Shown: positions 1 to 42,198 of the stretch, in pieces
Layout of the letters: every line of letters begins with the position of its first letter
Position numbering within the stretch: position 1 is the first letter of the stretch
DNA from: a virus
Lineage: Duplodnaviria; Caudoviricetes
Virus record (IMG/VR): IMGVR_UViG_3300049136_000037
Location: 1 to 42,198 of that record
Strand: one strand, 5' to 3'
DNA: 42,198 nt
The notes under the pieces: generated by a model
What the model saw: the letters and a program-made list of their open reading frames with translations, nothing else
Databases searched by the model: none
What the model was told of the DNA's origin: nothing
Made by a program: the position numbers and the translations under genes

Positions 1-257
1 ACCTGGAGCTGGATGTCCACCCGGTCCAGCAGCGGCCCCGACATTCGGGCGAGGTACCGCCGCCGCATCATGGCAGTGCACGTGCAATCAAGTCCTTTGC
101 CGGAGGCCTTGCCGCAGGGGCATGGATTGGCAGCGAGCACCAATTGAAAACGCGCGGGGTAGGCAGCGGTTCCCGCCGACCGATGGATTACCAGCTCGCC
201 ACTTTCCAGCGGTTGCCGGAGGGCGTCCAGTACCCGGCGTTCGTACTCGGGTGCCTC
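1..257 (-). pseudogene. comM: 3' part of host ComM/YifB Mg-chelatase-like AAA+ ATPase gene, interrupted by the prophage; continues past the left edge
   Basis: Manual minus-strand translation gives EAPEYERRVLDALRQPLESGELVIHRSAGTAAYPARFQLVLAANPCPCGKASGKGLDCTCTAMMRRRYLARMSGPLLDRVDIQLQ, the hallmark ComM/YifB sequence just after Walker B (FLDE). Similarity stops at the Walker B codons. Visibly more GC-rich than the phage. Confidence 0.93.
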
Positions 258-285
258 TTCGAAATATGGTCTGCATACTCCAATG
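235..285. other. Prophage attachment junction (attL/attR hybrid site); crossover near 255-260
   Basis: ComM homology ends where LFLDE is replaced by PYFEE; abrupt switch to AT-rich sequence; the serine integrase starts about 45 nt away. Confidence 0.8.
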
Positions 286-286
286 G

Positions 287-302
287 TGATAAAATATGAG
301 GA
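287..302 (+). promoter_or_regulatory. Putative extended -10 promoter of the integrase gene
   Basis: TG-A-TAAAAT at 287-295, GAGGA at 298-302, ATG at 306. Confidence 0.5.
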
Positions 303-305
303 AGC

Positions 306-1732
306 ATGCATAATTATTCATACGCCATCTATTGCCGTATATCCGCCGATCGACGCGGAACTGAGCTTGGAGTGCAGCGCCAGGAAGAGGCTTGTAGGCA
401 GCTAGCAGAGCGTCAGGAGCTGGAAATATACACTGTCATCGTAGACAACGACATCAGCGCCTACAGCGGCAAGCGCCGCCCTGGATACGAGCAACTGCTG
501 GACCTAATGCGCTCGAAGCAAGTGCAGGGTGTGATCGCGCTTCACTCGGACCGACTACACCGCTCCCCTACGGAGCTAGAAGACTTCATCTCAATTTGCG
601 ACACCAACCAGATAGACGTGAAGACCGTCCAAGCCGGCGTTATCGACTTATCGACTGCTTCAGGCCGCATGGGTGCCCGTATCTATGGTGCCGTAGCTAG
701 GCACGAGGTAGAGCACACGATAGAACGTCAGAAAGCCGCGAAGCTTCAGGCAGCTAAAGCAGGACTTCCAAGCGGCGGCAACCGTGCGTATGGCTACGAG
801 CAGAACGGCCTGGTCGTAATCGAGGAAGAGGCCGCGATCATCCGTGAGGCTACAGACCGCTTCATAGCTGGGGATTCATGGCGCTCCCTCGCCTCGGACT
901 TCAACGCCCGTTCTGTCCCTACAGCCAAGGGGAACATGTGGAACGCGGCCAACGTGCACAACGTCTGCAACAGGAAGCGGAACATATCGGTTCGTACCCA
1001 TAACGGGGATGAGTACGCAGCTCAGTGAGCCTTGAGACATGGGAAGACTTGCAGATCGCCATCGCCAGAGGACAGGCCATCTACAGCAAGCGCACGTATG
1101 CCAGGAAGCATGTCTTTAGCGGCTTCATCAAGTGCGGAGTCTGCGGCAACAAGATGAACATCATCAACGCCCAGGCTAGGGATGGAAGCTATCAGCCTGC
1201 CTATAACTGCCGGAAGAAGGACCACCGCGGCCAAGAGGTTGGCTGTGGCAAGGTCAAGCGCAAGCAGGCACCGGTAGACGATCTCATCATTGACTGCCTC
1301 ATCTACCGTCTTGATACGCCAGAACTAGCAGCGATGGTCGGCAGCTCTAAGGCTGCTCCCCCACAACTCAAGCAGTTGCTACGCGACCAAGAGGCTCAAC
1401 GCCATCGCCTCACAGAGATCTTGAACCTTTACTCAACCGGCGTCATGGAGCTAACCGAGTACACGAGCGCTAAGACCATCGCCAGGGCACGGTTAGAGTC
1501 GCTGAATCAACAGGTGGACAGCCTCACCAGTCGGGCCATCATTGCCAACGTCCCTATGGGGCAGACTCTCCGCGAGACATGGGACAAGGCCGATCTTGAG
1601 TGGAAGCGCCAGTTAGTAGACGTGGTGATCGAAGAAGTACTTATACATCCACGGCAACTTGGGGATGCGAAGTTTCGCTATAAGCAATGGATTTTCAACC
1701 CTGACCGGATAGAAATCCGCTGGAAGTCCTGA
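306..1732 (+). pseudogene. Large serine recombinase (integrase) split into ORFs 306-1028 and 1025-1732
   Basis: N-terminal resolvase motif YCRIS...SAYSGKRRPG...DRLHRS plus recombinase domain. The second ORF has the zinc ribbon (CGVCG...YNC...C) and coiled coil. The frame breaks in the usual W-x-x-I-[IV]-S-x-E-T-W linker (AAQ*/VSLETWE). Confidence 0.88.
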
Positions 1733-1820
1733 TTATTAAGGAAACAAAAATGTATCCTTGACCGGCCAATTACACCTATGTAAGTCTTTAAGGCACGGCG
1801 TTAGGAGAAGGGGGACGCGA

Positions 1821-2030
1821 ATGGCCGATGAAGGCTATACAACGCAGGTAGGCCGGATGCTTTACCACCTGTTAAAAGACGATGACCCAGCGTACATCCC
1901 TTTAGAGCCTGATAGCAACCAAACAATTAGCCAACAAGTAAAACGACGGGTTACAACCCAACATCCCGACGGCACGATCGAGTCTGTCGAAGAAACCATC
2001 ACCCAAACTAGAACCACTTTCGATAGATAG
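1821..2030 (+). CDS. Hypothetical protein
   Basis: ATG 1821 preceded by AGGAGAAGGGGG; first gene of a tight operon. Confidence 0.55.
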   Translation: MADEGYTTQVGRMLYHLLKDDDPAYIPLEPDSNQTISQQVKRRVTTQHPDGTIESVEETITQTRTTFDR

Positions 2031-2040
2031 GGGCAGTGTC

Positions 2041-2256
2041 ATGGAAGCTTTCATTTTTGCCGTAGTGCTTATGGGATCAATTTTTGTTGTGCTGTGGTTC
2101 CTGCTGTCCAAGAAGGGCCAGCGCGCCGTCTTGAAGACTGACATCAAGCGTGAGATGCGTCGCGGCATGCGTGAGGAAGAGCTTATTGACGGTCTGCACG
2201 AACAGGCAGCTCGGGAGATCATCGAAGAAGAGAGGCGAAAGAAGGGACGTGCGTAA
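2041..2256 (+). CDS. Small membrane protein (N-terminal TM helix, charged tail)
   Basis: Hydrophobic AFIFAVVLMGSIFVVLWFLLS; AGGGG SD-like sequence. Confidence 0.7.
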   Translation: MEAFIFAVVLMGSIFVVLWFLLSKKGQRAVLKTDIKREMRRGMREEELIDGLHEQAAREIIEEERRKKGRA

Positions 2257-2428
2257 GGTTTGGGAAGCACTTGCCCTATTCGTCATCATCATCATTGTCC
2301 TAAGCATCGTCTCTGACGCTATCCAGCCGTACATGCCCATTATCGGCATCACGGCAGCGGCACTAATCCTGATCGCCTTAGTGATCCTTCTCTTTCGGTT
2401 GGTCATATCCAGACGTAAGTTCTGGTAG
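2249..2428 (+). CDS. Small two-TM membrane protein
   Basis: GTG at 2249 overlapping the upstream gene end; two hydrophobic helices and a basic C-terminus (RRKFW). Confidence 0.7.
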   Translation: MRKVWEALALFVIIIIVLSIVSDAIQPYMPIIGITAAALILIALVILLFRLVISRRKFW

Positions 2429-2478
2429 AAAAAGCCACGTTGTGCCAAAGTAACTGCAGGCATGGCGTGGCTTTTTCT
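2427..2478. terminator. Long hairpin flanked by A and T tracts (bidirectional terminator-like)
   Basis: AGAAAAAGCCACG...CGTGGCTTTTTCT 13-bp inverted repeat, extendable via TGCC/GGCA. Confidence 0.65.
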
Positions 2479-2518
2479 TTCCCTCACACTTCCACCGACA
2501 CTATTCATCGGAGTGCTT

Positions 2519-4708
2519 GTGATGAAGCTGCAAAGCCAAGCTCAACTTGATCATGACCGTAAGACCTACGTTCTGACGTTCCCCCAGGATCTCTCTGAGG
2601 ATCGCGTACAAGCATGGCTACGGGCAGTTAGCGGCACCCTTCACGCTAGGCAGTCCCTTTTAGATGGCATCCCGACCATCGTCTTTGAAACCTGGTCTAG
2701 TGCAGCCGGCATCGAACACAGAATCAAAGTTCCGTGGCAGCACGCCGATGACATCATGTCTCAGCTACGTACTCACCTCCGCGGCCTTCGCTATGAACCG
2801 GCGTCTACCTTCCCGCGCCATGAGTGGACCTATGCTGTCGAGATTGGCGAGAGCAATCCCGAGAGAAGTCTGCGGATGATTAACGCCAACGACACGGCCG
2901 CTTCCATCCTGACTTCAATCGGTCAACTCAAGAATGATGAAGCTTTGGTCATGCAGTGGGTAGTGGCGCCAAGTAGACCGCAGCGCTTACCGGAAGACGG
3001 AGCTAGAACTGCTGCCTTCAGCTTTAGGAGTCTGCTCGGGATACCTGAAGCGAGCAAGGATGAACTCGCGGATCGTCGTAAGAAACTGAGTGAACCTAAC
3101 TTCCATGCCGTACTTCGCGTTGCTGCAAAAGCTGAAACGAGGCCAAGAGCAGAGAAGATGGTCGGCAACGTCCGATCTTCCTTTACTGCACTAAACGCCC
3201 CTGACAATCGCTTCATCGAAATGCGCGTAACCAAGTCCAAGCTGCAAGAGCGCATCGACAGAGCAGCAACGTCGTTGAACCTACCGATGACTCTTGCCAT
3301 CTCAGAACTTATCCCGCTCATTGCCTACCCGATTGGTGGGCCGATGGTAGCGGGACTCCCCCGGTCAGCTAGTCGCCATCTTCCAGCACCAGCGTCAGTT
3401 GCCCTTGAAGGGCTCAGTATCGGACGCAGCAATTTCCCTGGCAATGAACGGCCCCTCGCGCTTGAGTGGGCCGATATAACCAAGCACATCCACCTAACCG
3501 CACCGACCGACTCAGGTAAGACAACCACGCTAGCGAATTTCGGTAAGCAGGTTGCTGAGCAAGGCATGGGCATGATGGTGCTTGAAGTTAAAGACGACCT
3601 CTTTGATGCGATGCTCGACTACATACCGAGTGACCGAATTGACGATGTCATCATCCTGAACGTGCACGATACGGCAACGCCGGTCGGATACAACCTGCTT
3701 AGTGGCAGTGACCCAGGACGGGTGATCGATGAGATTGAAAAGACCATGCTTCACATCTACGGCTCAGGCTCCGATGTCTGGCTGAAGAAGATGATGTTCC
3801 ATGGCCTCAAGACCCTCATGACTCGGCCAGGGATGACCATCGCTGATCTGCCTGCTCTGCTGTCCCCGAATCATTCAGAGGTTGCGTGGCGGGATGAACT
3901 GATCCAGGAACTCAAAGACCAAGACTTGATTGAGTTTTGGAAGAACTTCAAAAAGAAATCTGAAGAGAAACGCGAACAACAAGTACAGCCTGTCCTAGAC
4001 CGCTTCTGGCACTTCAACTCGCGCCCTGAACTACGTAACGTGTTCGGTCAAAGCAACAGCACGTTTTCGATGAGGGAAGCCGTCGCTAACAACAAGATCG
4101 TGCTGGTAAACCTCACAAACGTAGAGGCCACATCAGCTATGTTCATTGCTTCTATGCTGGTGGGTGACTTGTGGAAAGCGGTGAGGTCTAACAAGCCAGA
4201 CAAACCGTTCGTTCTGTTTGCCGATGAAGTGCAAGACATCGTGCGTATGCCGATTAAGCTGGACCAGATGCTTGCCCAAGCTCGTTCTTACAACCTGTCG
4301 ATCATCATGGCGAACCAGAGTGTTAGCCAGCTACCCGATGAAGTGATTGCAGCAGCGCAGAACAACGCTCGAACTAAGATTGTCTACCAGCTTGAGCATG
4401 ACGACGCCGTTAAGACAGCGAAGATGTTCGGTTCTGGCGTCACACCTAGCGACCTGATGAACCTCGCAAAGCATGAGGGATACGCCAGGCTCTACACGCC
4501 AACTGGGGTGAGTGCACCCCTAAGTCTTGTCGCCAATCCCCCAGCAGACTCGACCGGTAACAGGTGGAAGGTTCTTCAAAAGAGCCGTGACACCTACGGA
4601 CGAGACGTACTGGAGATTGGACAACAGATCAAGCAACGGCGTACAGCAAGAAAGACCGATCCTGCTAAGCGGCCAGAAATCGGTATCAAGCCTTGGGGTA
4701 AGAACTAG
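2519..4708 (+). CDS. Type IV coupling protein-like ATPase (VirD4/TraG/TraD, HerA-FtsK superfamily)
   Basis: Walker A HIHLTAPTDSGKTT, Walker B FVLFADEVQD, coupling-protein motifs QARSYNLSIIMANQSVSQL and NARTKIVY. Start uncertain (2462, 2519 or 2522). Confidence 0.85.
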   Translation: MMKLQSQAQLDHDRKTYVLTFPQDLSEDRVQAWLRAVSGTLHARQSLLDGIPTIVFETWSSAAGIEHRIKVPWQHADDIMSQLRTHLRGLRYEPASTFPRHEWTYAVEIGESNPERSLRMINANDTAASILTSIGQLKNDEALVMQWVVAPSRPQRLPEDGARTAAFSFRSLLGIPEASKDELADRRKKLSEPNFHAVLRVAAKAETRPRAEKMVGNVRSSFTALNAPDNRFIEMRVTKSKLQERIDRAATSLNLPMTLAISELIPLIAYPIGGPMVAGLPRSASRHLPAPASVALEGLSIGRSNFPGNERPLALEWADITKHIHLTAPTDSGKTTTLANFGKQVAEQGMGMMVLEVKDDLFDAMLDYIPSDRIDDVIILNVHDTATPVGYNLLSGSDPGRVIDEIEKTMLHIYGSGSDVWLKKMMFHGLKTLMTRPGMTIADLPALLSPNHSEVAWRDELIQELKDQDLIEFWKNFKKKSEEKREQQVQPVLDRFWHFNSRPELRNVFGQSNSTFSMREAVANNKIVLVNLTNVEATSAMFIASMLVGDLWKAVRSNKPDKPFVLFADEVQDIVRMPIKLDQMLAQARSYNLSIIMANQSVSQLPDEVIAAAQNNARTKIVYQLEHDDAVKTAKMFGSGVTPSDLMNLAKHEGYARLYTPTGVSAPLSLVANPPADSTGNRWKVLQKSRDTYGRDVLEIGQQIKQRRTARKTDPAKRPEIGIKPWGKN

Positions 4709-5049
4709 TTAGCAGCGTGGTAGGCGTCTTGAATGGACTGAGCTACGCGCCCACGCTCTGACACGTCATAGCCGTTGTCTTTTGCCCACTGGCGGATCTT
4801 CTGAAGCTCTTCTTTGTTTCCACCGGGCTTCCGCATGGTTGACGGACCCTGTGCACTCGCACGAGGAAGACGAGCGGTTACCTTAGCGGCCTTTTCGATG
4901 TACCTGTTGAGGAAGTTCTCAAGTTCCTCAGCGTTCTTATCGGTCAAGTCAATCTCGTACTGGTCATCGCCCCAGCCGAACTTGTATGAGGATGCGCCTT
5001 CTGAGCCATCCAGGTCATCACGAACTATGGTGATCGTTTCTTTTGCCAT
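4705..5049 (-). CDS. lsr2: Lsr2 family nucleoid-associated protein / xenogeneic silencer
   Basis: DDLDG...YEIDL dimerization domain; IRQWAKDNGYDVSERGRV with the RGR AT-hook. Confidence 0.95.
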   Translation of the reverse strand: MAKETITIVRDDLDGSEGASSYKFGWGDDQYEIDLTDKNAEELENFLNRYIEKAAKVTARLPRASAQGPSTMRKPGGNKEELQKIRQWAKDNGYDVSERGRVAQSIQDAYHAAN

Positions 5050-5064
5050 GATTCAAGACTAACG

Positions 5065-5096
5065 CAAAAAGCCCTAAGACGGCGCTTAGGACTTTG
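5065..5096 (-). terminator. Intrinsic terminator after the lysis genes
   Basis: CCTAAG/CTTAGG stem next to an A-tract (U-tract on the minus strand). Confidence 0.45.
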
Positions 5097-5161
5097 AGGA
5101 TGGATACTTAGTTGTTTTTGATGCTAAGACTGCTTACAGAGCGTCTCAGCGTGTCGTAGGA

Positions 5162-5398
5162 CTATTCTTCTGGTGGTGTGAGAAGCTGCTTGATGGTCAC
5201 GAACACTGCATTGATGCCGCCAACCAGTGACGCTCCCACTAAGCCGACAGCTAGGTTGACTACCGTTGTTTGCCCGCTAATGGCTGCGTTTACGAAATCT
5301 AGCCCGACTAACGTTATGGTTCCCAAGAAGCCGGATACAAAGGAGTATCCGAGCGCTTTTAGGATCTTAGCTGCCTGTTCTTTGGTTATTGGGGTCAT
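5162..5398 (-). CDS. Putative holin
   Basis: 78 aa with two hydrophobic segments, just downstream of the endolysin. Confidence 0.65.
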   Translation of the reverse strand: MTPITKEQAAKILKALGYSFVSGFLGTITLVGLDFVNAAISGQTTVVNLAVGLVGASLVGGINAVFVTIKQLLTPPEE

Positions 5399-5407
5399 AC
5401 GTTGTCC

Positions 5408-5494
5408 TTATAAGTGTTCATTAGGTTTGTTGTGGCATCTGTATCCAAGCCTCTGCTTCTTGCAAAGCCCAAAATGATGAAAAAACTGCTGCAT
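5408..5494 (-). CDS. 28-aa His/Cys microprotein (MQQFFHHFGLCKKQRLGYRCHNKPNEHL)
   Basis: ATG overlaps the endolysin TGA, AAGGAG SD; fills the gap up to the holin RBS. Confidence 0.45.
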   Translation of the reverse strand: MQQFFHHFGLCKKQRLGYRCHNKPNEHL

Positions 5495-6408
5495 CACTTC
5501 TCTCCTTTTTCTTTACGATTTATTAGCCAGTCCAGGAACGACAAGGCGGCTTTCCAGATGCTCCTGTTCTTGGCATCCTGATCTTGGGTTGCGGCGGCTT
5601 CGGCTTCCTGCTTGGCGATGAGTTCGGCCGCAGCCGCCTTTTCTGCAGCAACGCGAGCTTCTTCAGCTTCGAGCGCTTTGCGCGCGGCTTCTGCTTCCGT
5701 CGCGAAGCGGTCTTGCTCGGCCTTCTGTGCAGCGAGGCGAGCTTCCTCTTGACGTTTAGGCTCGGCATCTTTTGCAGCTTGGGCCGCTGTCGCTTTGAGA
5801 GCCTGAAGATTTCGATACTCCTGGGAACTGGCTAGGTCGGAGCGGACAAAATCAAGCGGCTTCTTGGTGTAGGTATCGATGCCACCCTGGTCGGCTTCGC
5901 GCTCCAGGATGTCTCGGTAAGCTTGGCGTACTTGATCAACGGTCGCGTTGGGTACGGAAGCAACGACGAACTGACTAGGGTCAATGCGACCCGCGAAGCC
6001 GTTCTTGAAGTTCGGTGCCAGCGGTAGGGCTTCGAAATGAAGATGAGGGCCTGTTGCAGCGCCAGTTGAGCCGACATTGCCGATGTGTTGCCCCTTGCTT
6101 ACCCGCTGCCCTTTGCTGACAGTCGTGCTGCTGAGATGGGCATATCCCGAGTAGACTCCTCCGTTATTGATGAGAACGCAGATGCCGGCCGGCGCGCCCA
6201 TCCAAGAGTGGTTTTGCCCCCATCCTTCAAAGGCGACAGTGCCTTCATCTGCTGCAAAAACCGGCGTCCCTACCGGTGCAGCGTAGTCATCACCGTTATG
6301 GCCGTTGTAGCCAAGAACCTGCTTGTAGTACCAGCGTCCATCCGCCTGCCGAAAGTCTGCTCCAAAGCGTTGGGTTATATTTGCGTTAATTGGTTTCTGA
6401 AAGCTCAT
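5494..6408 (-). CDS. Endolysin, M23 metallopeptidase with C-terminal helical/coiled-coil region
   Basis: HNGDD (HxxxD), YAHL and TGPHLHFE motifs; Ala/Glu/Lys coiled coil; amphipathic C-terminus. Confidence 0.9.
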   Translation of the reverse strand: MSFQKPINANITQRFGADFRQADGRWYYKQVLGYNGHNGDDYAAPVGTPVFAADEGTVAFEGWGQNHSWMGAPAGICVLINNGGVYSGYAHLSSTTVSKGQRVSKGQHIGNVGSTGAATGPHLHFEALPLAPNFKNGFAGRIDPSQFVVASVPNATVDQVRQAYRDILEREADQGGIDTYTKKPLDFVRSDLASSQEYRNLQALKATAAQAAKDAEPKRQEEARLAAQKAEQDRFATEAEAARKALEAEEARVAAEKAAAAELIAKQEAEAAATQDQDAKNRSIWKAALSFLDWLINRKEKGEK

Positions 6409-6423
6409 TCATGTTGTCTCCGT

Positions 6424-6939
6424 TTATGGCTTATATATGCTCCCTGGCAGGTCGTCCAAGATTGTTTGAATCGCTGGTCCAAACCGGCCCTGGGTGCCGG
6501 TCCTCTCCGGTTCCGGAGGCGCGCTCGTCGTGGGATAGTTCACCGACGGCTGCGTTGTATCAACTAGTGGCGCTGGAGCAGCTGCAGCCGGCGGCTGGAA
6601 TACTTGGCCCGATTCTGTAAGACCACTCGATGGTTCCACCTCACCCGTTTCACCGCACTTAGCGAAGTTCTCATCTGTACGCTCGATCTCGGGCAGCAGG
6701 ACGATGCAACGGATGTAGCGCTGCGTCTTCTTATGCTCTTTCTGGTTCTCTTCTAGAGCTTTAGCAAGAGATTTTTGTGCTTTCGCGTCCTGGTCGAGAC
6801 GCTGAGTGTCAATGCTCGACTGCAGGTTGGTCAGCTGAATAAACTGAAAGACAACCAAGATGAGCACGATGAAAGCGGCCCGCTTATAGACAGCGATACC
6901 AACACCCTGCGCGATCTCAACGAACTTAGTCCCACTCAT
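6424..6939 (-). CDS. Membrane protein (TM, coiled coil, Pro-rich tail) in the lysis region
   Basis: ATG 6939 overlaps the upstream TGA (ATGA); TM AAFIVLILVVFQFI. Confidence 0.65.
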   Translation of the reverse strand: MSGTKFVEIAQGVGIAVYKRAAFIVLILVVFQFIQLTNLQSSIDTQRLDQDAKAQKSLAKALEENQKEHKKTQRYIRCIVLLPEIERTDENFAKCGETGEVEPSSGLTESGQVFQPPAAAAPAPLVDTTQPSVNYPTTSAPPEPERTGTQGRFGPAIQTILDDLPGSIYKP

Positions 6940-7148
6940 CTCTTCATCCCCGCGATCTTGATGAAGTCTTTTGAGATCGACAGACCAAGTATCCAGAAGA
7001 CAATGTCGGGGACCGAGTCGGAGTAGACGGCGTTGATGAGTACGCACAGGACGAGCCCAACAACCGAGACGATAGCAAGGGCCGTATCGCTCTTTTCCTC
7101 CACCTCGCGTTTGAGTGGCTGAGAGACGGACTCATGTCGCTTGACCAT
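6936..7148 (-). CDS. Small two-TM membrane protein (holin-like)
   Basis: ATG 7148; two hydrophobic segments; coupled to both neighbours. Confidence 0.6.
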   Translation of the reverse strand: MVKRHESVSQPLKREVEEKSDTALAIVSVVGLVLCVLINAVYSDSVPDIVFWILGLSISKDFIKIAGMKR

Positions 7149-7254
7149 GTCTCTGCTTCCACGCGGCGTACACCTCGGCAATAAGAAGCGGAAGGGTAGC
7201 TCTCATGCCCCAACCGATCAGTCCCCCGACTATGGCGCTTAAGATGTCGATCAT
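7132..7254 (-). CDS. 40-aa hydrophobic microprotein (MIDILSAIVGGLIGWGMRATLPLLIAEVYAAWKQRHGQAT)
   Basis: Manual translation; fills the gap and overlaps the next start. Confidence 0.5.
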   Translation of the reverse strand: MIDILSAIVGGLIGWGMRATLPLLIAEVYAAWKQRHGQAT

Positions 7255-7276
7255 ATGGAGCAGCCCTTGCCCATCA

Positions 7277-8206
7277 CTATGTCCTGCTCACTAAGAAACC
7301 GTTGAAAAACGTAACGTTAGCCCCAATTACTACATCTCGGCTTTCCGAGCAAAAGGCGAAAACCTCTAAGTAATCTCCAGCATTAAGATATTCCAATGAT
7401 GAAATGGCGTGACGAGGCAGTGTACGTGCATCCCCGCTGCCGGCTAGACGCTGTGACGATTTCTTATAAGCACCATTGACGTAGAATAGCGCCTCAGACG
7501 AACCGCCAGTTCCGGCGCTGCCAATTCCAACTTGGATATTGATTTGATAATAGCCGCTAAGAGGAACGACGTAGCGGTTGTTGGTGGTATCGAAGTTATT
7601 GTTGGTGTCGAAAGTTTTTGCGCTGAAAGGTACCTTGATAGTCCCACCGGCACCTGTACTAGGGCTAGTAGTTGTATAGACACTGAACTTGTAGGGGTTA
7701 CTTAGCTGGCCTGCAGGGAGGACTACCCCACTGCTTGGTGAAACGAATACACGCTTGTCGGTGATGTTTGCGTTAGTGATTTGGGTGACGCCGTTTCCAA
7801 CAGCTATCTGCGCCAAGATTATGTAGGGATTAGCAGCCCCGATGGCAGCTTGAATCTGGCTCATTGTCGGTACGCTTGGGGACCCTGCTGGCGTACCTGC
7901 AACAGAGGCGAACTTGAGGACGTTATTTGTGTTGTTGACGTTGTTTGCGACTGTAGAACCGGCAACCGCCTTATCCACATAGGCCACAATGTAGTCGATA
8001 CGCGGCGAGCTATTTGCTGTCGCGATTGTCACGGACTCATTAGCGCTCGTGTCATGGCTGATTAGGTAGCCATAGCTAGCCGGATAGGTGCCGGTAGTGA
8101 TCCTGCCGGAACCGGGCTTCACCTGAACCGTCATGTTTGCCGTGGCGGCGGCGACAACCTGAAAGCCCTCAACAACGTCTCCGACCCAAAGGCGGTTGAT
8201 CAGCAA
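7277..8206 (-). CDS. Tail fibre / receptor-binding protein with C-terminal C1q/TNF-like beta-sandwich
   Basis: PRIDYIVAY and LAQIAV...ITDKR baseplate-type motifs; C1q-like FDTNNNFD...RYVVPLSGYYQI...LNAGDYLEV...FNGFLV. The frame stays open upstream to 8284. Confidence 0.75.
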   Translation of the reverse strand: MLINRLWVGDVVEGFQVVAAATANMTVQVKPGSGRITTGTYPASYGYLISHDTSANESVTIATANSSPRIDYIVAYVDKAVAGSTVANNVNNTNNVLKFASVAGTPAGSPSVPTMSQIQAAIGAANPYIILAQIAVGNGVTQITNANITDKRVFVSPSSGVVLPAGQLSNPYKFSVYTTTSPSTGAGGTIKVPFSAKTFDTNNNFDTTNNRYVVPLSGYYQINIQVGIGSAGTGGSSEALFYVNGAYKKSSQRLAGSGDARTLPRHAISSLEYLNAGDYLEVFAFCSESRDVVIGANVTFFNGFLVSRT

Positions 8207-8329
8207 ATCCGTACCGTATTCGTCCGTAGTTCCGCCATTATATGAACGAGTTTTGAAATAGCGCTTAGTCTCTTTTATGTTTGATTATGTTCTTAATGTA
8301 AAACATCGAGCCCTTTTTGAATAGCCCGA

Positions 8330-8765
8330 TTATGGCGTCACGGTCACTGCAGAGTAGGAGGCTGGAGAGATAGTCCAGAAGGTAAAGCCCACACTAACGG
8401 ACGTATATGTCAGACCGTCACTCTTCATATAGACGCGGAACTTCTGTACTCCATCAACCGGTGGCAAGGGGTCGTATCGATAAAAGACATCTCCGCCCCC
8501 AGGGGTGGTCAGAATGTTGATAGCGAAATCAAAGGCCCGGGTTTTTTGCAGCAGTATTCGGCGTCAGGGTGATCTCGATGCACTGAGGCGTCGTCGTCAG
8601 GTTGGTTAGCGTGTGATCCACGTTGGTGTTCGGGTTGGCCACCCGGTATATGCGAACCGTGCTCGCGCCGAATGTTTGATCCGCACGTATCTCATCGAGC
8701 GTTCGCCGATAGTAGAGAAGCTTTTCCTCCAGCTGAGCATCGGCTTCCTGATCCAGCCGACTCAT
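8330..8765 (-). CDS. Tail-tip protein, third paralog of a tandem set, broken by a +1 frameshift near 8530-8547
   Basis: ORF 8765-8529 ends at CTT TGA; the +1 frame continues DFAINILTTPGGGDVFYRYDP...SAVTVTP to TAA at 8330-8332, giving about 145 aa like its neighbours. Confidence 0.7.
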
Positions 8766-9229
8766 ACGATCCTCGCGTAGGTCACGGACACAGGAGCGGT
8801 GCTGTAGATACGGGCCTTGAAGTAGAACGTGCTCGCGCTGACCGCGTTTCTAGCCCCGATAGTGAACCAGTACTGCATCACCATTGGATCGTCGGTGATG
8901 AGCTTGTTGTAGAGGATCTGGTAATTGCCCGAGAAGTTGTCCCTATACGGGGTGCTCATGTTTGGTATCCACACTTCCGGCGTAAAGGCGGACAGAAAGC
9001 TGCCGCTATCTGTGGAGGTGGCCGTGACGATGAGGGTTGCAAGGGGCTGGTTACCACCTGCTGAGGCAGCGAGTGCACCTGTGAGGTCATAGGCGATTGC
9101 GCTGGAGTATTCGTACATCCTGGCCTCGGTGTACTGACGGCCAGTTTTCAGTTCGCGAAGAGTGACACCGATGTTCCTGGTGTCTTCCAGAATCTTATTT
9201 TCGGGTTGTTGGTTGATTCTCGTCGTCAT
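8762..9229 (-). CDS. Putative tail-tip/minor tail protein
   Basis: Position after the gp37-like gene; N-terminal coiled coil then beta-rich domain; AGGAG SD. Confidence 0.65.
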   Translation of the reverse strand: MTTRINQQPENKILEDTRNIGVTLRELKTGRQYTEARMYEYSSAIAYDLTGALAASAGGNQPLATLIVTATSTDSGSFLSAFTPEVWIPNMSTPYRDNFSGNYQILYNKLITDDPMVMQYWFTIGARNAVSASTFYFKARIYSTAPVSVTYARIV

Positions 9230-9236
9230 AGGTCTC

Positions 9237-9719
9237 CTAGAATGTCAGCTCCAAGGCAGTGCCCTTACACGACGCCATGACGCGGATCTTCAGGTAGATA
9301 GAGGCACCGCTTGCCCCAGCAGAAACGCCGATGATCCAGGTCATCTTGTTCGGACCAATAAACGGTGATGGTCTGGTCGCTGAGCTGAAGTAATAGGTGC
9401 CGGTGATGTCCCGCTGCTGGTAGTCGGAGAGACGATTCCCGCTCGATGTCCCGTTGTTGTAGATCTGGCAGTACTGGATGCCGTAGGGCTGTGGCTGGGT
9501 GCCGTCACCCGTGAATGTCAGGTAGAAGTAGCGGACCGTGTTCGCCGGAATACTGTGAGCGACGATGTCGAAGGTGTTGCTTGTCTGTGAGGTGAAGGAT
9601 CGTTTGACCAAGCTACTCGCCGTGGGCTGACGGCTCTTAAGCTCAGCTAGATCGTGCTGCAGTCCTTCAAGCGTCGACTTTAGATTGTGTTCGACCTGCT
9701 GGCTAAGCCGATCATTCAT
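9237..9719 (-). CDS. Putative tail-tip/minor tail protein
   Basis: Same architecture as its neighbours; overlaps the upstream stop. Confidence 0.65.
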   Translation of the reverse strand: MNDRLSQQVEHNLKSTLEGLQHDLAELKSRQPTASSLVKRSFTSQTSNTFDIVAHSIPANTVRYFYLTFTGDGTQPQPYGIQYCQIYNNGTSSGNRLSDYQQRDITGTYYFSSATRPSPFIGPNKMTWIIGVSAGASGASIYLKIRVMASCKGTALELTF

Positions 9720-10836
9720 CCTGGTCGACTCCGTAGCTGTCGAAGGTCAGGTCAATCGCACTCTCGAAGTCGTTCTCATCGATAGTCACGTCCATTTTTT
9801 CGATGCGGTAAAGGCCGTCGATATTGGCAAGCCAAGGGTGGTCATTTACCTTCAGCGGTATCCGGTCCCCAACGCCGAGGAACGTACCGCGAATCTCTTT
9901 ACCTGTGACGGTGATCTTAGGAAGCTCCAGGATGTCCTTGGAGAGGGCCACGGCTCCCAAAGTGTTCTGGTCTAGTGTCGGCTGGAGGATGACGCTGTTG
10001 AACTGGACGATATTCTCGCGCACGTAGTACTTCAGCTGGCTAACGGTGTCGACCTGCGTGCTTTGTAGCTGATCTGCGCCAAAACCGGACCCGATGCCGT
10101 AGACCTTGTTGTAGAGATTGATAGCGCTGCGCCCTAGTTGGAAGCCGGCCACGTTACCTAGCGGCCCACCGTAAATGAACTGAATGTCCGTCCGCCTCGC
10201 TCCGATCTGCTCATACGCCCTGAACTGCTTGTCCCAAGTGAAATCAAAGTCGAAGTTGCCGTCCTGAAGCTGGGTGAGTTCCTGAATCTTCAGCTTTACG
10301 TTGTCACGCTGGTAGGTACGGTCGCGCGTGATGCCAGTCGCGTAGGAACTCCCGATCGTGACGCCGACACTGCCGTTTGTTTGCGCCTGAGTCGTTGTAA
10401 GCAGGTCTGAAGCTATTGAAGTTGCTTCCATGCCTGAATACGTCTTGGTGACGTAGCGGTCCTTAAAGAGGTTTAGATAGCCCGTACACGTGATCGTGAC
10501 TCGGTAGTCCGTGGGGTTAACTCCATTACCCGCTCCGCTGTTCTTTAGGTCAAAGGACACATCAATTACTTGGGCGCCAAACAGATACTGACCGTTTCGC
10601 TTCACCTTGATGTCGGTGACGTACGGAGCGATGATCGTGCTTGGATCGATACCGCCGAGATGGTCCCGGCAGTAGGCCTCGAAGGCAAAGAGATTGACGC
10701 TAAAGGTGAGCGTTTCAGCTTCGTTGCGCTGGCGGGTGTAGCGGCGGTCAAAGCAATAGGCAGAGATATCAGCAATACGACTGCCGGTAGCACTCCAGAC
10801 CTCGAACTCATACAGGCGTTTCTTACCGAAGTCCAT
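9712..10836 (-). CDS. Minor tail protein, siphovirus ReqiPepy6 Gp37-like (Tal/hub position)
   Basis: Follows Dit; motifs NKVYGIGSG and GVGDRI...YRIEKMDVTI; typical size. Confidence 0.75.
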   Translation of the reverse strand: MDFGKKRLYEFEVWSATGSRIADISAYCFDRRYTRQRNEAETLTFSVNLFAFEAYCRDHLGGIDPSTIIAPYVTDIKVKRNGQYLFGAQVIDVSFDLKNSGAGNGVNPTDYRVTITCTGYLNLFKDRYVTKTYSGMEATSIASDLLTTTQAQTNGSVGVTIGSSYATGITRDRTYQRDNVKLKIQELTQLQDGNFDFDFTWDKQFRAYEQIGARRTDIQFIYGGPLGNVAGFQLGRSAINLYNKVYGIGSGFGADQLQSTQVDTVSQLKYYVRENIVQFNSVILQPTLDQNTLGAVALSKDILELPKITVTGKEIRGTFLGVGDRIPLKVNDHPWLANIDGLYRIEKMDVTIDENDFESAIDLTFDSYGVDQDE

Positions 10837-11676
10837 CTAGATGCCTCGGTACCCACTCCTCCAGGAGACGGTAGCAACGACAGTGTCGGAGCTGTTTGTG
10901 GAGGTAAGACTGATGCTGTTTTCACCCGGCAGGAGTGCCCACCAGCTACTTGCAATGGTCACACTTGGCAGAACCGATCCACCGTTGAGCAGGACGGTGC
11001 GGTTGTACATGTCGATCACCAGGAGATCGCCGGCAGCTGTAGTGAAGCCATTTAGAGCGAAGAAGTCTCCTGTCGTGGTGTTTGTGATCATTGGGTTGCT
11101 CATCTGATTCGTCAGCGTGATGCGCGGATAAAGCGGGACATCGCCCGTGTTGTTGATGACTGTTGGCGTTGCTCCTGGCTTCCACTCCACCGGATTCCAT
11201 ACAATCGGCCACGTCACTCCCCCGCCCGTTGAAAGATTGACTACTGCACTCATGCCACCTGAAGACGAGTTGTCATAGATGGTCGGATCAGCAGCAATGA
11301 GCGAGATCTTGAATGGTGACTTACTAGCCGCACGGATAATCGGCATGTCCAAGCTGTCGAGGTAGCAGTTGATCAGGTACTGGTTGCCAGCGTTAGTCGT
11401 GATCGTCAGAGCAATCGTGGAACTAGCCACAGCCGCGGCAAGGTTTCTGCGAGCGGTTTCTAGCTCCGCTGCGTCGTTCGAGAAGATTCGTCCGGTCAGA
11501 GTGATTAGGCGCATCCCGTAGAACTGCGCGCTTACATAGCCACCATCTCGGCCGCTGTAGTTGCCAGCTGAAGTACGGACAGGCGGTAGGCCAAGACCTT
11601 CAATTGGTTCGTCCAAATAGCACTGATTGACGCTGTTTGGATCGTTGAGGATGAAGCCGTTTAGTGCGTAAATCAT
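10837..11676 (-). CDS. Distal tail protein (Dit)
   Basis: Directly after the TMP (ATGA overlap); motifs AADP, NTGDVPLYP, WWALLPGENSI. Confidence 0.85.
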   Translation of the reverse strand: MIYALNGFILNDPNSVNQCYLDEPIEGLGLPPVRTSAGNYSGRDGGYVSAQFYGMRLITLTGRIFSNDAAELETARRNLAAAVASSTIALTITTNAGNQYLINCYLDSLDMPIIRAASKSPFKISLIAADPTIYDNSSSGGMSAVVNLSTGGGVTWPIVWNPVEWKPGATPTVINNTGDVPLYPRITLTNQMSNPMITNTTTGDFFALNGFTTAAGDLLVIDMYNRTVLLNGGSVLPSVTIASSWWALLPGENSISLTSTNSSDTVVATVSWRSGYRGI

Positions 11677-13970
11677 GCCAGCGCCAGCCTCCAACCAATG
11701 TCTTTAAGGAAGCGCTGCTCGTCCAAGTTGTTGTGGATGTTTAGGTTCTCGATAGTGATAGTTGGACTGCTGCCTCCTTGAGCTAGCTCGTTACGTGTTC
11801 GGTAGGCGGGAGTGACCTGGGATCCAGCTGGAAGATGCACTCTTTCTGGTCCGTTCTCACCGACGAGCACCGATCCACCAGGGGCATAAGAGGTACCGGT
11901 AGCAAAGCCGAAGCCTTTGGGTAGACCGAAGACGGCGTTTGTTTGGTTCTTTCCGCCAAATCCACCGTTCACGCCCGTCTTGGCATCCTCTTCTTTCGCT
12001 TCACGGATAGCATTAGCCATCGCCTGGTAGCCGCCAGCGGCGCGATAGGCACTGTCCTTCACTGCATCATTGGCTCTAATAACCTCTGCAGCTGCTTCCT
12101 TCTTTTGGCGCTCTGCTTCTTTGGCTTCGTTGGTTCGATCACGAACAGCAGCATTAGCATTCGCGAGCTCGTCATTGGCCCGCTTCAAGTTGTAGGCGGC
12201 TTCCCTAGCCTCAAGAGAACTAGGGCCATAGTTGGCGACCGCATCGTTATACGCACGCTGTGCTCGTTCAACCGCGAGTGCTGCGCCTTCTTGACTCAGG
12301 TATGCGCCGCTCAATCTGTCCTGGGCGTCTTTCGCCATGTTCGTAGTCTGCGTCAATCTGTCCTGAGCCGCTTTCAACGCGTCTGTAGATAGAGTCGTGC
12401 GATCACCCGTAAGTACGACTTGGGTGTAGGCGGTAACGATTCCGATAGCAGCGCTTGCAACTAGAGCCATGGGATTGAGGCGCATGGCAGTGTTCAAGGC
12501 AAGCTGGGCAACAGTCATTGTCTGTGTTTTAAGAGTTGCCGCGCCGACGATGAGGTTGTAGCTGACTATTCCCGCCGTCAAAGCCACAAGGACCGGCGTT
12601 GCTTGACTGAGCTGACTTGCTAGAGAGCTGAAGGTGCGGATGGCCACTTCAACTACTCGCAAGGCGGCGTAGACAGCCACGACTAAGGCCCCACCGATGT
12701 ACCGAACGATGTCGCTCCTGGCTACCGCCTTTAGAGCGGGGATGAGCGCATTCGCGATGGAATCTCCAAGACCTACAAGTGCTGGATTGAGGACTCCGAG
12801 GACCGTTTTAGCCGTTCCCTTCAGTGCCTGGAAGGCCGGCTCAACCTTGTTGCCCAAGGTGGTGGCCATACTAGTGAGGGTAGGAAGAACTTTCATACCG
12901 ACATCAATGGCTACAGTTTCCAGGGAGCTCTTGAGGGCATCTAGTGCCCCATTGAAGCCTGCGTTTTGAGCGGCTGCCAGCGCTGCTGCTGCACCTTGCT
13001 TCCCCACTGCGGCCGACATGGCGTCATAGCCCTGAACACCTTCCTTAATCAGGATGTTGGCAGCACGAGATGAGTCAGCCCCGAAGATTTGCTCAATGTG
13101 AAGAGCCTTCTGTTCGTCGGTCAGGTTCTTAGTGCCTTCTTCCAACTGACGGATCATGTCTCGTAGACCCACGAAGTTGCCCTTGGAGTCGTAAAAGTCC
13201 AGGTTCAAAGCCTTGAAAGAAGCCTTCGCCTTATCCGTTGTCGGGATGAGGTTCATGAACATCGTCTTTAGTGACGTGCCGGCGTCTGAGCCCTTGATGC
13301 CGTTGTTGGCCATTTCCCCTATGGCGGTAGTTAGGTCTTCGACCGGCACCTTCACCGCAGCGGCGTTAGCACTAGACATCGCCAAGCTGTAGGCAAGGTC
13401 CTTTACGTCCGCACTGGAAGCGTTGGCAGCCGCAGCAAGTAAATCCGCAACCCTGGTTGCTTCTTCGCCCTTTAGCCCGAAGGAGTTCAAGGCGTTAGCC
13501 GCAATCTCGGCAGCGGCAGCAGTATCCATCTGACCGGCCTTAGCGAGGGAGAGAACGCCTTTAGAAGCTGCCATCGTGTCGTTGACCGACAAGCCAGCTT
13601 TCCCGAGCTCAACCATGGCCAGAGCTGCATCTTTTGCGCTGATACCTGGGAGGCTGATGTCCTTGCCGAGCTCCCTGGACCGGGCGGCGACTTGGTTCAT
13701 CTGCTCGACCGTTGCGCCAGAGACAGACTGGAAGATGCTGAGTGACTGTTCGTAATCAGCGGCGCTTGATATGGCAAACTTCGCCGATAGGACTGCAGCT
13801 GCGCCGGTTGCAGCGGCGGCTACGCCCGCTACTCTTCCTAGTCCGCCGAGAGCCGAGCTGAAACGAGTGGAGCTTTGCGTTCCATTGTCCATCTGATCAG
13901 AGATGTCTCTGAGTGGCTTAGATGCCTTATCTTCGGCGGATATAACGATATTGATTTTGTTTGAAGCCAC
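11673..13970 (-). CDS. Tape measure protein (TP901-type core)
   Basis: Ala-rich 765 aa; GIKGSDAGTSLKT motif; C-terminal FATGT...VGENGPE. Confidence 0.95.
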   Translation of the reverse strand: MASNKINIVISAEDKASKPLRDISDQMDNGTQSSTRFSSALGGLGRVAGVAAAATGAAAVLSAKFAISSAADYEQSLSIFQSVSGATVEQMNQVAARSRELGKDISLPGISAKDAALAMVELGKAGLSVNDTMAASKGVLSLAKAGQMDTAAAAEIAANALNSFGLKGEEATRVADLLAAAANASSADVKDLAYSLAMSSANAAAVKVPVEDLTTAIGEMANNGIKGSDAGTSLKTMFMNLIPTTDKAKASFKALNLDFYDSKGNFVGLRDMIRQLEEGTKNLTDEQKALHIEQIFGADSSRAANILIKEGVQGYDAMSAAVGKQGAAAALAAAQNAGFNGALDALKSSLETVAIDVGMKVLPTLTSMATTLGNKVEPAFQALKGTAKTVLGVLNPALVGLGDSIANALIPALKAVARSDIVRYIGGALVVAVYAALRVVEVAIRTFSSLASQLSQATPVLVALTAGIVSYNLIVGAATLKTQTMTVAQLALNTAMRLNPMALVASAAIGIVTAYTQVVLTGDRTTLSTDALKAAQDRLTQTTNMAKDAQDRLSGAYLSQEGAALAVERAQRAYNDAVANYGPSSLEAREAAYNLKRANDELANANAAVRDRTNEAKEAERQKKEAAAEVIRANDAVKDSAYRAAGGYQAMANAIREAKEEDAKTGVNGGFGGKNQTNAVFGLPKGFGFATGTSYAPGGSVLVGENGPERVHLPAGSQVTPAYRTRNELAQGGSSPTITIENLNIHNNLDEQRFLKDIGWRLALA

Positions 13971-13989
13971 GTGGTAAATCTCAGGACAG

Positions 13990-14570
13990 CTAATTCATAG
14001 GTTGCTGTCTTATGTTTTCCAATTTAACACGTTCATCATCGAGCGACCATATCAATCGAGCCTGATAAAGTGCCTCCCAAGGCTCGTTCTCTAGTTCCAC
14101 TGCACTCAGATGGAAGCGTTCCCGGTACCTGAATTGAAAGAGCTCATCTAATAGATCTGCAGGCATTCCGGCTGCAAGATCGTGAACGATGTAATCACGA
14201 TAGTGAGCTTCGAGTTGCTCTAGATCCTCGCTTTTAAACGGTCGTTACCCGTAGCAACACTGACCGCTTCCTGGAGCCAGGAGAAGTTCATTGCTTCAAC
14301 AACGTCGGGAACATCAGTCGGTGCCACTTCTACAGGGCTGGCGACACCATTCTCGTCTGTACTCATGACGACGCCGCCCACGATGATCTCTAAGCACGCA
14401 CCGCGGATAACCCCGCTGGCATTCTCATCGTCAGTGCCTTTTTCAAGGCTTGCAAGCCACTCTTTGCGCTTCGTTTCACTTGCAGAGCGAATCAAGAGAT
14501 AGCAGTCATCCCAGCCCTCAGCAAAACCCTTTAAACTCATCTTTCGCTTAGCAACGATATATAGCGCCAT
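13990..14570 (-). CDS. Tail assembly chaperone G (14570-14220) and G-T fusion via programmed -1 frameshift ending at 13990
   Basis: In-frame slippery heptamer T TTA AAA (14238-14232); the -1 frame is open for 80 codons (SEDLEQLEAHYRD...QQPMN); lies between major tail and TMP genes. Confidence 0.88.
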
Positions 14571-14584
14571 AAAACCCTTTCAAT

Positions 14585-14623
14585 TAAAAATATGCCTCTA
14601 GTTAAACACGAGGCATATTTTTA
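14585..14623. terminator. Intrinsic terminator after the major tail gene
   Basis: TAAAAATATGCCTC / GAGGCATATTTTTA 14-bp inverted repeat. Confidence 0.75.
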
Positions 14624-14634
14624 GTAAAGCCGAA

Positions 14635-15606
14635 CTATACTGCTACGTAGCTTGGTCGAGTATTTTTCAAGATAGGAACATTTGATGCTCCAACCGCCTC
14701 GTCATACTCACAGAAGAACTGGACCGTCGCGGTGACCACCGAGTTCTTGTCTGTAGATTTCGACAGCTCGCGGTAGCGAACCTTAGTCGCTGTGATCTCT
14801 AGGCTTTCATTGCCGTTGACTAGGGAGATCCGCAGGGCTCTGATCGTGTTAGCCAAGAAGGCTTCTTCGTATTCCGTAGACTTCAAACGAACCACGAACT
14901 CACCGTTTGCTTTGTAGCTGCCAAGGTCGAACTCGACAGCATCCTTCGGCGCGCCGAGGGGAGAGGCAGCCTCAGATGGGCGAGACGACAAGAACTTGAG
15001 GCCCAAGGCACTGACTGCAGCAGCACCGGCTAAAGCTCCGCTGTTATCAGCGATCTTGAGCGTGATGTTCTCGCTGGTGAAGAGTTTTTGACTGGTGGTA
15101 GCCACAGTCTCCGTAGATGTGACACCTGTCCGCGCCTTAACTGCTGAAGAGAAGGTGACGTAGCCATTCTGCTCTGCGTTGATTTCAAGCGTTTCGAAGA
15201 CGCCATACGAGTGCCGCTGCGACTGCAGAGGGCTCGATATAGCTAGTGTCACCGTCGTCGGGATGCTCGACTGCTTCAAGCTGCCCGTGTGTGGATAGAT
15301 ACCTCCGACAGCTGCGCCCGTCGTGATAGACCCATAGTGACCCAGTATGAAAAACCCCATGTCTACCGCGCTGATCTTGCCACCTAGCGTGCCTTCAACC
15401 CAGCGTGAGGTGGTTGCACTGTCGTTGACTTCATCGACGACTCCCATAGCGCTGTCATTCTCAACCACGTTCGTCTTTGGCTGTAGATCAATAACATCCC
15501 AGCGCAGGAAGGTCTGAGGGGCTACTCCTGCTCCTGGTGTGGATGGGCTTTCAATCCCAATACCTACGCCTATTCGTCTTGCTATATGTTGATCAGCTGT
15601 TGCCAT
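14635..15606 (-). CDS. Major tail (tube) protein
   Basis: About 320 aa upstream of chaperone and TMP; N-terminal GIGIES-PG motif. Confidence 0.8.
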   Translation of the reverse strand: MATADQHIARRIGVGIGIESPSTPGAGVAPQTFLRWDVIDLQPKTNVVENDSAMGVVDEVNDSATTSRWVEGTLGGKISAVDMGFFILGHYGSITTGAAVGGIYPHTGSLKQSSIPTTVTLAISSPLQSQRHSYGVFETLEINAEQNGYVTFSSAVKARTGVTSTETVATTSQKLFTSENITLKIADNSGALAGAAAVSALGLKFLSSRPSEAASPLGAPKDAVEFDLGSYKANGEFVVRLKSTEYEEAFLANTIRALRISLVNGNESLEITATKVRYRELSKSTDKNSVVTATVQFFCEYDEAVGASNVPILKNTRPSYVAV

Positions 15607-15763
15607 CACCTACCTCTTCTTGATTAGTTTTTTCATCTGCGATGGCTGCTTCAACGTCTGCTAGATCCGCCACTTCAACCGTTTTGCCGAGTGAAGGGAC
15701 AAAGAAAGGCTGAGTGTGAGCTTTTACCGCAGGAGTTTGCTTCTTTGTGGATTTATTAGCCAT
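15593..15763 (-). CDS. Small hypothetical virion-module protein
   Basis: ATG 15763 just after TACATT; stop overlaps the major tail start. Confidence 0.6.
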   Translation of the reverse strand: MANKSTKKQTPAVKAHTQPFFVPSLGKTVEVADLADVEAAIADEKTNQEEVGDGNS

Positions 15764-15800
15764 GTCTTTAATGTAAGGCAATTACTGCTAATTTAAAAGG

Positions 15801-16310
15801 CTAGGATTGGACCGGGATATCGACGGGATAGCTGATAGGGAAAGTAATGTGACCCTCTGCCGTAAGGTCGGCTAAGCCCTCGCCCGATACTCGAGGATTG
15901 ATACCGTATTGAACGTTCATAGTCCCCGCGATAGCAGTAATGCCCTCTGTTGCCATGGTTCTAATGGCACCTTTGACCGTGCGAGGTAGATAGAAGCCCG
16001 TCTCCTGGTCACGCTCCCCCACGAAGTTTCGTATCTTCCGCTCAGTCATATTGAGCGGGTTCACCTTGTCACCGTCAAAGTCGTCGCGCTTGTCGAGGAC
16101 AATCTTCACCGTGATCTGATCGGTCACTTCATCCTGCTGCCAAGAGTCAGCTTCAGTCTCATCACTGGTCTGCGTCACGATGATGCAGGGCAGGTTGAAC
16201 AAGGGAATGGCCTCAGGGTCGCCGTCGTAGTACGTCTTGAAGGTGTCACCAAAGGTGTCCTTCATGAGATGGAGGATGCGTGGGACGTTGTTTTCGTACG
16301 GACTAGACAC
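15801..16310 (-). CDS. Putative tail terminator / neck protein
   Basis: GTG 16310 overlaps the upstream stop; positional synteny; LPCIIV motif. Confidence 0.6.
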   Translation of the reverse strand: MSSPYENNVPRILHLMKDTFGDTFKTYYDGDPEAIPLFNLPCIIVTQTSDETEADSWQQDEVTDQITVKIVLDKRDDFDGDKVNPLNMTERKIRNFVGERDQETGFYLPRTVKGAIRTMATEGITAIAGTMNVQYGINPRVSGEGLADLTAEGHITFPISYPVDIPVQS

Positions 16311-16752
16311 CGGCTGCCTGCATCTTTCCGTTGATGTCCTCTGCGATGTAGTCAACGACTCGGCGTTCACGCTGATCATCGACGTGCATCATGACGCGCT
16401 CTGGCAAACCACGGCCCTCCTGGTGGTAATCGAAATACTCTGCTTCATTCCAAAGACTCGCGGTGAGCTTGGTCGATTTGTGCTTGAAGGATCGGTTCAT
16501 GAGTCCAGACCGGATGAGGGGTGGTCGACCTGGGAAGGTCCGCGCCTTGAAGCCAGCGTAGTTGTCGTTAAGCGCTGCCCAGGGCTTGCCGAACACCTGA
16601 CCGCGCGAAGCAAAGACTTCTCCCGAGAAAAACCTGGTGTGATAGCGGCCGGATTCATCCATAGAGTCGCTGAGGTCTATTACCGAGACACCAAACTTGC
16701 GCAGCTTCCGGACCAGCTCCGTGTCACCTTGGACAGTGATCTGGTACGTCAA
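16303..16752 (-). CDS. Phage virion morphogenesis protein (Mu gpG-like tail completion)
   Basis: KPWAAL...PLIRSGLMNRS...YFDYHQEG.GLPER motif pattern. Confidence 0.8.
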   Translation of the reverse strand: MTYQITVQGDTELVRKLRKFGVSVIDLSDSMDESGRYHTRFFSGEVFASRGQVFGKPWAALNDNYAGFKARTFPGRPPLIRSGLMNRSFKHKSTKLTASLWNEAEYFDYHQEGRGLPERVMMHVDDQRERRVVDYIAEDINGKMQAAGV

Positions 16753-17645
16753 AACTTGTCTCCCATATGGAAGAACCGTGGCGCGTCATCGTCGGGAGTG
16801 CCTGGATAGCCAGTGATGGATTCCGATGTAGATAGTGCTGTACCAGCATCGTCAGTAAGGATGGAGGCACCGAGCCTATAGGTGTCAATAGCCGCCCTTG
16901 CATCCTTGAGCTTCTGGCGGCTTGAGGCGTTCCCGTAGGCACTGTCCAGGAGGAATGCAGAAGCTAGTTGAATAGTCAGCGTCCTGATAATCTCTGGCAC
17001 CTGAGTAAATGGAACGGTATAGGCGCCGCTCAGTGACGCGTTGATCTCTGCCTCGGCGTCACGGCGCTTTTGCTCGATGACGCTGTCAGCCAAGTTGGTA
17101 GCGTTCTGGAAGCCCGCTTCATTGCGAATCTCAGACAGGCTGGCGTAGTGGGCGAAGTCGTCGCCCCGGAAGGCATCTGATGGCGCAGTCTCTTCTAGGG
17201 TGATCGGGTTGAAGTAGGTGTATCGATACCAGAAAGCACTGGAGCCGGTTGAGTCCCGGTAGTAGGTGGACATCTGATCTGGATCGATTGTCCTGGTTGT
17301 CAGGACAGTGAACTGGTCGTCGGCTGGTACGGTCCCGTCAACGTTTGGAGCGCGGTATATATGAATCGAATCGCCGAGTACGGCTGTGACAGGCTCATAG
17401 CGCGCGTGTGGCAGCTTGAGTGCTTCGGACAGACTGATCGTCATCTCATCAACCATGGCGTCAATGACGGCCTTCTCACAGCCTTCTAACGAAAGATGGC
17501 CGACGTAGATTGGTTGGCCGTCAACAAGTCCTTGAGTACTGCGCAAGAGCAGCGTTGTGGATTCGGGAACGTAATCAAGACTAAGTTCACTGCGTTCAAC
17601 AATGTTTGATTCGTGGAATGAGTCTATTCGTAGGATTGTTGCCAT
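16749..17645 (-). CDS. Head-tail adaptor with C-terminal Mu gp36 (DUF1320)-like domain and long N-terminal extension
   Basis: YASLSEI...DAEAEINASLSGAYTVPFTQVPEIIRTLTIQLA in the C-terminal ~130 aa. Confidence 0.75.
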   Translation of the reverse strand: MATILRIDSFHESNIVERSELSLDYVPESTTLLLRSTQGLVDGQPIYVGHLSLEGCEKAVIDAMVDEMTISLSEALKLPHARYEPVTAVLGDSIHIYRAPNVDGTVPADDQFTVLTTRTIDPDQMSTYYRDSTGSSAFWYRYTYFNPITLEETAPSDAFRGDDFAHYASLSEIRNEAGFQNATNLADSVIEQKRRDAEAEINASLSGAYTVPFTQVPEIIRTLTIQLASAFLLDSAYGNASSRQKLKDARAAIDTYRLGASILTDDAGTALSTSESITGYPGTPDDDAPRFFHMGDKF

Positions 17646-17715
17646 GTCTGTTTCTATTTAAACATCAGGCACCAGCAATTAAAAGGCTAAGAATTCACCC
17701 TGATAGTCTTATCTG

Positions 17716-18366
17716 ATGTGGGAGTTCCTGACGTCTCCAGAGGGGCCTTGGTGGGGTGAAGCTTCCATCGCAGGAACCTTCGTCATCATCGGCGCATTGC
17801 TCAGCCTCATTACCAGTTTCATCGTCGACCGGTCTAAGGCGAAGCGGGAACTAGCTCGACGGTTCGATAACGACATCCGAGAAGCTGGAGCGGCCTTTCT
17901 AACCAAGGCAGACGACTACGTTGAGAAGGCAGAACATGCCCAACACGCAGTTGAACGTCCAGCTCATTGGAAGGACTACACGGCAAACCTTCGTGAAGCT
18001 CTCGCCGCCAGACGTGCTGCGCAAGAAGCATTCGCAAAAGCGCTGCATCCCCTGTCCTTTGTTGCGCCTCATCCGCTCGTCCGGGCCGCGAGGGTGCACC
18101 GCATCCAGTGCGTCACTGCTGCCCTCAGTGACGAGATACTTACTCAAGCCACGAGGGAAGAGTTGAACAGCTCTCGTCAGAAGGTTGTAGATGAGATAAG
18201 ACGAACGATTAAGCTCCCTGCTCTAAAGCCCAGCAGGCGAGCAAGGTTGCGCAGAGTGCTGGTAGCCCAGACTAAACAGTGGACCAAGAAGTCCTGGATG
18301 CTAGGTGGCGCTGCAGTTGTAGGAGTACTGCTCCTTGGCATGTGGATCGGTTCCCTTATTGGGTGA
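17716..18366 (+). CDS. Moron: membrane protein transcribed against the structural operon
   Basis: N- and C-terminal TM helices; own downstream terminator; TGATAGTCT -10-like element just before the ATG. Confidence 0.7.
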   Translation: MWEFLTSPEGPWWGEASIAGTFVIIGALLSLITSFIVDRSKAKRELARRFDNDIREAGAAFLTKADDYVEKAEHAQHAVERPAHWKDYTANLREALAARRAAQEAFAKALHPLSFVAPHPLVRAARVHRIQCVTAALSDEILTQATREELNSSRQKVVDEIRRTIKLPALKPSRRARLRRVLVAQTKQWTKKSWMLGGAAVVGVLLLGMWIGSLIG

Positions 18367-18367
18367 C

Positions 18368-18410
18368 AAAAAAGCGGGCACCGACCCAGTTGGCCGACGC
18401 CCGCCTTTTC
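18368..18410. terminator. Bidirectional terminator
   Basis: AAAAAAGCGGGC...GCCCGCCTTTT between convergent genes. Confidence 0.6.
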
Positions 18411-18416
18411 TGTTAC

Positions 18417-18539
18417 CTAGCGCTTACCTTTGTCGTAGCAGTCAGGACAAACAGTGACCGATCGAAGGCCACCGTGATAGCCGCCGCAATGCTTGCACTT
18501 GAAGTTTGCACCTTTTTCGGTCGAAGAATCCTGCGCCAT
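18417..18539 (-). CDS. 40-aa CxxC...CxxC zinc-finger microprotein
   Basis: AGGAGG SD; MAQDSSTEKGANFKCKHCGGYHGGLRSVTVCPDCYDKGKR. Confidence 0.7.
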   Translation of the reverse strand: MAQDSSTEKGANFKCKHCGGYHGGLRSVTVCPDCYDKGKR

Positions 18540-18627
18540 GTTGCCTCCTACACATACGAACGGACCAGTACAAGGCTGACCCTAAGGGAAGAGCAGAAGC
18601 TGTGACAAGGGCTATTGGTCTAAGGGT

Positions 18628-18664
18628 AAAAAAGAAAGAGGACCATATCGGTTGGCCCTCTTTT
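18628..18664 (-). terminator. Terminator after the capsid genes
   Basis: AAAGAGG-ACCA...TGG-CCCTCTTT stem with flanking A-tract. Confidence 0.55.
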
Positions 18665-18681
18665 CATCTTGTGCCGAACTA

Positions 18682-19041
18682 CTACTTCGAAGTGCTGTTC
18701 GTCTTGGCTTTAGCAGCTTCTTCAGCAGCTTTGTCAGCCTTTGCCTTAGCGTCTGCTTCTGCCTTAGCTTTGGCTTCTGCCTTAGCTTTGGCTTCTGCCG
18801 CTGCTTTTTCTTCAGCTAGCTTGGCGTCAGCAAGAGCTTTTTTCTCAGCGGCTTTGATTTTGGCTTCTGCCTCGGCTTTCTCAGCTGCAGCAGCTTCAGC
18901 ACGAGCCTTTTCAGCTGCACTTTTCTTGACTGCGCGCAGCTCGACGAGCTCTTTCAAGCGGTCCTCATCAACGTCAATCGTCGATGCAGGAGCATGGTAC
19001 TTACCTTCGATCACAACGCTTTGTGTAAGAGATACCTTCAT
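18682..19041 (-). CDS. Ala/Lys/Glu-rich protein downstream of the major capsid gene
   Basis: Short globular N-terminus then AEAKAK repeats; AGGAGG SD. Confidence 0.75.
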   Translation of the reverse strand: MKVSLTQSVVIEGKYHAPASTIDVDEDRLKELVELRAVKKSAAEKARAEAAAAEKAEAEAKIKAAEKKALADAKLAEEKAAAEAKAKAEAKAKAEADAKAKADKAAEEAAKAKTNSTSK

Positions 19042-19049
19042 AGCACCTC

Positions 19050-19981
19050 CTACAGAACGTCAGCGATTAGGTAGTAAACGTCGGTTGAGAAGATCACCTG
19101 ATCGTAGTAGTCGTTGTTGCGAACATACGTGCCCTTTGGATCGTTTTCAGTCCATTTGTCAACGTATTGAGCGCCTTCAAGGGCCATTGTGTAGCCGCCA
19201 TTGACTTGCATCAAACCTGGAGTGCTCGTGACGTACGTGAAGATCACGTTGTCGCCCCATAGGTCGATGATCTCAGGGTCATTGTCAGGGTTCTCGGTGT
19301 CTTCTAGTGTTCCCTGAGCTTTACCAACGCGGATGCTCTGGATGCCGAATGGTGCTAGAACGCGGAGGATTTCCGTCTCACCGATGATGCTTGCCTGTAC
19401 GTACTGAAGCGCTCGATAACAGCCGGGTGGCTGATAAGTGCCAACCAGGCGTCGTAACCCAAGATCATCGTGTTAGGAAGCTTGAAAGCCTTCTTGCGGA
19501 ACAACTTGAGGGCCGTGATCAGGGTATCCACAGGGTCAACGCCGGCATCCGTGAACTTAGAACCGCTAGTCAGCGAAGTGTTGTTGGTGATGATGCTCGT
19601 GTCGGTCAGAATCTTCGATGCGGCATACTCTTCAGAGAGCGCCATCTGACTCTTGATCACTTCTAGAGTCTGGCTTTCGATGTCGTACGCGCTGTCAACC
19701 AATTTGTACTGGTCCTTGGCGATGAACGCTTTGAGTGCCTTCTCAGTGAGTGGTCCCCATGTGCCCTTTGTAGGGTTGATGCTGATCTCGCGGGTCAGAG
19801 CTTTACCGGTTCGGGTTAGGTCTTGGCGGATGATCAGTGATTCTTTGCCCCATGACGGGAAGGTTCCCGATGCGGCCTTTACTTCGATTCGTGGGAAGAC
19901 AAGCGGTGCGATTAGGTCAGCGTCTGGGTTCTTCCACAGCTGACTCATATTAGTGAGCGCTTGGTCTTTCTGGATGTCCAT
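19050..19981 (-). pseudogene. Major capsid protein with an apparent 1-nt deletion near 19405
   Basis: ORF 19981-19355 (DQALTNMS...PNTMILG...HPAVIERF) continues in the -1 frame as YVQASIIGETEILRVLAPFGIQSIRVGKA...LWGDNVIFTYV to 19050. Restoring TTC A[A]G TAC gives one ORF of about 310 aa. Confidence 0.85.
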
Positions 19982-20012
19982 ATTCAGTTTTGATCCTGCT
20001 TAAATTTGTTTG

Positions 20013-20378
20013 TTAGGCCGCGACCTTGTCGTGCTTCAGGTACTCGATCACGTCACCAGCAACACCAGCCAATAGGGCCTTGCCGAAGGTTACGTTGCCG
20101 GTTGCTGCAGTCACTGCTAGTCCGCTTGCGTTTGATGTTAGGTTCGCACCCTTAGCGACTGTTGCGCCAAGGCGGACTTTGAATGTGCCCTGTCCGTTTA
20201 CTAGTGCGTATGCCGCAGTAGCGCCAACTTTGGCACCAGTTTCAACAACACCAGCGATGTCAGTAGCACCAGTAGCTAGTACAACTTTGTCGCTGGAGTT
20301 GAGTTTGACGATTTGGTATGGCTTCACTTCTGCTGCTGCTTCAGCTGCGCCGTAACCACCTTCTCGATGAGTAGTCAT
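20013..20378 (-). CDS. Capsid decoration/cement protein (DUF2190-like)
   Basis: 121 aa Gly/Ala/Val-rich; G-ALLAGVAGDVIE motif; between protease and MCP. Confidence 0.75.
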   Translation of the reverse strand: MTTHREGGYGAAEAAAEVKPYQIVKLNSSDKVVLATGATDIAGVVETGAKVGATAAYALVNGQGTFKVRLGATVAKGANLTSNASGLAVTAATGNVTFGKALLAGVAGDVIEYLKHDKVAA

Positions 20379-20388
20379 ATCTGTCCCC

Positions 20389-21606
20389 TTATTCCTTACT
20401 GTTTTCGTTGTTTTCGGCCTGGAACTGCTTCTTCAGCCCGGCGTTAGCCTTGAGCACAGAGCGTGTCGCCTCACCGATGGTCTTGGCTTCACCCTTGCTC
20501 ACGAGTTCTTGAGCCTGAGCGAATACGCGATCCACCACTGATGCACCCTCGCCAGCTTCATCACTGCCCTCTTCGCCTGCGAGAAGTGGATTCTCGGGCA
20601 GGTTGTTGATGAAGGTCTCTAGACGGGTGCGCTGATCACCAGCTGAAGCAAGCAGGAGATCAACAGCTTCATCGCTGTGCTCACTCTTGATGCGGCCGTT
20701 GGCGATGCTGGCTGCTACGAACTCTTGAGCTTCCTTCTTGGCAAGCTTGAGTGATGCTTCGCGGCCGGCTTTCGCGTCAGCTTGAAGTTGCTTAACCTGG
20801 GCGGCGGTAAGGCCACCTAGGGCGCTTGCTTCTAGCTTTGAAGCCTCTTCCGCGGCCTTAGCCTCAGCTTCTGCTTTTTCAGCAGCTTCCTTCTCAGCAG
20901 CTGCCTTGTCGGCTGCCTCTTTTTCTGCGGCTGCCTTTGCAGCTTCATCTTCAGTCTCTCCGAGTCCGAACGTTTTCAGCTCTTCATCGGTGAGATCTGC
21001 TTTATGCTCAGTAAGAAACGCCTTCTCATCGTCGGACAATTCTTCGAGCGGTTTGACACGTAGCTTATCTAGCTCCATATCACCTCCTTCATGGTTGTTA
21101 TCACTGGCTCCGGATCTGGCGGATGCCATCACCGGTTTCAGCTTCTTTAGTAATGGATCATTGGTGAGGGTTGCCCCCGTCACCACGTTCTTGAGCATTT
21201 CCCCTTCCACTTCTGGATTTTCAAACGGCATCGTTGAAGGGTAGAACTCGATGGATATATAGCGGTACTCGTCCCGCTCAATCTTTTCTTTGCCGAGTGC
21301 CGTCCAATCGATAGCACCCAACATGCGGTCGCCGTCACGCCGAAGAGCATTGATGCGGAAGGCAGCTGGGCTCTCTCCACCTAGATGATCGAGAGTGCCT
21401 GGGAGAGGTTCAGTGCCGCGCACGCGGTAGACACCAGCATCAAAGTGGCGGACGGCTTCATCGATGTCAGCTTCCGTGACGTCGAAGTCACCGTGCCAAG
21501 GGGTTCGCCAAGAGCCAGTGTGAATCAATTCGATTTCTTTAGGAAGCTCACCTTCAGCGCTAGCGTGAACTTTTTGTGTAATACGGATCGATTTACTGGT
21601 TTTCAT
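20389..21606 (-). CDS. Mu gpI-like prohead protease/scaffold
   Basis: DH...WT..GKE.I....YRYISIEF...ATLTNDP protease motifs; acidic helical scaffold; possible internal start MELDKL after GGAGG. Confidence 0.88.
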   Translation of the reverse strand: MKTSKSIRITQKVHASAEGELPKEIELIHTGSWRTPWHGDFDVTEADIDEAVRHFDAGVYRVRGTEPLPGTLDHLGGESPAAFRINALRRDGDRMLGAIDWTALGKEKIERDEYRYISIEFYPSTMPFENPEVEGEMLKNVVTGATLTNDPLLKKLKPVMASARSGASDNNHEGGDMELDKLRVKPLEELSDDEKAFLTEHKADLTDEELKTFGLGETEDEAAKAAAEKEAADKAAAEKEAAEKAEAEAKAAEEASKLEASALGGLTAAQVKQLQADAKAGREASLKLAKKEAQEFVAASIANGRIKSEHSDEAVDLLLASAGDQRTRLETFINNLPENPLLAGEEGSDEAGEGASVVDRVFAQAQELVSKGEAKTIGEATRSVLKANAGLKKQFQAENNENSKE

Positions 21607-21655
21607 CTAGTTCTTAATTTGGATTAGACGAACAATATAGTCAATAGTGAAATTG

Positions 21656-22465
21656 CTAATAACCATAGATAATGCCACATCTATCGCGAGGGTGACATGC
21701 AGGCCGATCAACCTGCTTGCCGTTAGAAAGGGTGAAGAGCTTATCAATCGCTATCTCGCCTTGTTTGATAGCCGATTGACATAAGGGGCACGCGCCAATG
21801 AGTCCGTCCCACTTCTTTGTCTTGGCCCCGGTGCTGACGGCGTAGTGCTTCAACCCTGTTTGGTAGGCGTTTACGGGCTCCGTCTGTGAGATCAGCTGCG
21901 CTCGGATCGGGTTGTCGATGACCTTCATCAGGCGGACTGTCGCCATGTCCGCGTTCTCCCCCAGGGCAACGCTCTTAGCTACTGATTCGCGGATGATCTT
22001 GCGCGTCGTAGCAGTGACATTGGAAACCATCTGGGCCGTGTACTTCCTGGCTGCTTGCATGATGGCGTCGTCCAAGGATGCGAACTCAAGTGATGAGTAG
22101 CCGAGAGGTATCCCATAGACGGCCTCGCCTGCCACAGCTCCCGTTGCTACTAGATCAGTGATGACAGCAAGAACCGCGGAAGTCAGTAGCTTCTCTTCTT
22201 CGCTCCACACAACGTCGTCGTTATTAGCTACGGGACCAGCAGCAGCGATGACGGGCTTCGGCAAGCGTTCCCAGTCCACGTAGGCCGGCACCCGTTGAGC
22301 CAGCTCGTGCAAGTACTCGGCGACGTTCGTCTCTAGCTGTGCTTCTAAGTAAGTAAGCAAGGCAAAGGTGACAGGATCGGCCTTGTAGCTCCCCTGCCAG
22401 TCCTCAACAGCGACAATGGCCGCTCTGAGTTGAGTGCGAGCATCAAGCAGCTCTAGCCGCGTCAC
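21656..22465 (-). CDS. Minor head / head morphogenesis protein (Mu gpF, SPP1 gp7-like)
   Basis: RAQLISQTE...KKW...CPLC...PACHPRDRC motif. Confidence 0.85.
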   Translation of the reverse strand: MTRLELLDARTQLRAAIVAVEDWQGSYKADPVTFALLTYLEAQLETNVAEYLHELAQRVPAYVDWERLPKPVIAAAGPVANNDDVVWSEEEKLLTSAVLAVITDLVATGAVAGEAVYGIPLGYSSLEFASLDDAIMQAARKYTAQMVSNVTATTRKIIRESVAKSVALGENADMATVRLMKVIDNPIRAQLISQTEPVNAYQTGLKHYAVSTGAKTKKWDGLIGACPLCQSAIKQGEIAIDKLFTLSNGKQVDRPACHPRDRCGIIYGY

Positions 22466-23774
22466 CGTAGAGCTCCTGGGTTATGGAAGCGTGAAGCTTA
22501 CGGGCAGCCTCGACGTTCTTCTTGATCTCCGTAGCCGACTTCTTGTCCTTGGCTGACTCTTTGGACTTATCCACGTCTTCATCGTGTTCGCGCTCAGGGA
22601 AGCGAATAAGGGCGCGTACGTGGTCTTCATCCTCTTCTGTAGGTGTCAGGAGACCTGCGTCGGTGAACTTGGTAACTGCGTCCGCGATCTGCGTGACGTT
22701 GTCCTCATCGAACTTGCCGAAACGCAGCGTGGGGTAAGTATCGGTTGTGAAGTTGAGGTCGACCAGGGTCTTGATGACATAGCCCATGGTGTCGGCAATC
22801 TCCGCCGCTATCGCCTCGTTGGCCATCAGGAACAGCTTGGAATGGTCCTCGCTAGTAGAGCGGGTACCACTGCCCTTTGACGCGCCGATCTCTAGGAATT
22901 GCGCCAAGACGTTCTTGCTGATCTGGCGGTCGTGGTGATCTACGGAGGGGTGAATGTCCTTCAGGGTGCCAGCCTTCATGTCCATGAAGTTGATGTCCCA
23001 ACCAACTGGCTCTTCTATGTAGGCCTCTTCGTTGGCGCGAAGGTTGATTGCAGCTGCCTTAGCGGCCTCCCTTTGCTTATCCGTGGCCCCAGTCGGGTAC
23101 TTGATCTTCACGACACCGAGGGCTTGACGCTCATGGCCGACTGCATCGATTTGGTAGAGCTTGTCCTTGTAGAACCAGTGCTTATACGCAGCACGGAGGA
23201 TTGAGCGGCCAGCATAGTTGTCGCCCTCTTGCTCGTTGGTGAAGACGATGATCTTGTTCAGCGGGATATGGAATGTCTTGCCATCTGTCGTCATCTGAGT
23301 GACGCCAGGGACACCCTTGCCCGCGTCCCAGGCAGTGATAGTCGTCTGTTTGCGGAAGGCGAGTTTCTTCAGGACGATGCGGAGCTTCCCGTCTACCTCT
23401 CGTGCCTCCAGGACCATTTCGAAGACTGAGAATCCGAACTCTAAGAACGTCAAGATCTCGTTGATCGTCTTCTGCCACTTGATGCTCTCGAACAGGTTGT
23501 AGTGCACGAAATCCCTGATCTCGACGTCCTTGGCCTCGTCTGATGCACCCTCCATGTACCACTTGGTGGACTTGACCGGGAGCTTCACCGCCTTCAGAGT
23601 CGCACCCACAGTTGCATCTGAGCGGCGCATCTCGTCATAGATACGGATCGCGTTTATGCCGGTGAGTTTCGAGTTGTACTCTTCGCCAGTAATAATGCCA
23701 TTAAATATCTGGACTCCCGATTCCCCTATCTCAGGTCCGGTGACGTTTCGCTTTCTATTGGTATTACTAGCCAT
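22443..23774 (-). CDS. Portal protein (DUF935, Mu gp29-like)
   Basis: YDEMRRSD...FGFSVFE...GRSILRAAYKHW...QISKNVLAQ motifs; follows terL. Confidence 0.9.
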   Translation of the reverse strand: MASNTNRKRNVTGPEIGESGVQIFNGIITGEEYNSKLTGINAIRIYDEMRRSDATVGATLKAVKLPVKSTKWYMEGASDEAKDVEIRDFVHYNLFESIKWQKTINEILTFLEFGFSVFEMVLEAREVDGKLRIVLKKLAFRKQTTITAWDAGKGVPGVTQMTTDGKTFHIPLNKIIVFTNEQEGDNYAGRSILRAAYKHWFYKDKLYQIDAVGHERQALGVVKIKYPTGATDKQREAAKAAAINLRANEEAYIEEPVGWDINFMDMKAGTLKDIHPSVDHHDRQISKNVLAQFLEIGASKGSGTRSTSEDHSKLFLMANEAIAAEIADTMGYVIKTLVDLNFTTDTYPTLRFGKFDEDNVTQIADAVTKFTDAGLLTPTEEDEDHVRALIRFPEREHDEDVDKSKESAKDKKSATEIKKNVEAARKLHASITQELYGDAARAA

Positions 23775-23791
23775 CTGCTTATCAATTTAAA

Positions 23792-25303
23792 CTAGAAGCT
23801 GCTGTTTAACAATCCTGAAGTGATAGGTGAGCTATTAGAGCCCTTGTCGTCATTGGTCTCATACTCGAATTCCTGCGGCTCGTTAGCCTGGCACCACCAA
23901 GCAGCAAGAAGGCTGTCCGAATAGTCTGGTGATCGACCAAGGCGGACCTTTAGCTTCGGCTTGCTTTCGATGATTGTCTGCCGCTCTTTGTACTCGATGC
24001 CATGCGATGAAAAGTCACGCTTGAAGTCACTGAAGTATTCGACGGTTCTGAGCCAAAGGAGCTGACCCTTCTTTATGGCGTCACCCATATCCGAGTAGCA
24101 CTGGGATCGGATGTTGTTGAAGAGAGGGATGACTCTGTCTTCCGGCTTCGGATCGTTAATGATGTTGCCATTTGGGTCGAGGCCGCGGATGCCCTTGGTA
24201 GAACCAGCATTAAAGGCCTGCACATAGAAACCGAGTCGGTTGCAGGCGTCCAGGACGCTCGTACCAATCCCTACGACATCAACTGCTGCTGAATCGTAGC
24301 CTCCCCCGCGCTCCTGGACCCATCCCATAAAGGCTTCTGCAACGAAGGTGCCAACGTCCAATCGATCGTCATCAACGGGGATAAGCAGCTTGAAGGCGTC
24401 AACCACTACGGAGCCCTTGAGCTCAGTGAAGATACAACCGTCGCCGCCGCGAGACGGGTCACAGCCAAAGAATGATCGAGCGCCCTTATCAAACTCATCG
24501 GTCTGCTTCAGGTGATGAGAGGCGACAAGTTTGCCCTGGTCGGTATCGAAGTCCCAGTCGCCTTCCATCAGTCGTCGGCGTTGAGCTTCCGGCAGATTGC
24601 GCAGCGTCTCTAAGTAGTTGCGGCTAAGGAACGGGTTATCAGTAGGTAAGGATCGGACGAAAGCGCGCTTGGCCGGCAACATCTGATCACCGACTTCAAC
24701 AAGACCGTGGTCCCAAACTTGGTAGTCACCGCCCCCTCGCTTCATATAGGGCTCATAGAACTCGTCACGAATGAAGTTCTGGCTTGGGTTACAGGTCAGG
24801 ACCGTCTTACCGGTCAGGCCATACTCCTTGTTGAGCATGCGGTTTTTGCGAGAGTTCAATGCCGACTGGGCCTTCGCGACAATTTCACCGACTTCCTCAA
24901 ACACCACGTGCGTCAGTTCCAGTGATCCGAAGCCGTCGTATTCAGGATCAGAAGGCTTTGGCGCCAGATCGAGCAGGATTATCGAGCTGCCATTCCTGTA
25001 GTAGATGCCAGGGTTAGTGTTGCCCGGAGCCGTGTACTTGAAGTCAGCCTGGGTGACGCCAAGTAGAGGATGCGTCTTTGTCAGCAGCGTCACGACCGTT
25101 GTCTTGCCGAGGTTACTGATCTCCTTACGGGCCAGACCAATCGTGATGCCTGGATACATCCGGCACTGAATGACCATCCACAGAGTCACGAGCAAGCTCT
25201 TTCCGCCGCCGGCCCCTCCACCGAAAAGCAGCTCAACAACCAGAGGGTCATTGAGCAACTGAAGCGCGAGGTTTTGTTTAGGACTGAGTTGGATCTTGGG
25301 CAT
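23792..25303 (-). CDS. terL: Terminase large subunit
   Basis: GGGAGGGKS Walker A, VFEE Walker B, TCNP, nuclease GCDPSRGGD, DVVGIG and GRSPDYSD. Confidence 0.95.
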   Translation of the reverse strand: MPKIQLSPKQNLALQLLNDPLVVELLFGGGAGGGKSLLVTLWMVIQCRMYPGITIGLARKEISNLGKTTVVTLLTKTHPLLGVTQADFKYTAPGNTNPGIYYRNGSSIILLDLAPKPSDPEYDGFGSLELTHVVFEEVGEIVAKAQSALNSRKNRMLNKEYGLTGKTVLTCNPSQNFIRDEFYEPYMKRGGGDYQVWDHGLVEVGDQMLPAKRAFVRSLPTDNPFLSRNYLETLRNLPEAQRRRLMEGDWDFDTDQGKLVASHHLKQTDEFDKGARSFFGCDPSRGGDGCIFTELKGSVVVDAFKLLIPVDDDRLDVGTFVAEAFMGWVQERGGGYDSAAVDVVGIGTSVLDACNRLGFYVQAFNAGSTKGIRGLDPNGNIINDPKPEDRVIPLFNNIRSQCYSDMGDAIKKGQLLWLRTVEYFSDFKRDFSSHGIEYKERQTIIESKPKLKVRLGRSPDYSDSLLAAWWCQANEPQEFEYETNDDKGSNSSPITSGLLNSSF

Positions 25304-25772
25304 TGATGACCTCAACCTGCAAAGCGCTTGAGCCAAACAGGCCCTCGACCTTTCCGCTGTGGTCTACCTCTTGACGTTCCTTCCAGCCCCAGTTGTTCTT
25401 CAATGAGAAGGCCGCACCAGATGAAGCCTTACCGAACAGTTGCTCTTCAGCGAAACGATGAACGCGCTCTTTTGCATCCTCTATCGTGTCCAGAAATTCT
25501 CCCCTCTCACCGTAGTCAAGGAGGGTCTGGCGGGAGATGCCCAGGGCGTGAGCAAGGCCTGACATCGTGTAGGGCCGCTGTTCGCTGATCGTCTCATCTT
25601 CAGCCCAGTACGCCGTGCCGTCAATACGTTCCTTGCGCACCTTGATCTTGATGATGTGAGGATCGCAGTTACCGAAGTATTCCTCGATCTTTTGAGCTAG
25701 CTCTTCAACGCTCTGGATCTTGAGTGGTCGTCCTACTGGTCGTTTGTCGTCATTCTTTTCACTGTCTTGCAT
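25278..25772 (-). CDS. terS: Terminase small subunit (DNA-packaging gp3-like)
   Basis: VGRP...IEEYF...PYTMSGLAHALGISRQTLLDY...FSLKNNWGWKE; upstream of terL. Confidence 0.9.
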   Translation of the reverse strand: MQDSEKNDDKRPVGRPLKIQSVEELAQKIEEYFGNCDPHIIKIKVRKERIDGTAYWAEDETISEQRPYTMSGLAHALGISRQTLLDYGERGEFLDTIEDAKERVHRFAEEQLFGKASSGAAFSLKNNWGWKERQEVDHSGKVEGLFGSSALQVEVINAQDPTQS

Positions 25773-25862
25773 ATGTGCCCCTATTTATGCACAAAGGGCG
25801 CTGAATTAAAAGACCTCAAGGAAGTCGGGTACTATTAGGCGACTACAAACGAAAGAGGATCA

Positions 25863-26681
25863 ATGCTTGGATTTCTAACCAACCTTCGCGACATAAAGTC
25901 ATCTCTAGTCTCAGGGATGATTTTACTGTTCACATTTTGGTTGGTGTTCGGGAACGCCTTTATGAAAGTTCCCAATGATGACAGCGTCACGGGTAACCTG
26001 ACACGTACGGCCTCCTATCTTGGAACCCCTGGAACTCTCGCCGTCCTCGTCTTCATCGCTTACGTCGTTGGCATGGTCGCTTCAACGCATGCATGGCTTG
26101 ATGTAGTAGAAGGATTCAAGGGTGGGAAAGTCGCCAACTCAGTTTCCAAATCAACGGCGGAGCGCTTTGCCAAGTTTCTCGGCGACTTGGTGGACGGGGT
26201 ACAGAAGTATGTCACTGCAGTGGATCTTATTGCCGTACTCAAGCTAGAGGGAGCCGACTTTGATCGCATAAAGCACTACAAGGACGCTGACAGCCAGAAA
26301 AGAGAGATGAAGAAGCGTCTCACTGCCTACTTGGAAAACTACGTCCTAACTGATCTCAAGGTCCTAGCTGCTCAACTTCACACCGCCCATGATAAAGCTT
26401 GGGAGAAGTACGAAAAGGCTGCATCTGAAGCTAACTTCCGCGCCAGCATGGTCATCCCGCTGGCACTCATGACGATTGCACTCTCGTGGCGTATAGCGTC
26501 AGAAGGCAACATCGGACTGATGTTCGTGGTGATCGCGGTCATGTTGGCGATTCAAGTGGTCTTGGTACTCAAGGCGGCCTCAAAGCGGCATGAAGCCAAC
26601 GAGGAAATCATCCACGCGATCGTGAACGAGAACATCGATGTTCCTCCGATCACCACGGTAAAAGCCCTAGGTGGCAAATAG
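25863..26681 (+). CDS. Moron: multi-TM membrane protein of unknown function
   Basis: Two N-terminal and two C-terminal TM helices around a soluble domain; AGAGGA SD. Confidence 0.75.
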   Translation: MLGFLTNLRDIKSSLVSGMILLFTFWLVFGNAFMKVPNDDSVTGNLTRTASYLGTPGTLAVLVFIAYVVGMVASTHAWLDVVEGFKGGKVANSVSKSTAERFAKFLGDLVDGVQKYVTAVDLIAVLKLEGADFDRIKHYKDADSQKREMKKRLTAYLENYVLTDLKVLAAQLHTAHDKAWEKYEKAASEANFRASMVIPLALMTIALSWRIASEGNIGLMFVVIAVMLAIQVVLVLKAASKRHEANEEIIHAIVNENIDVPPITTVKALGGK

Positions 26682-26696
26682 CCAGCGGCCTTATGT

Positions 26697-26736
26697 GACG
26701 AAGAGAGGGAGCCCCTGGAGGCTCCCTCTCTTCGTC
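26697..26736. terminator. Perfect 17-bp hairpin between convergent genes
   Basis: GACGAAGAGAGGGAGCC-CCTGGA-GGCTCCCTCTCTTCGTC. Confidence 0.8.
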
Positions 26737-26753
26737 TCCCGGCTTAGTGCTTA

Positions 26754-27488
26754 CTAACCAGCCCTGTGCACGAGGTACGCATAAAAGTTTTCACAGAATC
26801 GAATGAAGCTCGTATCCGCAGAAACGTCGGAGTAGTAGCCCGTCTCAGCGTCCTCTTCCCTGATTCCCATAACGCCGGCTGCCGTGTAGAGGCCATCCTC
26901 TGCCACCCGGCGGCACAGCAAGTCGTATCGTTCAAGGAAGCTAGCGGACTTGAACTGAGGATCAACGGACCCGTACGACACCCTAGGCCTCAGCGGACGA
27001 GTGGACTCGTGGCTTTCCTGTACCAGAATGAACCAGCCAAGGAACGGCCTTTGGTCTTCGCCATACTTCAGCGAGCGCCAGGATGCCCAAAAGTCGGTGG
27101 CACTACCGATGGCTTCTTCTTTACGGTTGTTGTAGTTCTTGCCCAAGTCCTTGATGCCCATGTGGCTCTTGAACTCAATGGCAGCAACAATGTCGCCTTC
27201 ATGGGTCACGACCAGGTCCCACTGCTTGCTCGGCCTGTAGTAGCCGGGAAGAGCGATTGCCCCACGTCGCAAGCCAACCTGCGCGCCCGTAAAGCCGCTT
27301 TGCTCAACGAGCCATTGCATGACGTTGACGAACTGATTTAGTGCCTGACCGCCAGTGGCCTCGCCTCGGAGTCCCTGATCGACGCGGTCGCCTTCAGCGT
27401 TCTTTTTGCCTGCTGCCCTGCGAGAGGCCCAGTAGTACTGGACGGCATGCTGAGCTTCGTTTTCTATATCCCCCGGATTAAATCGCAC
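26754..27488 (-). CDS. Type II restriction endonuclease, XhoI/PaeR7I family
   Basis: LPGYYRPSKQWDL...AAIEFKS...GKNYNNRKEEAIGSATD...PFLGW family motifs. Confidence 0.9.
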   Translation of the reverse strand: MRFNPGDIENEAQHAVQYYWASRRAAGKKNAEGDRVDQGLRGEATGGQALNQFVNVMQWLVEQSGFTGAQVGLRRGAIALPGYYRPSKQWDLVVTHEGDIVAAIEFKSHMGIKDLGKNYNNRKEEAIGSATDFWASWRSLKYGEDQRPFLGWFILVQESHESTRPLRPRVSYGSVDPQFKSASFLERYDLLCRRVAEDGLYTAAGVMGIREEDAETGYYSDVSADTSFIRFCENFYAYLVHRAG

Positions 27489-27500
27489 TCACGCAGTCTG

Positions 27501-29195
27501 CTAGATGACAGCGCTTAAGTCACTTTCCGACACGTCATAAATCCGCGCCAATAAGTCGACCGTCAACTTCTCCCCTGTTTCGCCAGCTTTGATCATGAGT
27601 TCTTGATCCGCCGGCGAGATCGCACCCCACTCGGGCATTCTGATTCGTTTGAGGTTCTGTGCTTGAAAGCGTAGATAACCTCCACCGATCTTGACCGAGT
27701 AAGCCTTCACAAAAAGAAGTGCTATGCCCGAGCGAAGAAGCGCCTGCAAAGCACGCAGGTTCCATTCCTTTGAAGTGATGTAGTAAAGGTTGTGGTGCGG
27801 GTACAGCTTGCCCTCGTCGTAGCCGATAGCGTCGCCGTTGCCCTTGATGTCCGGTATCAACAGCTTGGGCTCCCACGTCAGGCTCGGCGTGATCCGGTCA
27901 ATGGTCTTGTACCACTTCGAGGGATTGCTCTTGGCCGTGTGGCGCTTCATCAACTGCTCACGGTGTTCTTCTAGCAAGGCAGCGAGCTTCGGGTGTTTAG
28001 CGAGGTCCACCAGCCCAGCTTTCTCTGCGTCCTCCCAGGGATTTAGAACACCCTTGCCGGTCCAGTTCACTTCACCGTGATTCAGGTCTTTGTTCGTCGC
28101 TAGAGGCAGCAGCCGGCCTTCCTCGACGTCGGTTGTTGCATGATCCACGATGTAAGCCTTGTCAGCTCCAGTGGCAACGCCGATGCCTACTCGACAGCCG
28201 ACCTCTTGGATCGTTTTGAAGTGGCTCTCCATGTGGTGAAGAACTTTCAACTCATCTCCGATGCCAAGCAGCCAGGGAGCTTCGCCCTTTGTCGCACGAT
28301 CAATCACCCGAACCGAGGCGTTCTCTAGCTGCTTCTTCTTATCCGTCAGAGAGGCCTCAAGTTCCATGAGGTATGTCCTGCTCGCGTCCTCTGCCTTGGC
28401 AACGACCGTAGGGCCACGCTTGGCCCGCTCGATAACTGTGATTGAGGTGTAGGCGCCTACGTTGATATCGAAGGCATCGACGCCGTACATATCGACGTAG
28501 TACTGGAGGTGGTAATTGGCATCGACTAGAGCCCTCAGAGCCCGTCCATAGTCATTACGCGTCCAGGCATCGGAGCAGATAAAACTGAACTTACTTCCCT
28601 CATCAAGCAGTCCTAAAGACTTTTCGATGAACGGGACGTATAGATCAGCTCGACCAATCATGGTCTTGAAGGACTGCCGATATTGAGCGAGCATCACCGG
28701 ATCAACAAGTTCCTGGCGCACGTAGGGCGGGTTGCCGATGACGTAGTGGAAGCGCTCTTCGAACTCGGACCACAGGAAATCCGCCTGGACAATCCAAGTC
28801 TCGGCTAGCTCGTGCGCTTCACTCTGCACGAATCCCTGTTCAATGAGGCGATCCTCTAGCGATTGACGGAAGCCTTTGAAGGTAGCTTCATCCAGCTCGA
28901 CGGCTCGGATCGATGGCAGCAGCTCTCGGTAGTCAGTACCTCCGTGCTGACGCCAAGCGATAAGTACTCGATCTACAACAGAAGTAACGAACCGACCATC
29001 CCCAAATGAGGGCTCTAGTAGGCGCTGCTGATGGAGCGGCTTGTCAGTGGTGTAGCCGATCAGATCAAGCATGAAGTCGACGACCTGTTGACGCGTCGGG
29101 ACCGCGCCTCGACTCTTTTCCTCGTGGCCGTAGACCTGCTCTGCAAGGGAGCGTTCGGGCAGTCCTAACGCGGTATCAGGGAGCAAGGAAGTCAT
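27501..29195 (-). CDS. N6-adenine DNA methyltransferase, M.XhoI/M.PaeR7I type
   Basis: LLEPSFGDG (motif I), [10 protein letters not shown] (motif IV), [31 protein letters not shown]. Start 29195 or 29237. Confidence 0.92.
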
Positions 29196-29264
29196 AGCGG
29201 GAGTCACGCTTTCCGTCGAGTCAGCAAGGATGCACAAGAGAGTGCTCGCCCACGAAGGAAGTTA

Positions 29265-29303
29265 GGGGCAGGTGCCTAGTTTAGTCGCTGCGGCACCTAC
29301 CCC
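29265..29303 (-). terminator. Hairpin downstream of the 29317-30267 gene
   Basis: GGGGCAGGTGCC...GGCACCTACCCC inverted repeat. Confidence 0.5.
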
Positions 29304-29316
29304 GAGGAAGGCGTAC

Positions 29317-30267
29317 TTACAGCCCAGCGATACCCTGCTGCATCATGGCGTTCAAGGCATCGACGCCACCCTGGACCGTACCGGTAGCCGCGAGCTCAAC
29401 GAGCTTCAGTAGGAGCGCCTTTACCTTGCCGCCGTCAGGAGCCGAAGAGTGGATCTCTTCCTCGACCTCGTTCACGACAAGCTGAGCTTGGGTAGTTACG
29501 TCCTCAGTGACACCAAGAACTAACGGGTTCACCATGGCGCGGACAGAACCAAGAATGCGCTCTACTACTTCAACCTGCCCCTGCGTCATTGAGTTGGACT
29601 GCGTGACATTAGAGCTTTGCAAGGCCACATTGACCGACTGTGAATCCGTGATGGTGACGTTATTCATGGTGAATCCTGCCGACGTGAGTGCCTGGTTGAC
29701 CGACTGTTCCGCTTCTACTATCCGCATGCCCTTGGGAGTAACGGACGGACGCAGCAACTCGCCGCCAGATGCTTTGTGGCCCTTGATGTATTCCTCTTCC
29801 AACAGCCACTGGGTTGCCCGGTAAAGCTCTTCCAGTGAGTACTTATCACCCAAGTACTGATTACTGGCTGATTCCAGGAAGTCGCTGATGCCTAAGACAT
29901 GACCACCACTTATGTCCTGCTCGTAGAGCCAGTTGAGCACATCGTCACGAAGGCGGCGGGTGCGGCGACTGGGGTTCGCTCGTAATTCTTTGAACTCTTC
30001 CGCCACGTCTACGCCATCTTGATTCAGAACAACGGTCTGGATGCCTGCGCTAGCTGCTTCAAACGACAGCCACCCGCGTTCCTGAAGCGCCTCCAGGTCA
30101 CCGGTCACGCTCTGTCTCGGTAGCCCGCGATGCTTGGCCTCGGCATAAAGCGCACTGACACCGACCTGACGATTGCCGTCAAGGTGTTCGTAGTCGGTGA
30201 GAGCGGAAATCAGTTGAAGGTGCCTTAGTCCTGTCTTGGACTGAGCAAGCGATTCAACTACGGACAA
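29317..30267 (-). CDS. Hypothetical protein with two winged-helix-like repeats and a helical C-terminus
   Basis: DLEALQERGWL...LNQDG and ATQWLLEEEYI...VTPKG wHTH-like patterns; TTG start with AGGGGG SD. Confidence 0.65.
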   Translation of the reverse strand: MSVVESLAQSKTGLRHLQLISALTDYEHLDGNRQVGVSALYAEAKHRGLPRQSVTGDLEALQERGWLSFEAASAGIQTVVLNQDGVDVAEEFKELRANPSRRTRRLRDDVLNWLYEQDISGGHVLGISDFLESASNQYLGDKYSLEELYRATQWLLEEEYIKGHKASGGELLRPSVTPKGMRIVEAEQSVNQALTSAGFTMNNVTITDSQSVNVALQSSNVTQSNSMTQGQVEVVERILGSVRAMVNPLVLGVTEDVTTQAQLVVNEVEEEIHSSAPDGGKVKALLLKLVELAATGTVQGGVDALNAMMQQGIAGL

Positions 30268-30393
30268 TGGGTCCCCCTAAAGAGTGCTAACTAGCTTGGC
30301 TCCCCCACTCTAGCCACCAGGTCCGACAATCTGCCGTCCTGCGCTGGGGCCGCCTGTGGATTGCAGAGGAATGCCTGTGGATAGGCACTACAT

Positions 30394-30413
30394 TCGAACG
30401 TATGTTCTATAGT
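30394..30413 (+). promoter_or_regulatory. Actinobacterial LexA (SOS) box overlapping a TATAGT -10 element
   Basis: TCGAAC-GTAT-GTTCTA versus consensus TCGAAC-N4-GTTCGA; TATAGT at 30408-30413; ATG at 30421 (leaderless). Confidence 0.8.
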
Positions 30414-30420
30414 TATCGCC

Positions 30421-30681
30421 ATGAACAAGCACGGCTCCCCCGAAGACCTGACCCGCATGATGGCGAGGATGGAAGCGGACCTTGCCCGTCCGGACCCTAC
30501 TGACGGGGCCATCATCGACTTCCCGCGAGGTGAGGCTCCACTAGTCCAAGCTGGTGACATCCGTGGCACTGCCGTTGCTTATACGCAGCACTATGGGCTG
30601 GTGGAGTGGAAGGACCAGACAGGCTTGCACTTCCAGTGGTTCCTAGGGACTCAGATCAAACGGGTGACCGAACCTCGCTAG
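30421..30681 (+). CDS. Small hypothetical protein, probably SOS-inducible
   Basis: Leaderless ATG 7 nt after the -10; beta-rich C-terminal half. Confidence 0.7.
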   Translation: MNKHGSPEDLTRMMARMEADLARPDPTDGAIIDFPRGEAPLVQAGDIRGTAVAYTQHYGLVEWKDQTGLHFQWFLGTQIKRVTEPR

Positions 30682-31281
30682 CGCACGTTCTCGGACCCAG
30701 GCATCACCGAAAATGCTTGAGCTTGAAGCGGTATTGCACCACTTATGAGCCGTCCTCAGGTTGTCTAGATCGTCATCCCCGCCGTCGATGACCCGAATGA
30801 TGTGATCCAACGTCGGATATTGATCCGCAGATGGGCTGGCATCAGGATCAGTGGGGAGCCCGCATATCTGACAGATGAAGTTGTCACGTTCAAGAACAGT
30901 CTGGCGATGTCTCCCGTGGAAGGTGGCGCGGCGCTGCCCAGTTTTGGGAATCGAATCGGTCACGTCCTTCCTCTTCTTGCACTCAGCACATCGGCAGTCA
31001 TCCTCTCGTCCCACTCGTTCAAGAAACGTTGCCCTGCATCGCACATGCTGTGCAGGGAAGTCACCTAGAGGTGTGCCAGGTTCATTGCGGTCCAAGCCAA
31101 TCGTGTATTCAAAGGGAACTTTCTCTTCGCAGTTCACGCACGACCCGAGCTTGGCGAATCTGAATGCCATATTGCAGGAGTAACAACAAAAGAGCCTGCT
31201 CTTTTGGTGCGACTCAAAAGTGATCCCACAACCCTTGCAAGCTACTTGTGCCCTGTACACAGTTCCCCCACTATTCAGCAT
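30643..31281 (-). CDS. HNH endonuclease with N-terminal Cys-rich zinc-binding motifs
   Basis: VLERDNFICQICG...TLDHII...GGDDDLDNLRTAHKWCN. Confidence 0.88.
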   Translation of the reverse strand: MLNSGGTVYRAQVACKGCGITFESHQKSRLFCCYSCNMAFRFAKLGSCVNCEEKVPFEYTIGLDRNEPGTPLGDFPAQHVRCRATFLERVGREDDCRCAECKKRKDVTDSIPKTGQRRATFHGRHRQTVLERDNFICQICGLPTDPDASPSADQYPTLDHIIRVIDGGDDDLDNLRTAHKWCNTASSSSIFGDAWVRERALARFGHPFDLSP

Positions 31282-31351
31282 CTCTTATGTCTGCATCAGA
31301 CCCTACCTGCCAATGGGTCGAAGGACAGCCAGGATCAAACGCATCAGAACA

Positions 31352-31384
31352 CAAAAAGGACGGCTCTCGCATGGCCGTCCTTTC
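31352..31384. terminator. Terminator downstream of the transglycosylase-like gene
   Basis: AAAAAGGACGGC...GCCGTCCTTT. Confidence 0.7.
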
Positions 31385-31387
31385 GCT

Positions 31388-32019
31388 TTACCACCACGTG
31401 GCTTTCTTGATAATCGTGCCGTAGTTGTTGGTGCAGCTTCCGATACATAACCAATACGCCTTAGCCTTAGTCCAGGTCCCATAGCGTCCAGTCATGTAGT
31501 TGGTGAACCACTCGTCCTGACAGGCGTAGTCGTCCAGGGAACAAGGCAGCTTGCTACACGGAAGTGCTTGGCCGATCCCGCACGCGCCTGACTCAGGATT
31601 GATCGCGTTGGTACGGTTGCCGCTTTCCCTAAAATAGATGAACTCCTTAGCCTCTGCTTCAACATCGCCTGTGGCTTGCGGAGAGGCCGGCTGCGGCTGT
31701 TCTGCCACGCTTACCGGCTCATCAGCCGTCTTTGGTTCTTCCGCTTCAACTGGAGGCTCCGGCGTCGTTGCTACCTTCTTTATTCGAACAGCGCTGGTAG
31801 CTACTACTGCTCTACGGTTTTTGACACGATCTTCATGTCTTGAACCACTGATGCACGAGCGTCACTGTGAATGTTGATGCTGACGAAGTATCCGCCGATC
31901 AGTCCCAGGCTTCCGAACACGAAGGCTGTGATGACAACTGTCTTCACTGTCTCCCAGTTGATGCCCTTTTTAGGTGCGTCTAGGCTCTGTGGTTTTACTG
32001 CTGCTTCTTTGCTTGTCAT
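31388..32019 (-). CDS. Membrane-anchor ORF (32019-31804) plus lysozyme-fold transglycosylase-like domain (to 31388), probably joined by a -1 frameshift
   Basis: Catalytic-type motif IYFRESG..TNAINP.SGACGIGQ...Q...FTNYMTGRYGTW..AKAYW; the Pro/Glu linker is encoded in the -1 frame from TCA AAA ACC (31824-31816). Confidence 0.75.
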
Positions 32020-32066
32020 GATGTTTCTACCCTTGCCCACTTGGGGCGTTATTTATGTTTGTTTGG

Positions 32067-32556
32067 CTGTAGAGCCAGAACTGGACGGAAGGAGGGGACA
32101 TCCCGGCCAGATCTCGGTCTACAGGTTCATGCAGTTACATGGCTGCTAGTAGTGATATTCCCGGTGTGACTAAAAGGTGTTAATATACCGGATTTTTGCT
32201 TTCTTCATAGCACCCGACCGAATCGGACCATGTTCAGCTGTCACACGTAAGTCACCACTAGCTGGTCTACATAAGCGGTGCAGTCGAACACCAAAAGCCT
32301 CCGTCAGTTTCAGCTAAGAGCCTACGCATCTAGGTTGCCTATGTAGCCATGAAGTGCGCAACAGTAATTGCTAACAAAAAACGAATCCTTTCAGATTGCT
32401 TAGTTGTTCTGATGCGCCCATGTAACTGTACGAATTGTGAAGGTTCATCTTCAACCGCTTCGACCAAGCACCTCAATGACGTTTGACTCTTACGTTTCGA
32501 GTCGTGGAGTGGATTTCACACTCTGCCGTACTTGTTGCTCAGTAGGAGCGGTTGAA
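32067..32556 (-). ncRNA. Putative structured non-coding RNA or long leader
   Basis: No convincing ORF; many nested inverted repeats (see findings); candidate promoter at 32591-32619. Confidence 0.5.
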
Positions 32557-32590
32557 TTGTTTGTGTGCTAGTTCTTATTGAACTGCCTGT

Positions 32591-32647
32591 ATTTAAGCAC
32601 GAATAGCAAAAATAAGCAATACTATTTTTTGCTTGGGCTGTGGATAA
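32591..32647 (-). promoter_or_regulatory. Promoter/operator copy 1 with perfect DnaA box
   Basis: Minus strand TTATCCACAGCCCAAGCAAAAAATAGTATTGCTTATT; TTGCTT-N17-TTAAAT. Confidence 0.7.
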
Positions 32648-32677
32648 GTCGCCCATAACAGAGGAGAGGAAATTCCT

Positions 32678-33628
32678 CTATTCTTCAATAGCTTTCTGTT
32701 CTTCTGTCTCCTGAGATAAGAGAAAAGCTAGGTTCTGCTCTACCAACTCAGGTTGAGAACCGATAGTAGGCGTGCGGTCATAAGCGTTGATCTCACGAGT
32801 AGACAGAGTGCGGTTGATAACAACAGGTGCACCGTCTGGCCCTGGGTACTTCACAAACAAAATCGCACCAATCTTCACTGCTACGCGTGGGACGTCTGCA
32901 TAGGCGGTCATAAGCTCTACTGAGCTGCTGACGTTGGTTGCATCGACGCTTGCCTGCTTCTCCTGTACATGCAGACGTGCGTAGTGTTCAGCCTCTTCTA
33001 CGATTTCCTTAGCTTTCGCTTTAGACTCCGCAATGATCTGCTGGCCCTTGTCTCCCCCCCAGTAAGCCTTGAAGCTGGCGAGGATTGAGCCACGTTCTAC
33101 CTCAGTGATAACCGGTGTCATGTAGCCCAACTCATGCGCGATCTGCTGCGTTGCTTTGACTACCCTCATGGTGGTGACCGCGTCGTCGGTATCCAGGAAT
33201 ACAGAGATGTGGATGCTTGCATGCTTGATGACCGACTCTTGCGCGGTGCTCGCCACTAATTCCGCTGCTTTAGCGACAGCATCAGCAAGACTACGAGCAG
33301 TGGAATCACCAGTAGTGCGGTCAGTAGAACGAGCTGCGGACGACTTTGCTGCAGACGACTTTGCTGCAGACGACTTTGCTGCAGACGACTTTGCTGCGGT
33401 GGACTTCGCTGCGGTCGACTTTCCTGCGAACCTACCGCTGACGCTACGTCGGAGCTTGGCAATCTCCTTGTCGATTTGAGCAACGCGCTCCAGGTCGTTC
33501 TGGCCCAGAGCTACTCTCCGCCGTTTATGCAGGTCTTCCATCTGCTTGCGCTTCTTGCTCCGCCCGATGAAGGATTTACCCGCTGCTTTACCCTTGCTGA
33601 GTGCGCTACCTAACCGCTTGTTCACCAT
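32678..33628 (-). CDS. Hypothetical protein with basic N-terminus and (AAKS[ST]) repeats
   Basis: 316-aa ORF; Lys/Arg-rich N-terminus; TAGCAT 6 nt before the ATG (leaderless). Confidence 0.75.
   Translation of the reverse strand: MVNKRLGSALSKGKAAGKSFIGRSKKRKQMEDLHKRRRVALGQNDLERVAQIDKEIAKLRRSVSGRFAGKSTAAKSTAAKSSAAKSSAAKSSAAKSSAARSTDRTTGDSTARSLADAVAKAAELVASTAQESVIKHASIHISVFLDTDDAVTTMRVVKATQQIAHELGYMTPVITEVERGSILASFKAYWGGDKGQQIIAESKAKAKEIVEEAEHYARLHVQEKQASVDATNVSSSVELMTAYADVPRVAVKIGAILFVKYPGPDGAPVVINRTLSTREINAYDRTPTIGSQPELVEQNLAFLLSQETEEQKAIEE
33333..33428. repeat. 15-bp coding tandem repeat, about 6 copies
   Basis: GACGACTTTGCTGCA three times exactly, plus degenerate copies. Confidence 0.9.
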
Positions 33629-33688
33629 TGGATGATGCTAACAGTGTGGCTGCGGAAGACACTCTTAGACCTGCTGTAAGATTTCCCG

Positions 33689-34045
33689 GTGGCTGAGCTG
33701 GAAAAACCAAAGATCAAACCCCGTCATTGGGTCGCCCTATGGTCGAAAGACGAGAAGTTCTGGAAAGACGTAGCAGCTAACACGGTGGCTGGCATCCTAC
33801 TCGCGCTCATTGTCTACTTGTTCGGTCTTGCAGCTGGATACTTCCAACGTCCCAACTGGACACAGGAAGCCTTGCCGGTCTTGGCTAGCATTGCTTTCGG
33901 AACGGCTGGCATAGTCGCCATTTACATTCTGGTTCTGCTGATACAAGGCGGACAGCCCAAAGAGTTTAGAAAGCACCTCTGGATGGCGCTATACGCAACA
34001 CTAATGGGTGTGGCGGCGATGTACTTTCTCGCCACAACTCTCTAG
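33689..34045 (+). CDS. Three-TM membrane protein (moron)
   Basis: Three hydrophobic helices; TAAGAT just upstream of the GTG. Confidence 0.7.
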   Translation: MAELEKPKIKPRHWVALWSKDEKFWKDVAANTVAGILLALIVYLFGLAAGYFQRPNWTQEALPVLASIAFGTAGIVAIYILVLLIQGGQPKEFRKHLWMALYATLMGVAAMYFLATTL

Positions 34046-34525
34046 TGGACCAGGGCAATAGACCCTGACTCCCCTACTACTCGTAGGAGCGGACCAAAGC
34101 AAACCAATTACAAGCTATTCTTACGCCTCCGCCAATGCTCACGTATCTTCATACGGCTTGCCAGTTGGGATCTGTTCCAACGAAGGTTTCTCAATAGTTC
34201 AAGTGCTCTGTAAGTCGGGCCTGTCGATATTTAGTCACGGTAGGCCATACCTGAGAACACTCGCACCGATAGTTTTTCCAAAGGTCGCGAAACCGCCACC
34301 TTTGATCAGGCTACAAACTGATGTCTTATAAAAGCATTTACACAATCGACCTCATGGTTCATAATCAAAGGCAGCGAGAAGCGTACACCCACTAGAAATA
34401 GTGGGCTTTCTTTTATCTGAATCCCTAGCCTAAGTGTGTGGCTCCGTACACATCGCGAGAAGCGTACGGGCTGCCGTCCATTATGAAGCATCGAGCCTTT
34501 GAGTCAATCGTGACTATTTTACAAC

Positions 34526-34566
34526 TGTGGATAAGCTGCGGATAACTATAGGCAAACTGGGGATAA
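34526..34566. promoter_or_regulatory. Cluster of three co-oriented DnaA-box-like 9-mers
   Basis: TGTGGATAA 34526, TGCGGATAA 34537, TGGGGATAA 34558. Confidence 0.6.
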
Positions 34567-34583
34567 TCCTTCATACTACGGGC

Positions 34584-34730
34584 ATGAACGAAACTAAATC
34601 AGAACCGCTTTCTCTATTCCGCACTATCAAAGTTCCTGTCCTCATCATGCCCCGCCCTAAGACAGCTATCTTGGCGGACATCAGAGAGAACGCTAAACGC
34701 AAAATCTATCTACCACGTAATAACGGTTAG
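34584..34730 (+). CDS. Small basic hypothetical protein
   Basis: ATG 6 nt after CATACT (leaderless arrangement). Confidence 0.45.
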   Translation: MNETKSEPLSLFRTIKVPVLIMPRPKTAILADIRENAKRKIYLPRNNG

Positions 34731-34842
34731 TGTTACACTCAAGGCAGATTATATAGTCGCCTCGCAGCCTTGTAATCTTGCACATTCCGTCGGGACCTCC
34801 TCCCACCAAATTCACAACAACACAACCAAAACACTCCCACCG

Positions 34843-34869
34843 AAAAAGCCGCCTATCTAGGGCGGCTTT
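34843..34869. terminator. Bidirectional intrinsic terminator
   Basis: AAAAAGCCGCC-TATCTAG-GGCGGCTTT. Confidence 0.7.
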
Positions 34870-34954
34870 ACTTATAGGCTTTCGCACTCGCAGCATATGC
34901 ACCAGTACGATCCACTGTCGTCTAGTGCTGCAAGTATGTGCTGATGATCGGCAA

Positions 34955-35155
34955 TCATGAGGTGAGGCTTATCCACATTCCTAACGTGCTCGCCAGGGCG
35001 ATGAAGTGCCAAGAGTTGAGTACATGTTCATCTTTGCGGCTATATCGTCTTACAGGACGCCTCACGGCTTTACGCGGTTTATAGCGGAGTGGAGAAAGAT
35101 CGAGTATCTCTCCCCCATTGGTGTTTGTTGGTCCAAGTGATGTCTTGACGATCAT
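34955..35155 (-). CDS. Hypothetical protein with C-terminal TM
   Basis: ATGA-coupled within a small-gene operon. Confidence 0.6.
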   Translation of the reverse strand: MIVKTSLGPTNTNGGEILDLSPLRYKPRKAVRRPVRRYSRKDEHVLNSWHFIALASTLGMWISLTS

Positions 35156-35607
35156 GCGGCTTTCTCCAGATAGTCAGGACACCGCCGTAACTCCTCCTGG
35201 AACTCTTCATCGCGAACTGGGTCATGCTTCTGCGTTTCATAGTGGTTGACCATGCCGTCCGCGATGATCGCTTCCAGAGCACTGTCGTCCAAGTCATCGA
35301 TGAAGTTCGGTAAGTCATAGGCATAGCAAGCGCAAACGTTCTGGAGCGCTTTCGCTTGTAGTTGATCACTAGTGAGTACCGGCTTCACCATCTTCTTATC
35401 CCCGTACCTGTCATGCTCAATGAAGAAACAGGGTATGCACTGAACCGGAGAATTGCGCGTGATGGCCTCGTTGCTGCCGTCAACGTACTTGCGGTAGTGC
35501 ATGCCGCATAAGACCTTTGAGCAGTTGGAGCAGGTGTGAAGCTGCTTTCGCCAGTCCTTCGGCTTCTTGAATACCTGGATGCCGCAGTCGGCGCATGAGG
35601 ACGCCAC
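35152..35607 (-). CDS. Cys-rich zinc-binding hypothetical protein
   Basis: CADC...CSNC..VLCGMH...CIPC pattern; coupled to neighbours. Confidence 0.65.
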   Translation of the reverse strand: MASSCADCGIQVFKKPKDWRKQLHTCSNCSKVLCGMHYRKYVDGSNEAITRNSPVQCIPCFFIEHDRYGDKKMVKPVLTSDQLQAKALQNVCACYAYDLPNFIDDLDDSALEAIIADGMVNHYETQKHDPVRDEEFQEELRRCPDYLEKAA

Positions 35608-35840
35608 TAGACAATCCTCACGCGGTACGTTTCAACGTAGCTGTAGATACTGGCACCTTCGCCACAACCTGGGTTATAGCGTCCGCCCTGGTTCTTGATC
35701 TTCTGAAGCTCTTCTATGGATGGCTTGAACCATTCACTTACGTCTGCGCTCATTCCGTCGATCATGCTGTCGAATGATGCGCGGCGCTGTAGCTCAATCT
35801 GTCCACGGCGAGCTTTTGCATATAGCTGATTGAAGGTCAT
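35607..35840 (-). CDS. Hypothetical phage protein
   Basis: ATGA-coupled, GGGGAG SD. Confidence 0.6.
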   Translation of the reverse strand: MTFNQLYAKARRGQIELQRRASFDSMIDGMSADVSEWFKPSIEELQKIKNQGGRYNPGCGEGASIYSYVETYRVRIV

Positions 35841-36043
35841 GATACATAGCTCCCCGTATTAGTCTTATATACGCTATAGCGCCGACTCCCCCAAACTTTA
35901 CGCACCCAGACCTTGCTAACAATGCCACGGTCCTTTAGTTGTTCAAGGACTCTGGGGTTATCTACTACGGATTCAATGGGACGAATTCTTGAAATGATCC
36001 ACACTCTGCCGGCGAGCTCTACGGTTGGTCTAGCTATATTCAT
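35837..36043 (-). CDS. Hypothetical phage protein
   Basis: First gene after promoter copy 2. Confidence 0.6.
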   Translation of the reverse strand: MNIARPTVELAGRVWIISRIRPIESVVDNPRVLEQLKDRGIVSKVWVRKVWGSRRYSVYKTNTGSYVS

Positions 36044-36090
36044 GATGTTACTTACCCCGGCCTATTGGCCTTTATCTTTATTACCTCTTT

Positions 36091-36127
36091 ATTATGCGCT
36101 TACCCCTATAAATACGCAATACTATTT
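36091..36127 (-). promoter_or_regulatory. Promoter/operator copy 2
   Basis: Minus strand AAATAGTATTGCGTATT; TTGCGT-N17-CATAAT. Confidence 0.75.
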
Positions 36128-36156
36128 AGGCATAATAAGATGTGGTTAAAACAACA

Positions 36157-36867
36157 TCATGACAGCAATAAGCCAGGGAAACTTTCTTGCTTCTGGACTC
36201 TGAACAACTCCGTAGCCTCTTCAGGGCCGCTATTGATTAGCCAGGCGATTTCCTTCAATCGATCATCATCAGGCACCAGGAAGAGCACACGCGGGTATAC
36301 GGCCATATCTGCCTCCGTGGCGTGTTGGTAAGCGTGCCAGTAACGGGCGAGCTTTTCCTTTAGTTGCTTTTGGCGCTCTGTGCCCATGTCTATTTCTATC
36401 CAGAGGCTAATACTCATGCGCTTGCTGGGGATGCCTAGTTCAACGTAGAGATCGGGGCGAAGGTCCGCACCTGCTATTACTCGCCACGTATCCGGCTCTG
36501 TTGCCATGCCTATTACTTCTATGGTCCCCTCACGTTCCAAGCGCTTCAGACCTATGAAGGCATCAGCTATAGCAAGCGTGTGATAGTGAACAGACCTGTA
36601 TGGGTAACCAGTCTCCCGCCCTATGTACTTACGTCCTTGTGTGCCGAGCTGGTACACGTAATGACCCGAGCCGGCCCCTGTTCCGCCGATGAGCCGCCGT
36701 TCAATCCGTGACAGATGACGAGACTTGAGAAGCCTATTTAGAGCACGGCTAGGACGTGTAGGGCTTGAACCACCATGGAAAAGAAGCTCCGAAATTTGGC
36801 CGGAAGTGAGCTGTCCAAAGCGGGAAACAGCCTGGACAATTTGACGGTCGCGATCGGTCGCAAACAT
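36157..36867 (-). CDS. Replication-relaxation (Replic_Relax, PF13814-like) family relaxase/replication protein
   Basis: N-terminal wHTH TDRDRQIV...LTSGQI..LLF...YQLGTQG; HTLAIAD; LRPDL...WIEIDMGTE...KLARY...FLVPD. Leaderless ATG 36867 after TACACT. Confidence 0.88.
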   Translation of the reverse strand: MFATDRDRQIVQAVSRFGQLTSGQISELLFHGGSSPTRPSRALNRLLKSRHLSRIERRLIGGTGAGSGHYVYQLGTQGRKYIGRETGYPYRSVHYHTLAIADAFIGLKRLEREGTIEVIGMATEPDTWRVIAGADLRPDLYVELGIPSKRMSISLWIEIDMGTERQKQLKEKLARYWHAYQHATEADMAVYPRVLFLVPDDDRLKEIAWLINSGPEEATELFRVQKQESFPGLLLS

Positions 36868-36996
36868 GCTCTTAGTGTATACGTGAGTAGTACGCGCGCC
36901 TAGAGCAATGTTTCCCCAGGTCAGACGCGGTTTGGGCGGTAGCGACCTCCACATCACCTGCACACCCGAAACCACACGACAGATGTGATTGCTTAT

Positions 36997-37052
36997 TTAT
37001 CCACAGCCGAGCAAAAAATAGTATTGCTTATTGTGCGCTAATGCTTCATAGT
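36997..37052 (+). promoter_or_regulatory. Promoter/operator copy 3 with perfect DnaA box, driving the rightward early operon
   Basis: TTATCCACAGCCGAGCAAAAAATAGTATTGCTTATT; TTGCTT-N17-CATAGT. Confidence 0.75.
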
Positions 37053-37160
37053 GATGCACAGCGAAAGCGAGCCAACAATTATTAGGGCTTATGCAATTAG
37101 CTAACTATCCAATAAACAGCACTAACAAAGGGGTAAGTATCATCATAAAGGATTCTCACA

Positions 37161-37418
37161 ATGCCAAAACCAATCACCTTCAAACGACCACCAAAGGTAA
37201 AGGGCCATGCGATGGTGCCTATGTATCTCAGAACTGACGAGATCGATAAGCAGATCGTCCAGGACTTCGCGGCCAGAGTCACAGAGACAGCAGGTATCAA
37301 AGTATCCTCAGCCAACGTCCTCATGACCAGCTTCTACCAACAGTGGCCTGAAGAACGCAAGAAAAAACTAAGACTAGAAAAGGAGGCATATGGCCGAAAA
37401 CGCACAAACAGCAGCTGA
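37161..37418 (+). CDS. Small putative DNA-binding regulator (ribbon-helix-helix-like)
   Basis: First gene after the promoter; beta strand (VPMYLRT) followed by two helices. Confidence 0.5.
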   Translation: MPKPITFKRPPKVKGHAMVPMYLRTDEIDKQIVQDFAARVTETAGIKVSSANVLMTSFYQQWPEERKKKLRLEKEAYGRKRTNSS

Positions 37419-38334
37419 TAAAGCTTCAACACAATGTATAGATCCCCAGCCGCCACAGATACCACCCGCAATCGCTAAGGCCTTGATAGCCGTCCAAAAG
37501 ACACTCAAGCCTCTTGAGCGATCAGCCGAGAACGAAGAGTACGGCAGTAGCTTTACACCTTTAGATGAGGTAGCGACGGCAGCGTATAAGTTGCTTGCCA
37601 AACACAAAATCGGTGTTTCGCAGCCGCTCACAACCCTGGATGGCTTAGCTGCAATCAGGACGATTCTGTTTTGTGAAGACGGGACCAGCTACCAGGACGT
37701 CACAAAACTAGCCCTAGCGAAGGTTGACCCGCAGAGCCACGCATCCGCGATCACTTATACACGAAGGTATGCGCTAATGGCGCAACTTGGTCTTACGTCT
37801 AAGAACGATGACGACGACGGCAACCGAGCTAGTGGAGTATTCCTGAAGCCAACCGACGAACAAATAGAGCAAATCAAGTCTCTATGTCTCGCTATGAACT
37901 ATTCCAGCAAGGACATTGCCGCTCAGGTATGGAAGATCAAGACTAGGGATCATGCAACGCTGACGATCCTGAACCTCAATAAGATGATCTCCCAGCGCGT
38001 AGGGGACATAGAGGCCTCCGATAGAGCACTGAAGATTGAACAGGGAGTGCCTGGCGGTGAACACATAACAGTAGTTACCGATGACGAGATCAACCAAGAT
38101 CCCGATTCTAAGAGCCTTGAGTATCGTCTAGACAACCTAGGACTGGCTAGCAAAGGGATGATCAATAAGTTCATCTTCTCAATCACGGGTAAGCCCTTCC
38201 TGACGAAGTGCACCCCTGCAGAGCGAAAATTACTGACTACCGCACTAAATGCTGTCGAGTCGGGGACACACGAGCTGCCCGATGAGTGGTACCCAAATAA
38301 CAAGCAGCCTGCCCCTAGGGAGCCGTCAGCATGA
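37390..38334 (+). CDS. erf: ERF family single-strand annealing recombinase
   Basis: DPQSHASAITYTRRYALMAQLGL...DDDG signature. Confidence 0.9.
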   Translation: MAENAQTAADKASTQCIDPQPPQIPPAIAKALIAVQKTLKPLERSAENEEYGSSFTPLDEVATAAYKLLAKHKIGVSQPLTTLDGLAAIRTILFCEDGTSYQDVTKLALAKVDPQSHASAITYTRRYALMAQLGLTSKNDDDDGNRASGVFLKPTDEQIEQIKSLCLAMNYSSKDIAAQVWKIKTRDHATLTILNLNKMISQRVGDIEASDRALKIEQGVPGGEHITVVTDDEINQDPDSKSLEYRLDNLGLASKGMINKFIFSITGKPFLTKCTPAERKLLTTALNAVESGTHELPDEWYPNNKQPAPREPSA

Positions 38335-38609
38335 CGCTACGAGAGCGCGCCCAGGAAACGATCTATCTGATCACTAGGGACCTTACGGCAAAAAGGCTAC
38401 GGGAAGTCGCCCGCCTTTTGCCGGTAGATGTAACCGAAGCAGCTGAGGAGTTCGCCTACGAGTTCCTACCAAGGGTTGCGCATCCATTCATACATGAGAT
38501 GACGGCGACCAATGTCAGTGTCCCCTACGAGCTCTATGAGATCGCCAAGGGACGCGAGTTGGCAGAGAACGAAACAAGTAATGAGGTGAGGACCTCGGAG
38601 AACAAGTAA
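38331..38609 (+). CDS. Hypothetical phage protein
   Basis: ATGA-coupled. Confidence 0.6.
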   Translation: MTLRERAQETIYLITRDLTAKRLREVARLLPVDVTEAAEEFAYEFLPRVAHPFIHEMTATNVSVPYELYEIAKGRELAENETSNEVRTSENK

Positions 38610-39050
38610 ATGTCCGCAAGAAAACGAATCAACAAGACTAAGTTCTACGCGATCAACCGGGACATCAAGATCCCTGGTAGTGCAGTGAAGACCATCGCCG
38701 CCGTCCATAACGTCAGCGAAGAGACAGTACGCACTATCAAACGTGCAAAGACATGGCCGCGATTCGAAGCCGCTAAAAAGCTGAAGAACGAACGCCGCCA
38801 GCCTACCCAGGTAAAAGAAGCGGTCAACCCTCAACTCGCCCTGGTGACTCCAGAGAAGCAGCTAGACGAGATCACTCAAGCACCTGAAAACCAAATCCGG
38901 CCGCTACCTTCCGAAGGACCAGCATCTGAGATCAAAGTACTAACCGTCAAAGAGTGGGAAGACATGAACCGAAAGGTGGGTCGTCTGCACACACTGGTTA
39001 CCTACAAGCGACGCAAATCACTCCTAAGCATTTTCCGGAGGACGAAGTAG
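38610..39050 (+). CDS. Putative HTH DNA-binding protein
   Basis: VKTIAAVHNVSEETVRTIKRAKTW HTH-like segment. Confidence 0.6.
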   Translation: MSARKRINKTKFYAINRDIKIPGSAVKTIAAVHNVSEETVRTIKRAKTWPRFEAAKKLKNERRQPTQVKEAVNPQLALVTPEKQLDEITQAPENQIRPLPSEGPASEIKVLTVKEWEDMNRKVGRLHTLVTYKRRKSLLSIFRRTK

Positions 39051-39284
39051 ATGGCGGGCACTAAGGCGGGTGGCCTAAAAGCGGCCGCCAAGAACTTAGC
39101 TAAGAACCCCAACTTCTACGCTGAGATCGGCGCGAAGGGCGGAGCGAACGGGACCACCGGCGGTTTCGCTGCATATATGGAATGCACATGCCGACGCATT
39201 AGAGGCTCACACCACAAAGCGCAGTGCGCGGGAGCCAAGGGCGGAGCCATAAGCCGCCGCAAAAAGGCAAGCACGAGCGCTTAG
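39051..39284 (+). CDS. KGG-repeat (general stress protein-like) small protein
   Basis: MAGTKAGGLKAAAKN...FYAEIGAKGG...GGFAA...AGAKGGAISRR. Confidence 0.8.
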   Translation: MAGTKAGGLKAAAKNLAKNPNFYAEIGAKGGANGTTGGFAAYMECTCRRIRGSHHKAQCAGAKGGAISRRKKASTSA

Positions 39285-39634
39285 GCACCTGGACGCTCGG
39301 CTTGCCAACATAAGCACCTTGAGAATTGGTTGGGTCCTACAACATATATTTTACGACCCAACCAACAGGGGTGAGCCTAAAAAGCCAACGAGACCATCCC
39401 TCCCCCGAAAGTCAATGAACAGGGGTAGGGGTCTAGCGAAGTCAGCAAAACATGTTGATGCGTCTATACAAGACGTAAATCCGGTGGTCTGACTAGCAAT
39501 CAGTCAAAAGCAGCTATTTTCGCCGCTCATGCCGTCTGCTGGAAAACTAACTAACTGTTAGCGGTTTACAACCAGCAGGCGGCTTGGGTTACGACCCACA
39601 GCATAAGGACGGTCAACCGTCAAGGAACAACAGA

Positions 39635-40051
39635 ATGAAAGAAATCAAACTCAAAGTTTGGGATACGAAGCATCAATGCTGGTGGAACTTTGACGACCCT
39701 GCCGGTGACTTAGATGAAGACGCAGTCGATCTTGGCGGTGGGCATGTCATCGAGTTCAAGATGCCCGAAAGACTCAAGCTGGTGCAGTACACAGGACGCC
39801 AGGACGAGAATGATGTCGAAATCTATGCAGGCGACATCATCACTCTCATCGATAAGGCGAGCGAGTATACAGAGAAGGTCAGTCGTGAGAAGTTCGGGGC
39901 CTTCATCGTGGAGTGGTCAGAACATCTATCCGGCTGGTACCCAAAGTCTTTGAACGGATACGAACCCGACGAAACTTGGTGGGATACCTGGGAAATCATG
40001 GTTATCGGCAACATCTACGAAAACCCTGAGCTGCTTGAGGGTAAGTCATGA
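39635..40051 (+). CDS. YopX family protein
   Basis: MKEIKLKVWD...QYTG..DENDVEIYAGDII...VIGNIYENPELL. Confidence 0.92.
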   Translation: MKEIKLKVWDTKHQCWWNFDDPAGDLDEDAVDLGGGHVIEFKMPERLKLVQYTGRQDENDVEIYAGDIITLIDKASEYTEKVSREKFGAFIVEWSEHLSGWYPKSLNGYEPDETWWDTWEIMVIGNIYENPELLEGKS

Positions 40052-40209
40052 AAGTCGCCTACCCCATCCTCATAGTCGTGGCTCTTGGCTTCGTTGTATG
40101 GGACATCCTCACGCTGAACATTGACATCTACACAGGCGTGGCATCCGCAGCGCTTTTCGCTCTCACAGTTGGTCTTGGTGCTTTAGAGAAGCGGGAGCAG
40201 CAGTTATGA
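40048..40209 (+). CDS. 53-aa two-TM membrane protein
   Basis: ATGA overlaps at both ends; MKVAYPILIVVALGFVVWDIL... Confidence 0.65.
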   Translation: MKVAYPILIVVALGFVVWDILTLNIDIYTGVASAALFALTVGLGALEKREQQL

Positions 40210-40502
40210 GCGAGTTTGATAAAGCGCTGGGAAACATCGACGTGAAGTACTCAGCCAAGATAAGGCTGATTCAGAAAACTACTGTCAGCGACGATGAAGT
40301 GCTAGCCCTATTTTTGAAGGCTAAGGCCGATAAGGACGAGGCCATCAAACAAGCAGTAGATAAGTATGTGATCGGGGCAAACGTAGAAGTGCCTCCGGGA
40401 CCGCGAGCAGCGGGCAAGTCCTACGCCACTATTCACAACCGCATCAAAGAAGCACAACGTAAAAAACTATGGGGCAACCACGAGGCTGGTGATGTCTCCT
40501 GA
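40206..40502 (+). CDS. Hypothetical phage protein
   Basis: Coupled within the operon. Confidence 0.6.
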   Translation: MSEFDKALGNIDVKYSAKIRLIQKTTVSDDEVLALFLKAKADKDEAIKQAVDKYVIGANVEVPPGPRAAGKSYATIHNRIKEAQRKKLWGNHEAGDVS

Positions 40503-41322
40503 GCGCCGCACTAGAAATCCCGAACGCGAGCACGCTCAAGACATTCGGTGGGCCGAGCTGCTAGAAGAAGCGCTCACTATGCCAGGAAGCATGGGCAAGA
40601 CCTACAACCGCTTCTACAACTACAGCTTCACTAATCAGCTCCTACTCTTCATGCAGGGTGTCAGAGAGCCTGTAGCGACGTATAAGCGCTGGCAGGACAT
40701 GGGCCGACAAGTACTGAAGGGCAGCAAGGCAAAGAGCATCCTGCGGCCTGTCGCTTACAAAGAGACGAACGATAAGGGCGAGGAAGAGTCTAAAGTCAAG
40801 GGCTTCAAAATGGTCAACTGCCTGTTCACCGCTTCCGAGACTGAAGGCAAGGAACTCCCGCCGTACGAGATCCCTGATTGGAATCCGGAGCTAGCACTGA
40901 AGAACCTCAACATCGAGGAAGTGCCGTGGGACGGACTGGACGGCAACAGCCAGGGTTACAGCTTCGGACGTAAGTTCGCACTCAACCCAGTAGCGGCCTA
41001 CCCACTGAAGACGATGATGCACGAGATAGCGCACATCGAACTCGGTCACACTGCCCCAGGGTTGGCGCAAAAGGAATACCAGCAGCACAGGGGCCTAAAA
41101 GAGTTCCAAGCCGAAACGACGGCCTACCTACTGATGAACGAGCTAGAAATGACTGAACACATGGACATGGCAGAAAGCCGCTCCTACGTGCAGCACTGGC
41201 TACATGGCTTGGAGCGGCCCGATGATGCATCTATCAAGCAGGTTTTGACGGCAACCGACAAGATACTGAAGGCAGGCCGATTTGAGCCAAGTAAGGAGAC
41301 CAATGATGAAGTACGGAATTAA
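40492..41322 (+). CDS. ArdC-like ssDNA-binding/antirestriction protein with C-terminal HExxH domain
   Basis: YSFTNQLL...VATYKRWQDMGRQVLKGSKA...LFTASET; HEIAH...EFQAETTAYL...SYVQHW. Confidence 0.85.
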   Translation: MSPERRTRNPEREHAQDIRWAELLEEALTMPGSMGKTYNRFYNYSFTNQLLLFMQGVREPVATYKRWQDMGRQVLKGSKAKSILRPVAYKETNDKGEEESKVKGFKMVNCLFTASETEGKELPPYEIPDWNPELALKNLNIEEVPWDGLDGNSQGYSFGRKFALNPVAAYPLKTMMHEIAHIELGHTAPGLAQKEYQQHRGLKEFQAETTAYLLMNELEMTEHMDMAESRSYVQHWLHGLERPDDASIKQVLTATDKILKAGRFEPSKETNDEVRN

Positions 41323-41539
41323 CTACGGCCCGGCAGCACGCAAGATATTCGCTGGTCGCCTAAACAAAGCCAACACCATGATGCTGGACGACAAGGAAGA
41401 TGTGACACTACACGCAATTGAAGCTGTTGGCCGCTACGTCATGGAGAATCATGCAGGCTCGGGAGCACTTGAGGTCGGGGACAAAGTATTAGTGATCGAA
41501 GCCCGATATGAGGATAAGCCTGATGCCACCCGAAGATGA
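41303..41539 (+). CDS. Hypothetical phage protein
   Basis: AAGGAG SD before ATGATG. Confidence 0.6.
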   Translation: MMKYGINYGPAARKIFAGRLNKANTMMLDDKEDVTLHAIEAVGRYVMENHAGSGALEVGDKVLVIEARYEDKPDATRR

Positions 41540-41816
41540 CTACGAAATCCTAGAGATCAATAAACCCTTGAATATTTAGCTGATTTCGTCATAATAGCGC
41601 CCAGAGAAATAGAAAGTAGTTGCCCGTCTGAGTTCGCTCAGGACCACCGCGTCAGACCGAGCTGTCATGACAGCGGCAACACTACCCCTCGTACCTTGCA
41701 ATCTTCCCTCACCTCTACTGCCGGTGCGGTCATGGTGGCAGTACGAAACCCCAGGATGTCTCGGGACATCAACCCAACGGAGGTGAGCAATAGAAATTAT
41801 TAGAAGGAGGTCATGC

Positions 41817-42198
41817 GTGAGCGTCTCAAGTGAAAAAGGAAAGAGCCTAGAAGATGAGGTTGCCAAGATCCTCAAGAAGAAACTTGGTGCACGAGTATCA
41901 AGGGACAAGCGGAGTGGCGCTGGTTCACATCAGAAGATGGACCTCAACGACTACTTCCAGGACACTCCCCTAGACATCGAATGCAAGAACCACAAGGCGA
42001 TCAAGATAAAAGAGTGGTTCAGGCAAGCAGTGGCCGGCTCCAGCATCAGCCGTATACCAACCGTCGTGTTTACGTCCGACGATGAAGTGCTAGCAACCGT
42101 CCGCTTCAGTGACCTAGTAGACCTACTTGCAGAAGCGCAGCAGCAGCGAGTTGAGATTGCGGACCTGAGGCGACCAGTCATAGATGAGGGCAAGGTCA
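41817..42198 (+). CDS. PD-(D/E)XK nuclease, Holliday-junction-resolvase-like; truncated by the window edge
   Basis: GTG after AGGAGG; SEKGKSLEDEVAKIL...SGAG...MDL...DIECKNH...EWFRQA. Confidence 0.8.
   Translation, partial: MSVSSEKGKSLEDEVAKILKKKLGARVSRDKRSGAGSHQKMDLNDYFQDTPLDIECKNHKAIKIKEWFRQAVAGSSISRIPTVVFTSDDEVLATVRFSDLVDLLAEAQQQRVEIADLRRPVIDEGKV

Follow-up and report, generated by a model that had tools for sequence, protein, structure and literature searches.

A temperate actinobacterial phage lineage with a MOBC-type relaxase and a VirD4-type ATPase in its backbone: possible nick-initiated replication and mobilisation through a borrowed channel

Operons uniting a MOBC relaxase gene with that of a VirD4-like ATPase were described in Bacillus phages together with the proposal that these phages spread without virions (Pathria et al. 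2012, excerpts of PMC3357382), so that the idea of virion-free phage spread is not new. Within the same excerpts, this "DNA translocation operon" comprises orf200/201 of Bacillus phage 0305phi8-36 and gp27.3/27.4 of SPO1, with counterparts in Gamma and GBSV1; that of 0305phi8-36 is dispensable in the laboratory, and a replication role is therefore unsupported there. The question of what makes some phages retain such a relaxase together with a coupling ATPase dates from that 2012 report. The 122 phages tabulated in PMC7969092 as carrying plasmid genes may bear on prior detection. Our literature searches returned no paper on the actinobacterial lineage presented below, which is weak evidence since the same searches missed the 2012 report.

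The window, that is the whole 42,198-nucleotide stretch of viral DNA analysed here (Table 1), is a soil prophage inserted in comM of an Arthrobacter-type host, with about 4 kb missing on the right. comM is a gene serving natural transformation, and the insertion disrupts it. The comM fragment at the left end has 94% identity to Arthrobacter cavernae and 91% to Arthrobacter sp. AL12, and its GC content (66%) differs from that of the element (52-56%), which is even along its whole length. attL lies at about position 257, where the contig of one sequencing run diverges; no RNA run was listed as containing this DNA, and the one DNA run, possibly the source of the window and hence not independent, showed no excised-circle joint. 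Genes for terminase, portal, capsid, tail, lysin and integrase make this a temperate tailed phage. The full terminase-head-tail-lysis set announced in a preliminary description of this DNA is indeed present, but the major capsid gene is frameshifted in the window copy (near 19409-19427), as is the integrase gene, each being a single ORF in relatives. The integrase (broken here), the relaxase and the coupling protein, in the absence of a T4SS, are also the gene content of an integrative mobilisable element (IME). We tentatively read the element as a phage combining nick-initiated replication with mobilisation in trans through a borrowed channel, on a fixed MOBC/VirD4/ArdC backbone.

Table 1. 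Position, strand and supporting evidence of the features of the window
Feature	Position	Strand	Evidence or remark
Host comM / Mg-chelatase-like gene, C-terminal part	3..257	-	Pfam PF01078 7.8e-33
Large serine integrase	306..1732	+	Resolvase, Recombinase and Zn_ribbon Pfam matches; frameshift near 1022-1025
Small gene heading ATPase operon	1821..2030	+	ORF without family; counterpart at the same position in virion-less elements
Small membrane protein, one TM	2041..2256	+	No family; one-TM positional equivalents before ATPase in most relatives
Two-TM hairpin protein, 59 aa	2249..2428	+	Kept directly upstream of ATPase in phages and IMEs
VirD4-type coupling ATPase, N-terminal DUF8128-like domain	2462..4708	+	748 aa; intact Walker A and Walker B motifs
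Lsr2-like nucleoid protein, backbone gene	4705..5049	-	Pfam 3.7e-18; 20/22 relatives
Lysis and virion module	5162..25772	-	M23 endolysin, Dit, tape measure, tail tube, Mu-like portal and protease, terminases
XhoI-like type II restriction-modification cargo	26754..29237	-	Missing from all 26 records compared
TM anchor and lysozyme-like domain (transglycosylase)	31388..32019	-	NF052397 1.2e-18; accessory
MOBC / Replic_Relax protein, leaderless start	36157..36867	-	PF13814 E 1.4e-21; 77.9 bits vs cut-off 25.3
Conserved cis element, candidate oriT/ori	36868..37060	-	Putative function
Small divergent gene, possibly ribbon-helix-helix (RHH)	37161..37418	+	RHH by eye; no Pfam match
ERF ssDNA-annealing protein	37390..38334	+	Pfam 7.6e-19
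ArdC-like protein	40492..41322	+	ArdcN 1e-8

The ATPase and the relaxase genes lie on opposite sides of the virion module, 31 kb apart in the window. In 22 relatives, each selected by one or the other gene and found via alignments (a single-protein scan of viral contigs gave no match), both genes occur in 20, and the remaining two records end before the ATPase block. Records selected by the ATPase carry the relaxase in 14 of 16 cases, the misses being fragments of 17 and 23 kb. Among those selected by the relaxase, 12 of 32 carry the ATPase; of the 20 others, all 15 that were examined lack the end bearing the ATPase block, and five are fragments of 24-29 kb. Co-occurrence of the pair in related phages, as had been anticipated, is thus borne out, and it extends to two long records selected by portal (at least 54% portal identity) and to two records with terminal repeats. 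Three unrelated portal types are found on the same backbone: the pair belongs to a phage backbone that exchanges whole virion modules. An independent IME, inside or next to an ordinary prophage, could be imagined in view of the close virion-less relatives, but it is contradicted by the data and retains hardly any probability. Indeed, the pair flanks the virion module, a single att pair surrounds mobilisation and virion genes together, GC is uniform, the terminal-repeat records hold both genes, and each of three full copies flanked by both comM halves (45, 58 and 59 kb) carries just one full-length integrase and a single pair of these halves. Neither att sites of its own nor the lack of virion genes, as expected of an IME, were found. 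The pair is therefore phage-owned, as first proposed; the accompanying suggestion that excision may bring the two genes nearer was overstated, since they would stand about 13 kb apart, not adjacent, in the full copy G001. No close relative exists among 50,697 deposited phage records, so that plaque isolation has apparently missed this lineage. Phage and plasmid collections gave no match to the relaxase and matched the ATPase only at 20-27% identity, and the regions near SP-10 gp203 and phage G gp156 have, going by annotation only, no relaxase.

The preliminary description had placed a VirD4/TraG-like ATPase at 2519-4708, behind small membrane genes. The family assignment holds, with matches above the Pfam cut-offs to TrwB_AAD_bind (8.5e-10), T4SS-DNA_transf (2.3e-9) and TraG-D_C, and so do the one-TM and two-TM genes conserved before it, the two-TM protein having no family in Pfam or Atlas. 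The start was amended, because the ORF begins at 2462 and 2519 is an inner start; the longer form adds one N-terminal hydrophobic helix, a putative membrane anchor that several relatives have and some lack. By profile, the ATPase is nearest to coupling proteins: DotL and TrwB rank above HerA, and HerA_C (19.5 bits) stays below its cut-off of 22. Its fold model is tied between TrwB (Z 28.8, rmsd 4.3, 365 aligned) and VirB4 (Z 29.6, rmsd 3.2, 329 aligned). Could the operon instead be a lysogenic-conversion cassette, for defence or exclusion, separate from the job of the relaxase? Its position at the prophage end, next to the integrase, a PADLOC mad8 match (ATPase domain only, 6.8e-18), a Z of 28.6 with DndH and the weakened correlation described below would agree with this very improbable explanation. 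On the other hand, defence HerA structures reach a Z of at most 22.2, against 28.8 for TrwB, and the grouping with HerA-type defence ATPases that the preliminary description named as a refutation is not seen; no effector gene adjoins the ATPase, its neighbours being the small TM genes and Lsr2; defence cargo such as the restriction-modification pair occurs patchily, while no member having that end lacks the ATPase; and in homologous IMEs the ATPase adjoins the relaxase.

Congruence of the two genes, proposed at first as a test, is supported in part. Their distances correlate (r=0.51, p=0.001, n=20; partial r=0.45), against 0.00 for the ATPase with the integrase, 0.16 with Lsr2 and non-significant values with virion genes, but the correlation falls to r=0.27 (p=0.10) when one member per tight clade is kept (n=13), and in G032/G036 the ATPase moves separately from the relaxase. 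Ratios of dN/dS of 0.06-0.40 in six pairs, with dS near saturation, indicate that both genes are under purifying selection. The predicted ATPase-relaxase complex scored 0.00, which is not evidence either way.

The assignment of the second gene to Replic_Relax is sustained. Its structural model (pLDDT 88.8) consists of an N-terminal winged HTH and a PD-(D/E)XK-type nuclease, with FokI as the top Foldseek match (6.7e-4, TM 0.31) and a MarR-type winged HTH as the next, and residues D139, E158, D160, E164 and Y176 are invariant across 41 alignment rows. The conserved element upstream of the gene, new here, may act as an ori or oriT. It comprises the relaxase promoter, a TGACC motif at -56, an AT-rich tract, a divergent promoter, a DnaA-type box (36997-37005; box in 24 of 32) and three repeats spaced by about 12 bp, these direct repeats matching the layout of the pAD1 MOBC binding site (excerpts of PMC12857230); its predicted fold shows nothing unusual (z +0.8). 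A second DnaA-type box precedes a promoter-like copy at 32611-32650, so that the box may be regulatory. No primase, helicase, polymerase or Rep was matched in the window or in the 123 ORFs scanned from five relatives, including two complete ones; two distant portal relatives lacking the pair carry DnaB or DnaG. Replication and transfer are equally well supported as roles of the relaxase. A rival reading, somewhat unlikely, is a purely intracellular use, in which the relaxase-family protein would be a replication initiator and the ATPase would anchor or pump phage DNA at the membrane or septum, with no passage between cells. The lack of another recognised replication gene, the resemblance of box, AT tract and repeats to an iteron origin, the listing of PF13814-type proteins for plasmid replication besides relaxation (PMC3424549) and the reading of Bacillus phage FtsK/Replic_Relax operons as replication or segregation devices (excerpts of PMC11526630 and PMC9658697) all speak for it, as does the failure to find a helper in four hosts (see below). 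Against it stand the profile of the ATPase, the homologous module that defines virion-less integrated elements having no other visible route of spread, and the occurrence of ArdC in 19 of 22 relatives. The ArdC-like protein, correctly recognised at the outset, has an HExxH motif at residue 177 and an MPTase-PolyVal match just under cut-off; it is found in none of four virion-less regions.

Mobilisation in trans, as we tentatively favour, calls for a channel. As noted earlier for the window, no VirB4 or other mating-pair Pfam family, as found in an ICE, was detected among 77 window ORFs scanned (197 listed), nor among 123 ORFs of five relatives. Four draft genomes of Micrococcaceae lysogens gave no match to the VirB4 family (PF12846), hence no resident helper was found there. 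The latter result could also fit a self-sufficient channel resembling Streptomyces TraB, whereby the ATPase and two small membrane proteins would pass DNA to a touching cell without a T4SS; one translocase can suffice in actinobacterial conjugation (PMC3218068), the one-TM and two-TM genes directly before the ATPase are conserved in phages as in IMEs, and the full-length model of the ATPase resembles TrwK/VirB4 (551 aligned, rmsd 15.9). Such a channel seems quite improbable given that no VirB6-like polytopic membrane protein is conserved in the cluster list of the lineage, that the small proteins could be assigned to neither the pilin nor the VirB3 families and that the wall enzyme is accessory. 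This enzyme, a transglycosylase once counted in the mobilisation toolkit, does not belong to the core. The locus, first taken for one TM-linked lysozyme-fold gene, consists of two ORFs in different frames, probably joined by programmed -1 frameshifting at a candidate site near 31819-31824, which is likely to anchor the enzyme; the layout recurs in 10 of 10 loci, and a pseudogene was rejected for this reason.

In Streptomyces, Amycolatopsis and Saccharimonadia, the homologous set of small gene, ATPase and relaxase makes up integrated elements devoid of virion genes. A related relaxase is found in 27 of 401 Saccharimonadia genomes (best E 1e-42, vs 1e-62 or better in phage members); of the six genomes inspected, four contain the ATPase, relaxase and integrase genes as a compact set, and in none do the virion-gene profiles of the lineage find a match within 30 kb. 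Residence of the phage itself in Saccharibacteria was thus not borne out in the genomes searched, where the relaxases score well below those of phage members. In the MOBC tree the near IMEs are nested within phages (SH-aLRT 95; a quick tree with a long branch), whereas phage monophyly is not rejected for the ATPase (AU test, p=0.52), and descent of the IMEs from these phages via loss of virion genes, which the former suggests and the latter does not back, was not retained. An extended version of our reading, unlikely as a whole, is that one relaxase would be the sole initiator of both replication and transfer on a mobilisable-element chassis. This chassis would spread in the form of virions or, by way of a borrowed channel, as DNA; the channel might be the relaxase-less T4SS of host-attached Saccharibacteria. 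The chassis also exchanges whole virion modules and could turn into an IME by losing them. The Saccharibacteria T4SS comes into question because sister ATPase-relaxase-integrase elements occur in both Saccharimonadia and Actinobacteria.

In the tentative reading proposed here, the relaxase would nick the conserved element that precedes its own gene on the excised circle; this would start rolling-circle replication and also supply a strand to the ATPase. Through its putative coupling to the relaxase, the ATPase would pass this strand into a borrowed mating channel that another element provides, and ArdC would protect the incoming strand. Its observed basis is the gene content, the intactness and purifying selection of the genes, the single comM-flanked element, the exchange of virion modules, the cis element and the absence of another recognisable replication gene; counted against it are the thinned correlation, G032/G036, the VirD4/VirB4 fold tie, the mad8 match, the possibly regulatory box, the unremarkable fold of the cis element, the dispensability of the similar operon of 0305phi8-36 and the want of a resident helper in the four lysogen genomes. 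The pair is core to the whole lineage, with a defined candidate origin, and since cultured, non-pathogenic soil lysogens exist (Arthrobacter sp. AL12 and A. cavernae PO-11), virion-free spread and relaxase-driven replication are directly testable.

Among known systems, those of the 0305phi8-36 type, as excerpted from PMC3357382, likewise associate a tailed phage with membrane proteins, a VirD4-like ATPase and a relaxase resembling MobC of CloDF13, but in a single operon that also includes VirB6- and MreB-like genes. In the present phage the virion module separates the two genes, no VirB6- or MreB-like Pfam match was obtained, and the pair is core to a comM-integrating actinobacterial lineage, where it is accompanied by ArdC and by a conserved element before the relaxase gene, and where no further gene for replication is seen. 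The streptococcal IME_Class_8 (excerpts of PMC5357655) shares the serine integrase, VirD4 and Rel_PF13814/MobC without mating-pair genes; it is compact and devoid of virion genes, in contrast to a full tailed-phage genome. The MOBC relaxases TraX of pAD1 and MobC of CloDF13, in the excerpts of PMC12857230, have a winged HTH, a restriction-enzyme-like nuclease and a direct-repeat binding site; they are plasmid-borne and their transfer is known, while the present protein is likened to them by description and its nicking is putative. The nearest cellular relatives of the ATPase beyond actinobacterial elements (24-28% identity, same N-terminal domain) are the DUF8128-type VirD4 proteins of Patescibacteria (excerpts of PMC12102498); the 74 such loci found here lie on chromosomes, and the flanks examined contain no relaxase. 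Finally, Bacillus temperate phages with FtsK/SpoIIIE, Replic_Relax, VirB2 and RHH genes (PMC9658697 and PMC11526630, in part) are isolated, virion-forming phages that resemble this lineage in having a translocase, a PF13814 protein and small genes of membrane or RHH type; their motor is of FtsK type, the genes are adjacent, the authors read them as serving replication or segregation, and two such Bacillus phages, Novomoskovsk and Bolokhovo, have, according to the same partial sources, their own helicase, primase and polymerase.

The ATPase and relaxase pair is a property of the phage, and the element, rather than being an ICE, works like a phage with an IME for its chassis. Indeed, the three full copies (45-59 kb) are each flanked by both comM halves, and both genes also lie on two records with terminal repeats. 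With each full copy contained within one comM pair, a separate IME nested in the prophage is extremely improbable. The relaxase is present in 14 of 16 records retrieved by the ATPase (four of these being bacterial genomes with virion-less elements), and the ATPase in 12 of 32 records retrieved by the relaxase; among the 20 lacking it, all 15 examined stop before the end carrying the ATPase block, and the other five are fragments. The co-occurrence that the preliminary description set as a check holds among these relatives. Furthermore, 22 fetched relatives contain the relaxase (22, one broken), the ATPase (20), Lsr2 (20) and ArdC (19), the first two counts being biased because these relatives were chosen by one of the two genes. 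From 52 loci picked by portal, 12 on longer, previously untested records were chosen and 11 searched: two (portal identity 54-58%) carry both genes, a 28-kb fragment carries the relaxase, three 17-23 kb fragments gave neither gene, and in five (36-45%) the lineage's pair was not found.

Features of the window and of compared loci
Feature	Location	Remarks
Host comM/Mg-chelatase gene, C-terminal part	window 3-257	91-94% identity to Arthrobacter genes
comM integration site	window ~257	splits Walker B codons; common to window, G001, G002, G239, G339, G030, G040, G036
Large serine integrase, then three small genes		next to comM part
ATPase gene	window 2462-4708 (+)	followed by Lsr2
Lysis and siphovirus-type virion module		after Lsr2; Mu-like portal
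XhoI-like restriction-modification pair	window 26754-29237	complete; cargo; beyond virion module; BglII/MT-A70 or MmeI-type systems in relatives
TCA AAA site	window 31819-31824 (-)	candidate -1 frameshift
Near-identical promoter-like copies	window 32611-32650, 36997-37032	each contains a DnaA-type box
Exact DnaA-type boxes (n=5)	window 7971, 32639, 34526, 34969, 36997	
Orphan 316-aa ORF	window 32678-33628 (-)	15-bp tandem repeats at 33318-33437; no family match
Replic_Relax (relaxase) gene	window 36157-36867 (-)	
cis element	window 36868-37060	candidate oriT/ori
Divergent early operon		ERF, YopX, ArdC
Portal fused to 2H phosphoesterase/Acb1-like domain	L131:11538-14159 (G007)	
Different adjacent VirD4-like and Replic_Relax pair	L311:13257-15576 (G051)	distant provirus; near tyrosine integrase
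ATPase ORF, 1100 aa	L292:10176-13475 (G049)	~340-aa insertion immediately preceding Walker A, placed as an intein might be; nothing matched in Pfam at 1e-5
Second, distant ATPase-relaxase element with tyrosine integrase	L194:8734-13704, L197:1697-6561	two Streptomyces genomes; nested inside near IME
Unnamed 110-aa family	L179:1624-1959	with DUF3846 at element end in most phages and IMEs; candidate recombination directionality factor

Among named sequences, those closest to the ATPase of this 42,198-base viral contig come from Pseudarthrobacter sp. H2 and Arthrobacter sp. AL12 (66%), and about 4 kb including attR is absent compared with the AL12 copy. The integrase and capsid genes, each a single ORF in relatives, are frameshifted, with both breaks internal to single contigs of the sole sequencing run holding this DNA (possibly its source), and this copy is therefore probably defective; its ATPase, relaxase and ArdC genes are all intact. 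The lineage is rare among genomes, with phage-level scores in 3 of 401 Micrococcaceae genomes and the seed genome alone positive among 401 of its class. Its backbone carries Mu-like, HK97-like or SU10-like portals, and on the ATPase tree the portal type switches 7 times, compared with 8.3 when labels are shuffled (a count this low in 35 of 300 shuffles), so that portal type hardly tracks the backbone.

The ATPase is of T4SS type. It scores above the cut-off for three coupling-protein Pfam families and below it for HerA_C, and in a search with its 47-row profile DotL (8.5e-10) and TrwB (1.3e-8) come ahead of HerA (5e-4), which upholds the coupling-ATPase identity first proposed over a HerA-type defence grouping. 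The model (pLDDT 88), with a DUF8128-like N-terminal domain, aligns best with the VirB4 C-terminal domain (Z 29.6), TrwB (28.8) and DndH (28.6), then DotL (26.2), archaeal HerA (24.6) and defence HerA proteins (<=22.2); the fold does not decide between VirD4 and VirB4, an assignment resting on sequence. That the ATPase operon is a defence cassette is very improbable.

The predicted relaxase combines a winged HTH with a restriction-enzyme-like domain, a make-up like that published for the MOBC TraX (PMC12857230), and the A2 profile matched 444 clusters (E up to 1e-30). pXO1-16 is described as an initiator, in passages that draw no link to PF13814 (PMC4219350); further known work is found in PMC5357655, PMC3424549 and PMC7969092. 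Distances of ATPase and relaxase correlate (r=0.51, n=20; partial r=0.45), more than those of the ATPase with the neighbouring integrase (r=0.00), Lsr2 (r=0.16) or virion genes. Congruent histories, suggested earlier as a check, are supported to this extent, but the value falls to 0.27 (p=0.10) once tight clades are thinned, and as a sign of joint function the correlation is suggestive only because kin share genes. Homologous elements without virion genes, in three Streptomyces and an Amycolatopsis, retain this same set of small genes, ATPase and relaxase inside ~4 kb, and a compact ATPase-relaxase-integrase set occurs at 4 of 6 Saccharimonadia loci. The compact ATPase-MOBC-serine integrase elements of Saccharimonadia (G584, G662, G700, G666) are sister to the actinobacterial ones, one with an Lsr2-like gene 10 kb away.

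The transglycosylase, initially counted in the mobilization toolkit, is present but accessory, with tblastn matches in 10 of 51 sequences; a transglycosylase of PF00912 or a LysM-SLT protein occurs in some other members. At each of the 10 loci compared, three of them near-identical, a TM ORF ends a few codons past a TCA AAA encoding Ser-Lys, and the -1 frame continues with a lysozyme-like domain that has no start codon. The same site precedes at least two different catalytic domains. The gene is likely read through a programmed -1 frameshift, and the TM-linked lysozyme-fold protein described before is encoded as two ORFs, probably joined only via this candidate event.

The cis element lies upstream of the leaderless relaxase start. 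Of 32 distinct upstream regions, 12 match the pattern applied for its TGACC-type motif (background 8%) and 24 contain its DnaA-type box (background 3.4%). It also holds three repeats ~12 bp apart as read off the alignment, an AT-rich tract and, pointing away from the relaxase gene, a divergent promoter-like site. The virion-less elements inspected have repeats and lack the box. Because two boxes sit in near-identical promoter-like copies, their placement suggests that phage promoters may be under host-factor control. The layout would fit an oriT and an iteron origin equally. Neither the window nor 123 ORFs of five relatives (>=90 aa, known backbone genes excluded) yielded a recognisable replication gene, whereas DnaB or DnaG is encoded by two distant portal relatives that lack the pair. 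ICE relaxases also start rolling-circle replication (PMC3218068).

We tentatively favour, at slightly under an even chance, mobilisation in trans together with nick-started replication: a relaxase nick at the cis element would start phage replication, and the nicked DNA would be mobilised through a channel not its own. Use of the pair inside the cell only is unlikely. As noticed before, no mating-pair genes are visible, a Pfam scan of 77 window ORFs giving no such family, and the element encodes no helper channel; transfer through a minimal channel of its own is improbable. The initial observation is borne out and its interpretation holds in part: phage ownership without a nested IME stands, while contact-dependent transfer is a proposal only. 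Searches for PF12846 gave no hit in four Micrococcaceae lysogen genomes and a hit in that of the Amycolatopsis. Patescibacteria have T4SSs, mostly without relaxase (PMC12102498), and Actinobacteria serve as their growth hosts (PMC12857230); a Patescibacteria T4SS may be a helper channel, a lead and not evidence.

MOBC and VirD4-like genes in phages are already known from Bacillus phages, which share this combination with the window and for which propagation by translocation was put forward, deletion giving no laboratory phenotype (Pathria et al. 2012, PMC3357382). Isolated Bacillus phages also carry FtsK beside Replic_Relax (PMC9658697, PMC11526630), whereas the ATPase of the window is of VirD4 type.
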